IMG/VR virus record: IMGVR_UViG_3300049434_000014 | Location: 64,001-128,000 of that record | From: a virus | DNA: 64,000 bases | Strand: one strand, 5' to 3' | In this document: one piece after another, positions 1 to 64,000 of the stretch | Layout of the letters: every line of letters begins with the position of its first letter | How positions within the stretch are numbered: the first letter of the stretch is position 1 | Program-made: the position numbers and the translations under genes | Notes under the pieces: model-generated | What the model was told of the DNA's origin: nothing | The model's database searches: none | What the model saw: only the letters and a program-made list of their open reading frames with translations

Positions 1-554
1 ATGCTCAGTTTGTTTGGACAGGTAATGGGTTGCTCGTTCCTAGCGAGCCGGGTCCTGTCGTAACAACGGTTACCACTGTAGGAGCTGCGTCTTCTGCGAT
101 TCTTGCGAGGATTCCTATCCCTCCGCAGGGGTTGCAGATTGGTCTCACGATCCGCTGTCGATTCTTTATGTCGAAGACAGCGGCTGGCATTGCTGCTCGA
201 GTAACTGGTGTGAAGATAGGCACTGCAGGCACTACTGCAGATGCGACTGTCAACTCGGTATCTCGCACACCTACTGCTGCTGTCGATGCCGGTTTTGAAG
301 AGATCACGTTTTCTGTATTGGGTCCGTTGGGCGCGACGTGTACGAGCATCATGACTTCTTGTTTGGTCAAAGGTGCTGCTTCTGTCGGTTTTTCTAACTC
401 TGCTCTCGTTGTGAGTTTGGGACAGGGAACACCAGTGACATTTAACTCTGCTGGTCAGACATGGTTGAGTATCTTTATGACTACTGGTGCCTCTGAGGTA
501 GTTACTGTTTTTGCTCCTGTAATCATTGAAGTACTCAAAGGTGCGAGTCCTTAA
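1..554 (+). CDS. Minor tail / tail-fibre-associated protein, C-terminal part (5' truncated by the window)
   Basis: Frame is open from position 3; Thr/Ser/Gly-rich beta-type sequence; directly upstream of tail-fibre genes. Confidence 0.55.
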   Translation, partial: AQFVWTGNGLLVPSEPGPVVTTVTTVGAASSAILARIPIPPQGLQIGLTIRCRFFMSKTAAGIAARVTGVKIGTAGTTADATVNSVSRTPTAAVDAGFEEITFSVLGPLGATCTSIMTSCLVKGAASVGFSNSALVVSLGQGTPVTFNSAGQTWLSIFMTTGASEVVTVFAPVIIEVLKGASP

Positions 555-568
555 AGAGAGACGGTGTT

Positions 569-874
569 GTGTCTATTAATTTCGGGTGGGTTCCCATTCC
601 CATCACTGTCTCTTTGTCAGCGGGTGGTGACTTCACGTCTGTGCTGCAGTCGTCGGTTGCGTGGCCAACGGGTTCAGGTGTTTCGCTGAAGTTTGTAGGC
701 ACTTCCACGACCACGTGGACAGCTGTGATTGCTGGGACGACTGCGACGTTTGATAAGACTGCAGCTCAAGTCAATACGCTTTTAGCTACTGATCAGCGTT
801 CTGTTGAATTGCATTATACCGAGGCTGACGGCTCTGATTTGTTATGGGGTCGCGGAGATGTTCGGGCGGTCTAG
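569..874 (+). CDS. Small virion/tail-fibre-associated beta-sandwich protein (resembles LtfC-like proteins of actinophages)
   Basis: ITVSLSAGGDF...WPTG...LLWGRGDV pattern; position in the tail-fibre module. Confidence 0.45.
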   Translation: MSINFGWVPIPITVSLSAGGDFTSVLQSSVAWPTGSGVSLKFVGTSTTTWTAVIAGTTATFDKTAAQVNTLLATDQRSVELHYTEADGSDLLWGRGDVRAV

Positions 875-876
875 AC

Positions 877-2781
877 ATGTCGCTTGATCTGGCGCCTGGC
901 ACGACTATTGAGGTTGAGCCTCCTGCCGCTCCGGTGTTGGTTGCCTCGCCTCCCGTAGCGGCTGCTCTTGCTGTCTCGACGTTGCCGACGTCGACGGTGT
1001 TAGTTGAGCTGCCTTCGATTGCTGCGTTGGTGATGGGTCCGTTGCCGTCTTCGACGGTCGCTGTGTTGCCCGTAGCCGGTCCTCCTGGCCCTGCGGGCTC
1101 GGTCACGACGCACACTCATAACTATGTGGATCTGACGGGCTCGGTTCCCCAAGCTGCGCTGCCTGCTGTGGCGTTGATTAACTTCTTGGGCACGGCTAGT
1201 TCGCAGGCTGGAATGCTCGCGTTGGGCGGGCAGCGTGGTGACTGGGCCACGCGTACTGATCTCGGCACTGATTGGCAGTTGATTGCTGACGATCCCACGT
1301 TGATTGGTTCGTGGCGTGAGCATGTTTATCCTGTGTCATCAGTAGCTGGCCGCACGGGTGCGATTGTTTTAGTGAAAGGTGATGTTGGGCTTGGCAATGT
1401 AGATAATACTTCTGATGCCAGTAAGCCTGTTAGCACTGCGCAGGCTGTCGCTGATGCATTAAATATTCTGAAGTCTTCATTTACTGCCAAAGGTGATCTG
1501 TTAGTTGGATCTGGTGCTGGCACGCTGGTTGCGTTAGGTGTTGGGCTCGCAGGTCAGACATTGATTCCTGATGATACGACGACTTCTGGTGTGAAGTGGG
1601 GAGCGCTGACGGGTGGCGCTTCTGATGCGACGACGGCTTCGAAGGGCATTGTTCAGCTGGCTGGCGATCTCGCGGGTACGGCTGCGTTGCCAACGGTGCC
1701 TGGTTTGGCTACTAAGGTTGGTACGAGTGATTCTCGCCTTACTGACTCGCGTGCGCCAACGGGCACGGCTGGCGGAGATCTGGCTGGCACTTATCCCAAC
1801 CCGACGATAAAGGCTGCTCTCGTTGATCCTGTGGCTGCAACGGCTGGTTTGCGCACGTTGGGGACGGGTGCTCAGCAGGCAGCGGCTGGTAATGATTCAC
1901 GGTTGTCTGATACGCGTACGCCTGTTGCACACACTCACGTTGAAACTGAAATCGCGAGCCTGATTACTGATCTGGCTGCAAAGGTTCCAACCACTCGTAG
2001 CATTACGGTTGGTACGGGATTAACGGGTGGTGGCGATTTAACGGTCAACCGTTCGTTTAGCATCGCTGCGGGTGGTGTTGGTAGCAATGAGGTCGCGGCT
2101 GCCATTAAGGATCCCGTTGCTGCAACGGCGGGATTGCGCACGCTTGGCACGGGATCAGCTCAGGCTGCAGCTGGTAACCATACGCATACGCTTACTTCCA
2201 TTCCTGTGGTGTCTTCGACAGCGTCGATTGCTTCACCGTTCACTGGTGAAGTTATCTTTAACACCACTGACAATATGCTTTATCGATATGATGGTGCTGC
2301 GTGGGTCGCTTTTCTTGCAACGGGTGGTGGCACTGCAGCGACTACGCATGAGGCTCGCTATAATCAAACAGCTGGCCAAACTTTCACGACTGGTGTTGAT
2401 ACGAAAGCGCAGTTTAACTCTGCTGTCACTACGTGTAATGATGTAACTGTTTCAGGAACAGGTAATACTGATTTCAACTTAGTTAGAGCTGGTCTTTGGT
2501 TCATCACGACTGCAATGCGATATCTCGGTGTAGCGGGTGGCGGTGAGCGCCACATCTTTCCGCAGACTGGAAGCTCATTCAATACTGCGAACCGGCTGTC
2601 TTCGACGGCCATTCCAAATGTGAGCACTTTGCCAGTCACAGTTTCTACTGCTTCTCTCTTTCGTGTTACTGCTAACACAGTTGTCATTGTTGGTTGTTGG
2701 CAGAACTCAGGAGGAAACGTTGTCAGTGACGTAGGCTTTGGTGGAACTAACCATATTTCATTGGTTTGGCTACGTCCTTAA
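877..2781 (+). CDS. Tail fibre protein
   Basis: Collagen-like GPPGPAG; tail-fibre repeats SVAGRTGAIVLVKGDVGLGNVDNTSDASKPVSTAQ and DATTASKGIVQL; internal duplication DPVAATAGLRTLGTG; ATG 877 just after the previous stop. Confidence 0.85.
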   Translation: MSLDLAPGTTIEVEPPAAPVLVASPPVAAALAVSTLPTSTVLVELPSIAALVMGPLPSSTVAVLPVAGPPGPAGSVTTHTHNYVDLTGSVPQAALPAVALINFLGTASSQAGMLALGGQRGDWATRTDLGTDWQLIADDPTLIGSWREHVYPVSSVAGRTGAIVLVKGDVGLGNVDNTSDASKPVSTAQAVADALNILKSSFTAKGDLLVGSGAGTLVALGVGLAGQTLIPDDTTTSGVKWGALTGGASDATTASKGIVQLAGDLAGTAALPTVPGLATKVGTSDSRLTDSRAPTGTAGGDLAGTYPNPTIKAALVDPVAATAGLRTLGTGAQQAAAGNDSRLSDTRTPVAHTHVETEIASLITDLAAKVPTTRSITVGTGLTGGGDLTVNRSFSIAAGGVGSNEVAAAIKDPVAATAGLRTLGTGSAQAAAGNHTHTLTSIPVVSSTASIASPFTGEVIFNTTDNMLYRYDGAAWVAFLATGGGTAATTHEARYNQTAGQTFTTGVDTKAQFNSAVTTCNDVTVSGTGNTDFNLVRAGLWFITTAMRYLGVAGGGERHIFPQTGSSFNTANRLSSTAIPNVSTLPVTVSTASLFRVTANTVVIVGCWQNSGGNVVSDVGFGGTNHISLVWLRP

Positions 2782-2790
2782 GGAGTTTGT

Positions 2791-3045
2791 GTGACTGAAC
2801 CAGTTGGAAAGCCATACGCTGTGACTTGCCAGGCTTGTTTGGTTAAGGTTTGGGAGGGGGATGTTCCACCTGCTGATGGTCAGGTGTTGTTAACGAATTA
2901 TGCTGAGTCGACTCCTGGTAATGCGTGTCCTTCGAAGGTAGCCGGGTGTCCTAATAAAACTGCGGCTGTGGTCGATACAAAGCAATGGCAGCCTGCAAAG
3001 ATACTCGCTCGCCTTGCTGCGTTGGAGGCCAAGGTCAAGCCTTGA
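2791..3045 (+). CDS. Hypothetical protein (possible fibre chaperone)
   Basis: AAGGAG RBS; last gene of the tail module. Confidence 0.6.
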   Translation: MTEPVGKPYAVTCQACLVKVWEGDVPPADGQVLLTNYAESTPGNACPSKVAGCPNKTAAVVDTKQWQPAKILARLAALEAKVKP

Positions 3046-3101
3046 CGTTAGCTCGGTAGGACTGTGCGTGTTGTTACGACCTGAACGGGTGAACGAGGTC
3101 A

Positions 3102-3131
3102 GTAACGTTCCACCGTGTTCTGACGATATAC
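3102..3131 (+). promoter_or_regulatory. GTAAC-N17-CGATA promoter copy, likely giving leaderless mRNA
   Basis: gtaacgttccaccgtgttctgacgatatac, with ATG 8 nt after CGATA. Confidence 0.75.
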
Positions 3132-3136
3132 GGTAC

Positions 3137-3784
3137 ATGAACGCAAACACCACCGCCAAGAAGTCCAACCCAGTCCTCGTAGCTCTTGCAATGAACGTCT
3201 CGGTCTTCGGCATCAAGCTCGTGGCCGGTCTGCTGACCGGCTCCGCAGCGATGATGGCTGAGGCTGCGCACTCTGCGGTGAACAGCTCATCTGAGGTGAT
3301 CTTGCTCGGCGGTGAGCTTCACGCTCGCAAGTGGGCCAAGGCGACGTTCTTTTGGGCGCTGGTGGCTGCGGTGGATATCTTCGCTGTGGGTGGTGTGTAC
3401 GCCGCTTACCAGGGTATCCGGGCGATGCTCGGTAACGAGGTTGCGGACACGCTGACGTGGGTGGCGCTGGTGGTGCTGGCCCTGTCGTTCATGTTGGAGT
3501 CCAAGTCTTTGATCACCGCGCTGCGGGCGTTGGCTGTGGATCGTGGCGACAAGCCATGGTTGCTTCACATTCGTACGACCACCAATACGAGCGTTAAGAC
3601 GGTTGTTTACGAGGACTCGGCTGACCTGCTTGGTTGTGTGCTTGCTGCTCTGGGTATCGCGGCAACGATGGCGACCGGGTCGGCAATCTGGGATGGTCTG
3701 GCATCGGTGCTGATCGGTCTGTTGCTGGTGGGTATGGCGTTGGAGTTGGGAACGCAAAACGTCAAGCTGCTGCAGGCAGCGTGA
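3137..3784 (+). CDS. Cation diffusion facilitator (CDF) family transporter, transmembrane domain only
   Basis: IKLVAGLLTGSAAMMAEAAHS CDF signature, EDSAD in TM5, WDGLASVLIGLLL; six TM helices; no cytoplasmic C-terminal domain. Confidence 0.85.
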   Translation: MNANTTAKKSNPVLVALAMNVSVFGIKLVAGLLTGSAAMMAEAAHSAVNSSSEVILLGGELHARKWAKATFFWALVAAVDIFAVGGVYAAYQGIRAMLGNEVADTLTWVALVVLALSFMLESKSLITALRALAVDRGDKPWLLHIRTTTNTSVKTVVYEDSADLLGCVLAALGIAATMATGSAIWDGLASVLIGLLLVGMALELGTQNVKLLQAA

Positions 3785-3797
3785 TCAGTTTCAAACG

Positions 3798-3838
3798 GCA
3801 ATCGAGGTAGACAGTTTCTTGTCTCCTCGATTGCTTTT
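3798..3838 (+). terminator. Intrinsic terminator
   Basis: gcaatcgagg...cctcgattgc stem followed by TTTT. Confidence 0.7.
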
Positions 3839-3922
3839 ACTTTGCAGCGTTTCGATGCATTGTGTGCACAACTGTGGTTTCATCGTTCACGGGTCTGCGC
3901 GATGACTGGGTAGGAGCGGGAC

Positions 3923-4372
3923 ATGATCTCGGTGTCTGTGGACTTCAGTGATGGCAGCACGTTTACCGTGTCTGCTGAGTCTCCTGTTGCTGTGGTGGGT
4001 CTTCGTGACTTCCCTGAGGAGGTGAAGGTCAGGGAGACTCTGTTGATGCTGGTGGAGGCTCTGTGTTCGTGCATGCAGGTGTCTGCAGACTTCCGTGGTC
4101 CTATGCGCCATCCCGGCATGGCGTCTGAGCTTCAGATGGTGAGGACTCCCTCGCCCGTTGAGGAAGCTGAAAACGAGGTGCGCTTTCAGATGGCTCTCGC
4201 GCGTGCTCCGCATGATTCAGCGGGTGGTCGTGCTCTGTCTGTGCTGGGAGGGTTTATTGCGGACAATGCGTCGTTTAACGATGCTTGGAATCGTTTATCT
4301 CCTGCTCAGCGTCGAGATGCGGAGCGTGAGTTGCTGAGAATCAATCAAGACATGCATTCTGATCAGCCATAA
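3923..4372 (+). CDS. Hypothetical protein
   Basis: ORF preceded by GGGTAGGA motif. Confidence 0.6.
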   Translation: MISVSVDFSDGSTFTVSAESPVAVVGLRDFPEEVKVRETLLMLVEALCSCMQVSADFRGPMRHPGMASELQMVRTPSPVEEAENEVRFQMALARAPHDSAGGRALSVLGGFIADNASFNDAWNRLSPAQRRDAERELLRINQDMHSDQP

Positions 4373-4439
4373 AGACTTAATCGATTTCCCCAGTTTGTTC
4401 ATTCATTTGCCGATCTTCTACTCCGACTGGAATACGAAC

Positions 4440-4856
4440 ATGCCTAAGCTTTTGTTCATCTCAGGACCGATGACGCACATGCCTAATCAGAATCGTGATG
4501 CGTTTCACGAGGCTGCAAAGCGTTTGCGCGATCATGGTTACCATGTGATTAGTCCTGCTGAGCTTAGGCCCGAAGATCATAGTGTGCTTAATCGTTGTAC
4601 GAGAAAGGATTTGCAAATCCTTCTCGCCTTTCCTATTGAAGGTATTGCTACGTTGCCTGATGGGCCTGAGGTCCACCCTGATTTCCCTCCAAGCGCGGGT
4701 ATGGCTGTGGAGCGACGTCTTGCTGACGATGTGCTTAAGGTTCCCGTTCTTAGTGTTACGTCGTGGCTGACTCTTGATCCTGAGGATCCTGATCCCTTGG
4801 GTTTGGAGAGTGCGGATTTGACGATGCAGGATTTGCGTGGTCTCTATGATTGCTGA
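4440..4856 (+). CDS. DUF4406 / nucleoside 2-deoxyribosyltransferase-like protein
   Basis: LFISGPMT..NRDAFHEAAKRLRDHGYHVISPAE N-terminus, S.G..E motif. Confidence 0.75.
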   Translation: MPKLLFISGPMTHMPNQNRDAFHEAAKRLRDHGYHVISPAELRPEDHSVLNRCTRKDLQILLAFPIEGIATLPDGPEVHPDFPPSAGMAVERRLADDVLKVPVLSVTSWLTLDPEDPDPLGLESADLTMQDLRGLYDC

Positions 4857-6687
4857 TCGCACGGGTAGGATAGGTACGTGATTCTCTTTTTGTTGGGTCT
4901 TGTCACTTTCGTGATGGCTGGCGCTCTGGCTGCTTCGGTAGCCATTGCCGCTGCGTCGTTGGTGCTGCTGATGCTTTTACTGGCTCTACGTGGCGTGTGG
5001 CGGCTGTTTCGGCCTGCTCCTGTGCCTGTCCCTATAACGTTTGATTCGTTGCGCTTGACGAGCCCTGTACGTGAGCCTTCGTGGCCCAAGCTGGTCAGCG
5101 CGTTCTTTGAGGGTGTGGTCTCCAAATGAGTGGCTTACGTGTTGTGCTGGTGCTCCCTGATGCTTCTGAGGTTGATCTGTACATGCCTGCGTCGATCGTG
5201 GCTGGCGATGGGCTGCATGTGGGTGGGATGATTTATTACGCGCAGGTTCCTATTTGGGTGGTGGAGCCTTCGGTGTTCCCGGATGGTCCTCCTGTGGTTC
5301 ATCAGCGTGTCCCGTTGCAGGAGCGTTCGAATCGGTAGGACAGGTTATGGATGATGTGGTCACGTTTGTGACGAAGCCTTGCCCTGTCTGCGAGTTGCCC
5401 TCGCAAATTGAGGTCAGCTTCAACGATCTGGAGCGTTGGATCCAGGGTGAGCACATTCAGAATGTGTGGCCTAGCTGGGATCCGGGTCAGCGCGAGCTGT
5501 TGATGACAGGGACTCACGATGCGTGTTGGCAGGTTATGTGGGGTCGCGATGAGTAATCCTTTGCCTCGACCGCAACTAAAATCCGGCACGCCCGTTGAGG
5601 ATGTACTTGTGGAGTTCGAGGGTCGAATTATGCGTTGCGAGGATATCCCGAACCTTTCCGTTCGGTTTCAAGTTCTGAGATCCTTGTCTGAGATGCGCGA
5701 TGAAAACTAGAAAATATCGTCCTCGCGATCCTCTCCCTGATGAGTTCTTTAAGTGTGCACTGTGTACGAACGTCTTTGACACGATTGAAGCATTTGATGC
5801 TCATCGAGAGGATGAATCGTGTTTGGTTATCTCGACTCCTCCCCAGATCCAGCCTTCAGCGCCTCAGCTCAAACGCGTGCAGAGACGAGGAAGGTTGGTC
5901 ATCAAGGGCGCCATCGACTTGCGTCATCTGACGAGGAAGTAGTGATGATGCGTTCTACGACGCCACTATACTTATCGTGGCTGTTCGCCTTAATCATCTT
6001 TACGATTGGGGCTATCCTGCTTCCCTCATCGTGGCCGTGGTGGCTTCTGCGTATCGCTGCCTTCCTGCTCATATTAGGTTTCGTTACGGTGAGTGCGCGA
6101 TGGTATTTGCAGCGTGGGCGCCTGCCGAGGTGGTGGCCGTCGTCAAGGGATTGAGGCATGTGCTGTTTCAGTTACTGGTTGTTGCCACGACGGTCGTTCT
6201 GATCCTGGGCTTTGTGTCTGTGCCGGGGGTGTCGTGGTGGATGACGGCGATTGTGCTGGTCGTTGCGGGAGCTGTGCTCGGTTTGGTGGGTTCTGATCTC
6301 GTTATGTTGTATTTTAGGCGTCCAAAACACTCTTCGCGTCGTTCAGAAGATGTTCGGTGAAAGCTGTAACGTTTCGACCGCGCGCACCGATACACTGTAT
6401 GTAAGGTTCAAACGCCCCCCAAGCCCCAAGGAGTCCCCGATGATCGACACCAAGGTTGCCGTTCCCGCGCTGGTAGCGGTGCTCACTCACGAGGATCGTG
6501 TGAAGGCGCTGCGTCAGGACTGTGGTCGGATCGCTACCTGGATGGTCGTGTCGGGTGTGCTGGCCGCGCTGCTTCTGCTCGTGAGTGTGTTGGTCTGAAA
6601 GTTCCGGGTAGGACTGTGTAACGTTTGCAAGGTCTGGTACGATATACCTAGTGTAAGGCTCAATTCACCCGGTTAAGGGAGATCGAA

Positions 6688-6912
6688 ATGTTCTCAACGT
6701 TGCAGGTTGTGGTTCCTGACGAGATGCGCGAGACGGTTGAGGCTGTGTTGGCTGAGGTCAACGCTGATGCGCCTGCTCCGTGCCTTTCGATCTCTGAGAC
6801 GGACGCCGGGTTCGACGTGCGCGCTGAGCTGGCTGATGTGGCCGCTGTGCGGTCTGCGTTGCAGTACATCGGCGGTCGGGTGTCTGCGGGCTGGCGTCGG
6901 GTGGAGTTCTAA
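6688..6912 (+). CDS. Small early protein
   Basis: Follows promoter copy 6618 and AGGGAG RBS. Confidence 0.7.
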   Translation: MFSTLQVVVPDEMRETVEAVLAEVNADAPAPCLSISETDAGFDVRAELADVAAVRSALQYIGGRVSAGWRRVEF

Positions 6913-7108
6913 ACTTCTTCTGAAAGCTTGTAACGTTTGCGATGTGTGGTACGATACACCTAGTGTAAGGCACCGAACAACCGCAAGGCAGAGCGTCCGG
7001 GCGGTTGGAGGTGGTGGGAATTGTTCGGCAGAGCGTCCGGGCTGGCCTTCCACCTCATCGGTGCCGACATCTAGACATCGATCTTGACATCCGGTAAAGG
7101 AGCAGGTC

Positions 7109-7261
7109 ATGGTTGCGGTTCGCTACAAGGATTGGTCAAAAGATCTCCCCGTGACCCGCGAGAAGGAGTTCAAGTCTGAGCGTGCGTTCCAGTCTTGGCT
7201 GACCAGGGTCGCCGAGCGGGGCAACGTTGAGGTGTTGGCCACGTGCCGTGAGGGTGCGTGA
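7109..7261 (+). CDS. Small early protein MVAVRYKDWSKDLPVTREKEFKSERAFQSWL (not in ORF track)
   Basis: AAGGAG RBS; 50-aa ORF whose stop overlaps the next start. Confidence 0.65.
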   Translation: MVAVRYKDWSKDLPVTREKEFKSERAFQSWLTRVAERGNVEVLATCREGA

Positions 7262-7528
7262 TGCGGGCGCTGTGGGGTGTGCTGGTCGAGTTGTTCTGCT
7301 TGCTGTGGGGTGTGTTCGTAGCGGTGGCGTTTCTTGCTGTGGGCCTGCTCATCGTGGGTGTGACGTCGGGTGAGCTGACGGTGGTGCTGCTCAGTGTGCT
7401 GGCCGTGATCTTCGTTGGGTTCGTGGCGTGGTGTGTGCGGTTGTTGTTTACGGATAGTGTGTAACGTTCCTGGCCCCACGAGCGATATACTGTATGTAAG
7501 CGAACAACAACTTAGACGGAGGCACCAA

Positions 7529-7729
7529 ATGGGCACCACGAAGTGGATCGACGCAAGCAAGCTCACCGCTGGTGCTGAGGTCTACATCAAGCCAGGCTTC
7601 GATACCTACAAGGTGGGTGTGGCGTTCGTGGCGGGTCCGGTCTCTGACGATGGCACGCTGCCGGTGACCTTCGAGGGTAGCGGTCGGGTGGCGTGGGTGC
7701 CGCTGCGATCGGTGTCTGAAAGCCTGTAA
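7529..7729 (+). CDS. Small early protein (SH3-like pattern)
   Basis: GGAGG RBS after promoter copy 7461. Confidence 0.65.
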   Translation: MGTTKWIDASKLTAGAEVYIKPGFDTYKVGVAFVAGPVSDDGTLPVTFEGSGRVAWVPLRSVSESL

Positions 7730-7796
7730 CGTTTTCGATGTATGGTACGATATACCTAGTGTAAGGCAGTCAACCACCCGATCAAGGGAGCTGGTC

Positions 7797-7973
7797 ATGG
7801 ATCCGATTCGCGAGTTCGATCGCACCGAGCGAGTGTTCACGGGACGCTGGTATGTGCTGGTCAAGGTCTATGGGCCTGCGGGTGACTGCACTGAGGTCGA
7901 CTCCGAGACGGGCGGTCCGGGTCTGCGCTATTCGGTGATGAAGCAGTACGTGCCAGCTTCGATGTGTGTCTGA
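7797..7973 (+). CDS. Small early protein MDPIREFDRTERVFTGRW (not in ORF track)
   Basis: AAGGGAG RBS after promoter copy 7726. Confidence 0.65.
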   Translation: MDPIREFDRTERVFTGRWYVLVKVYGPAGDCTEVDSETGGPGLRYSVMKQYVPASMCV

Positions 7974-8068
7974 AAGATCTTCAACGAGCCTGTAACGTTT
8001 GATCCACTCCGAGCGATATACCTAATGTAAGGCACACACGCACTACCCAATCAAGGGAGCTGGTCATC

Positions 8069-8242
8069 ATGGCACGCGAGGTCGACACTTTCGAGTTCCG
8101 CACTTCCCACTGGACCGAGCCTCGCGGGCGTGGTAGCTGGATCTTCGAGAACAAAGACTCCGGTGAAGAGGTCACCTTGCAGGGTCCGTACTCGAGGGTG
8201 GTTCGTCAGCTTCCTGCGGGTAGTTGGAAGGTCCTTCCGTAG
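8069..8242 (+). CDS. Small early protein MAREVDTFEFRTSHWTEPRGRGSWIF (not in ORF track)
   Basis: AAGGGAG RBS after promoter copy 7992. Confidence 0.7.
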   Translation: MAREVDTFEFRTSHWTEPRGRGSWIFENKDSGEEVTLQGPYSRVVRQLPAGSWKVLP

Positions 8243-8258
8243 TTCACTAGTTCGCTCT

Positions 8259-8292
8259 GAGACCGGTTTCCGCAGGTGGGAGCCGGTCTCTT
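8259..8292 (+). terminator. Terminator-like hairpin
   Basis: gagaccggtttcc...gggagccggtctc; a related hairpin lies at 8971-9001. Confidence 0.6.
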
Positions 8293-9050
8293 GCGTTGGG
8301 TAGGACTATGTAACGTTTGCGAGGTATGGTACGATATACATGATGTAAGCGAACGTACGAATTGACGGAGGGCGTCATGGCTCAGCGTAAGTACCGCAAG
8401 GGTGATCGGATTCAGTTTCTGAGCAACGGTGTGCTCGGTCAGGTGGTGCGCAATATGGGGCCTGCTGTCAATACTCGTACTGGCAATGATGTGATTGAGT
8501 GGCGCGAGGTGCTGCCTGACGGTGCTGGTGGGGAACGTTTGGGCGCGGTGTGTGTCCACGACGCGGAGAAGCTTTGGCTGGTCATGGCGGCTGTCTCAGC
8601 GTTTCCCAAGCCGGGTGTGTTGAGGTAGTAACGTTTGCATGGTTCACTACGATATACCTAGTGTCAGGCAGTGCACGGGGTTCAACCCAGGAGGTCATGG
8701 TCATGAAGTTTACTCACCCGGTTCTTGTTCTCACAGCCCTCGAGCTGGCGCGTCGTGAGCCCACTCAGGATGAGGTTCCCCCGAGCCTGACGGTGACGAT
8801 GTCTGAGTTGGATCGGGCTGGCCTGGCTGAGTACGTCATGCAGCGTCGTGGTCGGGTGTCTCGCACACGGGTGCGTTTGACTGAGACTGGTCTTGCTCGC
8901 CTGCGTAGGGCTCGGAGGATGGCTCAGGAAGTCGCTGCTGAGGATGTGTAACGTTTCGTAGGCAAGTACGGAGACCGGTCTCTCACAGGGCCGGTCTTTT
9001 TGCTTGCAGGATCGAGTAACGTTTGCATGGTCCGGTACGATATAACCATT

Positions 9051-9278
9051 ATGAAGAACGTGATCGTGGCCGCGTTGCTGGTGCTCTCAGGGCTTGCCTG
9101 CCCGCTAGCCCAGGCTGTGGGTTCTGACGTCGTGGTGGGGCACACAGCGGCTCTCTCGGTGCCGTTCATCCCGATCCTGGTGCGGGGCGGTGAGGGTTGC
9201 AGCGAGGAGCCTTCTGCGGATGGCACGACGGAGCGGATCTGCGGTGTGTTGGTAGCGGACTTGATCGAGTCTGTCTGA
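9051..9278 (+). CDS. Small secreted protein, leaderless
   Basis: ATG 8 nt after CGATA of promoter copy 9016; signal-peptide-like N-terminus MKNVIVAALLVL. Confidence 0.6.
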   Translation: MKNVIVAALLVLSGLACPLAQAVGSDVVVGHTAALSVPFIPILVRGGEGCSEEPSADGTTERICGVLVADLIESV

Positions 9279-10322
9279 CTCGGTAGGACTCATTAACGAG
9301 TAAGGAGCGCGAAGATGGCGGGTAAGGGCAAGTCAAGTACCGTATGTCAGGTTAATGGGATCACAAGCTTCTATGTCGAGTCTTTGCAGTCTGTTACGGC
9401 TATTGCTACGCAGCAAGGGAATACTGCTTCAGCTCAGGCTGCGGGCGATAAGCGGCGTGCTTTGATCCTTGCTGAGGAACTCTACGTGCGGGCTTTGCAG
9501 GATGCGGAGTATCTAGTCGAGTTGTATGGCGATCTTCTGTAGTTCGGACTTGCGGTTAGACGAGTCTTCTGATTAGGCTAAGCAGCGCCATCGCTGCTTG
9601 GCAGGCTTTCGATCAACAGGGCCACTGAGCAAGGAGTTTCTTATGATGGCCAACAAGGTCTTGCTTACCGCCTATGGACGTGAGGCACGGCGCCATATTG
9701 TGTTTGTCATCATCGTGGTGACGATCCAGGTGTTGGTCTCTATGGTCGTCTTTGTGGCTACGTTCCCTCTGGGCGCGGTGCATTGGTGGGCGCTCGTAGC
9801 GTGGGCTTTGTCGTTTGCTAATGGGCTTCTGCTGATTCGATATGTGCGTCAGGGTCTGCTAGGGAGGGGTGAACAGAAATGATGCCTCAGTATGGCGGCC
9901 TTCCTGTGGTGTTGATTCATTTCGGGCTTGATTATGCACCGTGGCTTACGTTGTGTACGGGTACGGAGTTCGTCACCCCTCGTATGGGTGGGTTTAGCGG
10001 GGAGTATTCGCAGGTCACTTGCCCGTTGTGTCAATACTTCGCGGTGCAGGGCGCTGCTGTGGCTGGGTAGTACCGGGTATGGTGACTTCACATAAGTCTT
10101 TAGAAGAGCGTACCGTTATTGAGGTACGTAGTGCATTGATGGATGCGCTGATATCAACCGATCCTCTGCGGGTCGTTTCTCCTGAGGGGCTTCCTGAGCG
10201 GATCGTTGAGCTGCGAGTTTCTTTGATTAGGAAGATCTCTGATGCTCATGCTGTCGCGCAGCTTCTGGAGACGGAGTATGCGAGGGAGCATCTGCGTCGT
10301 CGCTAGTTGGGTAGTACCGGGT

Positions 10323-11393
10323 ATGACAGCACCCCGTGTTACTAAGCTTGCGGATCGTAGAGTGAAGATTGAGGGTTCCTACGATGATGTTTTCGCTACC
10401 CTCTCCCAGATGCATAATGATGGTGTCCTTGAGCGTGTGGTGCGTAGGGATGCGGATCGTACGAGTGATTATGCGGTTGCTCTGGCTGAGCTTCGTAGCC
10501 TTGAGCCTGCCCCTCCTGCAGCGGCCCCAGCCTCTGAGCGCCCTTCTGCCAGTACCCCTAAGCAATCACGCATCCGGTGGCCGTCTGTGGGCACGGTGCG
10601 TGTCCTGGGCCTGTGTGCGGGGATCCTCGTGGCTTCCGGGTTAGCGATTCTGGCGGCTTATGGTGTGGTCTTGGCTGCGGAGTGGATATGGGCCACTATC
10701 TTGGCTCATGTGACGGGCATTGTTACGAGTGCGGTACTGGTTGGTCTTGTTGCGTGGGCTATGCGTAGCAAGCTTTCTTCTGCTATCAAGGGCAAGTCTT
10801 CTGGTCTTTACCACACGCCGGGGATCTCCACAGCCCTTCCTGTGACGGTGCTTGATAATAAGGTTGTCGCTGGTGAGCGCGATGAGGATCTTATTACTAC
10901 GACCAAGTACCATTGGTTGACTGGTAGGGTTAAGTCGGCCACTATTGTGGATGCTTCTGATGTGGTGCATACGGTGAAGGTTTCTCCTGTCTCTGGGCGT
11001 GTGAAGGCTTGTGTTCAGAAGCCCTCTGCTGAGGATGATCTCACTACACGGTGGATTGCCAAGATGCGGAATAAGCGTACGGGTCAGTCTATTGGTCGTT
11101 GGCGTGGTGGTTCGTATGATCTGATGGCTGATTCTATGTATGGTGGGTCGCTTGAGACTGCGGTGAACATGCATAGTGATGATCGTTGTGCTGTGGGTCA
11201 TCTGCTTGACCTTGATCAGCCTTATGAGGGTTCGTGGGGTCGTAACGGTAAGAAGCATCCGAGTATGGCCAAGGCTCGTGCGATGTATGGTGATAAGCTT
11301 CTTAAAGATGTCATTGGTATGAATGATCGTGGTGTTCCGTTGCGTAAGATTGCTGATCACGTGGAGCGTAAGACTAGGAAACGTGGTCGGTAA
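10323..11393 (+). CDS. Membrane protein (2 TM) with basic C-terminal domain
   Basis: GGGTAGTACCGGGT directly before ATG; two hydrophobic helices. Confidence 0.7.
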   Translation: MTAPRVTKLADRRVKIEGSYDDVFATLSQMHNDGVLERVVRRDADRTSDYAVALAELRSLEPAPPAAAPASERPSASTPKQSRIRWPSVGTVRVLGLCAGILVASGLAILAAYGVVLAAEWIWATILAHVTGIVTSAVLVGLVAWAMRSKLSSAIKGKSSGLYHTPGISTALPVTVLDNKVVAGERDEDLITTTKYHWLTGRVKSATIVDASDVVHTVKVSPVSGRVKACVQKPSAEDDLTTRWIAKMRNKRTGQSIGRWRGGSYDLMADSMYGGSLETAVNMHSDDRCAVGHLLDLDQPYEGSWGRNGKKHPSMAKARAMYGDKLLKDVIGMNDRGVPLRKIADHVERKTRKRGR

Positions 11394-11666
11394 GTACGGT
11401 GCAGATACGAGATACTTGCTCTCGGCTCCTGAATCTGCCCCCAGTGGAGTGTCTTCGGTTGATCTTTACGATGTCCGGTCTGTCCTCTGGAGTCCCATTC
11501 TCGAGGCCCAAATCCTCATATTTTATTTTTTATAATTTTTCTACGATGCAAAGGTCCACAGGGTGGGGTTTTTCTACCGGTCGGCTCGTAGATCCTGCAT
11601 CGCCTTGACAACCTTGCATCTAGCCTGTATGTTGGTATTTCAAGCGTCAATCCGGTAGGAGGAGTC

Positions 11667-11942
11667 ATGAGGCCGAGGGGTGTGCATCCTGCGTTGCTGG
11701 CTAGTGCGTTGGAGATGACGTCTCCAGTGCAGTGTGGTCGGTGTGGTGGGATCTACGATTTGGGTACTGTTGAGATTGTGGATCGGTATTTGGATTGTTC
11801 TGCGTGGCGTGCTCCGTGTTGTAAGGCTTATGTGGATAGTCGTTGTGAGGATGCACCGGGTTGGACGTCTCAGATTGATTACGTGAAAATTGACAAAAGC
11901 GAGATTATGGATTCGGCGTTTATCTACATGTGGGATATCTGA
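11667..11942 (+). CDS. Zn-finger-like hypothetical protein
   Basis: CGRC...C..W..PCC; strong GGAGGAG RBS. Confidence 0.65.
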   Translation: MRPRGVHPALLASALEMTSPVQCGRCGGIYDLGTVEIVDRYLDCSAWRAPCCKAYVDSRCEDAPGWTSQIDYVKIDKSEIMDSAFIYMWDI

Positions 11943-14148
11943 TGGTTGATCACGTGATGGGTTATCGTGCGGGTTCGGTTGGGTTGAGTCGGTTTGGGAT
12001 TCCTGATGTGTCTACGGCTCATTGGTATTGTTCGTGTGGTGGGTGGAAGGTTTACCGGTCGGAGAATGGTGTTCCGTTTCGGCCTACGGCTGAGAAGCGT
12101 TTTGCTACACATGTTGCACTAGCGGGTAGGACTGAGACATGAACGGTGTTCGGTTGGATAGTGCTTCTGGCACGATGGAGATGACGTTTACTGTTGAGGA
12201 GGAGTTGGAGCGAGTTTATAACTGGTTTGATGCTTGTTATATTCAGGTTCAGACTGTTCTCTTGCGTTTTTCTTTACCGGCGATTCGATCGGGTGATTCT
12301 TGGGTTTGCGATACAGTCAGGGTGTACGGGATGAAGTTCGATGAGGGTGGTCGTCGGTTGAGTGGCGGGACGGTCATGTGGGAGGTTGCTACGGAGCGGT
12401 TTCGTCCTGAGTGGTTGCGAGCTTTGATTCTGAGTAGCTGTCCCGCACCTATCGTCGGGTAGGACTCGTCGTGACTATGCGCGGAGAGCCTTTCCGGGTT
12501 GGTCAGTGTTCGTGGTGTCGTGCGGTGTATCCGTTGTTTTTGTCTGAAGACTCACACGAGATGGTTATCATCAGACATCGTTCGCGGTATAATGATTTGG
12601 GGATCCTAGGTATCTGCCTAGGTCAGTTGCTACCTCCGTTAAAGGAAATTCGAGATGACTGATACGACGAACCGCTCTGTTATTGACGAGATGGTCTCGC
12701 ATGCTCGGCGGGCGAGGGATCTTGCGAAGCAAGCGGAGAAGTTGCTGGAGTACTTTGCTGATCATCGTGGTGTGAACGAGGATGTTGATCGTGCGGCTAA
12801 TTATGCGGTGGATGATTTGTCTGGTGCGATCGGTACGTTGAATGAGCTTTGTGCTCGGATGCCTGTGTCTTTGCCTGGTGAGTTTTTGCTTACGAATGCG
12901 CATAGGTTTATGTTGTCGATGGCTCGTGATGAGCGTTTGTGTCTTTATCGTGGACATCCTTCGTGGGTTGGTTATAGGTTGCGTGGTCGTGTACGAGAAG
13001 TTGGTTATATCTCTTTGACTGCGAGTCAGGTTGTGACGTATGAGGATTTGATTGATCATGGTTGGTTGTCGCGAGCAGATGATGGGCAGCCCTCGCGGGT
13101 GTTGAAAGATTCGAACGGGTAGGAGTGGTTATGGATGCGGCGCGTACCATGGAAGAGCATGTTGCTAACTGTAAGAGGAATAGGTTTCCGTGGTGTGATA
13201 CGTGTAAGCTTCCTGCCGTCTTTAAGGAAGGTCAAGGTTACTTGCATTCCACTCCGGAGAGTCCGTTCGGAGTTTATACAATTAACGATCCGTCTGGCCA
13301 TGAGGTCACGTGTAAGGAATGGTGGTATGAGACATGATGACTGGGCGGCAGTGGGCGGATTCGTTGTCGGGTGAGGCACGGGAGCTGCTGTGTTCTGTGT
13401 CGGTGTGTCCGGAGAGTCATGGGTATTTGGTGTCGGGTCAGGGTTCGTCGCACATGTTGGTGGGTGGTTTTCTAGACGGTCGGTTGTCTCACGGGGCGGT
13501 GTATTCGCATCGTGTGATTGGTGAGTTGATTGACTGGAATTTGATCTATATGCAGGGTCGTGGGGCTGACGAGTATTTGCCTGAGTTTGATGGTCGTACG
13601 GATGAGGATGGCACGCGTGTGTGGTGTCATATTCGTTTGACTAAGACTGGTAGTGATGCTTCCTATTTGTTGAAGGCGATTGAGGATTAGTCATGACTTA
13701 CGATGAGATCATTTTGCTCGAGGGTGGGGAGTACCTTGAGGTTGCTGTCGGGCCTGATGGTGCGGTCCCGGTGGATTGGAGTTCTCCTGTGGCTCGTGGG
13801 CGGGTGATTTCGTTGGTGTATGGGCCTGGTGTTCCGCGTCATGTGGTGGAGGTTGTTTTGACCGCTAATAATGATGTGGGGATACGGCATATTACTGATT
13901 TTCAACGGTTACGTAGGATGGGTTCTCATGAAGACTCCTCAGTCGGCTCTTGAGGCTGCGTGCCATTCGGTGGGGTTGTGGATAGACGATCCTGGTGCTG
14001 TGCATATTGCGATTGCTCTGGAGGTGGCGATGCCTCACATTGAGCGCGCGGTGCTGGAGTCGGTGTTTGCGCCTCGACATGGTTATGATGCTCCTTCCTG
14101 CTGGGAGATCGTGCGGGATCGCCTTCGTGAGTTAGGTCGTGAGTTGAC

Positions 14149-15564
14149 TTGACCCAAGTTGCTGATTTGTTGCGGTCTCGGTTGTGTCATCAGTTTGATG
14201 TGCGTCGATTGACTGCGCTGGTCGGTGCGGGTGGGTTGGTCCCGCTCGTGACGGGGGAGTGGGTTCCGTATTGTTATTTTGATAATGCGGCGAGTACTCC
14301 GTGTTTGGTGACGGTGCGAAAGGCCGTTGTTGATTTCTTGGAGTATTACTCCAGTGTGCATCGTGGGTCTGGGTTGTTGTCTGCTTATTCCACGGAGGTT
14401 TATGAGGATGCGCGTGCGGTTGTGGCTGCGTTTGTGGATGCGCGTCCTGATGATTGTGTGATTTTTACTCGTAATACGACTGATTCGACTAATCTTATTG
14501 CTTCGGTGCTCGAGTCTAGCGATTCGGTGTTGGTGTGCGCGGGTGAGCATCATGCCAATTTGCTGCCGTGGCGTCAGGGGAGTGTCACGACGCTGCCTGT
14601 GTCGCGTTCTCCCGGTGAGGTGTTGGAACGGTTGGAGGCTGCGCTTCGTGCCGGGAGCTTTGCTCTGGTGGCGGTGACGGCGGCTAGTAATGTGACTGGC
14701 GAGATCTGGCCGATCGCGGAGATCGTCGCTCTGGCTCATCGTCATGGTGCTCGTGTGGTGGTCGATGCAGCTCAGCTTGCTCCGCATCATCCCATCAGTA
14801 TTAGAGACTGGGATGCGGATTGGGTGGTGTTTTCGGGTCATAAGTTGTATGCCCCGTTTGGTGCGGGTGTGGTTATTGGTCGTTCGGATTGGTTGGCTCG
14901 GGCTAAGCCTTATTTGTTTGGTGGTGGGGCTGTTGACTATGTTTTGGTAGATGATGTGGTGTGGGCTGGTCTGCCGGATTTACATGAGGCGGGCAGTCCT
15001 AACACTGTGGGGGCTATGGCTTTGGGTGTTGCTTGTCAGACGCTGTCTTTAGCGGGGATGTCTCGGCTGTCTGCAGCGGAGTCTTTGCTATTTGACGTCT
15101 TGCGGCGTGGGTTGTCTTTGGTTCCTGGGTTGACGATATATGAGATGTGGCCTGGGGATTTTGAGCGTATCGGGTTGGTTACGTTCAATCTGGCCAATGT
15201 TGGGTATGCCGAGCTTGCTGCCATTTTGAGTGCGGAGTTCGGGATTGGTGTGCGGCATGGGTGTTTTTGTGCGCATCCGTTGATGGCGTGTCTGATGGGT
15301 GTCTCTGATGACATGATGCGTACGATTGGTCATGATCTGCACACGGCGAAGTCTTTGTTTGTTCCGGGTGCGGTGAGGGTGTCGTTGAGTGTGGGGACTT
15401 CCCTTAACGATATCATTCGATTGCTTAATGCTTTGCATATCATCGCGGATGGCGGTTCGAGGTGGAAGTATTTAACTTCTCCTGATGGTAAGGATTGTGT
15501 TCCGTTGTCTGATGACCGGGTGTTTCCTACGTCTCCGTTTGATCTGTCGTACTTGGGAGTGTGA
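14149..15564 (+). CDS. PLP-dependent class V aminotransferase (cysteine desulfurase / SufS-like)
   Basis: YFDNAAST, SSVHRG, EHHANLLPW, DAAQLAPH, SGHKLYAPFGAG (PLP lysine), EAGSPN, RHGCFCAHP (catalytic Cys). Confidence 0.93.
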   Translation: MTQVADLLRSRLCHQFDVRRLTALVGAGGLVPLVTGEWVPYCYFDNAASTPCLVTVRKAVVDFLEYYSSVHRGSGLLSAYSTEVYEDARAVVAAFVDARPDDCVIFTRNTTDSTNLIASVLESSDSVLVCAGEHHANLLPWRQGSVTTLPVSRSPGEVLERLEAALRAGSFALVAVTAASNVTGEIWPIAEIVALAHRHGARVVVDAAQLAPHHPISIRDWDADWVVFSGHKLYAPFGAGVVIGRSDWLARAKPYLFGGGAVDYVLVDDVVWAGLPDLHEAGSPNTVGAMALGVACQTLSLAGMSRLSAAESLLFDVLRRGLSLVPGLTIYEMWPGDFERIGLVTFNLANVGYAELAAILSAEFGIGVRHGCFCAHPLMACLMGVSDDMMRTIGHDLHTAKSLFVPGAVRVSLSVGTSLNDIIRLLNALHIIADGGSRWKYLTSPDGKDCVPLSDDRVFPTSPFDLSYLGV

Positions 15565-17621
15565 GGATCTTCGCCGCTGGGTAGTACTGAGACATGACTG
15601 AGTTACTTCCTGGCGCCACTCTCTATGGTTTTTGTGGCGGTGTGTTTGGTCGAGATTCATACGAGGACAAGATCGTCGTCGCTGCGGGTTGTGGTTGGTT
15701 GGTTGCCAAGAGCTGCAACAGTGAAGATTTTTATTTCGCGCAGGGCGACAGTTTGAAGACGTTAGAAAGCTACACAGAACCGAGGACTGATGATGACTAC
15801 TAGTCTTGATCGTGTGATGAATCGGTTGAGTCCTCCCGCTGGAGACATGATCGTTTATGTTCGTAAGTCTCTAGGTGGAGGTAATGGGTTCGCCATCTTG
15901 GTGGATTCTGGAGACAATACTAAGGCGTTGGCTGTCGGGGTTAATGACAGCGCGCTTGAGCGCCGTGGGGATTATCCTGCTGAGGTGGTGCAGGAGCTTC
16001 GTGACAATGAGCTGATCAGCACGCACGCTTTCGTCGCGGATATGCCTGACTATTCAGGTCGGAAGCTCAAGGACAAGAAGACTGGTTGTCATTTGCGGCT
16101 TACGCCGTTTGGTATTCGGGTCGCTAATGAGCTTCGCTCGGGTGGTCTGAGAAATGACCGATGAAGCGAAGGCTCTGCTTGTAGACATCTGGTGGGAAGA
16201 GCCGATGCGTTTTGCGGCTATCCCTATTGCTGCTTGGCCTGCTTATGCCGAGTTGTGTCAGAGCGGTGTGCTGGCCCCGTTTACGACAGGTGGATCTGGC
16301 CGTCGTGGTATTCGAGTCAACATTCGTGGACGCAAGCTTGCTGAGGAGTTGGCTGTGATGGACGATTTCAACGGTGGATGGCAGTGGATGAGTGAGCGTT
16401 ATGAAAGATCTTAAGCCTGGTACGAGGATCTATCTTTCGTATCAACGTTTTGTTCATGCGTTGTGGTTTGGTACTGCTGTTGTGGTGTCGTATGATTCAC
16501 ATTACGAAGAGTACGTGATCGATCGTGATCCTGGCTCAGCTACGGATAAGTTGGCGCCTCTGCGTCAGCGTTGGCCTGAGCATCACGCTCATCGCGCGAA
16601 GTATCAGCCGGGTGTGGAGCCGGATGAGCGCGTTCTACCGGGTGTGTATCCTGCTGTGTCTAAGCGTTTGATTGAGTTGGGGTATCGTAAGGGTACTCAT
16701 TTTACGGTCCCGCTTGAGCCTTCTGACGAGATGGTTTGATATGAATCAGGATGTCGAGGAGACTCGCGCTCGCTGGCTGCAGATGCACAGCGCCAATCAT
16801 CATGTGGTGGCGTTTTTGAAGGCTGGCGCGGAGAAGCAGAATTCTGCACCTTCGCTTAACGAGCAGTACCGTTTGATTTACACGTTCTATCTTGCGCATG
16901 GGTTTATTCCGGCGCACGCTTGGCTTTGTCTGTTGAGGATTCTCGCGGAGCGCAACTAACCGTGACCCATTCGGGTAGGACGTTGCATGGCTACCCGGAC
17001 ACTGAGATTCACTGAGCCCACTATGGTTTATGAGGGCTTGCAACTTGCTGATCGGCAGACTCCCGTGGAGGACATCCCTCGTCGGATTCGTCAGACGATT
17101 CAGGAGTTGGAAGTCGTCGGCCTGGTCGCTCAGGAGTCTGTTCGCTCGGGTAGGGGGAGACGAGTTCCCCAGTTGTGTCTGACACAAGATGGTCGTAGGC
17201 GTTTGCTTACCGCCAGGCGTGCGATGTTGGATGCGGCGTCAGCACCTGTGATGGTTAATTAGGGAGATGTCGTGTTCGGTGGCAGCAAAGAGAAGTGCTC
17301 GAATTCGAGTGTTTGGGGTTGTAATAATTATGCGACCTCGAAGGTGAAGGGTGTTCTTGTGTGCGATTCGTGCAATGTGTACTCGGGTAACGTCACTACG
17401 GTGCGAGGCAATCGTGCGTTCGTGGTGGTCTCTAAGAGGTAGTTAGGGGAGGCGTCGGGGCCTCCTTTTGAGGAGTGGATGAGCATGGAGTGGGCTTTGT
17501 TGGAGCTGGATGAAGATAGTATTTGGCAGGTGGTAGGACAGACCGCTCATGAGGAGAAAGCCTCTGAGTTTCTCGATGACGCAGACGATGGTTTGCGTAA
17601 AGTGATCCCCTTGGAGTAGTC

Positions 17622-18482
17622 GTGCTTCCACCATTTTACTATTTTTCTTCAAAGCTGCTGACGCATCTTAACTCGGCTACGAAGTATCCGTCGATTCCTA
17701 CGTACCATGCGTTGGGTGAGCGTGGTCGTCTGACGGAGGCGCGCAATGTTGTCTTTGATGGACCGGTTAACGTGTCTGAGAAGATCGACGGTGTTAATGC
17801 GCGTATCATCTTGCCACCGTGGGGTCAACGGGGCGGTAATCCTATCCTCGGGTCGCGCGAGGAGTTGCTGCACTACGTTGGAGATTTGATTTACAATCCT
17901 ACTGAGGGAATTGTAGATACGATACTTCCGGTTTTGACTTTGCCTCCGGAGACTTTGCCGGGTACGGAGATGCAGCAGCGTCGTGCGTTGGGGCAGGAGT
18001 CTTCGAATATCATCGTGATTTACGGTGAGGTCTATGGTGGAACTACCACTACGCGTAAGCAGTATACGTGTGCGGGCGTGCCTGGTTTCCGTGTGTTCGA
18101 TATCGCTATAATTGATCCTGATGTGTTGGATTGGCCTGTTGAGAAGATCTCTTCGTGGCGTCAACATGGTGGACAACAGTTCTTAAATTATGCATCCATG
18201 GTGGAGTTGGCTACGGATGCTCTGTTGTCGGTGGTGCCTCAGTTGGCTGCCAGTGCTCCCCCGGTGGGTGTTGCTGACACGTCGGAGTGGTTGGGTCGGA
18301 CGATTTCGCATAGTTACGCTGTGTTAGATGATGGTGCTGTTGGCCGTCCCGAGGGGTTGGTTGTGCGGTCGGAAGATCGATCGAAGATCGCTAAGATTCG
18401 GTTCGAAGACTATAGGCGCACGTTGACACCTCCTGTTCCTACGAAGAAGCGAGGTTCGAGTGGGAAGTCCGAGCAGGGCTGA
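17622..18482 (+). CDS. RNA ligase (Rnl2-like nucleotidyltransferase)
   Basis: KYPSI, motif I EKIDGVN, YGEVYG, FRVFDI, EGLVVR, IAKIRFEDY. Confidence 0.85.
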   Translation: MLPPFYYFSSKLLTHLNSATKYPSIPTYHALGERGRLTEARNVVFDGPVNVSEKIDGVNARIILPPWGQRGGNPILGSREELLHYVGDLIYNPTEGIVDTILPVLTLPPETLPGTEMQQRRALGQESSNIIVIYGEVYGGTTTTRKQYTCAGVPGFRVFDIAIIDPDVLDWPVEKISSWRQHGGQQFLNYASMVELATDALLSVVPQLAASAPPVGVADTSEWLGRTISHSYAVLDDGAVGRPEGLVVRSEDRSKIAKIRFEDYRRTLTPPVPTKKRGSSGKSEQG

Positions 18483-18861
18483 TCGTCCCGCTGTCGCGGG
18501 TCATGTTGAGCAGCCCATGCCTGCTCCTGTGGTGGGTGCTGTGGGCACGCACGAGCTGATGCTGGGCGACCTTGGGTGGGTGTTTCCCGCTCAGGCACGC
18601 GAGGCTCTGGCGGTCATCATTGAGGAGCGGATGCGCATCGGGCTGGCGCGTTATGGTCAGCCGTTGCAGCCTGGCAATGGTCGGTCGGATCTGCGTGATG
18701 CGCTCGAGGAGGCGGTCGACCTCGCGGCTTATCTGTGCAATGCCGATCGTGCGGGTGTGGGCGGGGCTGTGCCTCTTGACCAGATGTATCGGATGGCCAT
18801 TCGTATGGCTGCGTGGCTTGCTTTGGCTGTGTCTAATGAGGTAGAGGTGTCTGACGGGTAG
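18460..18861 (+). CDS. All-alpha nucleotide pyrophosphohydrolase-like protein
   Basis: R..IG..RYGQPL...DALEEAVDLAAYL motif. Confidence 0.5.
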   Translation: MGSPSRADRPAVAGHVEQPMPAPVVGAVGTHELMLGDLGWVFPAQAREALAVIIEERMRIGLARYGQPLQPGNGRSDLRDALEEAVDLAAYLCNADRAGVGGAVPLDQMYRMAIRMAAWLALAVSNEVEVSDG

Positions 18862-19530
18862 TACTCGTCATGCCTATCTCGATTGAGAAGATGCAGGTTG
18901 CTTTCTGTGACGCGTGCGGTACTCGTCGTGTTGCGTCCGTTGATGAACCTCTCCTAGGAGCTACTGGGACGGTTCAGGTTGACGAAGACTTCGGCGGATA
19001 CGTAATAAAGTTTTTCTCGTGTCAGACTACTGCCGAGCATATTGCTTTGGCTTATGCGCGGGCTCGCGAGACTGAGTTTGATCCGGCTCCTGTGGTGCCT
19101 GTCGTCGTGGAACGTGCCGACGATCCGTGGCCTAAGCGTCGTTCCCCTCGCCGTCCTGCGGACGTTTTGGTCGCTGAGTTGCGCGAGTTGTGGATCAATG
19201 ATGGCGCGCGTCCTTCTATCACCAAGGTGAAGAGGGTTCTCCACGTTGGCGAGAAACGGGCAAAGTACCTACTCAGTATGACTCCTGACCCTACGTGAGG
19301 TTGTAGTAATGCGATTGTCTGGACCGGAGCCTGCACGTTTTGAGGCAGGTCTTTGTAGTTGGAATGTAGCATGGCCAGGTAGCACAGTGTCTAGATACTG
19401 TAAGGATGAACGCGAGGGTATCTATATCTACTGTTTCCCGCATTGTGAGATTGCCATCATGCGTGATGGTGCTATCTGGGAGGATTTGCGTCTTTCGTAG
19501 GGTTTCTTTCATGGTCGGGTAGGACGATGA

Positions 19531-20067
19531 ATGTCGATGTCATGTCCTCCCCGAATTCCGGGCGTCGATCCTTATGTGCAGTCTGGCGTGCACGAGATAG
19601 GACATGCTCTTGTATCAGGTCGTAGTGAAACCAACGCGACAGTTCTTAGTGTAGAGATTTGGGAACAAGACGGCCACGTTGTTGGCATGGTGATCAGTGA
19701 AATCCCTGAGACACCTAATGGCATAGGCGTCCGGGTTGAGCGTAATTCCTGGGTTGCCCCAGAGGATCTCTATGCGGCGTGTGTCAGTTCGGTAGCTGGA
19801 CAGCTTGCTGAGGCCATGTGGTTAGTGCGCCATCACGACTTTGACTTGTCTGAGGCTCTTGCTGCCACGAACGATACGGCTTGGTTCGATCAGGCCAATT
19901 TTCGACGGTATGCTGATTTGTTACGTCCTGTGATGCCGGACATCTCTGTGCGCGGGTGTCGCGCGGAGGCTGGTGCTTACCTTCGGAAGAGGTGGTCTGA
20001 CGTGGAGCGGTTGGGCAAGAAGTTGGCTAATCGACATTCCCTACGGCCATCGTTGGTGACTGCATAA
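19531..20067 (+). CDS. Zn-metallopeptidase-like protein (HEIGH; M41-like)
   Basis: HEIGH...AGQLAE...D pattern. Confidence 0.65.
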   Translation: MSMSCPPRIPGVDPYVQSGVHEIGHALVSGRSETNATVLSVEIWEQDGHVVGMVISEIPETPNGIGVRVERNSWVAPEDLYAACVSSVAGQLAEAMWLVRHHDFDLSEALAATNDTAWFDQANFRRYADLLRPVMPDISVRGCRAEAGAYLRKRWSDVERLGKKLANRHSLRPSLVTA

Positions 20068-20618
20068 TGAGCGATCTTGAGTACGATAAGCTTCGCGCGG
20101 CTGCTATTCATGAGACGGGGCATGCATGGCTTGGTTCCACTATTGGTCTTGACTTAAAGAAGATCAGTATGTGGAAGAGTTTTATGGCCGTCGCGGGTGA
20201 GGTGACTGTTGATAGGTCTAAGACGTTAGGTGTTTTCGAAGACGATTTCGACATGCTTGCTTTGTTTTATGTTGGCGGTCAGGAAGCCGAGTCAATATGG
20301 CTCGCGAGTGTTTACTCTTTAAGTATTTTTGAGGCACGACATATTACTAATGCTAGTTCTCGTTATGATAGGCGTTCGTTTCGAGAGTTAGCTCACTGTG
20401 CTGGTGTGGTGAGAGGTACTGTCGAGGCTCAGGCTAATGCGATTCTGAAGAGACACTGGCCTTCGATTGAACTTCTTGCTGACCGACTTGAATACAAACG
20501 TACTATGACTGCCGCTCCTGTGAATGCTGCAGTTGGTTCTAAGAATACTGATGGTTCACGACGTATTAAGAAGGTTACTCCGGAGATGTTGGTCGGAGCA
20601 CGTCCAGGGAGACACTGA
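20067..20618 (+). CDS. Zn-metallopeptidase-like protein (HETGH; M41-like), paralogue of the preceding gene
   Basis: AAIHETGH...GGQEAE...D...W..IELLA..L. Confidence 0.7.
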   Translation: MSDLEYDKLRAAAIHETGHAWLGSTIGLDLKKISMWKSFMAVAGEVTVDRSKTLGVFEDDFDMLALFYVGGQEAESIWLASVYSLSIFEARHITNASSRYDRRSFRELAHCAGVVRGTVEAQANAILKRHWPSIELLADRLEYKRTMTAAPVNAAVGSKNTDGSRRIKKVTPEMLVGARPGRH

Positions 20619-21459
20619 TGGCTGATTATATTAACTGTGGTGCTTGGACTTCACGCGGCATTCGTGTTCAGACTAAGTCTGAGTTGAAGTCACTGATTGC
20701 ACAAGATCCTGATTTTGTTCGTTTCGATCCTACTTCTATGCATCCAGGTTCGAACAATAATGGTGAGGATATACACGGGGGTTCCATACCTGATGGAGTT
20801 ATTCTTTCGGTGTGTGGACCGGATCCGGCACGTAATCGGAAGTGGTATGCGATGGTGACGAAAGGCAAGCGCGGCGGGATCAAAGTTTCTTGAGTTGCGG
20901 GTAGGACTCGCAGCAAGTGGAGGGAGTGTTTCATGGCAAATACAGTGCCGGTGGTGACGGCTCATACTCCTGATGGTCGTCAGATTGCCGGTCCGACGGT
21001 ATTGGCGATGTTCTTGGAGAGGCAGCCAGATACCCTTACGTTCATCTCTGTTGATGGGGGTGATCAGTTCAAGCCCACCCAGATGCCGGGTAAGGCTCAG
21101 GTCAAGGTGAATGGGCGAGGGGGAGGTGGAAAGGCGGCTACGGTTACTCGTTCGAGCAACCGTGGGGGATTCACGGTTAAGTAACGAGAGGTTGGTCGAG
21201 CATGGCTAATGCCACTGCATACAAGGCAAAGGTTGTCAAAGACAACGGCGGGAAGGTGAAGGACGCGACAGAGCTGGCTGATCTGTTGAAGAAGGATCCG
21301 GCCATGGTGACGTTCGATTTGTCCAATCCTGGCAAGGGTGCTCAGGCTGGCGCTCCTAATACGCCTGGCGACAAGCTCCCCAAGAATACCGTCTTGGAGG
21401 TCGCAGGAATCAACGCGAAGGTGACGGTAAACAACAAGGGGGTGCCTACCGTTACCTAA
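20618..21459 (+). other. Three tandem paralogous small ORFs (20618-20893, 20933-21184, 21202-21459)
   Basis: Shared L..L...(D/Q)P....F core and ...A.VT....G...V C-terminus. Confidence 0.6.
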
Positions 21460-21475
21460 CGATTGTGTTTCGACA

Positions 21476-21514
21476 GAGGCCCCTTTCACTTAATCACTGG
21501 TGAGAGGGGCCTCT
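21476..21514 (+). terminator. Terminator hairpin
   Basis: gaggcccct...aggggcctc. Confidence 0.65.
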
Positions 21515-21560
21515 TGTTGGGTAGTACTGGTTGTCATTCAATCTGGAAGGAGGGACTGTC

Positions 21561-21842
21561 ATGGATTGGCGCCATCGTGCTGAGTGTCGCAACGAGGACC
21601 CAGAGCTGTTCTACCCTGCTGGCACCAGCGGTCCGGCCTTGCTCCAGATCGCCGAGGCTAAGGCTGTGTGTCGTCGGTGTCCTGTCGTCAACGAGTGCCT
21701 GAACTGGGCTATGAAGTCGGGCCAGGATTCCGGCGTCTGGGGCGGGATGGATGAAGGGGAGCGTCGGGTGCTTAAGCGTCGCAGGGCTGAGTGGACTCGT
21801 AAGCATGGCCGCGAGGCCGCTGAAGAGCTGACGTCTGTGTAG
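21561..21842 (+). CDS. whiB: WhiB-family [4Fe-4S] transcription factor (WhiB1/WblE-like)
   Basis: MDWRHRAECRNEDPELFYP...AKAVCRRCPV..ECL..A.....GVWGG..E.ERR. Confidence 0.95.
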   Translation: MDWRHRAECRNEDPELFYPAGTSGPALLQIAEAKAVCRRCPVVNECLNWAMKSGQDSGVWGGMDEGERRVLKRRRAEWTRKHGREAAEELTSV

Positions 21843-22090
21843 GTGGTCTGCCCGGTGTGGATCTCTGTTCGCACCGGGTATGACCTGAGATGATGGTATG
21901 GATTCTCGAGATTCTTGCAGTGGTTTTCCTGTGGTTTCTCAAAGCGTCAGGCATTTATCCAGACATGTCGTGGTTAGTTGTACTGGCTCCGATTTGGGTT
22001 CCTTACGGTATCGTTCTCATGCTTGGCTACTTTGCGACTCTTCTTCCGGGTAAGCGTTCGAGACGTCGTGCAAGATAGTTACTCTACGTA

Positions 22091-22124
22091 GTAACGTTCT
22101 GCGTCTGTCTTGCGATATCTAAGT
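22091..22124 (+). promoter_or_regulatory. GTAAC-N17-CGATA promoter copy ahead of a leaderless ATG at 22125
   Basis: gtaacgttctgcgtctgtcttgcgatatctaagtATG. Confidence 0.7.
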
Positions 22125-23961
22125 ATGACCGATTTCGACGAGCCAGTAGATTTTGACGAGGTAGCTTGCGACGAGGAATCTTTGACTTCTCTGATTGAGG
22201 GAGGTTACGTCGATGGCGAAGCGCTCTTTTTCATCCTCGCTCGTTGGAGAGCTGCGATGGACGTGGTGGGGATTCCTGAGTTGGTGGGCACGCACGAAGC
22301 CATGGCTGTGATTCGGAGCGCTCGCAGATGGCGCCGTTGGGATATCTTTACGAAGTACTTTTTTTGGTTTCTGTTTTTGTTACCAGTAATGCTCTCTCTA
22401 ACTATGTCGATAGGTGTTTAGCATGGACGAGTATGTGGCCATAGATTGGAAGCAACGCGCTTACGAGGAAAATGAAAAGTGTGCTAAGTACCGTGAGCTT
22501 TTGTGTGCGATGACTGGGTTGCCTATTAATGCTTCGTTGCATCAGCATCGGTTTGCTGCAGAGCAGCTTAAGAAACGTTGGCGTCAGATAGCCGCTTTGG
22601 CTGATCGTTGGGACAAGATCCCTTACGGTCGTGGGTCGTCTATCTCGTGCGCTCGGGACTTGCGTAAGGCTTTGGGTATCGCAGAGGGTAGTACTGAGAC
22701 ATGATGCGAACTATTGATGTAGCTGCTGTAACTGAGTTACTGGATGAGTGGGATACCCAAATCTCTGACGATGATTCAGCGCGTATTCAGTTTGCTGCCA
22801 AGGAGCGTCTGCTCAGAGAGATTGAGTTCGAGGCTCGAGTGAAGGTTCGTCGCACGATGGCTGCTGAGGTTCGGGCGGCGTTAGGGCTATGACGCTTTCG
22901 GGCACTGATCTTGTGGTCTGCCTGCTCGCTGCAGGCTTGTGTGCTTTCATCGCTGGCTGGATCGCCTGCTGGGCGGTCGCGATGCGTTATGGGGAGCTGA
23001 CGGGACGGTTCCGGGAGCGTAAGGATCGTGCACGTCGTCCCCACGTTGCTCTCATTGCTATTCCCTCGGGCGTGGCTGCTGCGCTTGCTGTTCCTGTTGA
23101 GCCTGATGTTAACGAAGAGCATGAGTTGATCTCGACGTGGGCGGCACATAAAGTCGTGACTGGGTAGTACTTGTTATGACTATCGTATCGTGGGCCTCTC
23201 AGACTCAAGCGTTACGAAATGTGGCTGCAGCCGAGCTGTTGGAGGAAGCAGCCAGGCCGATGATCAGTGCGATTAAGACTCTGTCTAAGGACAATGGTGG
23301 TCGTCGTGGTATTGCTTCTACTACTGCCCTTGTTACGTTGCGGAGCGCTGTCAGGCTTTTGGTTGATGAAGCTGGTCTGCTTCGATTGGAAGCGCTCGCC
23401 GTCACGCATCGTCATTGCGATGATTGCAATCGTAGGCAAGATGAGCATTGTCCTGGCGAGGGTGCTGACGTTGTGTGTGGCGCCTGTCCGCTTCCTGATT
23501 CGCCGCATCCGGACCCTGCTTGTCGGATGATGTCTCGATCCGGAGGGTGGGTTCGGCGATGACTCGGTCAGCGGTCACTTTGAATTACGTTCGGGCTCAC
23601 GAGTTGGCAGCGCAGCGTCTGGAGACACAAGTTGACGTACTCTCGCTGCAGTGCAATGGCATGAAGCTGAAAGCTGCTCGCGGCAGTTCTATGTTCTCGG
23701 ATCCTGGGGACATGGCTGCGTATTACCTTATTGACGATTTGCGTAAGGCGTCGAAGACTTTGTTGAATTCAGCACAGGCGCATCGGGCGCGAGCTACTGC
23801 CTTCCTGAACGCTCCGTGTCCCGCTTGTCTTGCGGGCCAGCGTTCGCACTGTGCTAGTTGTGGATCGTGTGCTGTTGCAAATCGTGGTCCGTCGTGTCGG
23901 GATCTTGAGTGTGAGTTGGCGAGTTCTCGCGTGTCTGTTGATACGTGAGGTATGATCGTTT

Positions 23962-24079
23962 CGACAAGTCAGTTCTTTACGCTTCGAGCCTTCCTGACAA
24001 GTCCAATCATGTCTTTTTCAGTTCGACTCGACTATTCTTGTCCATTCACCTCGCCTCGAGGCGTTTGACTTTTTCGTCC
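23962..24079 (+). repeat. Pentamer-periodic GAC-delimited array A (about 3-4 units), putative guide-RNA array
   Basis: cgac aagtc agttc tttac gcttc gagcc ttcc tgac aagtc caatc atgtc ... gac tattc ttgtc cattc acctc gcctc gaggc. Confidence 0.8.
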
Positions 24080-24931
24080 TAAATGGGAGAATTCTGTTAT
24101 GGATCTACGTATTGGTGTCGCGGCTGTGGTTCTCGCTGTTGCAGCGCTTGTGTCTGGCGTCGCGTGGGGAAGTTCTGCGTCGACGTCTACGACTGTGTTG
24201 GCTTGTGGGGATACTCCTGGCTTCTGTCCTAATCCTCCGACGACGGCGCATGAATCGAACATGCGTGATGGGCAGATCGTCGGCGGGACTCACGATTTCT
24301 AGGAGTTAGTTGCTGGGCCTTCGGGTAGGACTTGACACTTGCTGTCTACCCGGAGGTGTGTTATGACTCTTAACATGGTCGGTGTTGTGGTTGTACTGGC
24401 TCTCGTATTTGCTTTAGTCGTCATTATGAAGCGACACCAGACTCAGCACTGTAATCACTTGCATCATCTGTCTAATGCTTTGGTCGGTCTGGTCGCTTTC
24501 ATCGATGAGCGCGTTCCGGGGGAGCTTCCCGAGGAGACGCGGAGTTTCGTCGCTGACTACACTGCGCAGTGGAGTACTGACGAGTATGTAGAGGAGCCGG
24601 TCGGGGATAAGAGTGTCTGATTCTGACTTGACTCCTATTTACGATCAGCTTTCGCAGGAGCATGAGACTCATACTGGAGTTTTCACTCCGGACGATCCGT
24701 TGGATACTTCTGTGCCTCTCCCAGTTGATCCTGTGGTCGCGGCGGCAGATATCGACCCTGTTGTGGGTCGCCCAAGCTCCGAGTAGCTCGTTAGTCATGC
24801 ATGGCTGGACGGGTATGACTAGTCATGGTCTTGTTTAGCACATCGATACTATCTGTGCTTTTCTGGCTCGCTGGTATGAGCGGTCGGTGTGCTGCGCGTC
24901 GTGATCACCAGTTCTATCTGAGGGAGACAGT

Positions 24932-25864
24932 ATGCGTAAACGACAAAGATTCGTAGTGGCGGGGGCGATTGTTGCCGTCGTGGGTGTGTTGGGCTCGTGT
25001 TCGACTGCTGATCCCTCACCGGGTCAGGTTGCGGCGCATTACAGTAATGGACCGTTTTCTTCGCAGGTGTTTCAGGACTGCGTCGCACCGGGGCAGCTGG
25101 CTTATCAGGGTGTTAGTGATGATCACTTCTACTACCCTGCTGGTCAGCGTTCGTTCAAGTTCAGTAATGATCCTGACTCGGATTATCCTCCGATTGAGGT
25201 GATGAGTAGCGATAGTCAGGTGTTGACGGTTAGTGGCACCATGGCTTTCACGTTGGACACTTCTTGTGCGCCTTGGGATGACAAGGATGCAAATGGCAAT
25301 GTCATCAAGCATTGGCCAGGCGGTTTGTTGCAGAGGTTCCACGAGACACTGGCCATTCAGGACAGCGCGTTTTCGACTTCTGGTGGAACTGAGCCCGGTC
25401 CTGGTTGGGATAAGTTCATTGGTAAGTACGTGAAAGATACCGCCGAGCGTGCGATCACCAATGAGGCTCTGAGGTTCGGTTGGTTTGCCTTGTCTAACGA
25501 TCCTGCGTCGCGTGCGCAGTGGGAGAAAGACGTTGTCACCAAGGTTCCTGATCTGGTGACGGCTCAGATGGGTGCTCCGTACCTGCATATTGACAACATT
25601 CTGTTGCAGAAGCCCGTACCTGGCCCTGGTTTGCTGGCTGGTCTTGCTTCGAAGCAGGAAGCTCAGTTGCGTTCGGATGCTGTCGATATTGACAAGGCTG
25701 CAGCTTTGAACTTCCCTGGTGGCATCAACGCGTACGCGGATTACCAGCAGAAGTTGGGTGTGCTTGCTCTGCAGCGTTCGATCGCTCGCGCTATTGATGA
25801 TGGCAAGGTGAAGGCTGTTCCGGTCCCTGCGGGTTCGCCCGTGATTGTCAGCCCAGGCGGGTAG
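24932..25864 (+). CDS. SPFH/Band-7 domain membrane-anchored protein
   Basis: N-terminal TM/lipobox-like LGSC; SSDSQVLTVSGTMAFTL; C-terminal helical segment. Confidence 0.75.
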   Translation: MRKRQRFVVAGAIVAVVGVLGSCSTADPSPGQVAAHYSNGPFSSQVFQDCVAPGQLAYQGVSDDHFYYPAGQRSFKFSNDPDSDYPPIEVMSSDSQVLTVSGTMAFTLDTSCAPWDDKDANGNVIKHWPGGLLQRFHETLAIQDSAFSTSGGTEPGPGWDKFIGKYVKDTAERAITNEALRFGWFALSNDPASRAQWEKDVVTKVPDLVTAQMGAPYLHIDNILLQKPVPGPGLLAGLASKQEAQLRSDAVDIDKAAALNFPGGINAYADYQQKLGVLALQRSIARAIDDGKVKAVPVPAGSPVIVSPGG

Positions 25865-26216
25865 GTGTCTGATGGCTAAGGGTGAGATCTTCGTTTTCAC
25901 TGCGCTTGTTCTTATGCTCGCATTGGGAATGCTGGTCTACAAGTTGTGGCAATACTTCAGTAAGATGGCGTGGGAGAGGGCGCGACGTACTGCTCCGTGG
26001 TTTTCACGATCTTCTATCAATCCTGATGGATCTGTGACGGTGTTGGTTCGTCGTGAGGCGTGGGTGGGCTGGTCGGTTGAGATGGTCGGCGAGCCTGTCG
26101 AGGTCGCAACGATCAAGGTGGCGGATCTGGATCTGGGCTTGCTTCAGGAAGCTGAGGGTCGTGCCGAGATCGTGGCTAATACCTACAACCGCACCAGTTT
26201 GCCCTAGCTGACACCC

Positions 26217-26266
26217 TGCGCAGGAAGCCTCAGTTCCTTCGGGAGCTGGGGCTTCCTGCGTTTCTA
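26217..26266 (+). terminator. Intrinsic terminator
   Basis: gcaggaagcctcagttcc ttcg ggagctggggcttcctgc followed by gtttct. Confidence 0.8.
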
Positions 26267-26357
26267 TACTTTCTTGCCTGACCTAGTTGACCTCGTAGAC
26301 CTTGCATGCTACCGTATGGGTAGTACTTGATGACGGGGATCAACCCAGGAGGTAGAC

Positions 26358-27311
26358 ATGGCAACGTCTGTACGGACCGACGAGCACCGCGAGGGTGTGC
26401 TGGTACCCGCGAACTACAGGTTTCGCGAGGTGCTGGATCTCTACGCTGGTGGACCCAAAGATGACGTGATCGCTCTGGCCAAGCAGGCAGCGGTCCCTCC
26501 GAGGTGGCTTCAGTTCGTAGAGCGTCAGCGCGCTCGGGTGAAGCAATACCAGGCTCGCGCAGTCGGCGATCGTCCTCGGTTGTCTCAGTGCAATATCTGT
26601 GGTGCGCACATTCGTTACGCGGTTGTGTGGGCATACAATCCCGAGCCGGGTGGTCACTTCGCTGGTTACATTACTACGGGTACTGACTGTGCCTCGTCCG
26701 TCAATGCTGCACTCGAGTCGGAGATTGCTTCTCAGGCTGGCGCTCTGCGTGAGTTCGTCGCTGGCATGCGTAAGCAGGCGCGGTCGGCTGCAGCGGCGCA
26801 CACGGAGCCTGCTGTGCCTGTTGAGGCGGCGTCACGGTGGTCTGCTGTGGATCGTCGTCGTCAGGCGTGGATCGCGGAGTCTAACGATCACTATCGGGTC
26901 GCGCACTTCCTGCACGCTGTGTCTGGTAACCACGCGGATCTCGGTTGCACTGGTAAATGTTTTCACTGTGACGTGACGGCTCAGTTGGTTGAGACCGGCT
27001 CGTTGTCGGAGCGTCAGGTTGAGGCTGTGCTGCGTTCTGTGCCTTCCTGGGAGGCGCATGGTCGGCTTCCTGAGCCTGCCTTCGAGATTCCTTCAGGTGA
27101 GACCACGATTACAGGCACGCTGGCTTCAGCGCGCAATGGGCACATGCTCATTAAGTGCAAGGGCTACCGTGTGTGGACGATTCCCCCGGAGGGTCTGCGG
27201 TCGGCTCAGACGGGTTCTCAGGTTCGGTTCACTGCTTATGTGGAGCCTTCCACGAAAGATCCTAAGTTTTTGATTGCTCGCGATGTTCGGGACGGAGAGG
27301 TTGTCGGTTGA
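26358..27311 (+). CDS. Hypothetical nucleic-acid-binding protein (Zn-ribbon N-terminus, OB-fold-like C-terminus)
   Basis: CNICGAHIRY...GTDC; GSLSERQ; C-terminal beta domain; GGAGG RBS. Confidence 0.6.
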   Translation: MATSVRTDEHREGVLVPANYRFREVLDLYAGGPKDDVIALAKQAAVPPRWLQFVERQRARVKQYQARAVGDRPRLSQCNICGAHIRYAVVWAYNPEPGGHFAGYITTGTDCASSVNAALESEIASQAGALREFVAGMRKQARSAAAAHTEPAVPVEAASRWSAVDRRRQAWIAESNDHYRVAHFLHAVSGNHADLGCTGKCFHCDVTAQLVETGSLSERQVEAVLRSVPSWEAHGRLPEPAFEIPSGETTITGTLASARNGHMLIKCKGYRVWTIPPEGLRSAQTGSQVRFTAYVEPSTKDPKFLIARDVRDGEVVG

Positions 27312-28219
27312 AATGGCTAGGGGTAGACGTCCCGTTCCGGAGGGCTTCGTTCGGATACTAGATCGTCGTAGCTCCGGTGCGGCGGGTGCGCACAAGGGTA
27401 GGACTGTGACGAGAAGTGCTGAGAGAAGCTCAGCTATTCGATCGAGCAGGGAGAATTAATATGTGTAAGTCGATTACTGTCGGCGAGCTTTTTGCGACCG
27501 ATAATCGGACTTTGACGGAGAAGATGGACGATCATTCGAAGCAAGATAATTTCGAGAGTGCTTTGACTGGTGTTCAGTATCAGCTTCGTCAGGCTCGGAT
27601 CGCTATGCTGGCTGCGGGAATGAAGATGCAGGATACTGATCGCCCGGAGATTGAGGTTGACGATTTCAGGTTGTACGACACTGCGGTGGAGGCAATTCAG
27701 AATCTTCAGGCTCGTATTCGTGACATTCTTGATGATTTGGATCCTAACGCTCCCATCCCGTCTGAGCGGCAGCTCCGCACGGATCAGGTCTAGTCTTCCT
27801 ACGTCGTGTTCAGAGAGGTAGTTATGCATCCGAATTCAGCATTTGCTTGGGATGATACTTCTCATCCTGCTCTTGCAGCCAAGGCGCGCGAGGCTCAGTT
27901 GGAGAAATTAGATACTCTGATGTATGTGCAGAAGAAGCTGATTGAGTCTCAGCGGGCACTGCTTGATGCTTTGTCGTCTCTGGTTGATACCAAGGTTGAG
28001 TTGTCTGCTGCTAGGAAGAAAGCGGCCAGTGAGACTCAGGGTTTCTTGACGGATTTGCAGCTGGCAACGCTGGAAGCATTCGCTTTGATTCAGCAGGGAT
28101 CGGTTTAGCGGGTACGACCAGTCGTCTTCGGACAGGGCATAGTAGAGCCTGAACAGACAGAATAAACTAGATATGGGGAGCACCGAAGAGTGGTTGTGAC
28201 TGGTCATGTCCACTCTCGG

Positions 28220-28673
28220 TGACTCGCTACGTTACACTGCAGATCGACTACTCAATTCTGTTCAGGCCCGTTCGATTCATTTGACAACCCGGCACAGGCC
28301 CTCTCGCATCCATGCGACAATGCGAGTCTTGTCTCCCCCTGGCCCATGCCGACTGTCCGTCTCGCCTCCGTATCCCATCCTTTCCGTTCTGTGCCGACGA
28401 GCCAGCTCGATCCGGGTCTCTCCCACCCACCGACTAGTCTCTGCGGATCCTCCCGGGTCAGGTGACTCTGCCGATCTAGTCCCAGCGCATCATCTCGTGT
28501 CCGACTATCCGTATCCGTGCTTGTCGTTTCCAATCGACCAGTCAGTCCCGGTCAGTTCGTGCCTTGTTCCGACAGATCGCTGCTGTTCGTTTCCCGTCAG
28601 TGCGACGGACCGAGACTGTTCGCCTCCAATCAGTTCGACTACTCGACACAAGTCACCCCAAGGCCGACGAACC
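28220..28673 (+). repeat. Pentamer-periodic GAC-delimited array B (about 13 units), putative guide-RNA array
   Basis: e.g. gac tctgc cgatc tagtc ccagc gcatc atctc gtgtc c|gac tatcc gtatc cgtgc ttgtc gtttc caatc|gac ... agatc gctgc tgttc gtttc ccgtc agtgc|gac. Confidence 0.9.
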
Positions 28674-29857
28674 GTTAGGACTAGTTATGGCACTGAGTGA
28701 GTCGGTGAAGAACCGTCTGCTGAACTGGAAGTTCGAGCAGGCGTGGCAGACCTTGTCTGAGGAGATGGGCGGGGATGCTTCGGAGGCTGAGGTTCAGACG
28801 GTGCGGGCGTTGGCGATCACGTTCGGGGATCCGGGTTGGTTTGAGGGTTCGATGGCAGACATCATCCGGGCTGTGTTGTGGTTTTTAGGAGTGACTGACG
28901 ATGATTAGTTTTCGACAGATCGATGAGTTTCTTACTCCTAAGGATCCGTTTTTCAAGCTTTTGATACCTGCTCTGCTTGCGGCTTATGTGTTTATGTTAA
29001 CTGTGGGTGCTGTTGTCGCTATCACTTTCTTTACTATCGGGATGGCTATCGTTATCACGTCTGCTGTGATGGGTAGCTTGTCGTTGGTGATTTTCTACGT
29101 GATCGATAAGGTAGTCACCAAATGACTAGGGTGTGGCGTGCTCATGGATTGCCTCACGGGCATGCGGATATTCCTAGGAAGATACGAACAGCTGATCATC
29201 GATTGTTTGAGCATTTTGATGGTAGTTTGTTTCGTGAGCTTTCTACGTCTCAGTGTAATTATAGGCACTGGGATGAGTTGGTGTTTCCTGTTTTTGAGGT
29301 CTCGGATGTTTCTCCAGAGGCGGTGTCTGCTTCTGCGGATGGTGTGCTCACGGGTGTGTGGATGTCTGGTCAGTTCTCGGACATCGACATGATTAACGAC
29401 ATCGCTGATTGGTTGTTGAAGACTAAGCTTCCTGTGTTGAACGTCAGTTTTGCTGCAGCGGTGGCGGATCGTATTCGTTACCTGCTAGAAAATGATGAGG
29501 AGACTCACCTGCTGCTAGGGAGAGAAGAGCTGTGAGTGATCACAAGATCGTGGAGTTTCTGAATTTGTGCGTGTCGGCTGATGAGGCAACCGGGTTAGGT
29601 TCGCCGTGGGAGTTTATCTTCAAGCGACGCATCATTGTCATTCATGCCCCACGTAAAGACGATAATGAGCAGTGGGTGTGTGATGCGTGTTCGTGGATGC
29701 ATCCTGAGATACGTCAGATTGTTAATGCGTACGCACCTTGCGAGCATTTGCAGTATATGTCTATGATCTATTCTAAGCGGGCTGGGTTTGATCCGGATTG
29801 GATTCATGACGTGATCGGGTTCGCTGAGCTTCCCTAATACTCCGGGTTTTCCGGATA

Positions 29858-30361
29858 TGACTACACTACTCCGATCCTTTCATGTCGTTGGCGAATCGTT
29901 CCCGTCCCGACTATTCGCCGCATGTCCCTTCGTGTCTTGCCAAGTCGACTATTCGTTTCGATCCCGGCCATTTCGTTTTGACTATTCGCATCGGATCCAG
30001 CTCCTATCGATTCGACTGATCTTGTCGACTACGCAAGTCAGTTCCGTTCTTTGCATTGCGACTTGTCGAGCCTGTCCGTGTCCGCGCGTATCGACTACCC
30101 GATCCAGTTCCGTCCTTTCCCGCTCTTTCCGACTACGCTCGTCTCATCCGGGCATGTCATCTCGACTACTCGATTCTTTCTCGTCGCTGCGGCTCTGTTC
30201 GACTACCCGGTTCGATACGGGACATCCCTGTCCGTTCTGACTACCCGTCTCCGTTCGCTTCTAGCCCAGTCCGTCTCGACAACCCATGTCGCGGCACTGC
30301 TCTTCTTTCCGTGACGACAGGCCAGTTCCAGTCTGTTCGTCTCTGTACGACATCACACATC
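29858..30361 (+). repeat. Pentamer-periodic GAC-delimited array C (about 15 units), putative guide-RNA array
   Basis: e.g. gac tacgc aagtc agttc cgttc tttgc attgc|gac ttgtc gagcc tgtcc gtgtc cgcgc gtatc|gac taccc gatcc agttc cgtcc tttcc cgctc tttcc|gac; boundary consensus CGACTA. Confidence 0.92.
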
Positions 30362-31464
30362 GGGTAGGAGTTGGGATGTATACGTTTTCTGAGGGTGTGT
30401 TGATTACGGATGACATGATTGAGCGTGACGATTCGATCGAGCCTCGCGCGGGTCAGCCTTGCTGGTGTCCTGATTCGTTTATCGAGGCGTGTTTTTACGT
30501 GCGGTATTGCCCGCGCCACGGGTCGGTTCCTGATCAGGATCTCTGGAATTTCAGGGTTGCTCCATACGGGATCTCATAGGTCTGCAGGGTTGCATGGTCT
30601 ACGAGGTCATGGTATGGTTGTTCCAACAGCAAGGGAGCCAGCCATGGAGGTCAGTGACAAGATTGAGGATTACCAGTTCGAGGCGCGTGTCCAGATCCGT
30701 TGCGGGTGTGGTCGTTACGTCTCCATCGGTCCTAATGCGGTGACCGGAGATTGCTGGGGTTGTGGTCGGGTCTATCGGACGTCAGTCGAGGTGCTAGCGG
30801 GTAGGACTGGGACATGACGACAACTCGAAACACTATCACCATTAATATAGTCAATGATGGGTCAGGTGTTACTGCTTCTGGCACTCTTGTCACGAGCCGA
30901 GTGATTGATCTCGAGGATCTTGATGAGCGTTACTGTTTGGTGTATCTCAAGATTGAAGATCCTACTGATGATCACACTCTCTCTCTTACGGTTGTAGATA
31001 TGTTGGAGACGTCCGTTCCGGTTGATTTTGCTGCTATTGAGGAGTCGGTTTACACGGCAGCGCGTGAGACTCGTAAGGCTGCGCGCGAGGCTCTTGCAGC
31101 GCAAAATCAGTAACGGTTCTGACGATCGGTAGTGTATCTTCTGTAAGGGTTGTCTGCGGGGTAGGACTCGATCATGTCGAGTCGTAACTACAGTGTCGCG
31201 ATTCGGATTGCTTGTGTGTGCAAGCGTGGGTTCTATGTTAAGAGAGTGGATCGACCAGCGGTGTGTCCGCATTGTGGACATCGGTTCGCTGTGAAGATCA
31301 AGTGTGTGGAGATCGGGCCAGCTGAGGAGCCTGTCTCAGACAAACGCAAGGCGGGTAGGATTCCGGTGGGTGGTGGAGTCTTGCACGGGGCTAAGACTTA
31401 AATGACAATGCATTAACTTGCAGCGTCCACCACCCGTTTGACAACTTAACAGAGATCCCATGAT

Positions 31465-31535
31465 GGCTTCATAGACTAATGGCAGGTCACTAGCCTCTCA
31501 AGCTAGGAGTACGGGTTCGACCCCCGTTGGAGCTA
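31465..31535 (+). tRNA. tRNA-Glu (CTC)
   Basis: GGCTTCA/TGGAGCT acceptor; ctagc-CTCTCAA-gctag anticodon arm; GGTTCGA T-loop. Confidence 0.85.
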
Positions 31536-31547
31536 CGTTTGTATTAA

Positions 31548-31617
31548 CGTTCCGTGGTGTAGGGATAGCACGCCGGTCACGGGACCGGTAGTCCACGTTT
31601 AACTCGTGGCGGAACGA
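31548..31617 (+). tRNA. tRNA-like gene with abnormal anticodon loop (6 or 8 nt; identity undetermined)
   Basis: CGTTCCG/CGGAACG acceptor, D arm, ccgg-tcacggga-ccgg, T arm ccacg-tttaact-cgtgg. Confidence 0.6.
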
Positions 31618-31664
31618 CGCACGGCCTAGGATCGCCTCTGCTTCGGGCATGCGCCTAGGTCTCT

Positions 31665-31738
31665 CGGGATGTAGGGAAGCCAGGTATCCCACCTGTTTTG
31701 GGTACAGGAAGCCGCAGGTTCGAATCCTGCCGTCCCGA
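31665..31738 (+). tRNA. tRNA-Pro (TGG)
   Basis: CGGGATG acceptor; cctgt-TTTGGGT-acagg; GGTTCGAATCC. Confidence 0.9.
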
Positions 31739-31740
31739 CT

Positions 31741-31816
31741 GGATGGATGTAGCTCAATGATAGAGCCCTTGGATTAACGTCTAAGGAGACGTGGGTTTGA
31801 TTCCCGCCACCATCCT
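31741..31816 (+). tRNA. tRNA-like gene with abnormal anticodon loop (cttgg-attaacgt-ctaag) and bulged acceptor stem
   Basis: TAGCTCAATGATAGAGC D arm; GGGTTTGATTCCC T arm. Confidence 0.6.
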
Positions 31817-31820
31817 TCAT

Positions 31821-31895
31821 GGTGAATGTAGCTCAAATGGCAGAGCGCCTGATTGTGGGTCAGGTCGTTGCGGGTTCGATTCCCGTCGTTCACCC
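31821..31895 (+). tRNA. tRNA-His (GTG)
   Basis: Encoded G-1; cctga-TTGTGGG-tcagg; GGTTCGATTCC. Confidence 0.9.
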
Positions 31896-31978
31896 CGAGA
31901 GGGACGGAGTCCAAAGCACATATGGTACCTGTTGCTAGGACTTAAACGACAATGTTATGTGTGTCCGTCCTTCTCCTA

Positions 31979-32050
31979 TCCTCGTTAGCTCAAAGGCAGA
32001 GCGTGCGATTGTTAATCGCAGGGTTGTTGGTTCAAGTCCAGCACGGGGAG
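31979..32050 (+). tRNA. tRNA-Asn (GTT)
   Basis: TCCTCGT/ACGGGGA acceptor; tgcga-TTGTTAA-tcgca. Confidence 0.9.
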
Positions 32051-32061
32051 CGTTTGTTTAT

Positions 32062-32132
32062 GGGTGTGACAGGATTGTGACAGTGGAGCCCGCTGAGCGG
32101 CACTGTTGAGGGTTCGAGTCCCTCCACTTCCA
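32062..32132 (+). ncRNA. tRNA-like small RNA with intact T arm but non-canonical remainder
   Basis: gaggg-TTCGAGT-ccctc T arm; acagtg/cactgt stem enclosing a ccgc-tga-gcgg hairpin. Confidence 0.45.
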
Positions 32133-32137
32133 CGAGA

Positions 32138-32490
32138 TGGGCAGTCGTTGTCGCTTGCTTCTTTAGCTACGGTAATCACCCCGATGGAGCGAGTGACCCT
32201 TCACGCGAGGTCGGTTGGAGGCTGACAACCTGACGACAATTGGTGGGCTTGTCACTCACCTACCTATCTCTGCTCGAACCACTTTGTTGGCGGGTTCGCT
32301 ACCCGTACGGAGTGCCGGTTTGATCCAGATAGGCTCTAAGCCGAGGTGTGGGTGCGACCCCGCTAGCCCTCGGTGCCCCGAGGATCCCTTGCCAGAGAGG
32401 AACCGGATACGGATCTGGTGTTCGAGTAGTCGAGATGGACAGGGTCTGTGTGAATAACGCAGCTTCAACGACACTGTGGTGTGCCTGTCC
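32138..32490 (+). ncRNA. Candidate large structured ncRNA (about 350 nt) within the tRNA cluster (GOLLD-like?)
   Basis: No credible ORF; 5' gtcgttg pairs with 3' caacgac; many internal stems; T-loop-like gggtgcgacccc; sits between tRNA genes. Confidence 0.5.
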
Positions 32491-32498
32491 TTCTCCAA

Positions 32499-32569
32499 GG
32501 TGGAATGACCGAGCGGCTAGGTAGCGGTCTGCAAAACCGCGCACGCGGGTTCGATTCCCGCTTCCGCCT
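32499..32569 (+). tRNA. tRNA-Cys (GCA)
   Basis: GGTGGAA/TTCCGCC acceptor; gcggt-CTGCAAA-accgc. Confidence 0.9.
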
Positions 32570-32587
32570 CGTTGGGTAGGATATGTC

Positions 32588-32983
32588 ATGACTGAAACAC
32601 TGGTAACGGCGCTTCTGAGGAACAAGCCAGGGAAGTGGGCGCACGTCCTTCACGAGGACTCGGTAGCTCCTAACATTCCCTCCCATCATCTGATGGATCT
32701 TGCGTGTGACGTGAATCTGGGCAATGATGAGTGGGCTCCTGCGGGTGCGTTTTCGGCAGTGATTCGGGATGCTTCGGATCTGTATGTTCGATTCAATTCA
32801 GATAAACCTGATGTCACTGAAGTTGTGGTGTCGTACCGTGCGTCGTTGAAGTACGGTAATTGCTTTGATTGCGGCCTTCCGGGTGCGCAGTATCTGTTGG
32901 TCGACGTGGGTGTGATGAACTGTCCGCTGTGTGCGGCTGAGGCTGCGGTAGCGGGCGCTCAGGTGACTAGGTTGGAGCGTTAG
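32588..32983 (+). CDS. Hypothetical protein with C-terminal Zn finger
   Basis: CFDC...CPLC; GGGTAGGA upstream. Confidence 0.6.
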   Translation: MTETLVTALLRNKPGKWAHVLHEDSVAPNIPSHHLMDLACDVNLGNDEWAPAGAFSAVIRDASDLYVRFNSDKPDVTEVVVSYRASLKYGNCFDCGLPGAQYLLVDVGVMNCPLCAAEAAVAGAQVTRLER

Positions 32984-32992
32984 TTTGTTCGT

Positions 32993-33065
32993 GGGTCGTT
33001 AGTTTAACTGGTAAAACAGGAGCCTCCAAAACTCCACGATGTGGGTTCGATTCCTGCACGGCCCG
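32993..33065 (+). tRNA. tRNA-Trp (CCA)
   Basis: GGGTCGT/ACGGCCC acceptor; ggagc-CTCCAAA-actcc; GGTTCGATTCC. Confidence 0.85.
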
Positions 33066-33534
33066 CTTATGAATGGGTAGGATGTGACATGTGGCAACGT
33101 GAGGATATGGCGAGGTTCCTTATTTGGCTTGACGATCAGGGTTTGCTTAATCCTCCCGTTGAGATCGAGATTGATGAGATCCTCGATTTTTATGAGGATT
33201 ATACAGGCGTTTTTACCTCAAGGAGTAGAGATGGCTGAGTCTCAGATTTTCGAAGAGCACACTGTTCGATACCCCGAGTGCGATAAGCTGCACCGTGTAT
33301 CTGGCGATGTCTCGACGCTGCATGAGTTTCTGGAGTGGCTGGCTGAGAATGGCCTGCAGGTGTGCAGCCTTGAGGAGACTGGGAAGTTTGACTGTGATGG
33401 TCCGGTCGAGCATTACTTCCCAATCCGCGAGCAGCGAGAAGCTTTGGTGCAGCGGTTCTTTTCGATTGATCCAGCCAAGCTGGAGAGCGAGCGCAGGGCT
33501 ATGCTTGCTGCACTGCAGAGTTGATTGAAGACAT

Positions 33535-33616
33535 TACCCCGTCGTCTATTTTGGCAGGACGCTGTGCGGTGGTCGCTCCCCGTGCGGAGGTGCACGTTCG
33601 ACTCGTGCCGGGGTAG
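33535..33616 (+). tRNA. tRNA-like gene (Gln-like body) with extended anticodon arm and about 10-nt loop
   Basis: TACCCCG/CGGGGTA acceptor, TGGCAGGAC D arm, gcacg-TTCGACT-cgtgc T arm; anticodon arm ctgtgcgg-tggtcgctcc-ccgtgcgg. Confidence 0.6.
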
Positions 33617-33731
33617 CTGGAGGATAGATGTTAGCTAACGTTGTTGGTACGTTACTTGGGTTGATGCTTTTTCTGTTGGTGATCGTGTCACTTGTGATGC
33701 TAGTTCTGTCGTTTGCTCGTGATTGATCCCT

Positions 33732-33804
33732 GCACCGGTAGCTCAGGGGATAGAGTGTCTGATTACGGATCAGAATGTCGCAGGTTCGATTCCTGCCCGG
33801 TGCG
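33732..33804 (+). tRNA. tRNA-Arg (ACG)
   Basis: GCACCGG/CCGGTGC acceptor; tctga-TTACGGA-tcaga. Confidence 0.92.
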
Positions 33805-33828
33805 CTCCCTAAGTTGTGGAGGCAAGTC

Positions 33829-34929
33829 TTGACTGTTCGGGAGATTTTCTTGGCGGGGACTTATCCCTGTAGGGATAGGGAGGAGTCTCAGAGTTGGGCG
33901 TTGAGTGCGTTTTCTCCTAACATTCGTCGCATTGGTGATGGCGAGACTGGTGATCGGTCTAATTGGATTGTGGGGCTGAAGGATCGGTTGAGTCGCAGCC
34001 CGGATCTCATTCTTGAGCGGGATGGTCAGTGGGTTGACTATTACGATTCCCCTCGTTTCCGGCCTACGAGTGGTTTTGTCGACCCGGCTGGTCTCGATCT
34101 CGGGTATGCCGAAAATGCGATCGATGCTCACGATGCGCTGCAGCGTTTGCTCGCGCAGCGTCGGGCTGATCCGATTCCTTACATGGGCCTTGACAATATT
34201 GATCTTCAGGTAGGCATTCCTGGCCCTGCTGATGTGGCTGAGTTTTATCTGGCGGGGCTGCCTTCCTTTAAGGATCTGCTGGGCTGGTTGCGGGGCTTCA
34301 GAGCGTTCCTGCGCCACGTTCATGCGTTCCGGGCTGCGACGGCTAGGGAGATCTCACGGATCGTCTCAGAGGTCTCTCCGAGCCCGGTGTTCTCGATTGA
34401 GATTCCCTTCGAGACCGTGCTCGCAGTCCGCTTCGCGGGCATGCCTTCGTTGGTGCGTAAGTGGTTGTATCGCAAGATCTCAGATGAGATCAACAAGTTG
34501 GTTATCTGTACCCCGTTGGGTACGAGGTTTGGTCTGCATTTGTGCACGGGTGATTTGGAGGGCCTTCCGTTGGCACGGCCTAAGCTTGTAGATCCGGTCG
34601 CTGAGCTTGCCGCTGCGTTGATCGCTGCCTGGCCGGATGGTTATCTCTTGGAGTACGTTCACATTCCGTTGTGTGATGGGCAGGCGCCTCCGCATCCTCA
34701 AGAAGAGTTCTACGCGTCATTGGATATGCTTAAGGATGTGAAGCCTGAGATCTTCGCTGGTATCGTGCATCCTTCTGCTACGCTCCCGCAACAGAAGTAC
34801 ACGCTTCGTGTCGTTGAAGAGAGGATTGGCAAGCCGGTCGGCGTCGCAATGTGGTGCGGGTGCGGACGTATGGATCCTGCTTTGCGAGATAAGGTCGCAG
34901 AGCGTCATAGGGATCTAAGCACTGCGTGA
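33829..34929 (+). CDS. UROD/MetE-like TIM-barrel protein (cobalamin-independent methionine synthase catalytic-domain-like)
   Basis: DGETGDRSNWI, HLCTGD (HxC Zn ligands), C-terminal CGCGR; start moved to TTG 33829 (GGAGG RBS) because the longer ORF overlaps tRNA-Arg. Confidence 0.65.
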   Translation: MTVREIFLAGTYPCRDREESQSWALSAFSPNIRRIGDGETGDRSNWIVGLKDRLSRSPDLILERDGQWVDYYDSPRFRPTSGFVDPAGLDLGYAENAIDAHDALQRLLAQRRADPIPYMGLDNIDLQVGIPGPADVAEFYLAGLPSFKDLLGWLRGFRAFLRHVHAFRAATAREISRIVSEVSPSPVFSIEIPFETVLAVRFAGMPSLVRKWLYRKISDEINKLVICTPLGTRFGLHLCTGDLEGLPLARPKLVDPVAELAAALIAAWPDGYLLEYVHIPLCDGQAPPHPQEEFYASLDMLKDVKPEIFAGIVHPSATLPQQKYTLRVVEERIGKPVGVAMWCGCGRMDPALRDKVAERHRDLSTA

Positions 34930-35060
34930 TGTACTCGCATACTCTGGAGAGTTGAGCTAGGTTTGCTTTGGGGAATGATCGCCCCTCCCCACCAATGGTC
35001 TCGTGGCCTGGATGGCTGAATCCCCCCCTCCCGTCCGAGGTGACTACGAGACACTCACCT

Positions 35061-35091
35061 ACTGGCCCAGATCCCCGAGGTCTGGGCCAGT
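35061..35091 (+). terminator. Strong hairpin/terminator
   Basis: actggcccagatc...ggtctgggccagt. Confidence 0.7.
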
Positions 35092-35116
35092 GGTGTGTCT
35101 AGGGTAGAACTAGCAC

Positions 35117-35806
35117 ATGTCAGAAGCAGACCGGCTTGATCCGGCTAAACTTGTCGTGTGGTTAGACTTCGAGACGTCTGGCCTTGATACTGATTGCTCT
35201 ACGGTAATCGAGGCTGGCTGGTCGATTACTGATACCAGTCTTGTGCAGCGGACTCCGTTGCGCTCGAGGTTGTGTGGGTTTGTCCCCATTCCTGGCACGG
35301 CTCGTGCGGTTACGCCTGCGTCTCCTGATTGGATGGACGTAGATGGTTACGTAATCAATATGCATGAGAATTCAGGTCTTGCGGTGGAGTTTGAGAATAC
35401 TTCTCCACATCAGGTTCTAGGATCTTTCGCGCAGTTGGATCGTTTGATTCTCGATGATTTGTTTTCGGTCGGGTGGAATGGAGAGGCTAAGTTCGTCCTA
35501 GCCGGATCCGGGCTCGCTGCTTTTGACCGTAGGATCTTGATCGCTGGGCATTCTGTTTTACAGGATATGGCACATTACCGTGCTATGGATGTCTCGGTCG
35601 CCTACGAGACCGTTGGTTTGGCAGTTCCTAAGACTTCGGCGCAGATGCAGGCGATCTTCGATGCGTGGCCTGGCGTCGCGGGTGTGCAGCGAGCTGACGA
35701 TTCTTGGATCTTTCCTGCAGGTCTGGATCCTTTGCACCGGGCGGGCACGGATGTTGCTGCGTCGATCATGTTGTGTCGGGTGTTGAGGTCGAGAATTATG
35801 GCATGA
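35117..35806 (+). CDS. Oligoribonuclease-like DEDDh 3'-5' exonuclease
   Basis: VVWLDFETSGLD, MHENSGL, LAGS...FDRRIL, HYRAMDVS, HRA..D: the Orn motif set. Confidence 0.85.
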   Translation: MSEADRLDPAKLVVWLDFETSGLDTDCSTVIEAGWSITDTSLVQRTPLRSRLCGFVPIPGTARAVTPASPDWMDVDGYVINMHENSGLAVEFENTSPHQVLGSFAQLDRLILDDLFSVGWNGEAKFVLAGSGLAAFDRRILIAGHSVLQDMAHYRAMDVSVAYETVGLAVPKTSAQMQAIFDAWPGVAGVQRADDSWIFPAGLDPLHRAGTDVAASIMLCRVLRSRIMA

Positions 35807-36321
35807 GCCTTATTGGGTTTGAGAGTCCCTTTCCGGTTGCTGTATCTCAGACGGGTGATACGGAATGGGAGCTTACAGCTGCGATGACTTATCATGGCAG
35901 GTATCAAACGTTTACGGTTCCTGTAGGGCAGACTACGGATTTCGCCAGTGTTCCTGCTGTGCTTACGTGGTTGGTTCCTATCGAGACGGGTATCCCCGCT
36001 GCGGTGCTTCACGACTATCTGTGGCGGGTGAAGGTCCCTGCGAGCGAGTTGGAATACCGGGAGGCTGACGGTATTTTGCGTCAGGCTTTGGGCTCTCTGG
36101 GTGTGCCTGGGCCACGGCGCTGGCTGATGTGGGCGGCGGTGCGCTGGGGCTCTCTGACGCGTCCTGGGGGCCATCAGGGCTGGTTGCGTGATGCCCCGGC
36201 TGTGGTGGCTGTGACGTTGCTGGGGCTGCCCCTCGCGTTGCCTGCAGTGCTTCTGTTGCCGTCGACGGGTGTGCTCACTCTCGCGGATTGGATTTTCGGT
36301 AGGAGTAAACGTGGAGCCTAA
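35803..36321 (+). CDS. DUF1353 family protein
   Basis: TVPVGQTTDFASVP...AAVLHDYLW...READ..LRQAL...R.LMWAAVR. Confidence 0.85.
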   Translation: MSLIGFESPFPVAVSQTGDTEWELTAAMTYHGRYQTFTVPVGQTTDFASVPAVLTWLVPIETGIPAAVLHDYLWRVKVPASELEYREADGILRQALGSLGVPGPRRWLMWAAVRWGSLTRPGGHQGWLRDAPAVVAVTLLGLPLALPAVLLLPSTGVLTLADWIFGRSKRGA

Positions 36322-36600
36322 ATCTGATTCTTTGGTCGATCTGCTGCGTCAAACAGTGCAAAGAATTCCTGAGATGACGGAAGAGCAGAGAGACTGGCTT
36401 TACTCGATTGTCTGTGAATGTCATATTGCAGGGTTGCGGCGCGCTGGCGATCGTCTTCGTGCGGAGGTTATTGAGGTACAGCGGGAAAACACAAAGCTGT
36501 ACGCACGGATTGCTGAGTTGGAGGCCGAGTTGGCTAAGCATGCTGACGTCAGTTCAGCTCCAAGCTAGCTCCAACCTGAACCAAATTTGGGAGCACGAAG

Positions 36601-37284
36601 ATGCCTAACAATCCAAAGACTAAATACTTCTTTGATACTGAGTTCCTTGAGGATGGCAATACGATTGATCTGATCTCGATCGGTATTGTATGTGAGGATG
36701 GACGTAAGTATTACGCAGTCAATCGTGATGCTGACTGGGTTCGTATCCTTCAGCATGAGTTCTTAATGAAAGAAGTAGTTCCACATTTGCCTTTGTTACC
36801 TGAGTCAGAGTGGTTTAATAATGGTACGTATGCCACCATCCTTAATGAAGATGACCCTACGGTGAAGGCATATGCTCAGATTGCAGATGAGGTATACAAG
36901 TTCTTGTTAGATGATGGTCGCGGTACGAGTCGCAATAATCGTGAGTTGTGGGCGTGGTTTGCTTCTTATGATTTTGTTGCTTTGTGTCAGCTTTACGGAA
37001 CGATGATAGGACTACCTGATGGCATTCCTATGTTCATTCGTGACCTGAAGCAGGAGCATGAGCGGTTGGGTAGTCCCTCACGGCCGTCTCAGGTTAAAGG
37101 GACTGCGCATAATGCATTGTTTGATGCTGAGTATGACTATCATCTCTTTAACTTCTTACGTCAGTACGAGGCTCGTCGGCTGTCTGAGATGTCTCAACAG
37201 GTTTTGTGTTGTTCGTTTGATGTCGGCGAGGCTCACGAGTTGTTAGATGCTGTGTCTGATTGGCGTCCGAATAAGAGGGCATGA
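36601..37284 (+). CDS. 3'-5' exoribonuclease, RNase AS (Rv2179c)-like
   Basis: YFFDTEFLEDGNTIDLISIGIVCEDGR.YYAV, ELWAWFASYD.V.LCQL.G.M, HNAL.DA. Confidence 0.88.
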   Translation: MPNNPKTKYFFDTEFLEDGNTIDLISIGIVCEDGRKYYAVNRDADWVRILQHEFLMKEVVPHLPLLPESEWFNNGTYATILNEDDPTVKAYAQIADEVYKFLLDDGRGTSRNNRELWAWFASYDFVALCQLYGTMIGLPDGIPMFIRDLKQEHERLGSPSRPSQVKGTAHNALFDAEYDYHLFNFLRQYEARRLSEMSQQVLCCSFDVGEAHELLDAVSDWRPNKRA

Positions 37285-37976
37285 TCTGCCTGGTCAATAA
37301 ATCGACTCTGCTCAAAGACGCCGATGTTCGGCTCATGGCGCGGGCGTGCGCTTCTCAGGTGAAGTTGCATCTGGCCTCGGCGTGGGGGTTGTCGCCGATT
37401 CCGGTTGTCTATCTTTCGAGCAAAGACGATGCCCCTCCAGGTGCGTGGGTGCTCACGGTGTTAGATGATTCTGATCAGGCAGATGCTTTGGGCTGGCACT
37501 CTGAGGATGACTCGGGTCTGTACTACGGACGGATCTTCGCTCGCCCTGTTTTCGACAATGGTGGTAACGCGCTCACCAAGAGTTTGTCTGTGGCCTCGGT
37601 GGGTTCTCACGAGGTGTGCGAGATTTTCTGCGATCCGGCTTGTAATCTCTACGCTGAGATGGATCAGCACACGGAGATTGCGGTGGAGGCTTGCGATCCG
37701 GTGGAATCTGATTCTTACGTGATCAAGGTTGACGGGATCTCGGTTACGGTCAGTAACTTTGTGACGCGTCGTTGGTTCGATCCGCTGGCTCAAGGTGGCC
37801 GCTTCGACTATCTGGGGAAGGTCAACGCTCCGTTTACGATGACTAAGGGTGGTTACGTCATCGTGAAGAAGGATGGTGTGATCTCTCAGCAGTTTGGTGA
37901 GAAGTACCCGGAGTGGAAGAAGGCGACGAAGCAGCATCGGCTGGCTCGCACCGCGCGGAGGTCTCTGCAGCGGTAG
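37281..37976 (+). CDS. Putative metalloprotease-like protein
   Basis: ALGWH, SHEVCE, EACDPVE, VSNFV. Confidence 0.55.
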   Translation: MICLVNKSTLLKDADVRLMARACASQVKLHLASAWGLSPIPVVYLSSKDDAPPGAWVLTVLDDSDQADALGWHSEDDSGLYYGRIFARPVFDNGGNALTKSLSVASVGSHEVCEIFCDPACNLYAEMDQHTEIAVEACDPVESDSYVIKVDGISVTVSNFVTRRWFDPLAQGGRFDYLGKVNAPFTMTKGGYVIVKKDGVISQQFGEKYPEWKKATKQHRLARTARRSLQR

Positions 37977-38582
37977 TACCTTGCATGGATTGTCCTGGTG
38001 CGCTGCCGTCTGACCCTGATGCTCTAAACGACTATCTTGATTCGTTGGTGAGCGCTAATCGTGTCTCGGCACAAGATGCTGACGCTGTGCGCCAGTTTCG
38101 ACGTTTTCTTGAGGCGGTCGCTCCCTATCGTCCCGGTCCGCTGCCGGTCTCTGTGATTCGTGAGTACCAGGGTTACCTTGGGGTCTCTGATGTTGAGCTG
38201 GCAGAGATCGAGCGGCAGCGTCGCACGGAGGGGTAGGACCAGACATGACTTCTCATACGCGTACCGTTTCTCAAATGAAGCTTTCGCACATTAAAGGTAT
38301 TCTCAGTACGATCCCTTCGTTTGTCTCTGAGGACTACCAAGGCATTAAGGTTGGTAGTCGTAGCTCTTTGTTCTCAGATCTTGAGCGCATCATGTGTATG
38401 CATATTCATTCTGATCTACATCCTATCTTCTGGATTGCAGTTGCTACGTGGTACTGTGATCAAGAACGTCTCTACTTGCCGGACGTGCCTGAGTGGACTC
38501 CGCTGGATTTGGCGACAGACTGTATCTTAGATGATTCGCATAACATGTCGTTTCCACACTTTGTGCTTTTGACGGAGGAGTG

Positions 38583-39245
38583 ATGACTTCCGTTGCTGAG
38601 GTATCTGATGCGGTTCGTGCAACGCGTCAGAGGCTGTCCGTCCGGGTGGGCGAAGCCCAGGTTTTAGCCAAGCGCGGCCAAGAGTTGGTTAATGAAGTCG
38701 CTGTGCTGTCCGACGAGCGGGCTACGGCTGATCGTGTGTCGGGTGTGCTCTCGAAGATCGGTTCAGAGCGTGACGCTGCCGCTCGGGCTCAGGTCGAGGG
38801 TCTGGTGACGTCGGGGCTGCAGGCAATCTTCGAGGAGAATCTGTCGTTTCATCTTGTGGAGAGTACGTCGAGACAAACTCCACAGATTGACTTCGTGGTG
38901 CGTACTCATTTGCCGGACAGCTCATCGTTCGAGACTGATGTAATGAATGCGCGCGGTGGCGGGCTTGCTGCAGTCGTGGGTTTGTTGTTGCGCGTTGTGC
39001 TCATCCTCTTGACAAGAGCGTCGGGGAAGAAAGCACCAGATGTATTAGTTCTTGACGAGACGCTCGCTCATCTGTCGCGTGAGTATCTTGATGCTGCGGG
39101 TCAGTTCCTTCGGACGCTGTGCGACTCCACGGGTTTGCAGCTGATCATTGTTACGCACCAGCAGGAGTTGGTTGAGTTCGCCGATGTGTCGTATCGTCTT
39201 CGTTTGGATGCAAACGGTAGAACCGTAGCAACCAAGGAGGCATGA
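38583..39245 (+). CDS. Rad50/SbcC-like ABC-ATPase, C-terminal half only
   Basis: Coiled coil, signature-like RGGG, Walker B VLVLDE, H-loop IIVTH; no Walker A. Confidence 0.8.
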   Translation: MTSVAEVSDAVRATRQRLSVRVGEAQVLAKRGQELVNEVAVLSDERATADRVSGVLSKIGSERDAAARAQVEGLVTSGLQAIFEENLSFHLVESTSRQTPQIDFVVRTHLPDSSSFETDVMNARGGGLAAVVGLLLRVVLILLTRASGKKAPDVLVLDETLAHLSREYLDAAGQFLRTLCDSTGLQLIIVTHQQELVEFADVSYRLRLDANGRTVATKEA

Positions 39246-39421
39246 TGGATCGAGAGTTGTTAACTGAGCTGTTGGGCGAGGGTTTCCATACAGCATTTCG
39301 CAAAGCTACTGACTGCGACCAGGCACCAGTCATCTACAGGTTAATTGAAGAGATGCCTGAAGATGACTGGGCCAATGTTCTAGACTTTGTTGCGGATTGT
39401 TTACCTACCGAGAAGTTCAAA

Positions 39422-39560
39422 GACTAGAAGTCGCGATTGCGCCAGGCGGATCGGTTGTCCCAGATTCGAGACATGTCAAACCAGGCTCGCCCAGTCTCAG
39501 CTCGCCAGACACCGATATGATATCCAGAGAACAAACCGAGACCAAGCAGCACGAAACCTC
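39422..39560 (+). repeat. Degenerate pentamer-periodic array D
   Basis: gagac atgtc aaacc aggc tcgcc cagtc tcagc tcgcc ... gagac caagc agcac gaaac; C/A-rich intergenic segment. Confidence 0.4.
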
Positions 39561-40348
39561 CTAAGTGGAGGATGCTGTTTATGAGATCCCACATGGCTTT
39601 TCCTCGATTCCTGTCCTTTGGGTACTACTGTAGCAACGTGTCAAGGTGACTCGTTATCGAGGGGTGACATGATGAGTAGACAAGAAAAGTGGGAAGCACT
39701 AAGTAATATTCAGAAAGCGAAGCGTCAGGCCCTAGGCGCGGTATTCTCTGTTTTTGTGCTGGTGTTCCTGCCCTTCTGGGTGCCCCTGGACGGTATTTTC
39801 AAGATCATCTGCGCGGTGATCGTCGGCCTGTTGGGGCTAATACTGGCTTTCCAGGCTGGTGTGTACTCAAGTTCTACGGACGAGGAGACTAGATAGTGAC
39901 TGACTCTGCTGGTCCTTATTACGAGATCGTGGATGAAGACGATGCTGGTGTATCTGATTTGCCAGTGCAGGAGATTGTTTGGGTGGTCGACCCTGATGCC
40001 GACCCAATCGTCCCGTACGCGGGTATGGACCCTGACGAGCCAATCGTGAAGTCTGCCGATGATGGTCCTGTCGCGGGCAGTGCAGGGGATCTTCCGTGAG
40101 TACTGCTACAGTGTGTATTCCTGGTACGCGTTCTTATCGCGCGGGTGTGACTCGAGGTTACGAACGTGCGGAGCGCATGTTTTCCATGGAGGGCTGTGCT
40201 CGTATCCCTCATCGTTCTGACGTCCTGAGGGGTCTTCCCTTTTGGGTTGAGGGTCATGATGATATTGAGAAGTATCTTGACGGGTATGCGTTAGGATTTG
40301 CACGTCGAGTGTCCGGTCATTGGCCAAACGGTATGTTGAGGACTTTCA

Positions 40349-40912
40349 ATGAGTGAACCTGTGCTTGATACACGTGATTACAATGCTGAGATGAATGAGC
40401 TTATTTCAGAGAAGATTCCTGCTGATGGGGATTTCATTCCTTCGCTGGCTGCGTGGAGCATCGTCTCAGCTCTCACCGAGACTGATCCTGAGCTTCTCGA
40501 CGGTTGGCTGCGTTTGCACGCGAAGTCGTTTCTTACGGAGTTGATGCGTGCTCAGCTTCGTTCTCATCGTGCTCGGGTTCGGTCTAGTGCGAAGGCGACG
40601 GCGTTTTCGTCTGCTGCTAAGCGCTTTGAGAAAAACGGTGACCTCGCCGAGCTGGGCGGGTGGATGAAGATTCGGTATGTAGTCGATGATCAGAGTACGC
40701 AGCGTTGTCTTGGCGATATGGATCGTAATGATCTGAATTTCGTTGCTTCACGGTATAGTCGGACGGCTCAGACTCTGTTGCTCGAGGAGGCGTTTCATCG
40801 CGCGCTAGCATCGCGGGTGGGTAGTCTGAAGGTCAGTGAGGTTTTCACTGAGGAGCAGATTAGCGCGATGTATCGTAATCTGAGTGGCAATACGCATACT
40901 GCTACTGCCTGA
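40349..40912 (+). CDS. Hypothetical protein directly upstream of array E (candidate partner of the Cas7-like system)
   Basis: Its TGA stop is the first TGAC delimiter of array E. Confidence 0.75.
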   Translation: MSEPVLDTRDYNAEMNELISEKIPADGDFIPSLAAWSIVSALTETDPELLDGWLRLHAKSFLTELMRAQLRSHRARVRSSAKATAFSSAAKRFEKNGDLAELGGWMKIRYVVDDQSTQRCLGDMDRNDLNFVASRYSRTAQTLLLEEAFHRALASRVGSLKVSEVFTEEQISAMYRNLSGNTHTATA

Positions 40913-41242
40913 CTTACCAAGACCAGTCACGGCTCATCCGTTCGATACCGTTCCGACATGTCTAGCCTCATCCCGTCAAGTCTTGCCATTGCCGACACGT
41001 CTAAGCACGTCTATTCACGTCCGACATTCCAAGGCCAGTCGCGTCGCGTTGGGCCATATCGCTTCCTTTCCGACTACGCACTTCTGCCCATAACTATTCA
41101 CGGCGACTTCCCGTATCAGGCCAAGTCGAGCCGTTTCGACTACACACTTCTCGCCGCGCCTAGTCGGGACCGACTTCACAAGCCGGATCGTGACAGGTCA
41201 GTTCGAGACCGACTGGGCTATCCGAATCGTTTCTCATCCGAC
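40910..41242 (+). repeat. Pentamer-periodic GAC-delimited array E (9 units)
   Basis: tgac ttacc aagac cagtc acggc tcatc cgttc gatac cgttc|cgac atgtc tagcc tcatc ccgtc aagtc ttgcc attgc|cgac acgtc taagc acgtc tattc acgtc|cgac... Confidence 0.92.
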
Positions 41243-41659
41243 AATGTCAGGAGTGTCTAGTGACTATCTCTGCTCAAGAGATTCTTAACTTGCCGATGCA
41301 GTCTAACGATGCGCAGGCAGCTACAGTTGGAGAATACTTGGTTGCACTTGTTAGAGAAGTGTGGAGATTAAATGAGAATTTTAGCGGTAAGAGACCGTTT
41401 GGGAACAGTGGATGGCATTACGAGCTTTACGCACCGTTGGTGAGAGCAGGTTTAGTTGACGGGCTCACTAATGAGGATGGAGAGATTGAAGTTACTGATG
41501 GACGCAGGGCTGATGCGTTGATTGATTTGGCCATCTTGGGGCTCTGGAAGCCCAGCGCGGAGAGCACGCAATAGTCACGGATCGCAACCACCTCAGCTCC
41601 CATCCGTTATCTGGGTGCTGAGGTGGTTTTGCGTTGTCCCCTATTTTTGAGGAGAGACT

Positions 41660-42094
41660 GTGCTTGCTTACCGTAGGACGGTGCTCGCGGTGGTGAGTAC
41701 TGCGACGCTTGGTGTGTCTTCTCTGCTGGCCGCTCCTGCCTTCGCTGATGACCCATCGCTGCCTGGTGTGCCCAATCCCCCGTCGTGCACGAACCCGCTG
41801 CCGCTGCGGGGCAGTGAGGTCCCGATCTGTGTGACGGTCAATAACCCTCCCGACAATGAGGGTGGCGTGAAGGCTCGCGTTCGGGTCGGAGACGTCTTGT
41901 GTGTGAAGGTCGACGCTCTTACCGAGCGTAAGACTGCTGACGCTCGCGTGATTCTGCCGTGCCCGATTCACTATGTTCCTGTGCCAGTTCCGGTGGAGGT
42001 GACTCCCGAGCCTGCTCCTGTCGAGACTCCTGAGCCCGCTCCTGTTGCACAGGCTCCTGAGATTGTACAGGCTCATTTGCCTGTTACGAATTAA
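41660..42094 (+). CDS. Secreted Pro-rich protein
   Basis: Signal peptide ending AAPAFA; four Cys; PEPAPV repeats. Confidence 0.7.
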   Translation: MLAYRRTVLAVVSTATLGVSSLLAAPAFADDPSLPGVPNPPSCTNPLPLRGSEVPICVTVNNPPDNEGGVKARVRVGDVLCVKVDALTERKTADARVILPCPIHYVPVPVPVEVTPEPAPVETPEPAPVAQAPEIVQAHLPVTN

Positions 42095-42108
42095 TTCGTT
42101 TTCCACTG

Positions 42109-42146
42109 AAAGGCCCGTCCCTTTGCGCTAAGAGGGACGGGCCTTT
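42109..42146 (+). terminator. Terminator hairpin
   Basis: aaaggcccgtccct...agggacgggccttt. Confidence 0.8.
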
Positions 42147-42227
42147 CGCCTGGGTAGTACTCGGTATGGGATTCCGGTCTGTGGATACCCCATGTCTCGA
42201 TGAAAAATACATCCAGGAGGAATACTC

Positions 42228-42986
42228 GTGACGGTTTCTACTTCGGCTCCTGTCAGTGTGTTTGCAAAGTACCGTGATGTCACGTGGCCTTATAGGTATG
42301 AGGGCACTCTGCACATCGATACCATTGCTGGAGGCATTCCTTCTGACGAGAAGGTTGCTGAGGCATGGTTACGTACGAAGTTGGAGAACAAAGACGACCT
42401 CATTCGTGAGGCCGTTGCTGAGACGATGGCCGCTCGCGGTGTCGGTAAGGAAGAGGCGGCACAGATCGTCGCTTCGATGAAGCACTTCACTGGTTTTAAG
42501 CGTGACAGCAATGGGCTATACATCGAAGGTCGTCAGCTGAAAGCGGCGATCAAGGAAGCGGCGATGATTGCTGTCGCCGCTGAGCGGATTCCCCTGCGCG
42601 GGTGGGGTGTTACCTCGAAGTACCTTAAGGGTTTCGTCGCGGAACACATCATGGTTGTCGATGACATCTTGTACTTGAAGGTGGACGGCACTCCTGCAAA
42701 GGAAGCTACTGGAATCACTCAGCAGTTCGTTCACACCCAGTACGGTTCGGCTCCGCACTACAAGGAGTTCGTGTCCGGTGCTACCATTGATTTCACGGTG
42801 ATTACGGACTTCTTCTTCACCGAGGAGCATTGGATGCACATCTGGGCTACGGGTGAGCAGGAAGGGATCGGTGCCTCGCGCTCTGGCGGGTTCGGTCGCT
42901 ACGTGGTTACTCGGTGGAATTTGGTGACTTCCCCACCAAAGAAGAAGGCTCCTGCCAAGGAGAAGGAAGCGGCTGCAGTTAGGTAG
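42228..42986 (+). CDS. Stand-alone Cas7/RAMP-like RNA-binding protein
   Basis: RAMP-like layout: N-terminal strand YEGTLHIDTIAGG, GLYIEGRQLKAAIKEAA (IPGSSLKG-equivalent), E.V..ATIDFTV, terminal Gly-rich loop GIGASRSGGFGRY; immediately followed by array F. Confidence 0.8.
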   Translation: MTVSTSAPVSVFAKYRDVTWPYRYEGTLHIDTIAGGIPSDEKVAEAWLRTKLENKDDLIREAVAETMAARGVGKEEAAQIVASMKHFTGFKRDSNGLYIEGRQLKAAIKEAAMIAVAAERIPLRGWGVTSKYLKGFVAEHIMVVDDILYLKVDGTPAKEATGITQQFVHTQYGSAPHYKEFVSGATIDFTVITDFFFTEEHWMHIWATGEQEGIGASRSGGFGRYVVTRWNLVTSPPKKKAPAKEKEAAAVR

Positions 42987-43017
42987 TGGTCTGGCGGCGC
43001 GTCTGGGTACGATGGCA

Positions 43018-43317
43018 GAGACAAGCCAAGCCGCATCCAGACGCGCCACCGCGCTTCGACTATTCGTGTCAGATCTATCCATCTCCTTCGACCAGCCGTG
43101 TCGCGATCATGTCGCTTCCTAGTCCTTTCGACCTGTCGCTACGTTGCGCTTCTTGGCATATCCACACCGACCATGCGCGCCGCGACCTTACAAATCCTCT
43201 CGCCCTGACGAGTCTCCACGCGGCTCTACAATACTCATCATTCTGACAAGTCTTCACGCGGCTCTACAATACTCATCATTCTGACTAGCCAAACCGGTAC
43301 ATACCATTTCGCACGAC
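43018..43317 (+). repeat. Pentamer-periodic GAC-delimited array F (8 units), directly downstream of the Cas7-like gene
   Basis: gac aagcc aagcc gcatc cagac gcgcc accgc gcttc|gac tattc gtgtc agatc tatcc atctc cttc|gac ... includes a duplicated 38-nt unit. Confidence 0.92.
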
Positions 43318-43326
43318 TGAGGACTA

Positions 43327-44448
43327 ATGTCTACTGAGCCTTGGACTTTACGATACCGACCACGCAAGTTTTCTGATGTTACTGGTCAGAAGGCGGTTCG
43401 GTTGGTGCTGCAGCGAATGGTCGTCACGGGTGACGTCCGCTCAGCTTTGCTGTTTCATGGTTCACACGGTTCAGGTAAGACTTCCATGGCACGGATACTT
43501 GCTGCCGCTTTGAATTGCGAAGCTGAGGATCCCGCTGCTCGCCCGTGCGGTGTGTGTGCGATTTGCGATTCGACAGCGCATGGCCGGTCTGCTGATGTCA
43601 CGGAAATCGATGCTGCATCGTCCGGGCTCGCTGCGGATATGCGCGCGTTGCGCGAGACGGTGCGTTTCGCTGCTCAGGCTCGCTATCGTGTGGTGATCCT
43701 CGATGAGTGTCACGCTATGTCGCCTACGGGCTTTCAGACTTTGTTGAAGACTTTAGAGGAGCCTCCTGCCAACACGGTGATCATTCTCGTGACTACTGTC
43801 CTCGACAAGGTTCCGGACACGATCGTGTCTCGGTGTTTGTCGTTGGAGTTTCGTCGGTTGACGGAAGAGCAGATCGCTGGTCGACTGGCTCAGATCTCTG
43901 AGGCTGAGGGCCTTGAGCTGGCCCCTGCGCTTGCCAGGTCGGTTGCTGCCCGCTCGAGGGGGATCGCCCGTGACGCTGTCTCTCTGCTTGAGCAATGTGC
44001 TCTTGTGCGTGTACGGACTCCTGAGCAGCTGGCGGTTTTACTAGGCGACGATGACCATGGGATCGCGATCCTGCGTGCGCTGGTCGGTCCTCCTGGTCAT
44101 ATGTCGCCAGGAGCCAATCACCCCTCAGATTTTTCTGTGGCATTCGGGTGTATTGAGAGCGCTCTGGCCACCTTGCCCTCACCGGGTGAGGTGGTGGCCG
44201 CGCTCGTGCGGACGCTGAAGCGGTTGCTGATTTTGACCTCTGGCGGGGATGGATCTTTCATGCATCCTCCTAGTACTGCGGGCGAAGTGGCTCTAGCTGG
44301 GCTTTTGGACTCAGCACGGTGTGTTACCGCGATGAGAGTAGTTTGGGAGTATTATTCTAAAGTCGCACCGGTTGCTGATGCTTATGCAGCTATGGATCTT
44401 TTGGTAACGCTTTTGAGTCAGGCTCTTAAGTCGTCTTCTCGTACGTAG
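43327..44448 (+). CDS. dnaX: DNA polymerase III gamma/tau-like clamp-loader ATPase
   Basis: RYRPRKFSDVTGQ, GSHGSGKTS, PCGVCAIC, EIDAAS, ILDECH, LLKTLEEPP, SRC. Confidence 0.93.
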   Translation: MSTEPWTLRYRPRKFSDVTGQKAVRLVLQRMVVTGDVRSALLFHGSHGSGKTSMARILAAALNCEAEDPAARPCGVCAICDSTAHGRSADVTEIDAASSGLAADMRALRETVRFAAQARYRVVILDECHAMSPTGFQTLLKTLEEPPANTVIILVTTVLDKVPDTIVSRCLSLEFRRLTEEQIAGRLAQISEAEGLELAPALARSVAARSRGIARDAVSLLEQCALVRVRTPEQLAVLLGDDDHGIAILRALVGPPGHMSPGANHPSDFSVAFGCIESALATLPSPGEVVAALVRTLKRLLILTSGGDGSFMHPPSTAGEVALAGLLDSARCVTAMRVVWEYYSKVAPVADAYAAMDLLVTLLSQALKSSSRT

Positions 44449-44449
44449 T

Positions 44450-44526
44450 CGACTAATCCCTATCACTTCGCTACTACTCTGATCGTCTCCGACGTTTCTT
44501 TGGCGTGTCGAACATTGCTGTGTGAC
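44450..44526 (+). repeat. Mini pentamer-periodic array G (about 2 units)
   Basis: cgac taatc cctatc acttc gctac tactc tgatc gtctc cgac gtttc tttggc gtgtc. Confidence 0.7.
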
Positions 44527-45025
44527 GCAGCTTTATCCGGTACCTGATCAGGACAATCTGCCTGTCTTGCAGGACCCTGACGCGACCGCGTTTGATGAGC
44601 TTCCTGAGACGATGTGGAATCTTCCCGCTGCTATTGCGGATGATTCCATGCGGGATTTGCACGCGCAGCTCATTCGTGGGTTGCGTCGTGATGCTGCGCA
44701 TTTGCCTACGGGCACGCTGCAGAGCATGCAGCTGGAGCGCATTGCGTATTACTACATCTTGATTCGCTACCGTGATCACACAAACACGTGGTCTTCTCCA
44801 CGTGACCGGTTGGCGACTTATAAGTTATGGCGTGATCTATCGTCTGACTTTAATTCTGTGGCGTACGGAAATAAGATCTCTCCTGAGGATCTCCATGCCA
44901 TTGTTGCTTCTCATACTGCCAAGCTTGTGGCGGGCGTTTTGCGCTCTATGCCGCACAATGAGGCACGACCTCTCTACGCGAAGTTCGCCGCAGCCCTGGA
45001 CTCCTCCCCAGCCGCCAGCGAGTGA
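44522..45025 (+). CDS. Hypothetical helical protein (possible terminase small subunit)
   Basis: 167-aa helical ORF upstream of the late region; function inferred from position only. Confidence 0.4.
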   Translation: MTQLYPVPDQDNLPVLQDPDATAFDELPETMWNLPAAIADDSMRDLHAQLIRGLRRDAAHLPTGTLQSMQLERIAYYYILIRYRDHTNTWSSPRDRLATYKLWRDLSSDFNSVAYGNKISPEDLHAIVASHTAKLVAGVLRSMPHNEARPLYAKFAAALDSSPAASE

Positions 45026-45086
45026 TCCCGAATATTCAGGTGTCCTGAGCATTCTTTTTGAGCCACCGACCCCGCGAGGTATTGAC

Positions 45087-45638
45087 ATGACCCGAGGGGG
45101 AGATATCGTTCGCGATACGACAGAAGATCGACGCATTGCTTTGGCACATGCTGTCGCTCTGCACACTCCCAGATTTAAGGGGAGTGAAAGTAATAACAAG
45201 GCTGTTCGTCTGACAGCCTCGGAGTTGTTTAACTTTTTGTCTGGGCCGGTTGCTATGCGGCTCACTATCGGACCGGTGCTTGATCAGATCACCGGCCTTC
45301 CAACAGGAACAACAGTAGGAGGACCAGTGACTCAGCTTCGCGATACCGAGCAGTTCAGCTTGAGCGTTGATGTTTCCGATGCAAAGGGCGCTGCGATTGG
45401 CGACCAGCCAGGCATTGAAGATGACATCAGCTGGACCGTAGACAATGGTGACGTAGCGACTCTGCAGGTTAGTGCGGATTCTCGCGAGTGCACCGTCGTC
45501 GCGGGCACGGTGGGCTCTGCCGTTGTGACTGTGGCTTTGGGTGAGTTGTTTGCCACCTTGGCCGTCGATGTCATTCCGGGTTCGGCTTCGGTCCTGACGA
45601 TCAATGAGGGTCCGATCGAGCCGCAGCCGTCTGTGTGA
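45087..45638 (+). CDS. Protein with C-terminal Ig-like domain
   Basis: SLSVDVSDAKG...ISWTVDNGDVATL...GSAVVTV; a second RBS (AGGAGG) precedes internal GTG 45328. Confidence 0.6.
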   Translation: MTRGGDIVRDTTEDRRIALAHAVALHTPRFKGSESNNKAVRLTASELFNFLSGPVAMRLTIGPVLDQITGLPTGTTVGGPVTQLRDTEQFSLSVDVSDAKGAAIGDQPGIEDDISWTVDNGDVATLQVSADSRECTVVAGTVGSAVVTVALGELFATLAVDVIPGSASVLTINEGPIEPQPSV

Positions 45639-45994
45639 TCGTGTTATCCAGGTAGCGAGAGGAGGGGTGTGGACGGTGCGTTATCGCCGAGATGTACCAC
45701 GTGACGATACTGATATTAATTCAGTGGTCGAGCATGTTCGGATGCACTTGGCTGGTGCCGTCTCCCACAACGACGACCCTTCTGATCGCCTTGCTGACGT
45801 CACCGTCGAGGTTCTCGACCACCTCGACGGTGACGTTGGTCAGCTCTCTGTGATTGGTGAGATTGACGGGGAGCCGGACGCGCCTTACTTGTATCCGGAT
45901 TTTGATCCTTCTGCAGACCATCCTGAGATTGTGTTCGTTCCGTTCGAGCAGCCTGATCTGGGCCGGTTTGCCGACCATAGTGAGGGAGGCCGTC

Positions 45995-46933
45995 ATGAGC
46001 GTTGGCTTCGCTAATGCTGTAGCGGACGGACTTCGACATAATGGTGTTGTTGTGTCGTTTGAGCCTGGCTGGGAGACTCGAGGCAACGGGTACACGTTTC
46101 CTAATGGCCGTCCGCAGGGATTGATAACTCACCACACAGGTTCAGATTACGGCACTGGACTTTCTATTCTTGTTAATGGCCGTTCTGACTTGGATCCACC
46201 ACTGTGCAATTGCTGCACCTATCCTGATGGTCGGATTCACATCATTGCGGCTCAACCAGCTAATCATGCTGGCGCGGCTGCGGGTAAGTCTCTCGGCCCG
46301 TTCACTCCCGGTGGATTGTTCAATCCTCGGGTGTGGGGCAACGAGGTTATGTACCCAGGTACTTTGCCGTGGACGAAACAGCAGTATCGTTCGGCTCGTG
46401 TACTCGGTGCTGTTATTTGTGGAATTCTCGGATACAAAGATGCTGAGCATGTTCGTGGGCATTATGAGACCTCCGGCGAGGGTAAGTGGGATCCGGGCAT
46501 TGGTCAGGGTTCCGGTCTGAGTTTTCCCATGGCTGTGTTCCGATCTGAGACGTGGTCGGCTGTTGCTCATGAAATATCAGAAGTAGGCTACGAGGAGGAT
46601 GAGATGATTCCTTTCGAGATCTCCGGTAAGGGACGAAAGGTAATCATTTGTCCTACCGGATCAATGGCTGCTAATAACCGCAGGGCTTGGTTGTCGGCCG
46701 CGTGTGCTGCGGTAAACGGGCCAGCTTGGATTCAGGTTTATGCACAGGGGGCTACTGATGGTATTAATCCATGGCGGTGGACAGAGAAGGAATTGACGCC
46801 TTCTCCACAGAATCTTGTGAAGCGAGTAGTTGAACCGTTAAAGGACAAGACGACTCACTTGGTTGTGTCGTGGGATCTCACTAACTGCCCTGAGGGTGGT
46901 TCTCTGTTGCTGGAGACATTGCCAGGTGTCTGA
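45995..46933 (+). CDS. Endolysin, N-acetylmuramoyl-L-alanine amidase
   Basis: GWETRG, HHT, GRSDL.PPLC, ANHAG, GNE, GHYE..GKWDP. Confidence 0.9.
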   Translation: MSVGFANAVADGLRHNGVVVSFEPGWETRGNGYTFPNGRPQGLITHHTGSDYGTGLSILVNGRSDLDPPLCNCCTYPDGRIHIIAAQPANHAGAAAGKSLGPFTPGGLFNPRVWGNEVMYPGTLPWTKQQYRSARVLGAVICGILGYKDAEHVRGHYETSGEGKWDPGIGQGSGLSFPMAVFRSETWSAVAHEISEVGYEEDEMIPFEISGKGRKVIICPTGSMAANNRRAWLSAACAAVNGPAWIQVYAQGATDGINPWRWTEKELTPSPQNLVKRVVEPLKDKTTHLVVSWDLTNCPEGGSLLLETLPGV

Positions 46934-48017
46934 GGTCGAATCCTTTGAGTAGGTCCCCTTTGCGAGGAGTGATATACAAGATGGCTGAGTCAACCCGTAG
47001 GGCTGGTACCCCTACCAATACTTCTTCTGTTCGTGCGCACGATGATTCATCCGAAGAGCGTACTTCGCTGCGCAAGGATGAGGACAAGCCAAAGCCTCTT
47101 GCGGAGCGGACGTTTGAGGATCACTTTGGCGAGACTGCTGAATTGCAGGATCATCGTGTCTTTGACAAGACTGTGTTGGTCGAGCGCGAAGGCGTTACCG
47201 TGATGACGGATAGTCCTCGTGAGGGGGATCTGCCGCTCGGGATCGCTCAGGAGATTAAGGCGCAGGAGCAGGTCGAGGATCAGAAGAAGGAGACTCGCCG
47301 CTCTAATGGCTGATCTCGCTGCGGCGCTGGAGAAGTTGACTGCGGTCGCTTCTCCAGCTATGTCATACAATACCGACCTGATTCGTCAGGCTTGGAATAC
47401 TGTGACGCGCAAGCGTAGAAACGATGCTATTGCTAGCTCATCTTCACCGGAGCCGATTCCGTATTCTTATGTGGACCAGTTGTGGTCAGATCACATCATT
47501 GTGCGCTTGGATGACGATAGCAGTATCAGTGGCTATCTGCGTGTGCCTTTCACGGTGAATGCACCGGGCGTTGGTATCGAAGATGTGGTGTTCGGGACAC
47601 CAGAGAAGGTACGTGAGGTGTTTGTCGCTGCTTCGGCGCGTAGTCGTGAGCAGTCGTTGAATCGAGTTTTACTGGCTGCTAGCGATTAGAGGGATCCACC
47701 CATGGCATGGTCACGACAGGGGACTGGGCGCCCTACTGCAGCTAGTAGCTCATCTGCAGACAACCTCGCTGGACTTAAGTTAAAGAATGATCCCACTCTG
47801 CCTTCCACCCATCAGGCCGTTCAGACTCCTGATGGTAAGCGGGTGGGTGTGGTGAAGAAGGTTGGCGGCAAGTTTACCGGTAGCCACGATAATCATACGG
47901 CTAAGTTCGATTCTCCGCACGCTGCCGTCCGGGCGATGGCTGCAGCAAAGAAGACGGCATCTAAGAAAGGCAGTGCTGTTCCTGCCAAGTAGCATTCTGT
48001 AGTGGGTAGAACGTTTT

Positions 48018-48686
48018 ATGTTACTTACTGTGCATGGTACTTTGGCGTGTTTTCGACCGCGTTGTGAGCCTGTTCCTGTGCGTCTCGCGGGCCTGCCCTG
48101 GGGTTCTGTCTTAGATCTCCCGGCAGCGGCTCTGCAGCCCGTACAGGCTGCAGCAGCCTTGTTTGCTGAGGAGTGGCCTGTTGCAGCTGGCTGCATGGAA
48201 GCGATAGAGATCGTAGATAGTTTGACTGCTGAAGGTGCTGCTTCATCTGATGTGGCGTGTTCGATCACTGATTCGAGACTTGGCCGTGTAAGTTCTCGTG
48301 TTCAGATGTTGCTTTCGTTGTTCCTGGATCCCAATGCAGACCAACGGTTGCATGACTGGAATGCCAGCGGAGACATAGTCTCGTCTGGTAGAGATGGCAT
48401 CGTGTGGCATGAGTTCGGACACAGCTTGCTAAATCTGCTAGTCCTGCGAGTCAATCCCTCGGCTCGCTCTGCGGAGTCAGCAGCTAAATTGATCGTGACT
48501 CGAGCTTTGTCTGCGATAACGACTGTTGACATCGCGCTTGCATCAACGAAGTTGTCTCGACAGGCTGGACGTTCTTGTGAGGAGTTTATTGCTGAGGCGA
48601 TGGCTGACTTTGGCGTTCATGGACACAGGGCACACTATATTTCAGTAGCAGTTGCGTCGGTGCTAGCTGAGTTGTGGAAGGAATAA
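48018..48686 (+). CDS. Zincin-like metallopeptidase domain protein
   Basis: HEFGH plus downstream EFIAEA. Confidence 0.6.
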   Translation: MLLTVHGTLACFRPRCEPVPVRLAGLPWGSVLDLPAAALQPVQAAAALFAEEWPVAAGCMEAIEIVDSLTAEGAASSDVACSITDSRLGRVSSRVQMLLSLFLDPNADQRLHDWNASGDIVSSGRDGIVWHEFGHSLLNLLVLRVNPSARSAESAAKLIVTRALSAITTVDIALASTKLSRQAGRSCEEFIAEAMADFGVHGHRAHYISVAVASVLAELWKE

Positions 48687-48692
48687 TAACAC

Positions 48693-50543
48693 GTGGTTCG
48701 ACCTCCAGAGGTTGGCTTTAGTGCTAGTGATTGGTTGCTTGCACAAGCCGAGGCTGTGGAGGAGGCTGCTCCGGATGCTAATTCGTTATTGACAGATGTG
48801 TTTGCTGAAGAGCCAGTTCCCCTGGATGTGTTCATCCAGGACAAGAAGTTTATCGGAATGTCAGCTCTGTCGGGTCCGCAGTACTCTGCGCTTCGCGCTA
48901 CCGAGCGTATTTATTATTCGGGGATCTACGCTTCGATGGCTGCGGAGTTCGATGCGTACTGGGCTCCCATCCCGATGGTGAACTTCTTGACTTTGTTGGT
49001 CGGTAAGGGTGGAGGCAAGGACCTACTTGCTCGGCTGGCCAGTCTGCGAATTGCCTACTTGCTTCTCTGTTTGAAGGATCCGAAGTCGTATTTCGGATTC
49101 CCGTCTGATGAGTCGATTCACATGCTTAATGTGGCGTCGACCAAAGACCAAGCTCGTCTTGCGTTCTTCGAGCCTATGACACGAATTGTCGCACGAGGTT
49201 GGTTTAAGCATCGTTGCAATCCGCTACGCGCGGTCATTGAGTGGGAGAAGGGCATTACCTCGATCTCTGGATCGTCGGATGCTGAGACGCAGGAAGGTTT
49301 GAATCTCTTACTCGGTGTGGCTGACGAGGTGGATGCTTTCCGTACGGCTGAGGAAGTGTTGAGACATTCAGGTCCGTCTCAGCGGGCGCCTATGCGTTCG
49401 GCTGAGGGCATCATTAAGATGATGCGAACGTCGTCTCTTACGCGATTCCCACAGACATTTAAGAACTTACGGATCTCTTACCCTCGTTATTATGGATCTC
49501 CTATTCTGCAACTTCACGCTGCAGCTATGGAGAACATTGCGAAAAAGGGCGAAAACTCACGACATTTTGTGGTCGGTCCGATGCCGTCGTGGGAGTTTAA
49601 TCCGCTACTAGCCCGGTCGGATTTCATTACAATCCCGCAGTCTCCCATCCCGGTTCCTATCGAGTTGGTAGAAGACTTCGAGAATGATCCTGACTGGTCA
49701 CGGGCCGCGTATCTGTGCAGACCCGCACGTACAAGGCTTCCTCCATACTTTCGTAATGAGACAGTGATCGATGCTGCTCTCATTGAGATGCCTGATGTCA
49801 CGGTTAACTGGGAGCTGATGCGCGGCGCTTGGCATGCGACGTTTGCGATCCCTCGTGAGTTGCAGCCTGTTGAGGGTGCGGTCTATGCCTGCCATGCAGA
49901 CCTCGCGTTAACGGGCGACCGCTGCGGGTTCGCTATGTCTCATGTTGTGTCGTGGGATCATTATGAGCAGCGTGATGCTGATACGGGAGATAAGATTCGT
50001 TACGAGGATCTCCCTGTGGTGCGGGTTGATATTGCTTTGACGCTCGAGGCCGACTTGCGCGCGGATCCTCCTCGAGAGATTCAGTTGCGAGCGGTGCGTC
50101 AGCTCATCTTCGAGTTGCGCAATCGTGGGTTCGGTATCGCTTGGGCGTCGTTGGATGGTTGGCAGTCACAAGATACGAAGCAAGCATTGATTGTAGCTGG
50201 CATAGAATCATCCATCGTTAGTATGGATAAGACTGAGGAGCCTTATCGACTGTTACGTTCTATGGTTGAAGAGGCACGGGTAACTATGCCGTCTTCTTTG
50301 CTTCTACGTGCTGAGATTCGTGGGCTGCAGCAAGATCCTCGCACTCGCAAGATCGACCATCAACCGGGCGATGGGAGTAAGGATCTGTCGGATGCGGTGT
50401 GTGGGTCTGTGTGGGGAGCGGTGGCTTCTGGAGGACAAGAGGTGACGACGGACGAAGTCTCTAGCGACGACTTCTGGACGTCGTCGCCGATCGCTGCCCC
50501 GGTCGGTGCTGAGGCTGCATGGTGTTCGCTTTTTGCGCACTGA
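48693..50543 (+). CDS. Terminase large subunit
   Basis: Walker A GKGGGKD, Walker B VADEVD, ISYPR, nuclease HADLA, DGWQS, KIDH...KDLSDAVCG. Confidence 0.92.
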   Translation: MVRPPEVGFSASDWLLAQAEAVEEAAPDANSLLTDVFAEEPVPLDVFIQDKKFIGMSALSGPQYSALRATERIYYSGIYASMAAEFDAYWAPIPMVNFLTLLVGKGGGKDLLARLASLRIAYLLLCLKDPKSYFGFPSDESIHMLNVASTKDQARLAFFEPMTRIVARGWFKHRCNPLRAVIEWEKGITSISGSSDAETQEGLNLLLGVADEVDAFRTAEEVLRHSGPSQRAPMRSAEGIIKMMRTSSLTRFPQTFKNLRISYPRYYGSPILQLHAAAMENIAKKGENSRHFVVGPMPSWEFNPLLARSDFITIPQSPIPVPIELVEDFENDPDWSRAAYLCRPARTRLPPYFRNETVIDAALIEMPDVTVNWELMRGAWHATFAIPRELQPVEGAVYACHADLALTGDRCGFAMSHVVSWDHYEQRDADTGDKIRYEDLPVVRVDIALTLEADLRADPPREIQLRAVRQLIFELRNRGFGIAWASLDGWQSQDTKQALIVAGIESSIVSMDKTEEPYRLLRSMVEEARVTMPSSLLLRAEIRGLQQDPRTRKIDHQPGDGSKDLSDAVCGSVWGAVASGGQEVTTDEVSSDDFWTSSPIAAPVGAEAAWCSLFAH

Positions 50544-50558
50544 TTTCCGACGAGAGGG

Positions 50559-52235
50559 TTGGTAGTGGCTACGGCTCAAACGTTGGAAATGGCGAAGCCT
50601 ACGAAGCGTGATCTAGACACTGAGATTGGTGTTCAGATTCGTGGGATGCCGTTCTCGGAAGCGTTCGCAGGGTCAGATCATGTTTTGATTCGTTCGTCTG
50701 AACCTACGGTTAAGCAACTTGTTGAGATGCGTCGCAATGATGGTCAGGCCCGTGGCCTGTTTCGTCTGTTGACCATGCCGGTCCGGGCTGCCGCGAAGCG
50801 GGCGACGTGGGTGCCTGCTGACGGTGGGGATAAAGAGGCGAAGTTCGCGGAGGAGTTGTTGACGACTCCGTTCGTGCTGGGCGGCATGAAGACGTCGTTT
50901 CAGCGGGTGGTTGCTCAGATGCTGCTTGCGGTGATGGATGGGTTCTCACCGTTTGAGTTGGTGTATACGATCCCGAAGAAGGGACCGTTGAAGGGCAAGA
51001 TTGCGTTGTCTAAGATTGCTTATCGTCCTTCAGAGACCATTCAGTTCCTGGTAAACGATGTGGGAGATTTCGAGGGACTGCGTCAGCGTACTACCGCACC
51101 TGGCGGTCGGTATATTGATGAGAAGATCGATGCTGATCATTCTTTGTATTACGCGTGCGGTGATGAGGAGAATCCGTTCTATGGAGTCTCGTACTTTAAT
51201 GCGGCTTTCTATCATTACGACAAGAAGATTAAGCTCTACTATCTTGCACACTTGGCCGCTCAGCACCGCGCAGTCGGCTCGCGGGTCGGCAAGTACCCCA
51301 CGTCTGCATCCCCCAATGAGATTGCTCAGTTCCGCAAGGCCCTCTCAGACTTTGGTCTCGCCCAGGCAATGTCGTTTCCTGACAAGGGATGGACGGTCGA
51401 GGAGTTAGGTCTGCGGATCGGTGACTTCCCGTTTATGGACTTTGTAAACCATCACAACTCACAGATGTCGAAGTCGGTACTTGCCCCGTTCTTAGATGAT
51501 GCTCAGGGTGGGCAGAAGTCTTTGGTGGACTTCGGCGGGCAGTCGGACTCGATGTATCATACATTGATTAATGTGTTGGTCGCTGAGTTGGAGACGTTGA
51601 TTAATGAGACTTTGGTCCCTCGCTTCATCGACTGGAATTTCGGCACTGATAAGTATCCGCAGATCAAGTTCGGTTCGTTTACTGATGAGCAGAAAAAGTC
51701 GATCAATGACACCTTCGATAAGCTGGCTACGGCTGGCACTAATGCCAATGTGACGCGTCCGTTCCTGTTGGAGCTGGAGATGCGTATGGCTGAGGAGATG
51801 GGTCTGGAGATTGACTACAAGAAGATCGAGGAGGCGCTAAAGAAGCAGGAGGAATTGACGCTTCAGCACTTTATGGACGAGGCGGCTATTCCTCCGATGG
51901 AGCGTCCGTTTCAGGCGGTTGGTGCGCAGGCTGCGGATCAGCAGCAGGGGGCTGCGCAGAATGCTCAGTGGATGCCTGGCCCGCAGCCTGGGATGATGCC
52001 TGGGGCTCCCCCACCACCTCCTGGCAAGCCTGGCGGTGGGCCTCCTGGCGCGGCTGCACGCGGTGTTCCCGGCAAGTCGGGTAAGCCTGGGGCACAGCCT
52101 GTTTATCCTGCGTTACCGTCGAAGCTGTCGGCCGCACGGGCTTCTGAGACGTGGCTTCACGATGATGCTCCGTTGGCGTTGTCGTGGGCTGAGTTCCGTG
52201 AGGTTGAAGACTCGCTTGCGGTGTTACGGACGTGA
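50559..52235 (+). CDS. Portal protein (DUF935/Mu gp29-like) with Pro-rich C-terminal extension
   Basis: Follows terminase; DGFSPFELVY, NPFYGVS, INETLVPRFIDWNFG. Confidence 0.88.
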   Translation: MVVATAQTLEMAKPTKRDLDTEIGVQIRGMPFSEAFAGSDHVLIRSSEPTVKQLVEMRRNDGQARGLFRLLTMPVRAAAKRATWVPADGGDKEAKFAEELLTTPFVLGGMKTSFQRVVAQMLLAVMDGFSPFELVYTIPKKGPLKGKIALSKIAYRPSETIQFLVNDVGDFEGLRQRTTAPGGRYIDEKIDADHSLYYACGDEENPFYGVSYFNAAFYHYDKKIKLYYLAHLAAQHRAVGSRVGKYPTSASPNEIAQFRKALSDFGLAQAMSFPDKGWTVEELGLRIGDFPFMDFVNHHNSQMSKSVLAPFLDDAQGGQKSLVDFGGQSDSMYHTLINVLVAELETLINETLVPRFIDWNFGTDKYPQIKFGSFTDEQKKSINDTFDKLATAGTNANVTRPFLLELEMRMAEEMGLEIDYKKIEEALKKQEELTLQHFMDEAAIPPMERPFQAVGAQAADQQQGAAQNAQWMPGPQPGMMPGAPPPPPGKPGGGPPGAAARGVPGKSGKPGAQPVYPALPSKLSAARASETWLHDDAPLALSWAEFREVEDSLAVLRT

Positions 52236-54817
52236 CCGCACCTGCTACGTCGGTAGGGTCGCTGGCGTCTTTGCTGTCGTTGGTTGATGACTCAGCCGCA
52301 CGCAATGTAGCGACTGAAGACCAACTCATTGCTGAAGTAGACAATCTTTACGCTCAGCGGTTGGTTGCCTATCTTGCGTCTTTGCAGAGCCAGCCTCAGG
52401 CACCGGAGGAGGGTGATCTTCATCCATTCTTGGATGCGGCATTGCTCGCTGCAGTGGTGCTTTTGCTGCGACGCGCGTTCCGGGCTGGAGTTGTAGAGGG
52501 CCTTAATTTCGGCGGGGAGAATTTAAGCAAAGTCGGGATCACTTTAGATCCAAGCTTAGTAAAGATCGATAACGCTTTTAGTGACTCTGTCGTTACGGAC
52601 TTCTTGCAGGGTCAAGTTAATCAGGCTTCGAGTTGGGGCAGCAAAGATCCACAGGTGCTGGCTGCGACGCTGTCTCAGCGTGCTGATCTTGGTGTGTTGA
52701 CGGCCTTTCATGGTGGACGTAATGCTGCGTCGGAGGCGTCGTTTGCGCAGGCACCGGGTCAGGTACATAAGTTGTGGGTCGCTCGTTTCGATTTAGAGAC
52801 TGCACCTTGTAGTTTGTGTGTTCGTCTACACGGCATGCATGTTCCGTTAGCTGATAATTTCCACGTTCATGATGATGAGCCTGGGCCTTATCTCGGGACG
52901 CTGTCTCGTCCTCCGAGGCATCCTCGTTGTCGGTGCAGTGTGGTGTTGTACATGCCTACGGAGATGAAGACCGATTCAGGTCCGGCTCCGTTGTCGATGG
53001 TGCAGTATGCCGATCAGGTGTTGCGGATAATCGGTGCGGAGCGCCACGATTTCATCGCAGCCTCAGTAGTCCGGGTTGAGGGATATACGCGTGTTGTAGG
53101 TGGAAAGACCGAGCAGGTAAGTGGTTACTTTTATGACATTAAGACGGGGTTAAAGGTTCCGTCGTCTCAGGTTCCTGGCAATAAAGCACCGAAGGTGTCT
53201 TTGCAGAAGGCTCGCGCGATGGAGCAGAAAGCTAAGTCAGCGGGCGTTGGTAAAACTTCTGGTGGTCCTGGACAGGCTGCTGCTGTTTGGCCTAAAGGTA
53301 CGTATCACATTAATATGCCTGATGGTTCTGTGACTCAGGTGATTGTTAGTGATGATGGTTCTTCTCGAGCTACGTCTAATGGTCAGACGGAGAATGCCGA
53401 TCCTGCTCAGACACATCAGTTTATGTCTTACTGGCAAGAGCATCTTCAGCAGGTTGACAATGCTGATTCTGGACTTCACGATGTGCAGCATCCTGAGCAT
53501 AATATCGGTGGTGTCTCAGTCACGTCTGACCATGTTAAAGAAGCTATCAGCATTCTGAAAAACGAGCCATCGACTTCTGTTAAGGCTCCACTAAAGATTG
53601 CAGATCACCCTCTCGCGTCTGCGGATCTGCGCGGGTTTGCGACCGAGCATGCAGGCACGCCACAGCATTACTCGAAGCTTAAGCAAGGTGTGATCGACGC
53701 GCTTCAGGCAAAGCTGAAGGGTAAGGACGGAGCTCAGCCAAATGCCGGAAAGCCTGAGGCTCCTGGTGCCCCGACGCCTCCTGATGCACCGTCTGCGCCG
53801 AGCGCTCCCGTGTCGGATAAGCAGAAGGCTCCTGACAAAAAGTCGGTTGCTAACCCACCTAGCGCTCCAAACAAGAGTGCGACTCCTCCTGCTGTGCCAG
53901 CAGATCAGGCAAAGACTTGGAAAGACCATCTGGAGAATGCGCGTGTTGCGTTCAAGGTCTCTCCACAACCTGGCGATCACGGGTCGGGGATTGCCGCCGC
54001 TCAGCAACGGGTCGCTACTACGAGACACAAGTATTACGTTCGTAGTGATCAGGGGAATACTCAGATCAGTATGAAGCCGCTTCCCGTGACGGGAAATGGA
54101 CATGATTTGCTAGTGCATTCCAACGGGTCGGTGTATTCACGTTCGTTAGACGGTAGTGGTGCTGAGCAGTTGCATCCTATGTCGCCTGATGAGGTTTCGT
54201 CTTTGACGAGTCCTCATTTTCAGTCTTCTGACAAGGTGTCTCTTGATCGTGCGTTGTCTAATCCTCGTTCGATTAAAGATAATAAGCTTGACGGGTTAAT
54301 GCAGGAAGCATTGACCAGTAACAATATGGATGCGTTTGATAAGTTGGCTGCTGAGGCTGATCGTCGCAGCGCGTCTGAGAAGCGTTCGTCTCAGCAGGAA
54401 GAGCAGCGTGCTGCGCAGCTAGAGAAGCTTCTGATGGAGGGTAAGAACGAGTCTGACGCCATTGAGAAGGTATACGGCGTCTCGGGTGAAGGACAGAAAC
54501 GAAAGTTAGCAATTACTTCATTGCGATCTGATGGTTACACGGGAGTTAACCTTTCGGAGCTGGCTCGTAAGGCTTTCCGAGACGATGTGTATAGCAGATA
54601 TATTGAAGCTGAGAATTCGATGCAAGGACATATGCTTTCGAAGGAAGGTGAGGCTAAGAATATATCTCCAGTGAAGTTGTTTACTGGCTCAGAGGCTACG
54701 GCTATGAAGTACGCGTCTCCTGAGTTGATTGATTACTGGGGAATTCACGGCCGTCCTTCGTTCGATGAATGGTTAAATGATTTTATGGGTGGCTTCGGTA
54801 GTAGTGGAGGTGCCTGA
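52232..54817 (+). CDS. Minor head (MuF-like) protein with long C-terminal extension
   Basis: KLW...CSLCVRLHG...PPRHPRCRC MuF Zn motif; follows portal. Confidence 0.8.
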   Translation: MTAPATSVGSLASLLSLVDDSAARNVATEDQLIAEVDNLYAQRLVAYLASLQSQPQAPEEGDLHPFLDAALLAAVVLLLRRAFRAGVVEGLNFGGENLSKVGITLDPSLVKIDNAFSDSVVTDFLQGQVNQASSWGSKDPQVLAATLSQRADLGVLTAFHGGRNAASEASFAQAPGQVHKLWVARFDLETAPCSLCVRLHGMHVPLADNFHVHDDEPGPYLGTLSRPPRHPRCRCSVVLYMPTEMKTDSGPAPLSMVQYADQVLRIIGAERHDFIAASVVRVEGYTRVVGGKTEQVSGYFYDIKTGLKVPSSQVPGNKAPKVSLQKARAMEQKAKSAGVGKTSGGPGQAAAVWPKGTYHINMPDGSVTQVIVSDDGSSRATSNGQTENADPAQTHQFMSYWQEHLQQVDNADSGLHDVQHPEHNIGGVSVTSDHVKEAISILKNEPSTSVKAPLKIADHPLASADLRGFATEHAGTPQHYSKLKQGVIDALQAKLKGKDGAQPNAGKPEAPGAPTPPDAPSAPSAPVSDKQKAPDKKSVANPPSAPNKSATPPAVPADQAKTWKDHLENARVAFKVSPQPGDHGSGIAAAQQRVATTRHKYYVRSDQGNTQISMKPLPVTGNGHDLLVHSNGSVYSRSLDGSGAEQLHPMSPDEVSSLTSPHFQSSDKVSLDRALSNPRSIKDNKLDGLMQEALTSNNMDAFDKLAAEADRRSASEKRSSQQEEQRAAQLEKLLMEGKNESDAIEKVYGVSGEGQKRKLAITSLRSDGYTGVNLSELARKAFRDDVYSRYIEAENSMQGHMLSKEGEAKNISPVKLFTGSEATAMKYASPELIDYWGIHGRPSFDEWLNDFMGGFGSSGGA

Positions 54818-54818
54818 G

Positions 54819-55022
54819 ATGTCTGTGGAGCGAGAGATGGTTGACGCCTACCGAGCGGGTGAGGTGGCGGCCCGCTCTGGGCAGCTGGTGGCGACTAATC
54901 CTTTCGATGCTGAAGCGACGACGGCTCGCGATCGAGTGCAGGCTTTGATGTGGATGCGCGGGTACGGCGCGGGCAATCCGGTGGAAGACGATGCGGGGGA
55001 GACGTCTTCATCTGCCGAATAA
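54819..55022 (+). CDS. Small Rmf-like protein
   Basis: AYRAGEVAARSG....NPF......MWMRGY pattern. Confidence 0.55.
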   Translation: MSVEREMVDAYRAGEVAARSGQLVATNPFDAEATTARDRVQALMWMRGYGAGNPVEDDAGETSSSAE

Positions 55023-55028
55023 TGAGGC

Positions 55029-56225
55029 ATGGATCCGAAGTGTGTAATCGCACCTAGTCCACTTTCGGACTGGACTGCGGTCGATGAAGATACGGTTGAG
55101 CTTGCCCGCAAGAAGCAGGGCACTTTGTACCGTAAGCATATCTTGAATCGTGGCGAGTTGCACCATCCACTTACCGGCACAAAGATTACCATTGACGATG
55201 CTTTTGTAACGCATCTTCAGACTAACTTCGCGAACAATGTTTGCGACATTGTTCAGGTTCCTTTGGCTAATGACCAAAATGAGCATGTTGAAAATCCTGC
55301 CGCGAATGTCGGTGAGGTTCTCGGCATTGAGGATGATAAGAAGACCGGCAAGATTTACGCATTGGTTGATGCGCGTAAGCATGCTGATGACTTCGGCAAG
55401 ACGATCCTCGGTGCATCTGCTTTCCTGCATTTGAATTACAAGGACTCGAAGACCAATAAGCGTGTCGGACCCACGCTTTTACATGTCGCTGCCACTAACC
55501 GCCCGTACGTCACGGGTCTGGATCCTTATGAGCCAGTCGTGGCAGCGAGTGCCGAATACTTGGGCGAGCCCGCTCTTATGCAGATGAGCGGTGGGAACGA
55601 TCGGGAGAGTGCTATGCCCCGCAGTTTGGAAGAGGTGCTCACCGAGCTGCGCACCGATCATGAGATCGATGTTAACGCTCTCCGCACCCAGCTTACTGAT
55701 GTTGAGAAGGCGAAGGCCGACGAGGCTGCTCGGGCTGAGGCTGCAATTGTTACTGCCAAGGCTGCGGAGGACAAGTTGGCTGCTACTACCACGAAGCTTA
55801 CTCAGGCTCTTGCAGGGTCTGAGGAGGGTACCAAGCTTACCGGTTCTGGCGATGTGAGTAGTGAGGATGTCGTCAATGCAGTTGCCGAGTTGGCTCAGCG
55901 CAACGTGGCTCTCAGCGCAGCTCAGGAAGCTTCGGTCGACCGCATCGCGGCTTTGGAAAAGCGCAACGTCGAAGCGGAAATCGACGGACTGATCAAGGAG
56001 GGTCGTATCCTTCCGGCCAAGCGTGAGGTTTTCCTTACGATGGCTTTGACCAGTCGTGAGATTTTTGATCAGGTTGTTCCAGACGAGCCGATTGTGGCTT
56101 TGAATGCAGAGCGTGGCGTTGCACCTCGCGCTGATGAGCACGGCAAGCGTGAGTTTGACGTGGAGGCCGAGCTTGCTCGTTTGACGGCCCCCGGTGGTCC
56201 TGCAGCGGAGTACGTGCGGTCGTAA
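55029..56225 (+). CDS. Prohead protease/scaffold (Mu gpI-like)
   Basis: H, GASAF, GPTLLHVAATNRPYVTGL; coiled-coil C-terminal half; IKEGRILPA. Confidence 0.85.
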   Translation: MDPKCVIAPSPLSDWTAVDEDTVELARKKQGTLYRKHILNRGELHHPLTGTKITIDDAFVTHLQTNFANNVCDIVQVPLANDQNEHVENPAANVGEVLGIEDDKKTGKIYALVDARKHADDFGKTILGASAFLHLNYKDSKTNKRVGPTLLHVAATNRPYVTGLDPYEPVVAASAEYLGEPALMQMSGGNDRESAMPRSLEEVLTELRTDHEIDVNALRTQLTDVEKAKADEAARAEAAIVTAKAAEDKLAATTTKLTQALAGSEEGTKLTGSGDVSSEDVVNAVAELAQRNVALSAAQEASVDRIAALEKRNVEAEIDGLIKEGRILPAKREVFLTMALTSREIFDQVVPDEPIVALNAERGVAPRADEHGKREFDVEAELARLTAPGGPAAEYVRS

Positions 56226-56267
56226 TCGTGTGACCGCTGCCGGTCACTAGCGAGAGGATAAGCAGCC

Positions 56268-56672
56268 ATGGTTGTGGAGTACGTCGGCAATATCATCCCG
56301 GCGCCTAGTTACATTAAGGGCAACACTTCTACTGACGATGAGTTGCTCGCGTCAACTGCACGGTTCACTCAGAAAGGTGTGACCCTCGCCCCCGGCTTGG
56401 GCATTATCAATTTGGGCACCGTTATGGCGCAGCGTACGTCGGATAAGAAGTGGATTCCGTATAGCGACGCTGGCTCTGGGGGTGCGAGTGTCGCGCGCGG
56501 TGTTCTCCGTCGTGGTGTTGATACTGGCACTGACGTGAATGGTCGTGTGTTCCAGGGCAACGTTGTTATTTCAGGTGTCCTCAAGCTCGACCGCGTGGTC
56601 GGGTCGGATGCTGCAGCGATCTCTGATTTGAATGCACGTACCGACACTGTTTTGAATATGTTCATCTTCTAA
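56268..56672 (+). CDS. Head decoration protein
   Basis: KGVTLAPG.G....GTVMA...W.PY...ARGVL; lies between scaffold and capsid genes. Confidence 0.8.
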   Translation: MVVEYVGNIIPAPSYIKGNTSTDDELLASTARFTQKGVTLAPGLGIINLGTVMAQRTSDKKWIPYSDAGSGGASVARGVLRRGVDTGTDVNGRVFQGNVVISGVLKLDRVVGSDAAAISDLNARTDTVLNMFIF

Positions 56673-56787
56673 TAGCTAGCTAGGCCAGCCGGTTGACGCG
56701 TAAGCGTGGCGCAGGTCGGGATCCAAGACGGATTCGCTGATGGATGGCAAGTTTCGCAGTCAGGTAAGGATGGCTGCATGAGCGAGA

Positions 56788-57798
56788 GTGGTGGCTACTT
56801 TGCCTGATATCGGCCTTCTAGAACCTGTGGTGTTGCGCGGGGTTGTTGAGAAGCTTCAGACCCCGGAAACGCTCATCATGAAGAATCGCATTCCTAGTGG
56901 TCCGTGGCCGTACCCGGTTGCACGTTGGGATGTGATTCGTGGTTCGCGAGCGGTGGCGCGCCCGAACGTCCCTAACTCTGAGGCGCACATTGTGCCTCGG
57001 CTGGGCCGGTCGCAGGAAAGCGCGAGCTTCATCTACCTGCGTGAGAAGAAGATCTTCGAGCCGACCACGTTGCACTGGCTTCGTGAACCGGGTCAGCTGG
57101 CTGCGATCAATGCGGAGAAGGCTGTTCTTCGTGAGATCAATGACCTGAACATTCGATTCGACAACTTCGTTGAGTTCTGTTCTTGGCAGGCTCTGAAGGG
57201 TCGCATCGTTTTGGACTATACCGATGTGCAGGCTGACATCGACTATAAGTTCACCACAGCGCATAAGCCCACGGCGTCGACTCTGTGGACTACTGCAACG
57301 GTTCCGCAGATCATCTCCGACATCCGGGCGTGGAAGCGGCTTATTCAGCGCGACGGCCAGGTGCCTGTTCGTGAGGCGTTCGCGACGGAGAACACGCTGG
57401 CGTTGATTTTCGAGGCGTTCGCTCGGGACAATAACGCTGCCGGTTTGATGTCGGATCGTATGCGTGATGAGTACTACTCATCTGGCATGCTTCCGGGATT
57501 CCTTGGAATGAACTGGATTGCTGTCGAGTCAATCTATGAGACCGATGATGGTACTCAGACTCGATTCCTCGAAGAGGGCACGTTGATTCTTGCCAACATG
57601 GAAGACAACCGTCCGATTGAATTCCTTGAGGGTCCGACCGCTGACGACGACGCTCCCCCGGGCCACACTGGGAAGTTCTCGAAGACGTGGAAAGAGGAAG
57701 ACCCGAGTCATCGTCAGTACCTCCTCGAGTACTCGTTCTTGCCGATCATCACCCGTCCCGAGCAATTTGTGGTGGCGTCCGTAGGCGTTCACCCCTGA
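56788..57798 (+). CDS. Major capsid protein (phage capsid E family)
   Basis: 336 aa; E....QALKG.I, IDY....HK, DP....LL....LP. Confidence 0.88.
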   Translation: MVATLPDIGLLEPVVLRGVVEKLQTPETLIMKNRIPSGPWPYPVARWDVIRGSRAVARPNVPNSEAHIVPRLGRSQESASFIYLREKKIFEPTTLHWLREPGQLAAINAEKAVLREINDLNIRFDNFVEFCSWQALKGRIVLDYTDVQADIDYKFTTAHKPTASTLWTTATVPQIISDIRAWKRLIQRDGQVPVREAFATENTLALIFEAFARDNNAAGLMSDRMRDEYYSSGMLPGFLGMNWIAVESIYETDDGTQTRFLEEGTLILANMEDNRPIEFLEGPTADDDAPPGHTGKFSKTWKEEDPSHRQYLLEYSFLPIITRPEQFVVASVGVHP

Positions 57799-57820
57799 TA
57801 AGCAATTAGTATAGGAGCAC

Positions 57821-58312
57821 ATGATGCCCACTGATTCGCCTAAGTTTGCGAGCCCTCCTACTCGGAGGGTTATCGCTCCTAGCATTCCTGATGCTGTTCC
57901 ACCTCCGTTGGATAATCAGGGGGATGTAGTAGCGAGTGCTGCTCCACTTGATGACGATTTGAGCGATCTTCTTCCTGAGGTGACACCTTCTGTCGCTGCG
58001 CAGGATGGATCAACTGTCTTGATTCATATTCTCGAAGACGGTTTTACGGCGGCTGGTCAGGTTTGGTATCGCGGTCAGGAGATTGAGTACGTCGTCGGTG
58101 AGCAGGCTTTCGAAGACACCAAGGATCGTTATGGCCGTTCCTGGCTCGCTCTCGATGACGCGGGTCAGATGCAGCATTGGGGTCGTGTGATGTTTCGACG
58201 CGGTCCGTGGACAGGCACTAGTTATGACGATCCTCGTGCGGCTGCAGCGGAGCTTGCTCGCGCTCGTCGTCCGAAGTCGCTAGCTGGTATCGCGCCTCCT
58301 GGTCGGAGGTGA
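57821..58312 (+). CDS. Hypothetical virion-module protein
   Basis: AGGAG RBS; follows major capsid gene. Confidence 0.65.
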   Translation: MMPTDSPKFASPPTRRVIAPSIPDAVPPPLDNQGDVVASAAPLDDDLSDLLPEVTPSVAAQDGSTVLIHILEDGFTAAGQVWYRGQEIEYVVGEQAFEDTKDRYGRSWLALDDAGQMQHWGRVMFRRGPWTGTSYDDPRAAAAELARARRPKSLAGIAPPGRR

Positions 58313-58427
58313 ACAAGCTTTGAGTATTGAACGCGCGATCGTTGTTTGTATCATGGTGATACTTGCATTGATTGTGATTGCTTTCTTGTTTCACATCCTC
58401 GGTGTTCTTATCTGAGTAGGTGAGGTC

Positions 58428-58979
58428 ATGGACTCCGGACTGACCCTCATCGACTTAGCTGATTTCACTGGTAAGGCTACTACTTATTATGGTCGCTACG
58501 TCACTGAGGCTTTGGAACAGGCGTCTGATCTCTTTGAGCTGGCCACAGCTTTGGAAGAGATGCCCGATCCTGGGTTGAACTTTCGTCTCGCCAAGCGCGG
58601 CATTCTCTCTATGGCCGAGGTGCTTTATGAGGGACAGGTTGTTCGAGATCTGCGATTCTCTCCGTTTAAGTCTGAGACGATTGGTTCGTACACCTATTCG
58701 TTGGCCCAGGCTGCTGTGCTCGAAGGGATTCCTACGGGGATCTCCTGGTTTGACCTTGCTGTCGCTCGATTGAAGACGGGGGTAACTACAATTGGGTCCT
58801 CAAAAATACGTGTCTTCGACCGCCCAGGAGATCTCGTCACGACTCCCGACGGTGAAACCTATCTCCCTGGTCCTGCGGACTCAAACTCATTCAAGGGGTC
58901 TCCTTCATTACGTAATCGTTTTCTCCGTGGTGATATTGGCGATCCTTATTACGAAGAAATTGATGGAGTTGTCCCTTGA
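58428..58979 (+). CDS. Head-tail adaptor
   Basis: SETIGSYTYS motif; position. Confidence 0.75.
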   Translation: MDSGLTLIDLADFTGKATTYYGRYVTEALEQASDLFELATALEEMPDPGLNFRLAKRGILSMAEVLYEGQVVRDLRFSPFKSETIGSYTYSLAQAAVLEGIPTGISWFDLAVARLKTGVTTIGSSKIRVFDRPGDLVTTPDGETYLPGPADSNSFKGSPSLRNRFLRGDIGDPYYEEIDGVVP

Positions 58980-59362
58980 TAGGGAGTCACCTGATGCCGT
59001 CTCGGGTGAGGGTTCTGAGACCGAGAGTATCGACTGAGGACGGCATTCTCTCCACGTCATGGTCGGCTGTGTCGGGCATGGAGAGTTTGATGTGTCGCTT
59101 GGAGGTAGGGCTGTTTCGTCCGGGTAAGGATCAGCCTCTGCCTATCCAGGCGGGTCGTGCTCCTGATCGGGTGGCTGTGGTGTGGGTGGCTCCTGACACA
59201 GACTTACGCCCAGGAGATCATCTGGAGTGCGTAGGCGGGCCGGTTAAAGGTACGTGGGAGATGCGTACGACTCTTGATGCTGCGGTTGCGATGAATCGAC
59301 TGCATCATTTAGAGGGGCAGGTGGTGGAGTTGCCGCCATCGGTTGTGGCTGGCTCGCAGTGA
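58976..59362 (+). CDS. Head-tail stopper
   Basis: DLRPGD, HHLE motif; position. Confidence 0.7.
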   Translation: MIGSHLMPSRVRVLRPRVSTEDGILSTSWSAVSGMESLMCRLEVGLFRPGKDQPLPIQAGRAPDRVAVVWVAPDTDLRPGDHLECVGGPVKGTWEMRTTLDAAVAMNRLHHLEGQVVELPPSVVAGSQ

Positions 59363-59736
59363 CGGTTCATTTTCAGATTGAGATGCAAGGTTGGTTTGAC
59401 GCTCTAGACGCTATTACGGGTCCGGGGGATGCGACTGTTGCTGCTCTGACAGCGGTAATGGAGGCAGGGTTCAAAGAGACTCAGGCGCTGGTGCACGTAA
59501 TTACGGGATCGTTGAAGAATTCTGGACGCGTGGTTTTCGAGCGGTCCGCTGCGGAGTGGTCCGGGGAGATCATTTATGGTGGTGCCTCCCCTGGGTTTCC
59601 CAATGATCCCGTCGATTACGCCTCGGCTGAGTTTGGTCGTGGGGGACTTCATGATGCATTGAAGAATACTGACCTCATGCATCATGATTTGCTTAAAGCA
59701 ATGTACGCGTCAATGGAAGCGGGGATGGCTGAGTGA
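59359..59736 (+). CDS. HK97 gp10-like neck protein
   Basis: VHVITGSLKNSG, VDYA..E. Confidence 0.7.
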   Translation: MTVHFQIEMQGWFDALDAITGPGDATVAALTAVMEAGFKETQALVHVITGSLKNSGRVVFERSAAEWSGEIIYGGASPGFPNDPVDYASAEFGRGGLHDALKNTDLMHHDLLKAMYASMEAGMAE

Positions 59737-60242
59737 CCCTTTCCGCTCCTGCCACTCTCGACGTTGCGCTGGCGGCTCGTAGGTTCCTTGCTGCTATTCC
59801 TGCGTGTAGGGCTGTGTTAGGGCCTTCAGGAGCGGACACGGAGTCAACGGTGTGGTTGTTTACGCGTTCGATGTCTGTGGTTGTGGAGGGCACTTCGCGG
59901 TGCGCTGCAGTGTTGTCTGTTGCCGGTCCGTGGGCTCGACCCAATGAGCACAACACAGCGCGGTTCCCTCGTTTGCAGCTGGAGATCTTTGCGGATCCGT
60001 CTCGTTCGGGCGGTGCGATTACGACGCGAGATGCCGAGGCTCGAGCGTGGGCGGCGTGGGATCCTTTTGACAAGGTGTTGCACAGACCTCGTGGGTTCTC
60101 CGAGATGTGGGGAGCGAAGGATTCCGATTTAGGTCTACGGGTGTGGGGGTCGTTGAGGACATCAGATCCAGATACGTTTCCTACACCTGATTGGGATGGC
60201 GGTCAGAGACTCTTAGTCCATTACGGCCTGTGCACGGGGTGA
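59733..60242 (+). CDS. Tail terminator
   Basis: PRLQLEIFAD; position. Confidence 0.6.
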   Translation: MTLSAPATLDVALAARRFLAAIPACRAVLGPSGADTESTVWLFTRSMSVVVEGTSRCAAVLSVAGPWARPNEHNTARFPRLQLEIFADPSRSGGAITTRDAEARAWAAWDPFDKVLHRPRGFSEMWGAKDSDLGLRVWGSLRTSDPDTFPTPDWDGGQRLLVHYGLCTG

Positions 60243-61420
60243 CATTGAAGGTTTTAGTTTCTACTCCTGTTAATTCTGTTACTGGTTACGGTAACGATGG
60301 TATCGAGCTTATTCAGGCATTGGTTCGTTGGGGTGCTGATGTCTATACCGTCCCAGCGTCAGTGTTTCCGCCCGTTCCGCGCGAGGTTGCGGCTGTTTTT
60401 ACGAAGCCTATTCCCTCACATGTTGACTTGCTGATCTCTCATAAATGTCCACAAGAGTTGGCTCATCCGGATCGATGTGGCATCTTCTCGGTCGCCACGG
60501 TTGCTTTGGCTTGGACGATGTGGGAGTGGGATTCGATAGCTAATGTTGACACGATTAGTGATTTGAATTGCGAGCATGCGTTTCGGGTAACGGATAATTT
60601 GCGTGATTCGTTGGCGCGTTTCGACGCGACTCTGGCTTACGATGAAGTGTCGAAGTCTGCACTGGATCCCTTCCATGATAACATTCATGTGTTGCAGGGT
60701 GGTGTGACTCCGTTAGATTACATGGCTCGTGACTGGTTTTCGAATCCTTTTCGTTTTATAATGTGTGGTGTTCTGTCTGCTCGCAAGAACCCGTTTGCTG
60801 CGATTAATGCATTTAAGAAGTTGCGCGACGCGGGTGAGCTTGAGCATGCGACATTGACGCTGAAGAGTACGTATCCTGGACTTCACCCTCGGATGGAGAA
60901 GTGGTGTCCTGGACTGCATTTGATTCACGATTTGTGGCCTATCGAACAGGTACATGAGTTTTTCGGACAAAGTCACGTGATGGTGGCACCCTCGTGGGGT
61001 GAAGGCAAGAACCGACCGGCTATTGAGTTTGCGACGTCTGGCGGCGCTGTAGTCGCACCCATGATTGGCGGGCATGCGCAGTGGATGTCTTCTGAGTATA
61101 CGTGGCCGGTCAGATATAATCTTAAAGACTTTGGGTCTGGCTCGCACGGTGCGGATGTAGATGTCGATCATCTTGCTGAGATCATGTTGGAGCTTTATAC
61201 CGACCGTGCGTCTACGAGATTGCGCGCTGAAAGAGCAGCTCAATGCCTGCCAGCGCAGGTGGCTTGGCCGTCTGTGTTAGAGAGGCTCATGTTTCGTCTC
61301 CCGGCTATCGCGGGCGGTCGAGGCTCGGAGGTGTCCGCGCTGATGCGGGCTTGCCGCCGCGCTCCTGCGTCTGAGGGTGTTCATTTAGCTTCTGCACGTA
61401 GTGCACTTGATCCTGTATGA
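60239..61420 (+). CDS. Glycosyltransferase (GT-B, GT4-like)
   Basis: TGYG, TMWE, RKN, APSWGEGKNRPAIEFATSG..VV...GG. Confidence 0.85.
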   Translation: MTLKVLVSTPVNSVTGYGNDGIELIQALVRWGADVYTVPASVFPPVPREVAAVFTKPIPSHVDLLISHKCPQELAHPDRCGIFSVATVALAWTMWEWDSIANVDTISDLNCEHAFRVTDNLRDSLARFDATLAYDEVSKSALDPFHDNIHVLQGGVTPLDYMARDWFSNPFRFIMCGVLSARKNPFAAINAFKKLRDAGELEHATLTLKSTYPGLHPRMEKWCPGLHLIHDLWPIEQVHEFFGQSHVMVAPSWGEGKNRPAIEFATSGGAVVAPMIGGHAQWMSSEYTWPVRYNLKDFGSGSHGADVDVDHLAEIMLELYTDRASTRLRAERAAQCLPAQVAWPSVLERLMFRLPAIAGGRGSEVSALMRACRRAPASEGVHLASARSALDPV

Positions 61421-61445
61421 TTCGACGCGCGCCGAATACGCAAGT

Positions 61446-61721
61446 GTGCCTACGGTGACATTCCCTCACGAAGTTGAGCTGCGGTGTCCTGTTGGGCCTC
61501 GGAAGTTGTTTGCCAAGCTGAGACTTGATGGCGTACAGCCGACTGTGACTTCAGGCAATCTCTTGGAGATGGCCTGTCAGGATTGTAGACGTCGGGCTCG
61601 TTCTGAGGGTCGTACTGATGTGGGATTCGTTCTCCACCGTTTCGATATTGTGGGTCGCCTTGTCGAGACTGTGATCGTCGCGCCAGTGGTTGACGGTGCC
61701 GAATACCCCAGCGAAGGCTAG
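61446..61721 (+). CDS. Small Zn-binding protein
   Basis: ELRCP..., ACQDC, HRFD; GTG 7 nt after GCCGAATA. Confidence 0.6.
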   Translation: MPTVTFPHEVELRCPVGPRKLFAKLRLDGVQPTVTSGNLLEMACQDCRRRARSEGRTDVGFVLHRFDIVGRLVETVIVAPVVDGAEYPSEG

Positions 61722-61800
61722 CGCCGTCATCGGTGTTGAGAGCAGTGAATGCCAATAGCCAGTTAGCGTCCGCGTTGTATGTAGACGAGAGGTTATTGGT

Positions 61801-62346
61801 ATGCCGTCAACTGGCATTTATGAGGCATTTAGCGTCTCGCATGCAGCGATTCTGGATGGTACGACTGGCGCTGAGTCTGCGGACATCTATGGTGTTCGTC
61901 AGGGTTCTGTTTCGATCAACTCAGACTCGCACGACAATACCGGCGATAACGCTGTTTTGTCCAACTGGTTTTGGTTCAACTATGCAGAGATCACGATCTC
62001 TTCAGGTTACATTCCATTCAGTGTTATTGCCTTGCTCACTGGGGCTCCTGCTACGTCGTCTGGTGACACGTGGTCGCTACCGATGTGGACGGCGGATAGC
62101 CTCAACCAGCCTGCTCGCCCAGTCCTGATCCGGGTTCCGTCTAAGGATTCTGCTGGCGCAGCACGAATCATGGACATCATTTTGTACAAGGTTCAGTTCA
62201 TGCCAATTGCGTTTGACGGTCCTAACTACAAGGACGGCATGACTTTGAACTATACGGGTCGGGCAGTGATCTCTCCGGTTGATGAGTTGGGTGCGTCACT
62301 TACTACCCACGCTATTGGTCGGTTGGTCAACAAGCCGTCTCCGTGA
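61801..62346 (+). CDS. Major tail protein
   Basis: 181 aa beta-rich; directly upstream of the tail chaperones. Confidence 0.75.
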   Translation: MPSTGIYEAFSVSHAAILDGTTGAESADIYGVRQGSVSINSDSHDNTGDNAVLSNWFWFNYAEITISSGYIPFSVIALLTGAPATSSGDTWSLPMWTADSLNQPARPVLIRVPSKDSAGAARIMDIILYKVQFMPIAFDGPNYKDGMTLNYTGRAVISPVDELGASLTTHAIGRLVNKPSP

Positions 62347-62387
62347 TCCTTCGTTAATCATCTTTTACTAAGACGCCAAGGAGCGCA

Positions 62388-63065
62388 GTGAATCAGACAG
62401 TAATGCCCCCTACTGTTGTGTCCTTTCCAGATGTGATCAGTTCCGAGACTGATCGTCTCGATCCCGTTCCTGAGTTCGCCACTTTGGAGTCAGGGACTCG
62501 GGTGCGTGTCTTGTCTTTGAAGATGCGTCAGTTGTTTCGACTGCTGCGAATTGTGACACGAGGTGGTGCGCAGTATCTGCCGTTGCTTCGCGATGCGCTA
62601 CTGACGTCAGATGAGAATTCAGCCGAGGCTTTCGGTACTCAGCTGTTAGCTATTGCGTTGATCGCATTGCCTGAAGCTGAAGACGAGGCTGTGCAGTTTG
62701 TGCAGTCTGTTGTCGAGCCTGCTGATCTGCACATTCGTAATGACAAGCAGAGTCGTGAGCTTAACGAGCAGCTTCGCATTGCTCTCGATGCTGAGCTGGA
62801 CAATCCTGATCTCAACGATTTGGTCACCATTCTCGAGACTGTGATTAATCGTGAGAAGGATGATTTGGTCGCTTTGGGGAAACGCCTAGGGGCGATGTTC
62901 AATCTCGCCCTCAAGACCGGCCAGGTTCCCGACGTTCCGACCCCCCAGGGATCTTCCGAGCAGACCCCACCGTCGCAGGAGCATTCGCCCGTTCCTGCGA
63001 TCTCATCTCCTCAGAGTACGGGTGGACTGACGACATCGTCCTCGACCTCACCGTCTGCCGGGTAA
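62388..63065 (+). CDS. Tail assembly chaperone (G)
   Basis: Between major tail and tape measure; contains G GGG AAA slippery site. Confidence 0.8.
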   Translation: MNQTVMPPTVVSFPDVISSETDRLDPVPEFATLESGTRVRVLSLKMRQLFRLLRIVTRGGAQYLPLLRDALLTSDENSAEAFGTQLLAIALIALPEAEDEAVQFVQSVVEPADLHIRNDKQSRELNEQLRIALDAELDNPDLNDLVTILETVINREKDDLVALGKRLGAMFNLALKTGQVPDVPTPQGSSEQTPPSQEHSPVPAISSPQSTGGLTTSSSTSPSAG

Positions 63066-63355
63066 GGCAGGTGGTTGAGGTCATTCGCGAGCGCGTTTCT
63101 TTATTTGATGCTCGGTCACGTGCTTATGTCGAATGGCAGACTAAGGTCCTAGCAGGATTCATTGCGTCTACTGCTCAGACTGAGGATGGCGCACGGAAAT
63201 TGCACAAGGCAGCGGAGGGGCTGTCTATGTTGCCTTCTGATGATACTGCACCTGTTGAAGATCCATCTAAGCCCGCAGGTCCAATACCGGCTGAGGCTCG
63301 GGTTGGTTCCTTCGAGAAGTTGAGCGGATTTTTCGGAGGCGCGCTGGCGCACTAG
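62876..63355 (+). CDS. -1 frameshift extension of the tail assembly chaperone (GT)
   Basis: -1 frame is open from GGGGAAA (62876-62882) through EYGWTDDIVLDLT into ORF 63071-63355. Confidence 0.75.
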   Translation, partial: GETPRGDVQSRPQDRPGSRRSDPPGIFRADPTVAGAFARSCDLISSEYGWTDDIVLDLTVCRVRQVVEVIRERVSLFDARSRAYVEWQTKVLAGFIASTAQTEDGARKLHKAAEGLSMLPSDDTAPVEDPSKPAGPIPAEARVGSFEKLSGFFGGALAH

Positions 63356-63401
63356 TGATTGACGTGAATGTGTGCTCAGCGTACGAAGTGGGGTGAATTA
63401 G

Positions 63402-64000
63402 GTGCCGTCGTCTACAGCGGTGTTCCGTGCGGTTGCCGATTTCGCTTCATTGAATCGGGAGCTTCGCAAGACTCGTGTTGAGATGGAGTTGCTCAAACGC
63501 GAGTCTGCGGATGGGTCTTCATTTAAGGCTTTCGATTCGGCTTTGAACAAGACGGCTGCAGCTCAGACGAAGCTTCAGACTAATACGAAGAACCTCACAA
63601 AAGAACGTAAGGCTCTCGCGACTGCCGAGAGGTCACTTACAGGATCTATTGACAAGACTTCACGGTCTCAAAAGGATGCTGGGACTTCTGCGAAGTCTTA
63701 TGAGAAGTCTGCTAGTTCTGCTGAGAATGCTATTCGTAAGCTGCATGAGACGCAGCAGAAAGCTCGGCAGTCTACTGACTCACTGACGACTGCGAGAGGT
63801 AAAGCGGGCGCGGCTGCTAGTGATGCAGCATCTCATCTTTCCGCACTCTCCAAGGCTGAGTCTGATGCTGTTGATTCTGCCAAACGACATACGACTGCTC
63901 TTAAAGATGAGAAGACTGCTGCTCAGTCGAAGTTGGGAATCCTGCAGAAGCTGGCTTCCGGGTTAGCCAGTCTTGCGGATAACGAGAATGCAGCTTCCGG
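63402..64000 (+). CDS. Tape measure protein (N-terminus, runs off the window)
   Basis: GTG start, MPSSTAVFRAVADFASLNRELRK..., Ala/Lys/Ser-rich helical, open to the window end. Confidence 0.85.
   Translation, partial: MPSSTAVFRAVADFASLNRELRKTRVEMELLKRESADGSSFKAFDSALNKTAAAQTKLQTNTKNLTKERKALATAERSLTGSIDKTSRSQKDAGTSAKSYEKSASSAENAIRKLHETQQKARQSTDSLTTARGKAGAAASDAASHLSALSKAESDAVDSAKRHTTALKDEKTAAQSKLGILQKLASGLASLADNENAAS

What the first reader, a model, noticed from the sequence alone, without database searches (positions are those of the whole stretch)
23962..44526. Seven dispersed arrays share one grammar, about 50 mostly unique units over 20 kb
The same code occurs at 23962-24079, 28220-28673, 29858-30361, 39422-39560 (degenerate), 40910-41242, 43018-43317 and 44450-44526. 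All are intergenic, on the transcribed strand, and C-rich against a G/T-rich background. The units share almost no sequence except the C phase, so repeat and CRISPR finders would miss them. A conserved phase with diverse variable positions is what a programmable guide repertoire should look like (inference).
Basis: seen in the sequence. Interest (0 to 1): 0.92.

Follow-up and report, generated by a model that had tools for sequence, protein, structure and literature searches.

The report
Phage VIPR-type guide arrays, C-phased
The five-base rhythm is real and marks arrays of short guide-RNA-like units that belong to a lone Cas7-like protein of this phage, so this is a new-looking variant (C-based letters, GAC start mark, about 200 units) of the VIPR RNA-guided systems first described in 2026.

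Summary
C recurs every 5 bases in the claimed arrays (pooled lag-5 z = +14.9). Five arrays are strong (z 5-10.5); 39422-39560 and 44450-44526 are marginal (z 2.4 and 2.1).

The grammar is GAC-WA followed by 5-8 pentamers NN-K-T-C, so unit length is 5k+3 (28, 33, 38, 43 nt). The same grammar fills a further 5.5 kb outside the window.

The arrays flank a 252-aa gene (42228-42986) whose model matches only Csm3/Cas7 RAMP subunits (Z 10.1). A conserved 187-aa partner gene lies at 40349-40912.

The module partner gene - array - RAMP gene recurs widely:
- 49 of 57 testable viral contigs have a C-rich tract ending at the RAMP gene.
- All 11 actinomycete genome loci have one too.
- Arrays cannot be aligned between relatives whose flanking genes are 80-92% identical.

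This matches VIPR systems (bioRxiv 10.64898/2026.04.26.720920): a phage RAMP, an accessory gene, and tandem pentamer guide RNAs. A distant homologue (L066) carries canonical GGC-NN arrays.

Three things differ here: the fixed letters are YC/YCC on the gene strand, units are contiguous and GAC-initiated, and there is no structured tail.

Guide function and the transcribed strand are not shown. Target searches were inconclusive, with one 18/18 wobble-skipping hit to a rival phage's terminase. This scan has already noted VIPR-like loci in at least 177 other genomes.

The parts
23962..24079 (+). Array A1: 4 GAC-delimited segments, 2 clean units, in the gap before the 67-aa ORF at 24099
   Evidence: Lag-5/10 z 5.1. 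Sequence read. Unit count.
23949..23956 (+). -10-like motif GGTATGAT, 13 nt before A1; candidate + strand promoter
   Evidence: The motif GGTAnGA[CT] occurs 110 times on + and 22 times on - genome-wide, and sits at the starts of A1 and A6. Its promoter function is inferred, not shown.
28220..28673 (+). Array A2: 14 segments, 11 clean units
   Evidence: z 7.5.
29858..30361 (+). Array A3: 14 segments, 7 clean units; the most regular array
   Evidence: z 10.5.
39422..39560 (+). A4: degenerate, marginal stretch with no clean unit
   Evidence: z 2.4, 19 of 1000 shuffles.
40349..40912 (+). Conserved 187-aa partner gene (vap-like), just upstream of array A5
   Evidence: Homologues in 43 related loci, mostly lying just upstream of the array that precedes the RAMP gene (coordinates). 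Model pLDDT 90.7, helical with a beta hairpin. No Pfam, PHROG or PDB match.
40910..41242 (+). Array A5: 10 segments, 7 clean units, between the partner gene and the small ORFs before the RAMP gene
   Evidence: z 8.2. The syntenic array in a related phage is at L001:8867-9120.
42228..42986 (+). Lone Cas7/Csm3-like RAMP gene (Vipr-like), 252 aa, protein P0001
   Evidence: AF2 model pLDDT 76.7. Foldseek: 121 PDB hits at E<1e-3, top hits Csm3 and type VII Cas7, best E 9e-7. VIA-align without Foldseek: Z 10.1, and 37 of the top 40 chains are RAMPs. G-loop invariant in alignment A1. Colinear hhalign to the SUSP1 Vipr candidate, E 0.082.
43006..43013 (+). -10-like motif GGTACGAT, 12 nt before A6
43018..43317 (+). 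Array A6: 9 segments, 5 clean units, directly after the RAMP gene. It contains a 38-nt duplication with a sigma-70-like -35/-10 pair.
   Evidence: z 6.6.
44450..44526 (+). A7: short, marginal stretch with no clean unit
   Evidence: z 2.1, 32 of 1000 shuffles.

Best explanation
The arrays are the guide-RNA genes of a VIPR-type system carried by this 153-kb phage.

Components and proposed action:
- The RAMP protein encoded at 42228-42986 is a Vipr homologue. It is expected to polymerise along the array transcript, one register step per 5 nt.
- Each protomer would grip the fixed letters (K-T-C here, Y-C-C in high-GC relatives) and expose the two free letters between them.
- Each unit starts with a special first pentamer, GAC-WA, whose C is in phase with the following Cs. 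It ends on a fixed triplet, so unit length is 5k+3 with k = 5-9 free dinucleotides.
- By analogy with published VIPR, the exposed dinucleotides would read double-stranded DNA of rival phages or prophages with one skipped base per step (the codon wobble position). Binding would silence the target.
- The 187-aa gene at 40349-40912 is the conserved accessory partner.

Shown here:
- the periodic grammar;
- its link to the RAMP and partner genes in many phages;
- its hypervariability;
- the RAMP fold.

Inferred:
- transcription of the arrays, and from which strand (+ strand favoured, about 65%);
- filament formation;
- processing at GAC;
- DNA targeting.
For: Grammar:
-.

RAMP fold and G-loop:
-.
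- A weak padloc hit to a Csx10 RAMP at the G-loop, E 0.032.

Module conservation:
- 49 of 57 testable viral loci have a C-rich tract (C 0.39-0.52, G 0.15-0.21, 200-1900 nt) ending at the RAMP gene start.
- All 11 actinomycete genome loci have one as well.
- Pooled GAC-GAC spacings of 20-60 nt, by residue mod 5: 0:120, 1:50, 2:60, 3:245, 4:151.
- The logo anchored on 918 GAC sites shows C at +7, +12, +17 and so on, 81-83% over the first three, falling to 69% by +32.
- The partner gene is present in 43 loci, mostly just upstream of the array.

Turnover:
- Flanks are 80-92% identical while the arrays between them give no BLAST alignment (L025/L029, L015/L019, L028/L031).

Link to VIPR:
- Published VIPR has a phage RAMP, a vap gene and 9-16 YNNGG pentamers. 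Variants NNNGG, YNNNG and NNNNG, and staggered arrays, are also described.
- Filament structures show protomers sequestering each fixed triplet.
- Non-canonical fixed triplets are already reported: GAC/NN, CAC/NN, WGT/NN.
- The distant homologue L066 (25% identity) has canonical GGC-NN pentamers on the gene strand directly upstream of its RAMP gene. L065 (27% identity, 40% GC) has the GAC plus NNNCC grammar.
- The SUSP1 locus shows G-phased tracts on the gene strand.
- hhalign to its 195-aa protein aligns both hallmark motifs.

Strand:
- The -10-like motif GGTAnGA[CT] is + biased (110:22). It sits 12-13 nt before A1 and A6 and at the start of the second outside block. No - strand copy flanks any window array, A1-A7.

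RNA structure:
- As RNA the arrays are unstructured: MFE per nt -0.26 to -0.29, against -0.37 for the genome.

One target-like hit:
- A 9-pentamer unit of L013/L076 matches L017:11149-11174 at 18 of 18 specified bases.
- These bases are codon positions 1-2 of VRGPHGLGK, the Walker A motif of a terminase large subunit (phrog_2, E 3e-39). Every skipped base falls on the wobble position.
- There is no match within 3 mismatches in the unit's own contig.
Against: - Neither transcription nor its strand is shown.
- The fixed letters are not GGY on the gene strand. Read on the opposite strand they would be GGNNN/GANNN plus a 3' ..TWGTCG, which resembles the published NNNGG form with a tail. An antisense reading therefore remains open.
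- There is no conserved structured 3' tail, and no Rfam family at gathering score, hammerhead included, lies in the arrays.
- Sequence similarity to a proven Vipr is weak (hhalign E 0.082). There is no Pfam, PHROG or PDB-sequence hit.
- Target searches gave no significant excess:
  - gapped rules against 2.2 Mb of related phage DNA gave 3 perfect hits in 250 units, against 1 per 250 in shuffles, with no wobble enrichment by automated phase;
  - three 18-nt patterns from this phage found 1-3 sites each in IMG/VR, none convincing;
  - the single 18/18 hit has an estimated chance of about 0.01-0.03 and is one event.
- The homo-oligomer prediction could not be run.
Confidence: 0.78

Rival explanations
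1. The RAMP protein does bind the arrays, but they are not guides. On this reading the long C-phased leaders are assembly, storage or autoregulatory tracts. One version is like the unstructured leader that T4 gp32 binds on its own mRNA. Another is a sponge that titrates the protein. The free positions would simply drift.
For: - The array abuts the RAMP start codon, and its last unit carries the ribosome-binding site.
- Free positions are near uniform in composition and turn over fast.
- There is no significant target excess.
- Units are short (5-9 pentamers), compared with 9-16 in published vrRNAs.
Against: - Arrays also occur far from the RAMP gene (A1-A3 and the 5.5-kb block). Autoregulation does not need that.
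- Quantised unit lengths and a defined start pentamer suggest discrete products.
- Homologous systems are proven guides.
- One 18/18 wobble-skipping hit to a terminase.
Confidence: 0.1
2. The arrays are Rho-utilisation or termination tracts. C-rich, G-poor, unstructured RNA with a YC dinucleotide every 5 nt would load host Rho and separate transcription units. The RAMP gene would be a coincidental neighbour.
For: - YC at positions 4-5 of nearly every pentamer.
- C > G and low predicted structure.
- The arrays lie between genes of a genome transcribed from one strand.
- Rho's primary site binds YC dinucleotides (established knowledge; the literature listed was not read in detail).
Against: - Rho needs no strict 5-nt register, no GAC reset and no 5k+3 unit lengths.
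- The tracts co-occur specifically with the RAMP and partner genes in 49 of 57 loci.
- A 5.5-kb terminator is implausible.
- L066 has a G-rich array in the same position.
Confidence: 0.05
3. The arrays act as double-stranded DNA: iterated binding sites for a phage DNA-binding protein. Examples would be the 187-aa partner acting at a replication origin, a partition site or a packaging site. The near-palindromic GAC-WA-GTC anchors would be the operators.
For: - The anchor consensus GAC(T/A)A(G)TC is nearly palindromic.
- The module sits among replication and recombination genes: clamp loader, RecT, Rad52, RusA.
- The big block lies near the assembly junction of the genome.
Against: - The strand asymmetry is absolute. 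The C-rich strand is always the gene strand, which double-stranded sites do not require.
- Position +5 of the anchor is G in only 42% of units.
- A RAMP is an RNA-binding fold.
- The sequences between anchors keep only a single-strand-type phase.
Confidence: 0.05

Closest known systems
VIPR systems (Vipr RAMP + vap + vrRNA). bioRxiv 10.64898/2026.04.26.720920; structures in 10.64898/2026.04.26.720927; biology in 10.64898/2026.10.15.759431.
   Same: - Phage- or prophage-encoded lone RAMP with a G-loop.
- A two-gene module with an accessory gene.
- Long flanking intergenic arrays of tandem pentamers that combine fixed letters with two hypervariable letters.
- Several arrays per locus.
- No cas genes and no CRISPR repeats.
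- A distant homologue (L066) has canonical GGC-NN arrays.
   Different: - Fixed letters are K-T-C or Y-C-C on the gene strand instead of G-G-Y.
- Units have 5-9 pentamers rather than 9-16.
- Units are contiguous and each opens with GAC-WA.
- There is no structured invariant 3' tail and no ribozyme.
- The protein is 252 aa with a helical insert, rather than about 20 kDa.
- The partner has no recognisable DNA-binding fold.
- The repertoire is very large (about 200 units, including a 5.5-kb block) and dispersed over at least 9 sites.
- The hosts are actinomycetes, which the held texts do not mention.
Non-canonical VIPR arrays (GAC/NN, CAC/NN, WGT/NN, TGH/NN) and 'staggered' vrRNA arrays. bioRxiv 10.64898/2026.10.21.760802 and 10.64898/2026.04.26.720920, fig. 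S18.
   Same: - A period-5 array next to a Vipr-like fold, with a fixed triplet other than GGY.
- Back-to-back units in which the end of one marks the start of the next.
   Different: - Those clusters repeat one motif about 10 times.
- Here two motif classes are combined: one GAC pentamer as unit opener, then YC-type pentamers.
- I could not see the figures or tables, so overlap with this clade cannot be excluded.
Type III / type VII CRISPR-Cas backbone (Csm3, Cmr4, Cas7) with crRNA
   Same: - Best structural matches of the protein (Z 8-10).
- A filament-forming RAMP that measures RNA in fixed steps. Mature type III crRNAs differ by 6-nt steps (own knowledge); units here differ by 5-nt steps.
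   Different: - No repeat-spacer array and no Cas10, Cas5, Cas6 or Cas11.
- The period is 5, not 6.
- The guide letters are interrupted by fixed letters.
TRAP-binding (G/U)AG-NN repeats of the Bacillus trp leader
   Same: A 5-nt RNA repeat read by successive subunits of an oligomer (own knowledge).
   Different: - There are 11 repeats bound by a ring, and it works as an attenuator.
- No RAMP is involved, there is no hypervariable repertoire, and it is not phage-borne.

Membership tests
VIPR | Lone RAMP protein (RRM core, glycine-rich loop, thumb) outside any CRISPR-cas locus | tested here: met
   The fold matches only RAMPs: Foldseek E 9e-7, VIA Z 10.1 over 159 residues. The GhGxxxxxGhG loop is invariant. 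The neighbouring ORFs scanned show no cas gene apart from the RAMP's own weak Csx10 hit, and tandem-repeat scans of the window and a self-BLAST of the genome find no repeat-spacer array. The thumb was not examined separately.
VIPR | Protein homologous to a proven Vipr | tested here: inconclusive
   hhalign of alignment A1 against the 195-aa SUSP1 protein gives E 0.082 over 129 colinear columns, with both hallmark motifs aligned. The homologue L066 (25% identity, tblastn E 4e-6 among candidate stretches) has canonical GGC-NN arrays.
VIPR | Tandem pentanucleotide repeats with fixed letters alternating with hypervariable NN, in intergenic DNA flanking the gene | tested here: met
   Logo N N K T C here and N N c C C in relatives. 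Arrays cannot be aligned between close relatives. They flank the gene on both sides.
VIPR | Canonical GGY/NN (YNNGG) motif on the transcribed strand | tested here: not met
   The gene strand carries YC/YCC, not GGY. The opposite strand would read GGNNN/GANNN. Non-canonical motifs are accepted members in the literature.
VIPR | Conserved accessory gene (vap) beside vipr | tested here: met
   The 187-aa partner is present in 43 loci, mostly just upstream of the array. Whether it equals one of vap1-6 could not be tested, and no fold match was found.
VIPR | Invariant structured 3' tail after the repeat tract | tested here: not met
   Units are contiguous. Only a 5-9-nt GAC-WA-nTC mark is conserved. 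Folding energy is no lower than in shuffles and there is no Rfam match. This resembles the published 'staggered' arrays.
VIPR | vrRNAs expressed and bound by Vipr | not testable with these tools
VIPR | NN letters match DNA targets with a 1-nt skip, mostly in rival mobile elements | tested here: inconclusive
   There is no significant excess in a 2.2-Mb local library. One 18/18 wobble-phased hit falls on a terminase Walker A motif. IMG/VR scans of three window units were unconvincing.
VIPR | Encoded by phages or proviruses | tested here: met
   A 153-kb phage contig, IMG/VR contigs, and prophage early regions in Streptomyces and Nocardiopsis.
CRISPR-Cas | Repeat-spacer array with conserved direct repeats and adjacent cas operon | tested here: not met
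   There are no direct repeats. Units share only the phase and the GAC mark. Among the neighbouring ORFs scanned, no cas gene other than the RAMP.

The most novel reading that the evidence does not exclude
The arrays are transcribed in the sense direction, so this actinomycete-phage clade uses a truly different VIPR alphabet. The RNA would have C-based fixed triplets (KUC/YCC) and a GAC opener that lets one long transcript be measured into about 200 back-to-back 28-48-nt guides without ribozymes, tails or terminators. That would be the largest VIPR repertoire seen, aimed at conserved motifs (such as terminase Walker A) of rival phages.
Probability: 0.45. Interest if true: 0.68.

Novelty: new variant of a known kind. 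Interest (0 to 1): 0.55.

Why it matters
VIPR is a months-old class of RNA-guided DNA recognition that uses a gapped code.

A clade that writes the fixed letters with C instead of G would show how flexible the protein-RNA register is. So would its packing of units end to end behind a 3-letter opener, with some 200 units in one phage. The clade would also offer a natural example of tail-less, ribozyme-less guide processing.

The finding extends VIPR to phages and prophages of Streptomyces and other actinomycetes, where phage-phage conflict is little studied. The family is large: more than 900 homologues in the protein search.

For annotation, 7.5 kb (5%) of this genome that looks like junk or spurious ORFs gets an explanation.

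Tried and rejected
Readings considered and set aside:
- **Coding reading of the arrays.** ORFs span them (for example 28206-28700), but C shows no period-3 signal; the lag 3, 6 and 9 ratios are 0.82-0.84. Rejected.
- **Structured RNA.** Folding energy is no lower than in shuffles; only A6 is lower (z -2.3), where the 38-nt duplication lies. Rfam at gathering score finds only tRNAs.
- **Intrinsic terminators or sigma-70 promoters enriched in the arrays.** Neither exceeds shuffles.

Similarity searches that found nothing:
- Megablast of the window against isolated phages: no match.
- tblastn of the RAMP against 50,697 isolated phages: one weak hit, Microcystis phage Mae-JY09, not followed up.
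- Sequence-level family searches of the RAMP (Pfam, PHROGs, PDB sequences): nothing.
- Partner protein fold: no match; the best Z was 4.5.
- A conserved gene downstream of the RAMP gene: none; the most widespread is in 8 loci.

Target searches:
- Contiguous self-targets in the phage genome: best 21 of 28, the same as grammar-preserving shuffles.
- Gapped target rules (free positions p1p2, p2p3 or p1p2p3; skip 0-3): no rule stands out in the local library.
- My automated codon-phase call is unreliable in high-GC DNA because of long spurious antisense ORFs; it mis-phased the terminase hit.
- One 10-pentamer unit of L074 against 401 genomes of the same class gave 20 hits with 2 mismatches, against 0 for the reversed control. 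Eighteen of the 20 are one orthologous site, so it counts as about 3 events and is not significant.

Tools and runs that failed:
- No relatives are drawn for a virus record.

Literature:
- The supplements of the VIPR paper are not held. I therefore could not check whether this clade is among its 664 loci or which type it would be.

Full report
**Setting.** The window is bases 64,001-128,000 of a single 153,455-bp contig. The contig ends overlap by 127 nt, so it is a circular assembly. All credible genes are on the + strand. That strand is G/T-rich: G 0.30, T 0.27, C 0.23, A 0.19. Gene content is phage-like, with a clamp-loader ATPase, an amidase and an Rv2179c-like exoribonuclease and eight tRNA genes. 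No isolated phage is close.

**The observation.** C recurs with period 5 in the claimed stretches.
- Pooled observed/expected is 1.62 at lag 5, 1.45 at lag 10 and 1.29 at lag 15. Against Markov-1 shuffles, z is +14.9, +10.1 and +6.7.
- Five arrays are individually strong, z 5.1 to 10.5, with 0 of 1000 shuffles reaching them.
- 39422-39560 and 44450-44526 are marginal (z 2.4 and 2.1) and contain no clean unit.
- Windows elsewhere in the genome average 0.98 ± 0.15 on the same measure.

**The grammar.**
- A phase-tracking parse gives the pentamer N-N-(G/T)-T-C, with C 91% and T 53%.
- The phase holds for about 30-40 nt and then jumps. The jumps fall at GAC.
- Aligned on GAC, the logo is c-GAC-(T/A)-A-n-T-C followed by n-n-n-T-C, with C at +7, +12, +17, +22 and +27 (92% falling to 74%).
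- The C of GAC (+2) is in phase with these Cs. GAC-WA is therefore a special first pentamer, and each unit ends on a fixed triplet.
- This explains why GAC-to-GAC distances are 5k+3: 28, 33, 38, 43.
- The window has 58 such segments, 32 of them with at least 5 clean pentamers.
- As RNA the arrays are less structured than the rest of the genome and no more structured than shuffles.

**More of it outside the window.** The same grammar fills genome 145,400-149,680 and 150,200-150,990, giving 141 further segments. About 7.5 kb of this genome, roughly 5%, is written in this code.

**The neighbour that explains it.** I tested this.
- Sequence libraries give nothing except a weak padloc hit to a Csx10 RAMP at the C-terminal loop.
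- An AlphaFold model built on 32 homologues has pLDDT 76.7 and pTM 0.71.
- By Foldseek its listed matches are all chains of type III (Csm/Cmr) or type VII effector complexes, the best being Csm3/Cas7 backbone subunits. There are 121 PDB hits below 1e-3; the best is E 9e-7.
- An aligner that does not depend on Foldseek gives Z 10.1 to Csm3, and 37 of the top 40 chains are RAMPs.
- The C-terminal loop G-I-G-A-S-R-S-G-G-F-G fits GhGxxxxxGhG. All its glycines and the R-S pair are invariant in the family.
- The family has more than 900 members at around 60% identity, in metagenomes and in Streptomyces, Nocardiopsis and Actinomadura genomes.

**A conserved three-part module.**
- I fetched 65 viral loci, 11 loci from named actinomycete genomes and two prophage contexts.
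- In 49 of 57 testable viral loci, and in all 11 genome loci, a strongly C-rich tract ends at the RAMP start codon on the gene strand. These tracts have C 0.39-0.57, G 0.15-0.21 and lengths of 160-2000 nt.
- Pooled GAC-GAC spacings in these tracts peak at 28, 33, 38, 43, 48 and 53. Counts by residue mod 5 are 245 for 3, 151 for 4, 120 for 0, 50 for 1 and 60 for 2.
- A logo from 918 anchors repeats the architecture, with C-C in place of T-C.
- The 187-aa ORF at 40349-40912 has homologues in 43 loci, mostly just upstream of the array. The module is therefore partner gene, array, RAMP gene.
- The partner model is confident (pLDDT 90.7), helical with one beta hairpin, and matches no known fold.
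- No downstream gene is conserved.
- In bacterial genomes the module sits in prophage early regions beside integrase, HTH regulators, RecT/Rad52 and RusA.

**Hypervariability.** In pairs of phages whose flanking genes are 80-92% identical at the DNA level, the array between them gives no BLAST alignment. Only the last unit, which carries the ribosome-binding site, is conserved. The free letters turn over far faster than synonymous sites while the phase and the GAC marks stay.

**What is known.**
- A literature search led to the 2026 description of VIPR systems. These consist of a phage-encoded ancestral RAMP (Vipr), an accessory gene (vap) and vrRNAs made of 9-16 tandem YNNGG pentamers followed by a tail. 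The fixed GGY is held by the protein. The hypervariable NN letters read double-stranded DNA with one skipped base per step, usually the codon wobble position. Targets are rival phages, satellites and prophages.
- Variants NNNGG, YNNNG and NNNNG, 'staggered' back-to-back arrays and ribozyme-separated arrays are mentioned.
- Structures show Vipr protomers forming a helical filament that sequesters each fixed triplet.
- A later preprint reports non-canonical fixed triplets such as GAC/NN and CAC/NN beside Vipr-like folds.
- None of the held texts mentions Streptomyces or actinomycetes. The supplements are not held.
- The present scan has itself logged VIPR-like loci 236 times in at least 177 genomes, some with other alphabets such as GA-NNN, GY-NNN and AYA-NN.

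**Membership.**
- I located the SUSP1 locus in KT454805.2. Two genes lie on the - strand at 28031-29061, flanked by gaps whose gene-strand sequence is G-phased (lag-5 1.72 and 1.64) and reads as YNNGG.
- Profile alignment of the family to the 195-aa SUSP1 protein is weak (E 0.082) but colinear over 129 columns. It aligns both the G-x-x-x-x-G-x-x-x-x-A-x-I-K motif and the G-loop F-G-R-(Y/F).
- Among distant homologues fetched with the family profile, L066 (25% identity) has canonical GGC-NN pentamers on the gene strand directly upstream of its RAMP gene. L065 (27% identity, 40% GC) has GAC anchors with NNNCC pentamers.
- The protein family therefore spans both alphabets in the same syntenic position. 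I file the locus as VIPR-type with a non-canonical alphabet. The canonical motif and the structured tail are not met (see the membership table).

**Which strand is the RNA?** This is open.
- For the sense strand:
  - The array sits where the sense-strand G-type array sits in L066 and SUSP1.
  - It runs into the ribosome-binding site of the RAMP gene.
  - The -10-like motif GGTAnGA[CT] is 110:22 biased to the + strand. It lies 12-13 nt before A1 and A6 and at the start of the second outside block. No - strand copy flanks any window array, A1-A7 (the motif was a lead from note e1-5864256).
- For the antisense strand:
  - Read backwards, the units are (G-R-N-N-N)n ending in T-W-G-T-C-G. That resembles the published NNNGG form with a 3' mark.
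  - A long untranslated C-rich sense RNA would be an ideal Rho substrate.
- I put sense at about 65%.
- The predicted double-stranded target is the same for either strand, because the 1-nt skip pattern is symmetric.

**Targets.**
- Contiguous matches of units to the phage's own genome do not exceed grammar-preserving shuffles.
- I tested gapped rules against 2.2 Mb of related phage DNA with the arrays masked. The 1-nt skip rule gives 3 perfect best hits in 250 units, against 1 per 250 in order-shuffled controls and 0-1 under other skips. This is not significant.
- One hit is notable:
  - A 9-pentamer unit shared by L013 and L076 matches L017:11149-11174 at all 18 specified bases.
  - On the coding strand these are positions 1-2 of the codons for V-R-G-P-H-G-L-G-K, the Walker A motif of a terminase large subunit (phrog_2, E 3e-39). 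Every skipped base is a wobble base.
  - The unit's own contig has no match within 3 mismatches. The host MAG holds one 2-mismatch site that, read on the opposite strand, encodes a related V-R-G-x-H-G-L-G motif.
  - I estimate the chance of such an 18/18 hit in this library at roughly 0.01-0.03. It is a single event.
- A 10-pentamer unit of L074 found 20 sites with 2 mismatches in 401 genomes of the same class, against 0 for the reversed control. Eighteen are one orthologous gene, so the result is not significant.
- Three 18-base patterns from this phage's own units found 1-3 IMG/VR sites each, none convincing.
- The host of this phage is unknown, which limits the test.

**Verdict.**
- It is not a new category. 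It is a variant of VIPR with a C-type alphabet on the gene strand, a GAC opener, contiguous tail-less units and an unusually large, dispersed repertoire, in a clade of actinomycete phages that the held literature does not mention.
- RNA evidence, strand, processing and targets remain to be shown.

Noticed in passing
window 31465-33804: Cluster of eight tRNA genes on the + strand, lying between arrays A3 and A4 (Rfam).
   Followed up: no
window 43205-43285: A 38-nt unit duplicated in tandem inside array A6 (95% identity). Each copy carries a sigma-70-like CTGACA-16-TACAAT pair, which may be the promoter of the clamp-loader gene at 43327.
   Followed up: partly
genome 147,967-148,020 (outside the window; L089:3568-3621): Four tandem copies of a 14-nt unit (TTTAATACGATTCT) interrupt the 5.5-kb array block.
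   Followed up: no
window 28125-28160, and genome 145,280-145,310: A shared motif of about 25 nt (GGCATAG..AGCC..ACAGAC) lies roughly 60-100 nt upstream of both array A2 and the big outside block. It may be a common regulatory or processing signal. Seen by eye.
   Followed up: no
contig ends (genome 1-127 = 153,329-153,455): The contig ends are identical over 127 nt, so this is a circular assembly of about 153.3 kb, either circularly permuted or terminally redundant.
   Followed up: no
L017:10990-12465: The terminase large subunit of another VIPR-carrying phage has a Walker A motif spelled 18/18 by a guide-like unit of phage L013/L076, with all skips at wobble positions.
   Followed up: partly
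L085-L088 and 14 further genomes: A unit of the Streptosporangium prophage L074 matches 16 of 20 specified bases in one conserved chromosomal gene of 18 large actinomycete genomes. The peptide is roughly V-L-G-A-T-F-K-P-D, reminiscent of nucleotide-sugar dehydrogenases. This is probably chance amplified by orthology, and the gene was not identified.
   Followed up: partly
window 36601-37284 and 43327-44448: An Rv2179c-like 3'-5' exoribonuclease gene and a DnaX-like clamp-loader ATPase lie next to the VIPR-type module. The exoribonuclease could trim guide 3' ends; this is speculation.
   Followed up: no
L071 (Escherichia phage phiSUSP1, KT454805.2) 27119-29511: The published SUSP1 VIPR locus could be pinpointed from sequence alone. 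Two - strand genes are flanked by G-phased YNNGG tracts, each followed by a hairpin tail.
   Followed up: yes

What the first reader, a model, noticed from the sequence alone, without database searches (positions are those of the whole stretch)
29858..30361. Array C: the largest and most regular array, with boundary consensus CGACTA
About 15 units, many perfect 6-7 pentamer runs (e.g. gac-tacgc-tcgtc-tcatc-cgggc-atgtc-atctc-gac). The first pentamer is strongly biased to TA(C/T)NC (tattc x3, taccc x3, tacgc x2, tactc, tacac), which suggests a 5' handle like CGACUA.. analogous to a crRNA 5' tag. A small tccgg..ccgga hairpin (29841-29855) precedes it, and it ends at a GGGTAGGA start motif.
Basis: partly seen in the sequence, partly recalled or inferred. 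Interest (0 to 1): 0.8.

Follow-up and report, generated by a model that had tools for sequence, protein, structure and literature searches.

The report
Divergent VIPR-type guide array in actinophage
This 500-base gene-free stretch of a 153-kb actinobacterial phage is a real array of about 15 short units with a cytosine at every fifth base, best read as guide RNAs for the phage's lone Cas7-like protein: a divergent form of the VIPR RNA-guided silencing systems first described in 2026, whose targets remain unknown.

Summary
Window 29859-30361 has 16 GAC(T/A) boundaries, mostly 33 or 38 nt apart. Each is followed by 5-8 pentamers ending in C (C-C lag 5: z 8.7; GACTA 10 vs 0.3 expected; TA after GAC 10/16 vs 2/73).

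It is one of at least seven such arrays in this complete phage genome, all C-phased on the gene strand. The only RAMP gene (42228-42986) has a Cas7/Csm3 fold and profile-level homology to SUSP1 Vipr. Most of 64 viral loci with a homologue carry the same CGAC-T(A/T)CCC grammar on the gene's strand, usually abutting its start.

I read array C as a VIPR-type guide array served in trans. It differs from published VIPR:
- C phase, not GGY, on the sense strand.
- Guanine-reading residues replaced.
- Units of about one filament turn.
- A 3-nt delimiter instead of a 3' tail.
- A conserved leader hairpin.

The transcribed strand is inferred (about 75% +). No targets were found. The CRISPR-like 5' handle idea is partly supported.

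The scan had already flagged this genome's other arrays and VIPR-like arrays in over 250 other genomes.

The parts
29839..29857 (+). Leader element ACTCCGGG-TTTT-CCGGATA (hairpin TCCGG/CCGGA) directly before the first unit
   Evidence: Folds at -7.5 kcal/mol. The motif ACTCCGGG-N3-6-CCGGATA has 4 perfect matches in 2.7 Mb, all directly before an array start in C-phase orientation: array C, the 4.3-kb array of this genome, L047 and L049. About 0.01 matches are expected by chance. L044 has a variant stem with compensatory changes.
29859..30361 (+). Array C: about 15 units, each GAC + (NNNNC)x5-8; C 34.5%, G 20%
   Evidence: No significant RNA structure on either strand (z -0.69 and +0.33). No Rfam match at E<=1.
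29909..29946 (+). Clean 38-nt unit (GAC + 7 pentamers; NN = TA GC AT CC GT TT AA)
29980..30026 (+). Decayed stretch: one unit that loses phase after 3 pentamers, plus a 13-nt stub
30027..30059 (+). Clean 33-nt unit; it shares the NN core AG-CG-TT with the unit at 30093
   Evidence: plus direct reading of the two units
30060..30092 (+). Clean 33-nt unit (first NN is TT, not TA)
30093..30130 (+). Clean 38-nt unit (GAC TACCC GATCC AGTTC CGTCC TTTCC CGCTC TTTCC), the best match to the family consensus NN-YCC
30131..30163 (+).
30278..30348 (+). Two clean units (38 and 33 nt) that start AA and AG instead of TA
30362..30579 (+). Ribosome-binding site GGGTAGGAG and the downstream 67-aa gene (ATG 30376). 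The array runs right up to it, leaving no room for a promoter on the opposite strand.
   Evidence: No Pfam or PHROG family.
29532..29837 (+). Upstream 101-aa gene; its stop codon lies 1 nt before the leader element
   Evidence: Only one relative in 5.8 billion proteins (81% identity).
42228..42986 (+). Single-copy Vipr-like RAMP (Cas7-fold) gene, the presumed reader of all arrays
   Evidence: AF2 with MSA: pLDDT 78, pTM 0.72. Foldseek PDB top hits are type VII Cas7 and Csm3, E 6e-7, probability 1.0. BFVD hit 'Cas system-associated RAMP superfamily protein' E 4e-10. hhalign against the SUSP1 Vipr family: probability 70%, E 4e-5. Single copy in the complete genome.
40349..40912 (+). Conserved 187-aa partner protein (vap-like candidate), function unknown
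   Evidence: Its family is present in 53 of 72 loci, upstream of the array that precedes the RAMP gene. No Pfam, PHROG or Atlas lead.
23961..24063 (+). Array A (3 units), same grammar
28196..28668 (+). Array B (about 14 units), same grammar
40904..41243 (+). Array D, between the partner gene and the RAMP gene
43018..43311 (+). Array E, directly after the RAMP gene; it contains a 38-nt tandem duplicate at 43205-43285

Best explanation
Array C is one of the guide-RNA arrays of a divergent VIPR-type system. Inferred: it is transcribed on the + strand together with its neighbours. Inferred by homology with SUSP1 Vipr: the phage's single Vipr-like RAMP protein (42228-42986, 12 kb away) coats the RNA with one protomer per pentamer. 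It holds the fixed C and the two mostly pyrimidine bases before it, and exposes the two variable bases. Each GAC delimiter removes two bases from the register, so the coat is broken into separate filaments of 5-8 protomers. That is about one helical turn of the published Vipr filament. The delimiter plus the nearly fixed first pentamer (GAC-UA-YNC; family consensus CGAC-U(A/U)-CCC) probably acts as the start site of each filament and possibly as a cutting site. On a + strand RNA, GA|CU resembles the RN|CNU preference of mycobacterial RNase E. Inferred from published VIPR and not shown here: each loaded unit recognises double-stranded DNA of a competitor or host through its 5-7 variable dinucleotides in a gapped register and silences transcription. 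The hairpin ACUCCGGG..CCGGAUA marks the start of the array, as a 5' cap or as an assembly or transcription signal. Shown here: the grammar, its family-wide link to the RAMP gene and its strand, the fold and remote homology of the protein, and the leader motif. Not shown here: RNA expression, strand, processing, protein binding and targets.
For: Array grammar and statistics. All arrays of the complete 153-kb genome are C-phased on the + strand. RAMP/Cas7 fold. Homology to the SUSP1 Vipr family: hhalign probability 70%, E 4e-5, with G-loops aligned. In 64 viral loci with a homologue there are 119 C-phase against 29 G-phase clusters. In about three quarters of loci a C-phase array ends just before the gene start. 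The same delimiter and first-pentamer consensus recurs, including in cultured Microcystis phage Mae-JY09, where the order is gene, array, then a 13-bp hairpin. Published VIPR properties (pentamer repeats, one protomer per repeat, six-subunit turn, gapped pairing, solo vrRNAs). Units are nearly all unique, as expected of a guide library. The body is unstructured. Sense strand: in phiSUSP1 the mapped vrRNAs lie on the vipr strand. Here the arrays fill the gaps between + genes up to the next ribosome-binding site. C-phase arrays are flanked by same-strand genes on both sides in 42 cases and on one side in 21 more. A -10-like TAGGCT, TAGCGT or TAGGAT box lies 7-10 nt upstream of the leader in three arrays. 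The guanine-reading residues of SUSP1 Vipr (R138, D177, W178; conserved in 27-29 of 29 canonical members) are E/K, Ala (42/42) and Ser/Thr (42/42) here, which fits a different fixed base. RNase E preference: PMC10641625.
Against: There is no expression or binding data. No target was found under any pairing rule: this phage's guides against its own genome plus 64 loci, two 18-base gapped patterns in IMG/VR at chance level with no convergence, and 698 pooled guides against 1.4 Mb. Units give only 10-14 variable bases, which is low specificity under the published rule. Only one pentamer position is strictly fixed in this phage, so which bases pair is uncertain. Read on the - strand, the motif (G-R-R-N-N followed by UAGUC) looks closer to the published G-first repeats with a 3' tail. 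The preprint lists NNNNG variants. Array C itself has no -10-like box before its leader. The strand-asymmetry folding test was uninformative. Array C is 12 kb from the protein gene.
Confidence: 0.6

Rival explanations
1. Same system, opposite strand. The functional RNAs are transcribed from the - strand and read 5'-(G-R-R-N-N)x5-8-GUC-3'. Each unit would end in UAGUC(G) as a minimal 3' tail, and the CCGG hairpin would be a 3' end cap of the whole array. This would place the arrays among the published G-first repeat variants (NNNNG).
For: The published repeats are G-first with conserved 3' tails, and NNNNG variants are listed. In GC-rich relatives the - strand reads G(100%)-G(59%)-G(46%)-N-N, with conservation falling 5' to 3' as in GGY. 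In L047 and L049 an inverted array lies upstream of the gene, so G-phase RNA would be co-directional there.
Against: In phiSUSP1 the vrRNAs are sense to vipr, whereas here the sense strand is C-phased in nearly all loci. All seven arrays of this genome would need their own antisense promoters inside, or within 15-35 nt of, the next gene's start, and no shared motif is seen there. The -10-like boxes face the C-phase direction. The residues that read G1 and G2 are lost. In Mae-JY09 the order is gene, array, strong hairpin.
Confidence: 0.2
2. The arrays are RNA tracks for the RAMP protein but are not sequence-specific guides. For example, they could be a scaffold or sponge that stores or titrates the protein. 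Or they could be a protein-dependent switch that controls read-through into downstream genes, with C-rich, G-poor naked RNA attracting Rho and coated RNA escaping it.
For: No targets were found. Units are short. The composition (C 34.5%, G 20%, unstructured) is that of a Rho loading site. The arrays sit between genes of one transcription direction.
Against: Units are almost all different at the variable positions, while phase and delimiters are kept across distant relatives. A sponge or rut site needs neither unique units nor a strict register. Homologous published systems are guides.
Confidence: 0.1
3. A DNA-level element: phased binding sites for a DNA-binding protein, an origin, or a packaging or partition region.
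For: The leader is an inverted repeat that could be an operator. The 5-bp period is half a helical turn.
Against: The strict strand asymmetry (C on one strand in all arrays) is not expected for duplex binding sites. There is no shared unit sequence. The family-wide partner is an RNA-binding RAMP fold. The stem covaries in L044.
Confidence: 0.04
4. A protein-coding gene (ORF 29857-30240, 127 aa) or a true CRISPR array.
For: An ATG-initiated ORF spans three quarters of the array. Unit length resembles that of CRISPR spacers.
Against: Period 5 with 33- and 38-nt units cannot keep a reading frame. Three overlapping + frames are open only because A and G are scarce. Tandem Repeats Finder finds no direct repeats here, and no Rfam CRISPR repeat family matches.
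Confidence: 0.01

Closest known systems
Type II VIPR of Escherichia phage SUSP1 (Vipr + vap1 + vrRNAs; bioRxiv 10.64898/2026.04.26.720920 and .720927)
   Same: A phage-encoded lone Cas7-like RAMP of about 200-250 aa with remote but detectable homology. Non-coding arrays of pentanucleotide repeats with fixed and variable positions sit next to the gene on its strand. No CRISPR repeats.
   Different: The fixed base on the gene strand is C (NN-YYC; NN-YCC/CCC in GC-rich relatives), not GGY. The G-reading residues R138, D177 and W178 are replaced. Units have 5-8 pentamers instead of 9-16. A 3-nt GAC register break plus a fixed UA replaces the roughly 40-nt pseudoknotted 3' tail. There are over 140 phase-coherent runs of 5 or more pentamers at seven sites instead of four vrRNAs. 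One leader hairpin per array. Expression, binding and targets are unproven here.
Non-canonical and 'staggered' VIPR arrays (NNNGG, YNNNG, NNNNG repeats; GAC/NN, CAC/NN, WGT/NN, TGH/NN cores; 10.64898/2026.04.26.720920 methods and fig. S18 legend; 10.64898/2026.10.21.760802)
   Same: Pentamer arrays with only one or two fixed positions, units that abut without long tails, and a Vipr-like fold next door.
   Different: I could not see the figures or tables, so I cannot tell whether this actinophage clade is among the seven types or the 21 odd clusters. No text in the three VIPR papers I searched, nor any paper that holds both vrRNA and Streptomyces, mentions actinobacterial systems. The non-canonical clusters are said to repeat about 10 times, against 5-8 here.
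Solo (orphan) vrRNAs of SUSP1-family phages and F5 satellites (10.64898/2026.10.15.759431)
   Same: Guide loci located away from, or without, a vipr gene and served in trans, as array C must be (single RAMP gene).
   Different: Those are single canonical vrRNAs with tails. Array C is a 15-unit array inside a gene-dense early-type region.
Type III / type VII CRISPR backbones (Csm3/Cmr4/Cas7 filament on crRNA with an 8-nt 5' tag)
   Same: Best structural matches of the protein. Periodic protein binding with a flipped base.
   Different: Period 5, not 6. No repeats, no Cas6/Cas5/Cas10 partners seen, and no adaptation module identified. The tag is 3-9 nt and is not derived from a repeat.

Membership tests
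VIPR system | A minimal single-RRM RAMP (Vipr) with a G-loop and thumb, encoded mostly by (pro)phages | tested here: met
   AF2 model pLDDT 78. Foldseek hits to Cas7/Csm3 with probability 1.0 and to viral RAMP proteins. The family has over 900 members in actinobacterial (pro)phages.
VIPR system | Vipr protein phylogeny: homology to published Vipr (SUSP1) | tested here: met
   Profile-profile hhalign A1 against A3: probability 70%, E 4.1e-5, 157 columns. A single sequence against the profile gave only E 0.067. No tree was built, so the type (I-VII) is unassigned.
VIPR system | vrRNA made of tandem pentanucleotide repeats with fixed and hypervariable positions | tested here: met
   Lag-5 z 8.7. 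Position 5 is invariant and positions 1-2 are near uniform. The same holds in relatives.
VIPR system | Repeat consensus GGY/NN (or G-containing variants) on the transcribed strand, which is the vipr strand in SUSP1 | tested here: not met
   The gene strand carries NN-YYC here and in nearly all relatives. SUSP1 carries GGY/NN on the vipr strand. It would be met only if the arrays are transcribed antisense.
VIPR system | Residues that read G1 and G2 (H17, R138, D177, W178 of SUSP1 Vipr) | tested here: not met
   Aligned positions are E/K179, A216 (42/42) and S/T217 (42/42). In the canonical family they are conserved in 27-29 of 29 members. H17 lies outside the aligned region.
VIPR system | 9-16 repeats followed by a conserved structured 3' tail | tested here: not met
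   Units have 5-8 pentamers separated by GAC only. The family mode is 6-7. The body is unstructured.
VIPR system | vrRNA loci in long intergenic regions flanking vipr (or solo loci elsewhere) | tested here: met
   Arrays D and E flank the gene. Array C is a distal locus 12 kb upstream. Solo loci are described in print.
VIPR system | An accessory vap gene next to vipr | tested here: inconclusive
   A conserved ~189-aa partner occurs in 53 of 72 loci (window 40349-40912), but it has no recognisable DNA-binding or nuclease domain.
VIPR system | Gapped (1-nt skip) recognition of natural DNA targets by the NN positions | tested here: inconclusive
   No excess over permuted guides under skip 0-3 or other rules. 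IMG/VR hits were at chance level. The host is unknown and the databases were small.
VIPR system | vrRNAs expressed and co-purifying with Vipr | not testable with these tools
   Needs small-RNA sequencing and a pull-down.
CRISPR array | Conserved direct repeats of about 23-50 nt alternating with unique spacers | tested here: not met
   Tandem Repeats Finder finds nothing in 29858-30361. Units share only GAC(TA) and phase. No Rfam CRISPR repeat family matches.
CRISPR array | Adaptation genes cas1/cas2 and multi-subunit effector genes nearby | not tested
   Only the neighbours of the arrays and of the RAMP gene were scanned against Pfam, and none is a Cas protein. The whole genome was not scanned for cas genes.

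The most novel reading that the evidence does not exclude
A 'mirror-code' VIPR lineage. The arrays are read as sense, C-phased RNA by a Vipr branch that replaced its guanine-reading residues. Each 33- or 38-nt unit, started by GAC-UA, forms a single-turn mini-filament. A single phage therefore carries a library of well over 100 very short guides spread over seven loci, some with their own promoter-proximal 5' hairpin. Such short guides could work combinatorially, or on conserved codon motifs of host defence or rival-phage genes.
Probability: 0.45. Interest if true: 0.75.

Novelty: new variant of a known kind. Interest (0 to 1): 0.58.

Why it matters
VIPR was described only in 2026, and its rules (GGY reading, 9-16 repeats, 3' tail, 1-nt skip) rest on a few proteobacterial systems. 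This actinophage clade keeps the pentamer principle but changes the fixed base, the residues that read it, the unit length and the punctuation. It also expands the guide count by more than an order of magnitude. If confirmed, Vipr base recognition would be shown to be evolvable, one filament turn would be shown to suffice for function, and phages would be shown to carry large dispersed guide libraries. The clade includes prophages of culturable Streptomyces, Nocardiopsis and Actinomadura strains and a cultured cyanophage (Mae-JY09), so it can be tested. For array C alone the gain is modest, because it is one ordinary member of this genome's set.

Tried and rejected
1. Megablast of 27000-33000 against INPHARED phages: no match.
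2. Rfam at gathering and at E<=1: tRNAs only, nothing in the array.
3. Single-sequence AF2 model of the RAMP protein: unusable, pLDDT 37.5. It was replaced by an MSA-based model.
4. Sequence search of the PDB: no hit. VIPR cryo-EM entries were not among the Foldseek PDB hits (library released up to 8 April 2026).
5. Counterpart of array C in a relative: the upstream gene has one relative (P0122, 81%). The viral and metagenome scans found nothing.
6. ORF-based strand calling around arrays was unreliable. It was replaced by a GC frame-plot caller that works only at high GC.
7. Hairpin G.U search: it was biased by design. The fair two-strand MFE comparison was uninformative.
8. Target searches under 12 pairing rules, two 18-base gapped scans plus a permuted control in IMG/VR, and 698 pooled guides under skip 0-3: all at null level.
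10. The partner protein 40349-40912 has no family or structural lead.
11. Supplementary tables of the VIPR preprint are not held, so prior inclusion of this clade could not be checked.
12. Rejected readings: coding ORF, CRISPR array, plain Rho site and duplex DNA iterons (see the rival explanations).

Full report
**1. What is in the sequence**

Window 29859-30361 lies between a 101-aa gene (29532-29837) and a 67-aa gene (ATG 30376, ribosome-binding site GGGTAGGAG at 30362-30370). It contains 16 GAC(T/A) boundaries. The spacings are 50, 38, 33, 34, 13, 33, 33, 38, 33, 37, 20, 18, 39, 38 and 33 nt. After each boundary comes a run of pentamers ending in C.

Seven units are fully in-phase 33- or 38-nt units, three more are nearly so, two carry 1-nt slips, and 29980-30026 is decayed. 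The statistics are as follows.
- C-C co-occurrence at lag 5 is 106 against 60.5 +/- 5.3 in shuffles (z 8.7).
- GACTA occurs 10 times against 0.3 expected.
- TA follows the delimiter in 10 of 16 units against 2 of 73 other variable positions (p 9e-8).

Only pentamer position 5 is fixed. Position 4 is T in half the cases, position 3 avoids A, and positions 1-2 are uniform. In the frame (triplet)(NN), a boundary is a place where the NN between two triplets is missing...YYC|GAC-UA-YNC-NN-...

**2. It is one of a family**

Runs of 5 or more C-phased pentamers number 84 in the window against 31.6 in shuffles. The excess lies in five places: 23961-24063, 28196-28668, 29857-30361, 40904-41243 and 43018-43311. 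The complete 153,455-bp genome has direct terminal repeats and 100% estimated completeness. It adds a 4.2-kb array and a 0.65-kb array beyond the window. All arrays are C-phased on the + strand and none is G-phased.

Units are almost all different from each other. Apart from one fresh 38-nt duplicate in array E, similar pairs exceed a permuted null only slightly (15 vs 4). The body of array C has no significant RNA structure on either strand (z -0.69 and +0.33) and matches no Rfam family even at E<=1.

**3. The protein partner**

Earlier scan notes pointed to a Cas7-like gene and to the 2026 VIPR preprints, and I tested both. The product of 42228-42986 has no Pfam, PHROG or PDB sequence match but has over 900 homologues. 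An alignment-based AlphaFold model (pLDDT 78, pTM 0.72) matches type VII Cas7 and type III Csm3 chains (Foldseek E 6e-7, probability 1.0). It also matches viral RAMP proteins in BFVD.

Profile-profile comparison with the family of the SUSP1 Vipr protein gives probability 70% and E 4e-5 over 157 columns, with the glycine-rich loops aligned. The gene is single-copy and no canonical Vipr is present. A ~189-aa protein of unknown function accompanies the module in 53 of 72 loci; in this window it is 40349-40912.

**4. Comparative evidence**

In 64 IMG/VR loci oriented on the homologue there are 119 C-phase against 29 G-phase clusters, and most of the G-phase clusters are small. In about three quarters of loci a C-phase array ends just before the gene start.

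Across 23 relatives' arrays, the inter-run gaps are GAC (149) or CGAC (58) of about 350. Run length peaks at 6-7 pentamers. The first pentamer is TACCC, TTCCC or TGCCC. In GC-rich genomes the fixed triplet sharpens to YCC/CCC.

The cultured cyanophage Mae-JY09 (31% identity) has the same CGACTACCC grammar after its gene, followed by a 13-bp hairpin. A 27%-identity relative uses GTGACA(A/T)G delimiters. Genomic hits lie in Streptomyces, Nocardiopsis, Streptosporangium, Actinomadura and Streptacidiphilus.

The closest large relative (146 kb) also has arrays at three distant sites on the gene's strand; a backwards-read control pattern scored zero. Downstream of homologues of this phage's genes 23520-23948 and 26358-27311 it has one 4-kb array. 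That is the position where this phage has arrays B and C separated by small genes.

**5. The leader**

The hairpin before array C is part of the motif ACTCCGGG-N3-6-CCGGATA. Its four perfect matches in 2.7 Mb all sit directly before an array start in C-phase orientation: array C, the giant array, L047 and L049. About 0.01 are expected by chance. The loops differ while the stems are kept, and L044 has a stem with compensatory changes. In three of these arrays a -10-like box (TAGGCT, TAGCGT or TAGGAT) ends 7-10 nt upstream, so transcripts could begin at a 5' hairpin. Array C has no such box and may be read through from upstream.

**6. Which strand**

In phiSUSP1 (KT454805.2) the experimentally mapped GGY/NN vrRNAs lie on the vipr strand. 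Here the gene strand is C-phased. Several points favour sense transcription.
- The arrays fill the gaps between + genes up to the next ribosome-binding site, so there is no room for antisense promoters.
- Same-strand genes flank the arrays.
- The -10-like boxes face the C-phase direction.
- Mae-JY09 shows the order gene, array, hairpin.
- The residues that read the two guanines are replaced. R138, D177 and W178 are conserved in 27-29 of 29 canonical members. Here the aligned positions are E/K179, A216 (42/42) and S/T217 (42/42).

Against it, the - strand reading (G-R-R-N-N, then UAGUC) resembles the published G-first repeats with 3' tails, and NNNNG variants are listed. Inverted arrays in L047 and L049 fit either model. 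A two-strand folding comparison was uninformative. I put the + strand at about 75%.

**7. Mechanism**

This is by homology with the cryo-EM work: one protomer per repeat, triplet sequestered, NN exposed, six subunits per turn in the binary complex and five in the ternary complex. I propose that the RAMP protein coats the array RNA pentamer by pentamer. Each GAC register break ends one filament and starts the next. Each 33- or 38-nt unit would then be a one-turn mini-filament that presents 5-7 variable dinucleotides.

GAC-UA-YNC may nucleate assembly. On a + strand RNA, GA|CU resembles the RN|CNU preference of mycobacterial RNase E (PMC10641625), which is a possible host processing route. What the guides recognise is unknown. 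No pairing rule gave matches above permuted controls in any of three tests:
- this phage's guides against its own genome and 64 relatives' loci;
- two 18-base gapped scans of IMG/VR;
- 698 pooled guides.

The host and its mobile elements, which are the expected targets, are not available.

**8. Comparison and novelty**

The system meets the core VIPR criteria: a phage-borne minimal RAMP homologous to Vipr, and pentamer arrays with fixed and variable positions beside the gene. It fails several type II details: GGY on the sense strand, the G-reading residues, 9-16 repeats and a 3' tail. The preprints mention alternative repeats, staggered arrays and non-canonical cores. Their figures and tables are not held, and none of the texts mentions actinobacterial systems. 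I therefore cannot tell whether this clade is already catalogued.

I file it as a new variant of a known kind. The scan had already reported this genome's other arrays with the same reading and VIPR-like arrays in at least 256 genomes. Array C adds the conserved leader, the unit statistics and the strand arguments, but not a new class.

**9. Limits**

No expression data exist. The strand, processing, binding and targets are inferences.

Noticed in passing
window 31465-33805: tRNA cluster 1.1 kb downstream of array C: ARAGORN finds 8 genes. One of them (31548-31618) has an odd two-base anticodon call. Rfam adds a weak tRNA at 31743-31814 (31.6 bits) that ARAGORN does not call.
   Followed up: no
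L075 (Microcystis phage Mae-JY09, PP395641.1 37713-38976): A cultured cyanophage encodes a 31%-identity homologue of the RAMP protein, followed by a CGACTACCC-type C-phased array and a 13-bp GC-rich hairpin at the very end of the record. This is a possible experimental model for the clade outside Actinobacteria.
   Followed up: partly
L047 1790-2690 and L049 9558-10000: In these two relatives the array upstream of the RAMP gene is inverted. It is separated from the gene by about 115 nt. That spacer holds the leader hairpin, a -10-like box and a palindrome CACGAT(G/A)CGTG, which looks like a divergent promoter/operator region.
   Followed up: partly
L090 (G001:76001-92000): The closest large relative has a single 4-kb array (109 runs) where this phage has arrays B and C separated by four small genes (28688-29837). 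That suggests either gene insertion into an array or array loss.
   Followed up: partly
proteins P0178, P0183, P0208: Canonical SUSP1-type Vipr homologues (about 40% identity) also occur in Gordonia, Rhodococcus and Streptomyces. Actinobacteria therefore host both the canonical and the C-phased clade.
   Followed up: no
window 43327-44448: The gene directly after array E encodes a clamp-loader-type AAA+ protein (DNA_pol3_delta2, E 8e-33). The VIPR-like module therefore sits inside the replication gene block.
   Followed up: no
window 43205-43285: A 38-nt tandem duplication of one array unit (95% match). Its two differences lie in the second pentamer (position 1) and the third pentamer (position 2).
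   Followed up: partly

What the first reader, a model, noticed from the sequence alone, without database searches (positions are those of the whole stretch)
40349..41242. Unknown 187-aa gene fused to array E: candidate second component
The TGA stop is the first TGAC delimiter of a very clean 9-unit array, 1 kb upstream of the Cas7-like gene. This gene-array layout mirrors the Cas7-like gene and array F. The protein is helical with no motif I recognise, so it could be a small subunit, effector or regulator (inference).
Basis: inference. Interest (0 to 1): 0.7.

Follow-up and report, generated by a model that had tools for sequence, protein, structure and literature searches.

The report
VIPR accessory gene beside guide array
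The 187-aa gene is real and is the constant partner of a lone Cas7-like (Vipr-type) protein and of five-base-periodic non-coding arrays in about 50 actinobacterial phages and prophages, so it is most likely the accessory gene of a divergent member of the VIPR RNA-guided silencing systems first described in 2026.

Summary
ORF 40349-40912 is a real gene. Its TGA plus the next C starts a 9-unit, C-rich, 5-nt-phased non-coding array (40908-41249), 986 nt upstream of a 252-aa protein with a Csm3/Cas7 fold.

- 45 of 45 loci found through the Cas7-like protein (40% identity or more, enough upstream DNA) carry a 187-family gene on the same strand.
- 7 of 7 loci found through the 187-aa protein carry the array and the Cas7-like gene.
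- The loci range from this 153-kb lytic phage to small Streptomyces prophages.
- The genes lying between the parts are not conserved.

The kind of system is already published as VIPR (bioRxiv 10.64898/2026.04.26.720920): a lone RAMP (Vipr), an accessory gene (vap) and pentamer-coded vrRNAs. This scan has also followed up similar phage loci before.

This clade differs in four ways:
- The fixed letters on the gene strand are C (NNNYC).
- Units are short (5n+3) and butt-joined at CGAC.
- The G-reading loop residues are replaced.
- The accessory protein has no detectable known fold or family and no similarity to SUSP1 vap1.

Its biochemical role, the transcribed strand and the targets remain unknown.

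The parts
40336..40340 (+). Shine-Dalgarno GAGGA of the 187-aa gene
   Evidence: Read directly from the sequence, 8 nt before the ATG at 40349.
40349..40912 (+). 187-aa gene (P0001): candidate VIPR accessory (vap-type) protein of unknown fold
   Evidence: ORF. The family has 638 representative clusters at E<=1e-3, all about 170-190 aa. No Pfam, PHROG or PDB sequence match. AlphaFold2 pLDDT 92, with no convincing fold match. Always linked to the Vipr-like gene and the arrays.
40908..41249 (+). Array E: 9 butt-joined units of NNNYC pentamers separated by YGAC phase slips. Unit starts: 40908, 40957, 40996, 41025, 41074, 41107, 41140, 41174, 41213. Candidate staggered vrRNA array.
   Evidence: Composition and lag-5 autocorrelation. 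HMM segmentation. Anchor-locked profile with C at +3, +8, +13 and on to +33.
42153..42160 (+). Phage promoter-like motif GGTAGTAC upstream of the Vipr-like gene
   Evidence: GGTAGKAY occurs 30 times on + and 2 times on - in the window, against 3.9 expected; genome-wide 69 on + and 5 on -.
42228..42986 (+). 252-aa Vipr-like lone RAMP (P0002)
   Evidence: AlphaFold2 model, pLDDT 73.7. Foldseek top hits are all Cas7 family: type VII Cas7 and Csm3, E about 1e-6, probability 1.00. VIA-align Z 11.8, rmsd 3.9, 163 residues aligned to Csm3 9g9f_D. C-terminal G-rich loop GIGASRSGGFG. Colinear hhalign alignment of 132 columns to SUSP1 Vipr, covering the GRQLKAAIKEA helix and the G-loop; pairwise E 0.032, weak.
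43022..43313 (+). Array F: 7 units of the same grammar, starting about 35 nt after the Vipr-like stop codon
   Evidence: HMM segmentation. C autocorrelation at lag 5 is 0.32.
29861..30350 (+). Dispersed array of the same grammar (11 units); the most regular one
   Evidence: Spacings are 33 or 38 nt.
28200..28667 (+). Dispersed array of the same grammar (10 units)
23965..24066 (+). Short array of the same grammar (3 units)

Best explanation
The 187-aa protein is the accessory ('vap'-type) protein of a divergent VIPR system carried by this complete 153-kb phage.

The system has three conserved parts:
- the 187-aa gene;
- arrays of pentamer-coded units, of which array E is the one that starts at the gene's stop codon;
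- a lone Cas7-like Vipr protein (42228-42986).

Proposed mechanism, by analogy with published VIPR (inferred, not shown here). The arrays are transcribed, and I judge the gene strand more likely (about 65%). Vipr protomers bind one pentamer each. They hold the fixed letter(s), here C preceded by a pyrimidine, and expose the variable letters. The exposed letters pair in a gapped fashion with double-stranded DNA of competing phages or prophages and silence it. The CGAC 3-nt slip ends one filament and starts the next, which gives units of 5n+3 nt.

Proposed role of the 187-aa protein (inferred). It acts with the Vipr-RNA filament and is needed for full silencing in vivo, as vap1 is in phage SUSP1. 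The likely contact surface is the conserved basic helix (residues 61-80; R71, R74, R78) and the beta-hairpin (R119).

Shown here: the gene, the array grammar, the Cas7 fold of the partner and the three-way linkage. Inferred: transcription, RNP formation, DNA silencing and the protein's biochemical role.
For: Linkage.
- Vipr-like side: all 45 loci with a Vipr-like gene (40% identity or more to P0002) and enough upstream DNA carry a 187-family gene on the same strand within 2.5 kb. Nearly all also have a C-rich, lag-5-phased block beside it.
- 187-aa side: 7 of 7 loci with enough downstream DNA have the phased block followed by a Vipr-like gene. These are L001, L002, L003, L005, L067, L068 and L070, and three of them come from distant members at about 32% identity.
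- Backbones differ. L002 is a Streptomyces prophage in which the module follows the cro-like gene. The window is a large lytic-type phage.
- Genes lying between the array and the Vipr-like gene are not homologous between relatives.
- Permuted orders keep the three parts together: 187-Vipr-array, Vipr-187-array and array-187-Vipr. Microcystis phage Mae-JY09 is one such case.
- The first phased unit starts a median of about 20 nt from the 187 stop codon.
- The genome holds one copy of each gene and no Cas1, Cas6 or Pfam RAMP match.

Array grammar.
- The same anchor-locked grammar appears in 219 anchors of this genome and in 744 anchors of 33 high-GC loci.
- Unit lengths peak at 28, 33, 38 and 43 nt.
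- Between the relatives L001 and L005 the phased C is 92% conserved, against 61-72% at the other four positions.

Partner protein. It has a Csm3/Cas7 fold.

Published frame.
- VIPR loci consist of vipr, vap and pentamer vrRNAs. Six vap families and 'staggered' arrays are described.
- Deleting vap1 from SUSP1 lowers plaquing on satellite lysogens as much as deleting vipr.
- I confirmed the SUSP1 locus layout myself.

Changed fixed letter. The published G-reading G-loop residues are D-(W/Y)-R. They align to the invariant A-S-R in this clade.
Against: - No RNA data exist for this phage or its relatives, so transcription, processing and the strand are inferred.
- On the opposite strand the arrays read GRNNN or GGgNN. 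That resembles the published NNNNG and NNNGG variants, so the RNA could be antisense to the genes.
- The 187-aa protein shows no similarity to SUSP1 vap1 (hhalign E 0.33).
- It has no recognisable HTH or winged-helix domain and is mildly acidic (median pI 6.0). This is not what one expects of a plain DNA binder.
- Units have only 5-9 pentamers, against the published 9-16.
- Linkage shows shared function. It does not show which function.
Confidence: 0.55

Rival explanations
1. The 187-aa protein belongs to the same system but acts on the array RNA rather than at the DNA target. Possible roles: it nucleates or caps Vipr filaments at the CGAC junctions, cuts the butt-joined precursor into 5n+3-nt units, or shields the long untranslated C-rich transcript (an ideal Rho loading site) so that transcription reaches the downstream genes.
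For: - In most loci the array starts at or within about 50 nt of the 187 stop codon, and in L050 and L052 the array follows the 187-aa gene rather than the Vipr-like gene.
- Units lack individual promoters and 3' tails, so some processing or boundary-setting activity is needed.
- The protein is not strongly basic overall but has one conserved basic helix.
- The arrays are C-rich and G-poor. Established knowledge of Rho utilisation sites says such RNA recruits Rho.
Against: - In SUSP1, vipr plus one vrRNA are enough for RNP formation and reporter silencing without vap1.
- Orders with the 187-aa gene abutting the Vipr-like gene and the array more than 1 kb away also occur: L045, L048, L057-L061.
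- No nuclease or RNA-binding fold was detected.
Confidence: 0.28
2. The 187-aa protein is a Cas11-like small subunit that lines the Vipr filament and stabilises the target strand.
For: It is small, mostly helical and encoded next to a Cas7-like backbone protein, which is the class 1 CRISPR layout.
Against: - No Cas11, Csm2 or Cmr5 match appears in Foldseek or VIA-align. The best Z is 5.5, over only a C-terminal helical hairpin. This is inconclusive rather than negative.
- In the published VIPR structures the Vipr protomer carries its own helical bundle that does the small-subunit job.
- The 252-aa protein here has a matching helical insert at residues 41-83.
Confidence: 0.08
3. The linkage is only synteny. 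The 187-aa gene would be an unrelated early phage gene, and the arrays would be DNA- or transcription-level signals (Rho-dependent terminators, protein-binding iterons) rather than guide RNAs.
For: - C-rich, G-poor untranslated tracts are classic Rho substrates.
- In the Streptomyces prophage L002 the module sits just after the cro-like gene, where lambdoid phages place a regulated terminator.
- No target was found for any unit.
Against: - Synteny survives across unrelated backbones, permuted gene orders and non-homologous intervening genes.
- A terminator does not need a C locked to every fifth base, 92% conserved against 61-72% for its neighbours, nor unit lengths quantised as 5n+3.
- The partner has a Cas7 fold, which binds RNA periodically.
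- The published VIPR work shows what such arrays do in related systems.
Confidence: 0.05

Closest known systems
VIPR systems (Viral Interference Programmable Repeat): Vipr + vap + vrRNA. bioRxiv 10.64898/2026.04.26.720920, 10.64898/2026.04.26.720927 and 10.64898/2026.10.15.759431. Type II example: Escherichia phage SUSP1, KT454805.2 27499-29511.
   Same: - Phage-encoded.
- One lone small RAMP with a G-rich loop and no other cas genes.
- One small accessory gene beside it.
- Long non-coding flanks made of pentamer repeats in which fixed letters alternate with hypervariable ones.
- Extra arrays placed away from the protein genes.
- Butt-joined units that fit the legend of the published 'staggered arrays' (fig. 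S18).
   Different: - On the gene strand the fixed letter is C preceded by Y (NNNYC, or NNyCC in high-GC relatives), not GGY. In SUSP1 the G-type repeats are on the gene strand.
- Units have 5-9 pentamers, against 9-16, and are joined by a 3-nt CGAC slip. They lack their own promoter and a 3' pseudoknot tail.
- The G-loop residues that read GG (D-W/Y-R) are A-S-R here.
- The accessory protein has no detectable similarity to SUSP1 vap1.
- Arrays total about 6.3 kb (133 units), about 4% of the genome.
- I could not check whether this clade, or this accessory family, is among the paper's seven types and vap1-6, because its data files are not held.
Non-canonical VIPR-like arrays found by a genomic language model (bioRxiv 10.64898/2026.10.21.760802, fig. 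S10)
   Same: Period-5 arrays with fixed letters other than GGY, next to a Vipr-like fold.
   Different: The motifs named there are GAC/NN, CAC/NN, WGT/NN and TGH/NN, with about 10 repeats. A single fixed C, or CC, with 5n+3 units is not named.
Class 1 CRISPR backbones (Csm3/Cmr4/Cas7 filaments on crRNA, with the Cas11 small subunit)
   Same: The Cas7 fold of the partner protein (Z 11.8 to Csm3). Periodic RNA binding. RNA lengths quantised by the protomer footprint. A small helical protein encoded nearby.
   Different: Period 5, not 6. No repeat-spacer CRISPR array. No Cas1, Cas2, Cas5, Cas6 or Cas10. The variable part carries a sequence constraint. The 187-aa protein shows no Cas11-like match.
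Type III toxin-antitoxin RNA arrays (ToxI-type 34-36-nt tandem repeats)
   Same: Tandem units of about 35 nt on a phage or plasmid, processed by a partner protein.
   Different: ToxI repeats are near-identical and structured. Here the units share only the phase and the CGAC junction, and the partner has a Cas7 fold rather than that of a ToxN-type nuclease.

Membership tests
VIPR system (locus level) | A lone RAMP (Vipr) with an RRM core, thumb and G-rich loop, and no other cas genes | tested here: met
   Model of P0002: Foldseek and VIA-align hits are all Cas7, Csm3 or type VII Cas7 (Z 11.8). G-loop GIGASRSGGFG. No Cas1, Cas6 or Pfam RAMP match in the complete genome, and only one Vipr-like gene.
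VIPR system (locus level) | Sequence homology of the RAMP to a published Vipr (SUSP1) | tested here: inconclusive
   hhalign gives a colinear 132-column alignment that pairs the G(R/E)Q/M..A.IK helix and the G-loop, but the pairwise E is only 0.032. A profile HMM hits the G-loop region weakly. The paper itself says Viprs share little sequence similarity.
VIPR system (locus level) | Flanking non-coding arrays of pentanucleotide repeats with fixed and hypervariable positions | tested here: met
   Lag-5 autocorrelation, anchor-locked profiles and 92% against 61-72% conservation.
VIPR system (locus level) | Fixed letters GGY (or the published variants NNNGG, YNNNG, NNNNG) on the transcribed strand | tested here: inconclusive
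   The gene strand reads NNNYC or NNyCC; the opposite strand reads GRNNN or GGgNN. Which strand is transcribed is unknown.
VIPR system (locus level) | Array RNAs are made and co-purify with Vipr | not testable with these tools
   No RNA run holding the sequence was listed.
VIPR system (locus level) | Gapped (1-nt-skip) recognition of DNA of competing elements | tested here: inconclusive
   150 sampled units tested under 7 gap rules against 1.47 Mb of related loci plus this genome scored no better than shuffled units. The database is far too small to be a fair test.
VIPR system (locus level) | Encoded by a phage or prophage | tested here: met
   G000 is a complete virus record with direct terminal repeats. 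It carries a clamp loader, an endolysin and a tRNA cluster. Relatives lie in prophages and IMG/VR contigs.
vap (vipr-accessory protein), defined by synteny | A small gene consistently encoded next to vipr and its arrays within a Vipr clade | tested here: met
   45 of 45 loci from the Vipr-like side and 7 of 7 from the 187-aa side.
vap1 of SUSP1 (type II VIPR) | Sequence similarity to SUSP1 vap1 (146 aa, KT454805.2 28031-28471, minus strand) | tested here: not met
   hhalign E 0.33 over 5 columns; HMM E 0.12.
vap1-6 as listed in the preprint | Identity with one of the six catalogued accessory families; predicted WH-like or HTH-like DNA-binding domain for types II, VI and VII | not testable with these tools
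   The preprint's data files and figures are not held. No HTH or WH family was detected by Pfam or by fold search, which is inconclusive.
Cas11 / small subunit | Helical-bundle fold like Csm2, Cmr5 or Cse2 | tested here: inconclusive
   No such chain appears among the matches. The best Z is 5.5, on a generic helical hairpin.

The most novel reading that the evidence does not exclude
This actinophage clade writes the VIPR code with C instead of G on the sense strand. The replaced G-loop residues (A-S-R for D-W/Y-R) would then mark a re-tuned base-reading pocket. The 187-aa family would be a seventh, uncatalogued accessory family with a new fold. It would set the boundaries of Vipr filaments at the CGAC slips of a long unprocessed precursor, or cut there. 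That would be a processing and assembly factor that the published VIPR types do not need.
Probability: 0.25. Interest if true: 0.7.

Novelty: new member of a known kind. Interest (0 to 1): 0.5.

Why it matters
VIPR is a months-old discovery, and its accessory proteins are the least understood part. Vap1 is required in natural SUSP1 infection, yet no mechanism is known.

This work links a large uncharacterised protein family to one VIPR clade. The family has at least 638 clusters at 50% identity, a confident predicted structure and no known fold. The linkage to the Vipr-like gene and the arrays is close to perfect. That gives the field a second, unrelated accessory family for comparison.

The clade also offers a natural test of how the fixed letters of the code are read, because the fixed letter and the G-loop residues change together.

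This phage spends about 4% of its genome on 133 units, so it is a rich source of natural guides once the pairing rule for this clade is known.

Tried and rejected
- CRISPR array: rejected. No repeat-spacer structure, units share only their phase, and there is no Cas1 or Cas6.
- Protein-coding reading of the gap (100-aa ORF 40958-41260, or a minus-strand gene): rejected. It has no Shine-Dalgarno, no 3-nt periodicity and the wrong AT skew for a minus-strand gene.
- tRNA or a known RNA family in the gap: none.
- Simple motif enrichment: YCCGACW is not enriched window-wide. The signal is local phase, not motif count. Global period-5 Fourier power is weak because the phase resets at every unit.
- Close DNA relatives among isolated phages: none. 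The 187-aa protein has no tblastn hit in 50,697 phage records. The Vipr-like protein hits only Microcystis phage Mae-JY09.
- The search for related loci returned nothing usable with P0002 alone or with the 187 alignment; the Vipr-like alignment worked.
- Fused or longer forms of the 187 family: none found, which is weak evidence.
- Fold of the 187-aa protein: Foldseek PDB found nothing at E<=0.001. VIA-align wide gave a best Z of 5.5 on a C-terminal helical hairpin only. The Atlas search gave no usable hit, and the atlas fold library was unavailable.
- Profile against PDB sequences: only E 0.13 to MatP. Pfam on 35 members gave scattered single hits.
- Target search: no excess over shuffled units under any of 7 gap rules. 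The database was small, so this says little.
- RNA evidence: no RNA holder listed; only small shares in soil-metagenome DNA runs, which I did not lay.
- The genes between array E and the Vipr-like gene (41260-41574 and 41660-42094) as further components: rejected, because they have no counterpart in relatives.

Full report
**What is there.**
The window is bases 64001-128000 of a complete 153,455-bp virus record with direct terminal repeats. It has 54% GC, and nearly all genes lie on the + strand. It carries a tRNA cluster, a clamp loader and an endolysin.

ORF 40349-40912 encodes 187 aa. It has a GAGGA ribosome-binding site, and its start overlaps the preceding gene's stop. Its TGA stop plus the next C forms the first TGAC of the 348-nt gap that follows.

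That gap is not ordinary spacer DNA:
- It has 35% C and 21% G, the reverse of the G-rich coding strand.
- C is positively autocorrelated at lags 5, 10 and 15 (0.37, 0.29, 0.18) and negatively at other lags. The flanking genes show no such signal.
- A phase-tracking HMM divides it into nine runs, with a YGAC at each break.

**The grammar.**
I aligned all 219 YGAC sites of this genome's arrays. C sits at +3, +8, +13, +18, +23, +28 and +33 (+3 is the C of the YGAC anchor itself; 86% at +8, falling to 51% at +33). T usually precedes it, and the previous unit's phase ends on the first C of CGAC. CGAC is therefore a 3-nt slip between runs of NNNYC pentamers, and units are 5n+3 nt long.

Across 806 units from 60-odd loci, lengths peak at 28, 33, 38 and 43 nt. 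The same anchor-locked phase appears in 744 anchors from 33 high-GC loci, where the pentamer reads NNyCC. Between two relatives whose genes are 72-80% identical, the phased C is 92% conserved and the other four positions 61-72%. Selection is thus acting on the phase itself.

This genome has seven such arrays with 133 units, about 6.3 kb. They include a 4.2-kb block of 79 units near the right end.

**The partner.**
The 252-aa protein at 42228-42986 has no Pfam or PHROG family. Its model matches only Cas7-family chains:
- Foldseek: E about 1e-6, probability 1.00, to type VII Cas7 and Csm3.
- VIA-align: Z 11.8, rmsd 3.9, 163 residues aligned to Csm3.

It ends in a canonical RAMP glycine-rich loop. 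Its family is large, with more than 900 hits, and well conserved across Streptomyces, Nocardiopsis and Actinomadura prophages.

The 187-aa protein has 638 representative relatives, all 170-190 aa.

- *From the Vipr-like side.* All 45 loci with 40% identity or more and enough upstream DNA carry a 187-family gene on the same strand. Almost all have a phased C-rich block next to it.
- *From the 187-aa side.* All 7 loci with enough downstream DNA have the block and then a Vipr-like gene. Three of them are distant members at about 32% identity.

The usual order is 187-aa gene, array, Vipr-like gene. The first unit starts a median of about 20 nt from the 187 stop codon. The permuted orders 187-Vipr-array, Vipr-187-array and array-187-Vipr also occur.

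In a Streptomyces prophage the three parts are contiguous, right after the cro-like gene. In this phage two extra genes sit between array E and the Vipr-like gene, and they have no counterparts in relatives. One cultured phage, Microcystis phage Mae-JY09, carries a divergent copy of the whole module.

The 187-aa gene is therefore a conserved component, not a neighbour by chance.

**What kind of system.**
A look-up of this scan's earlier notes pointed to the VIPR preprints. I read them. VIPR loci consist of a lone ancestral RAMP (Vipr), an accessory gene (vap, six families) and vrRNAs built of GGY/NN pentamers. Variants such as NNNGG and NNNNG, and 'staggered' arrays, are described.

Vipr protomers bind one pentamer each. 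They bury the fixed letters and expose the variable ones, which pair with double-stranded DNA while skipping every third base. This forms an R-loop triplex that represses transcription of competing phages and satellites. In SUSP1, deleting vap1 is as harmful as deleting vipr.

I located the SUSP1 locus and confirmed its layout. The present locus meets the locus-level features that can be tested here. Sequence similarity to SUSP1 Vipr is weak but colinear through the hallmark helix and the G-loop.

**How this clade differs.**
1. On the gene strand the fixed letter is C. In SUSP1 the G-type repeats lie on the gene strand.
2. Units are short and butt-joined, with no promoters or tails of their own.
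3. The published G-reading loop residues D-(W/Y)-R align to the invariant A-S-R here. This fits a changed fixed letter.
4. The accessory protein is unrelated to vap1 in sequence. It has a confident, mostly helical model with no convincing fold match and no Pfam or PDB family. It is mildly acidic, with one conserved basic helix.

**Which strand is transcribed is open.** I favour the gene strand at about 65%.

For the gene strand:
- Arrays abut a stop codon on one side and a ribosome-binding site on the other, which leaves no room for an antisense promoter.
- The phage's promoter-like motif is 69 to 5 in favour of the + strand.
- Hairpins follow some arrays in the + sense.
- The G-reading residues are lost.

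For the opposite strand: it reads GRNNN or GGgNN, which is close to the published variants.

**What the 187-aa protein does is inferred only.**
By analogy with vap1, I take it to be an accessory factor required for full VIPR activity. The main rival is an RNA-level role at the array, in processing, filament boundary-setting or protection from Rho. A Cas11-like role is less likely, because Vipr proteins carry their own helical bundle.

A target search in the small set of sequences available gave no signal. The complex predictor was unavailable. No RNA run was listed.

**Verdict.**
The kind of system has been known since 2026, and this scan has already followed up similar loci in other genomes. 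The added value is the tight three-way linkage, which defines a large accessory family, and the features of this C-type, short-unit clade.

Noticed in passing
genome 145415-149639 and 150287-150940 (17.4-22.9 kb beyond the window's end): A 4.2-kb array of 79 units and a 654-bp array of 14 units with the same grammar lie near the right end of the genome. The larger one is preceded by 150 nt of non-coding DNA holding TAGGAT-type promoter-like variants on the + strand. All seven arrays together make up about 4% of the genome.
   Followed up: partly
window-wide, e.g. 38232, 42153: The motif GGTAGKAY occurs 30 times on + and 2 times on - in the window (3.9 expected), and 69 to 5 genome-wide, mostly at gene junctions. 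It looks like a phage-specific promoter element.
   Followed up: partly
window 43205-43285: A 38-bp tandem duplication (2.1 copies, 95% identical) lies at the end of array F. Each copy carries a sigma-70-like CTGAC(A/G)-16-TACAAT site, just upstream of the clamp-loader gene (43327).
   Followed up: no
window 31465-33805: A cluster of 8-9 tRNA genes (Glu, Pro, His, Asn, Cys, Trp, Arg, plus one odd and one weak call).
   Followed up: no
L071 (PP395641.1, Microcystis phage Mae-JY09, 37174-38976): This is the only isolated phage in the collection with the module: a divergent 187-family gene abutting a Vipr-like gene, then a C-type array ending in a strong hairpin. The stretch I fetched (record 33716-38976) has 73% GC, which is odd for a Microcystis phage.
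   Followed up: partly
L001 11045-11100 and L005 (aligned region): A conserved non-phased stretch with a GGCGCATTGCGCC hairpin lies between the end of the array and the next gene's ribosome-binding site in two relatives. It could be a 3' end or processing signal for a + strand array transcript.
   Followed up: no
window 38580-39245: A 221-aa ATPase (phrog_15167, weak SMC_N match) lies in the same gene block upstream of the 187-aa gene. A 219-221-aa gene sits at a similar position in the relatives L001, L003 and L005; I did not test homology or any link to the module.
   Followed up: no
L003 12011-12581 and 13661-14531; L054 6171-8001; L048 6121-8261: Several relatives carry further phased arrays downstream of the Vipr-like gene and around the clamp-loader gene. 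Multiple dispersed arrays are therefore common in this clade.
   Followed up: no

What the first reader, a model, noticed from the sequence alone, without database searches (positions are those of the whole stretch)
42228..43317. Stand-alone Cas7/RAMP-like gene plus a non-CRISPR, 5-nt-periodic array: candidate phage RNA-guided system
Seen in sequence: a 252-aa protein with RAMP hallmarks (YIEGRQLKAAIKEAA, terminal GIGASRSGGFGRY Gly-loop) is followed within about 30 nt by 8 non-coding units of the form (C/T)GAC + (NNN[Y]C)x5-8. No cas1/2/3/5/6/8/10 gene and no repeat-spacer CRISPR occur in the window. Established: Cas7 subunits polymerise along crRNA with a fixed nucleotide period (6 nt in type I) and flip out one base per subunit. 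Inference: here each subunit binds one pentamer via the invariant (Y)C and displays the variable bases, so each 28-43-nt unit is a guide with a non-contiguous code; GAC would mark processing boundaries. From memory, this parallels reported viral RAMP systems with pentameric GGY/NN guide RNAs (VIPR), but the motif here differs (fixed C, CGAC delimiter), so it may be a distinct family.
Basis: partly seen in the sequence, partly recalled or inferred. Interest (0 to 1): 0.97.

Follow-up and report, generated by a model that had tools for sequence, protein, structure and literature searches.

The report
Divergent VIPR guide system in phage
A lone CRISPR-like (Cas7-fold) protein gene in a complete 153-kb phage genome is flanked by real arrays of short five-base-periodic units; it is best read as a divergent, greatly expanded member of the VIPR RNA-guided silencing systems first described in 2026, not a wholly new kind of system.

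Summary
ORF 42228-42986 has a Cas7/Csm3-type RAMP fold. Its family aligns with canonical Vipr in a profile-profile comparison (E 4.4e-5).

The downstream array (43058-43326) is one of six in the window and seven in the genome. Together they hold about 130 nearly all-unique units, 4% of a complete phage genome. Each unit is GAC followed by 5-8 pentamers of the form NN-n-Y-C on the gene strand.

The same arrays, on the same strand, flank homologues in 54 of 64 viral loci, in 11 of 11 bacterial genome loci, and in a cultured Microcystis phage. A conserved 187-aa partner gene (40349-40912) lies upstream in 44 of 65 loci.

Across the family, guides match RAMP genes more often than order-shuffled guides. 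This holds only when the two variable bases are read with a 1-nt skip, which is the published VIPR code.

All 60 phage promoter motifs point along the + strand, so sense transcription is the likely reading.

The system therefore works like VIPR but differs in three ways: a pyrimidine-type fixed triplet (nYC, not GGY), tail-less GAC-delimited mini-guides, and massive multiplexing. I could not establish whether the seven published types already include this clade.

Other agents of this scan reached the same VIPR reading on other stretches of this genome.

The parts
42107..42148 (+). Strong hairpin followed by UUUCG. It is a terminator-like structure that closes the upstream gene (41660-42094) and separates it from the RAMP transcription unit.
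   Evidence: Fold: -39.3 kcal/mol, z -5.5. Conserved in close relatives L076 and L077.
42152..42161 (+). Phage promoter-type motif GGGTAGTACT in front of the RAMP gene.
   Evidence: GGGTAG[GT]ACT with up to 1 mismatch occurs 60 times on the + strand and 4 times on the - strand of the genome, mostly 5-8 nt before start codons. Conserved in L076 and L077.
42228..42986 (+). Vipr-like RAMP gene, 252 aa: a single RRM core with a G-loop (GIGASRSGGFGRY).
   Evidence: - AF2 model: pLDDT 77.6.
- Fold: Cas7/Csm3 top hits.
- Relatives: 903 homologues, none with a precomputed Pfam domain; the window protein itself has no Pfam hit above cut-off.
- Link to Vipr: hhalign against the canonical Vipr family gives Prob 69%, E 4.4e-5.
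42984..43062 (+). Stable hairpin between the RAMP stop codon and array D. It has no U-tract, so it may be an attenuator or a processing structure.
   Evidence: -41.6 kcal/mol, z -4.3; conserved in L076 at -43.7 kcal/mol.
43058..43326 (+). Array D: 8 GAC-delimited units of 2-7 pentamers (NN-n-Y-C). It ends about 12 nt before the ATG of the clamp-loader gene.
   Evidence: A 91%-identical relative (L076) differs by whole-unit insertions and deletions.
40349..40912 (+). Conserved accessory (vap-like) gene, 187 aa, all-helical.
   Evidence: - Present next to array plus RAMP in 44 of 65 loci.
- AF2 pLDDT 90.0.
- No Pfam hit, no significant PDB or BFVD fold match, and no similarity to SUSP1 Vap1.
40911..41245 (+). 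Array C: about 9-11 units directly after the accessory gene. It has the cleanest CCGAC-(NNNNC)5-8 grammar in the window.
28246..28680 (+). Array A: about 11-13 units.
29859..30365 (+). Array B: about 11-12 units, many starting GAC-TA. It is followed by a GGGTAGGAGT promoter motif at 30362.
23963..24065 (+). Mini-array of 3 units.
44451..44495 (+). Single unit, with a 1-nt insertion, directly after the clamp-loader gene.

Best explanation
This is a divergent VIPR-type RNA-guided DNA-recognition system of a complete 153-kb phage.

Proposed mechanism, with the basis of each step:
1. The 252-aa protein is a minimal Cas7-fold RAMP remotely homologous to Vipr (fold shown; homology moderately supported).
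2. The arrays are transcribed in the sense direction as part of the + strand operons (inferred from promoter polarity and gene packing).
3. The transcripts yield about 130 different short guide RNAs (inferred).
4. Protomers polymerise one per pentamer. They hold the semi-fixed triplet n-Y-C and present the two variable bases (inferred by homology with the Vipr cryo-EM model).
5. The NN dinucleotides of 5-8 consecutive pentamers read a DNA target with one skipped base between pairs, typically the codon wobble position (supported in silico for the family).
6. The GAC triplet, a fixed triplet without its NN, breaks the 5-nt register and marks unit borders, either as a processing site or as a stop to the filament (inferred).
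7. The outcome is probably transcriptional silencing of competing mobile elements. In some relatives the system targets vipr-like genes themselves, including the gene of the same locus (inferred by analogy with SUSP1 VIPR; the matches themselves are shown).
8. The conserved 187-aa helical partner is an accessory protein of unknown role.
For: - Fold: Foldseek against the PDB gives 106 hits at E<=0.001; all listed are Cas7-type CRISPR backbone subunits (Csm3, type VII Cas7, type III-B Cmr). VIA-align gives Z 10.4 and 10.1.
- Homology to Vipr: family profile against canonical Vipr profile, Prob 69%, E 4.4e-5 over 136 columns, aligning RRM helix 1 and the G-loop. The canonical side is tied to SUSP1 Vipr by BLASTP E 5e-9.
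- Co-occurrence and strand: in 64 viral loci there are 814 GAC-(N4C)>=5 units on the gene strand, 62 on the opposite strand and 45 in shuffles. In 11 bacterial genome loci the counts are 108 and 5. Microcystis phage Mae-JY09 shows the same layout.
- 3+2 layout: pentamer positions 1-2 are uniform, position 3 is biased, position 4 is Y in 73-83%, and position 5 is C.
- Code: 32 guides give 85 perfect hits in RAMP genes, against 19.5+-3.2 guides and 29 hits for order-shuffled guides. This holds only for skip 1 and only for register p1p2. One guide (L004) is the antisense of the KVAEGWL codons at 14 of 14 bases; another (L041) matches the GFGRY codons at 12 of 12. Both hit their own gene and many relatives.
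- Sense transcription: promoter motifs are 60 on the + strand and 4 on the - strand, none antisense near an array. Arrays abut the next start codon, so downstream genes need read-through. The vrRNAs of SUSP1 and L063 are sense to vipr.
- G-loop residues: the Vipr residues that bind G1 and G2 (D177, W178) are A216 and S217 here. The Y3-pocket arginine (R179) is the invariant R218 (cryo-EM contacts from bioRxiv 10.64898/2026.04.26.720927).
- Two-system locus: L063 carries a canonical Vipr with GGC/NN vrRNAs and a RAMP of this family with a GAC-(NNNCC)n array, all on one strand.
Against: - There are no RNA data, so transcription, processing and protein binding are untested.
- Sequence homology to Vipr is only moderate. 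hhalign against single Vipr sequences gives E 0.04-0.09.
- No conserved 3' tail or pseudoknot of the kind seen in SUSP1 vrRNAs is present.
- No target was found for this phage's own guides. Matches to its own genome are at chance (22 vs 17), and one IMG/VR scan gave only chance-level hits without convergence.
- Guides carry only 10-14 specific bases, which is little for unique targeting.
- The code enrichment is modest (z about 4) and rests on a handful of guides in relatives, not in this window.
- Read on the opposite strand, the motif is G-R-n/NN, which resembles the published alternatives NNNGG and NNNNG.
Confidence: 0.78

Rival explanations
1. It is the same VIPR-type system, but the guides are transcribed from the opposite strand. 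The RNA repeat is then G-R-n/NN (NNNNG or NNNGG type) with a short 3' ...UA-GUC end. On this reading the locus is simply a member of one of the seven published VIPR types that use those alternative motifs.
For: - The VIPR paper lists NNNGG, YNNNG and NNNNG repeats and staggered tail-less arrays (fig. S18 legend).
- The reverse complement of the family consensus NN-c-Y-C is G-R-g-NN.
- A conserved element at the 3' end would match the canonical 'repeats then tail' order.
- The target test cannot tell the strands apart, because the dsDNA pattern is the same for both.
Against: - All 60 promoter motifs face the + strand and none is antisense near an array.
- Arrays sit within 12-25 nt of the next + strand start codon at four or more places, which leaves no room for antisense promoters outside coding sequence.
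- Canonical vrRNAs are sense to vipr in SUSP1 and in L063.
- The G-loop has lost the G1 and G2 contact residues and kept the Y3 arginine.
Confidence: 0.15
2. The arrays act as DNA, not as RNA. They would be phased binding sites, iteron- or centromere-like tracks, or nucleoid-organising sites for the RAMP, the 187-aa partner or another phage protein.
For: - There is no direct evidence of transcript processing.
- Arrays are dispersed through the genome and concentrated near one end.
- The partner protein has an unknown helical fold that might bind DNA.
Against: - The fold is that of RNA-binding Cas7 backbones.
- A 5-nt phase is half a DNA turn, and here it is strictly strand-asymmetric (126 vs 6 units).
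- 83 of 84 NN strings are unique, which suits guides and not binding sites.
- The skip-1 matches to RAMP genes have no explanation under this model.
Confidence: 0.04
3. It is a type III- or type IV-like CRISPR remnant: a lone Cas7 that borrows host crRNAs, with the arrays unrelated to it.
For: The best structural matches are Csm3 and type VII Cas7.
Against: - The genome has no CRISPR repeats, no Cas1 and no other RAMP.
- The arrays track the gene in more than 65 independent loci.
- The protein gets no Pfam RAMP hit.
Confidence: 0.02

Closest known systems
VIPR systems (Vipr + vap + vrRNA), e.g. type II VIPR of Escherichia phage SUSP1. Sources: bioRxiv 10.64898/2026.04.26.720920, 10.64898/2026.04.26.720927 and 10.64898/2026.10.15.759431.
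   Same: - It is phage-encoded.
- The protein is a minimal single-RRM RAMP with a G-loop, and no cas genes or CRISPR are present.
- Non-coding arrays lie upstream and downstream of the gene, on the gene strand.
- The repeat is a pentamer with 3 constrained and 2 hypervariable bases.
- The 1-nt-skip match rule holds, with the skip at codon wobble positions.
- Some guides target vipr genes.
- There is one small accessory gene.
   Different: - The fixed triplet is n-Y-C (family consensus c-Y-C), not G-G-Y. The G-loop reads GASRS instead of GDWRP.
- Guides have 5-8 repeats rather than 9-16.
- There is no structured 3' tail. Units abut one another and are separated only by (C)GAC.
- The genome holds about 130 guides in 7 arrays, against 4 in SUSP1.
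- The accessory protein is unrelated to Vap1.
- The protein is about 60 residues longer, with a helical insert at residues 41-83.
Non-canonical VIPR-like arrays (GAC/NN, CAC/NN, WGT/NN, TGH/NN) found through entropy periodicity (bioRxiv 10.64898/2026.10.21.760802), and the alternative repeats (NNNGG, YNNNG, NNNNG) and staggered arrays of the first VIPR paper.
   Same: - The period is 5 nt, with a fixed triplet that departs from GGY.
- A Vipr-like fold is encoded next to the arrays.
- Two of the reported motifs (GAC, CAC) also carry C at the third fixed position.
   Different: - Here only the C is invariant and the triplet is degenerate.
- GAC serves as a unit delimiter and is not the repeated triplet.
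- Those clusters are described as about 10 repeats; here there are 5-8 per unit, with dozens of units in tandem.
- I could not check whether this clade is among those clusters or types, because the supplementary tables are not held.
Class 1 CRISPR backbones: Csm3/Cmr4 of type III, Cas7 of type VII, Csf2 of type IV.
   Same: The fold is shared (RRM, G-loop, thumb-like hairpin), and so, by inference, is the filament-on-RNA logic.
   Different: - There is no CRISPR array, no cas partner genes and no adaptation module.
- The step is 5 nt rather than 6 nt.
- Target reading is gapped.

Membership tests
VIPR | A Vipr protein: a minimal RAMP (single RRM, G-loop, thumb) homologous to published Viprs. 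| tested here: met
   - Cas7-type fold.
- Profile-profile comparison with a canonical Vipr alignment that includes SUSP1 Vipr: Prob 69%, E 4.4e-5.
- This is moderate, not overwhelming. Comparisons against single sequences give E 0.04-0.09.
VIPR | Tandem pentanucleotide repeats next to vipr, with conserved and hypervariable positions. | tested here: met
   The period is 5 nt, with positions 1-2 variable and 3-5 constrained. This holds in the window, in 54 of 64 viral loci and in 11 of 11 genome loci.
VIPR | Repeat consensus GGY/NN (YNNGG). | tested here: not met
   On the gene strand the motif is NN-n-Y-C. On the opposite strand it is G-R-n-NN. Neither is GGY. The paper allows 'a related consensus'.
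VIPR | vrRNA has a repeat tract followed by a conserved structured 3' tail. | tested here: not met
   Units abut with only (C)GAC between them. No Rfam family other than tRNA scored in the window, and no ribozyme or other structured-RNA family scored in the 40 relatives' loci scanned. The tail-less 'staggered arrays' of fig. S18 may correspond, but I cannot verify this.
VIPR | Targets are read through NN dinucleotides with a 1-nt skip. | tested here: met
   Enrichment of perfect matches in RAMP genes appears only for skip 1 and register p1p2. This is a family-level, in-silico result only.
VIPR | An accessory vap gene is in the locus. | tested here: inconclusive
   A conserved 187-aa partner is present in 44 of 65 loci. 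It has no similarity to SUSP1 Vap1 or to the accessory gene of L063. vap2 to vap6 were not available for comparison.
VIPR | Encoded by viruses or proviruses, without cas genes or CRISPR. | tested here: met
   The genome is an IMG/VR virus record with direct terminal repeats and CheckV completeness of 100%. It has no Cas1 and no Pfam RAMPs hit.
VIPR | vrRNAs are expressed and co-purify with Vipr, and the complex represses DNA targets. | not testable with these tools
   This needs small-RNA sequencing, pull-down and reporter assays.
CRISPR-Cas class 1 (type III/IV/VII Cas7) | The Cas7 is encoded with other cas genes and a repeat-spacer array. | tested here: not met
   No Cas1, no second RAMP and no CRISPR-type repeats were noted.

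The most novel reading that the evidence does not exclude
This actinobacterial and cyanobacterial phage clade may be a VIPR branch that the seven published types do not cover. Its protein would read a pyrimidine-type fixed triplet (nYC) on sense-strand RNA. Its guides would be tail-less, GAC-delimited mini-guides of 5-8 repeats, multiplexed more than 100-fold per genome. Some guides would silence vipr genes, including the gene of their own locus, which would amount to autoregulation or anti-VIPR warfare.
Probability: 0.4. Interest if true: 0.75.

Novelty: new variant of a known kind. Interest (0 to 1): 0.62.

Why it matters
VIPR is months old as a concept and has been characterised mainly in enterobacterial and Pseudomonas phages.

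This locus suggests that the same gapped 2-of-3 reading code works with a different fixed triplet and a differently built G-loop. That gives a natural specificity switch, useful for working out how the protein reads its repeat and for building orthogonal programmable repressors.

The scale is unusual: about 130 unique guides occupying 4% of a complete phage genome. This implies heavy investment in conflict between mobile elements in Actinobacteria.

The short guides (10-14 informative bases) raise the question of how specificity is reached.

A cultured relative, Microcystis phage Mae-JY09, offers an experimental entry point.

Tried and rejected
- Family and structure look-ups for the RAMP gave no Pfam hit above cut-off (three sub-threshold ones), no PHROG hit and no PDB sequence hit.
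- blastn of the locus against GenBank phages found nothing.
- tblastn found only Microcystis phage Mae-JY09.
- Rfam scans of the window and 40 loci found tRNAs only. No hammerhead or other ribozyme turned up that could have fixed the transcribed strand.
- Generic sigma-70 promoter and terminator scans were at chance level. The CTGACA-N16-TACAAT pair inside array D is not conserved in the 91% relative, so I do not treat it as a promoter.
The real recurrent motif is GGGTAG[GT]ACT.
- Searches for this phage's own targets failed. The self-genome scan was at chance. One 16-base gapped pattern in IMG/VR gave 9 hits with no convergence of other guides. One 10-nt match in the phage's own vap-like gene is within chance.
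- vap genes are not enriched as targets.
- Pentamer position 3 does not track the skipped target base in the L004 example (2 of 6 positions).
- Translation of the arrays was rejected, because a 5-nt phase with register shifts is incompatible with coding.
- The 39420-39570 stretch, noted elsewhere as a degenerate array, did not parse as one.

Full report
**What is there**

The ORF at 42228-42986 (+) starts with GTG behind an AGGAGG site and encodes 252 aa. It has no Pfam hit above cut-off, no PHROG hit and no PDB sequence match.

An AlphaFold2 model built from 33 homologues has mean pLDDT 77.6 with a confident core. Its topology is beta1, alpha1, beta-hairpin, alpha2, glycine loop, beta4. Foldseek against the PDB returns 106 hits at E<=0.001. 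All listed are Cas7-type backbone subunits: Csm3 of type III-A, Cas7 of type VII and a type III-B Cmr subunit. An independent all-against-all aligner gives Z 10.4 to a type VII Cas7 and 10.1 to Csm3.

Behind the stop codon lies a stable hairpin (42984-43062, -41.6 kcal/mol, z -4.3). Eight units follow from 43058 to 43326. Each is GAC plus pentamers ending in C. The 340-nt spacer holds seven runs of at least six phased C's, against 0.33 in shuffles.

**It is much bigger than reported**

The same grammar occurs at five other places in the window:
- 28246-28680
- 29859-30365
- 40911-41245
- 23963-24065
- a single unit at 44451-44495

The window is part of an IMG/VR virus record of 153,455 bp with direct terminal repeats and a CheckV completeness of 100%. 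Over the whole genome, a strict parse finds 126 units on the + strand and 6 on the - strand. A looser parse gives about 130 units in seven arrays. These cover 6.1 kb, 4% of the genome, and most lie at 145.5-150.9 kb. Of 84 NN strings, 83 are unique.

The pentamer profile in the window is as follows:
- Positions 1 and 2 are uniform.
- Position 3 is G or T in 69%.
- Position 4 is a pyrimidine in 73%.
- Position 5 is C.

This is a layout of three constrained and two free bases.

**Relatives**

The protein has 903 homologues at E<=0.001 in the 90% clusters and 506 representatives at 50% identity. Named ones come from Streptomyces, Nocardiopsis and Actinomadura.

- In 64 IMG/VR loci, 54 carry at least three units on the gene strand. 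Totals are 814 units on the gene strand, 62 on the opposite strand and 45 in block shuffles.
- In 11 of 11 loci from named bacterial genomes the counts are 108 and 5.
- A cultured cyanophage, Microcystis phage Mae-JY09, encodes a 31%-identical protein followed by a CGAC-(NNNCC)n array.
- The family consensus is NN-c-Y-C.
- A 187-aa gene (window 40349-40912) accompanies the RAMP in 44 of 65 loci, usually in the order gene, array, RAMP. Its model is confident (pLDDT 90) and helical. It matches nothing solved and is unrelated to SUSP1 Vap1.
- A relative with 91% protein identity has the same promoter, leader and post-stop hairpin, but its array differs by whole units.

**Relation to VIPR**

VIPR systems were described in 2026. 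They consist of a minimal RAMP (Vipr), an accessory gene and vrRNAs built of YNNGG pentamers. The NN bases read dsDNA with one skipped base (bioRxiv 10.64898/2026.04.26.720920). I located the SUSP1 locus in GenBank record KT454805. Its YNNGG tracts lie on the vipr strand.

Three results connect this family to Vipr:
- One IMG/VR locus, L063, holds a canonical Vipr (BLASTP E 5e-9 to SUSP1 Vipr) with GGC/NN vrRNAs. Directly after it comes a member of the present family with its own GAC-(NNNCC)n array. Everything is on one strand.
- A profile of the present family aligns with a canonical Vipr profile at Prob 69%, E 4.4e-5. The alignment covers RRM helix 1 and the G-loop.
- In that alignment, the residues reported to hold G1 and G2 of GGY (D177, W178) are A216 and S217 here. 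The arginine of the pyrimidine pocket (R179) is the invariant R218 (contacts from bioRxiv 10.64898/2026.04.26.720927). This fits a repeat that keeps only the pyrimidine position.

**Test of the code**

I took 688 units from 61 loci and the genome, and used positions 1-2 of pentamers 2 to n as the guide. I then counted perfect matches in the RAMP genes.
- With a 1-nt skip, 32 guides gave 85 hits, against 19.5+-3.2 guides and 29 hits for order-shuffled guides.
- Skips of 0, 2 and 3 nt were at chance.
- With the skip fixed at 1 nt, only the register p1p2 was enriched.

Individual matches:
- The unit just upstream of the L004 RAMP gene is the antisense of codon positions 1-2 of KVAEGWL (14 of 14 bases, 24 loci, including its own gene).
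- The first unit downstream of the L041 gene spells GFGRY (12 of 12 bases, 14 loci, including its own gene).

Hits in the RAMP gene of the guide's own locus number 3, against 0.5 expected. Guides that target vipr are already known in SUSP1 relatives (bioRxiv 10.64898/2026.10.15.759431). This test cannot tell the two strands apart.

**Which strand**

The motif GGGTAG[GT]ACT occurs 60 times on the + strand and 4 times on the - strand, mostly a few bases before start codons. One copy stands at 42152 before the RAMP gene, just behind a terminator-like hairpin. None is antisense near an array.

Arrays end 12-25 nt before the next + strand start codon, so downstream genes such as the clamp loader must be transcribed through them. 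Together with the sense orientation of canonical vrRNAs and the G-loop argument, I put sense (C-type) guides at about 85%. The alternative reading, G-R-n/NN on the other strand, would make this one of the published NNNNG or NNNGG variants. It is kept as the main rival.

**What is not known**

- No RNA data exist for this system.
- No target of this phage's own guides was found.
- The role of GAC is inferred.
- The accessory protein has no assigned function.
- I could not check whether the clade is already within the seven VIPR types or the 21 non-canonical clusters of bioRxiv 10.64898/2026.10.21.760802, because the supplementary tables are not held.

**Verdict**

The feature is real and works like VIPR. 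It is best filed as a variant of that known kind, with a different fixed triplet, tail-less mini-guides and extreme multiplexing. Other agents of this scan reached the same VIPR reading on other stretches of this genome. I re-derived the points used here independently.

Noticed in passing
Whole genome; examples in the window at 27396, 30362, 30799, 31159, 38231 and 42152: A strictly strand-specific motif, GGGTAG[GT]ACT, occurs 60 times on the + strand and 4 times on the - strand with up to 1 mismatch. It usually lies 5-8 nt before ATG or GTG. This looks like an extended -10 promoter for leaderless transcripts.
   Followed up: partly
L066:990-1763 (genome 144489-145262, outside the window): A 257-aa ORF that by eye looks like a sigma factor lies directly upstream of the 5.5-kb block of arrays. 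A ribonucleotide-reductase-like ORF precedes it. I ran no family search on either.
   Followed up: no
L066, about 4490-4550 (genome about 147990-148050, outside the window): Four tandem copies of a 14-nt unit (TACGATTCTTTTAA) interrupt the large array.
   Followed up: no
Window 43207-43282: Two adjacent 38-nt units differ at 3 bases, which marks a recent duplication. Each contains CTGAC[GA]-N16-TACAAT, a sigma-70-like pair. The pair is not conserved in the 91% relative L076, which has one unit here.
   Followed up: yes
L063:1340-3860 (IMG/VR UViG_3300033150_000513): This locus holds two systems. A canonical Vipr with five GGC/NN vrRNAs and an accessory gene is followed at once by a RAMP of the present family with a GAC-(NNNCC)n array. 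This suggests two orthogonal protein-repeat pairs in one phage.
   Followed up: partly
L078:2998-4110 (Microcystis phage Mae-JY09, PP395641, 37713-38825): This cultured cyanophage carries a family member (31% identity, G-loop GIGALRSQGHGQF) and about 10 CGAC-delimited NNNCC units at its right end. The gene is annotated as hypothetical.
   Followed up: partly
Window 31465-33804: A cluster of eight tRNA genes on the + strand.
   Followed up: no
Window 42166-42231: A 21-codon ORF starts right after the promoter and overlaps the RAMP start (GTGA). A 1-nt indel in close relatives breaks the frame, so the conserved 60-nt leader is probably non-coding.
   Followed up: partly
Window 40753 (genome 104753), minus strand: The guide at genome 148804 matches the phage's own vap-like gene perfectly under the 1-nt-skip rule. 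Only 10 bases are specified, so about 0.1 such hits are expected by chance.
   Followed up: partly
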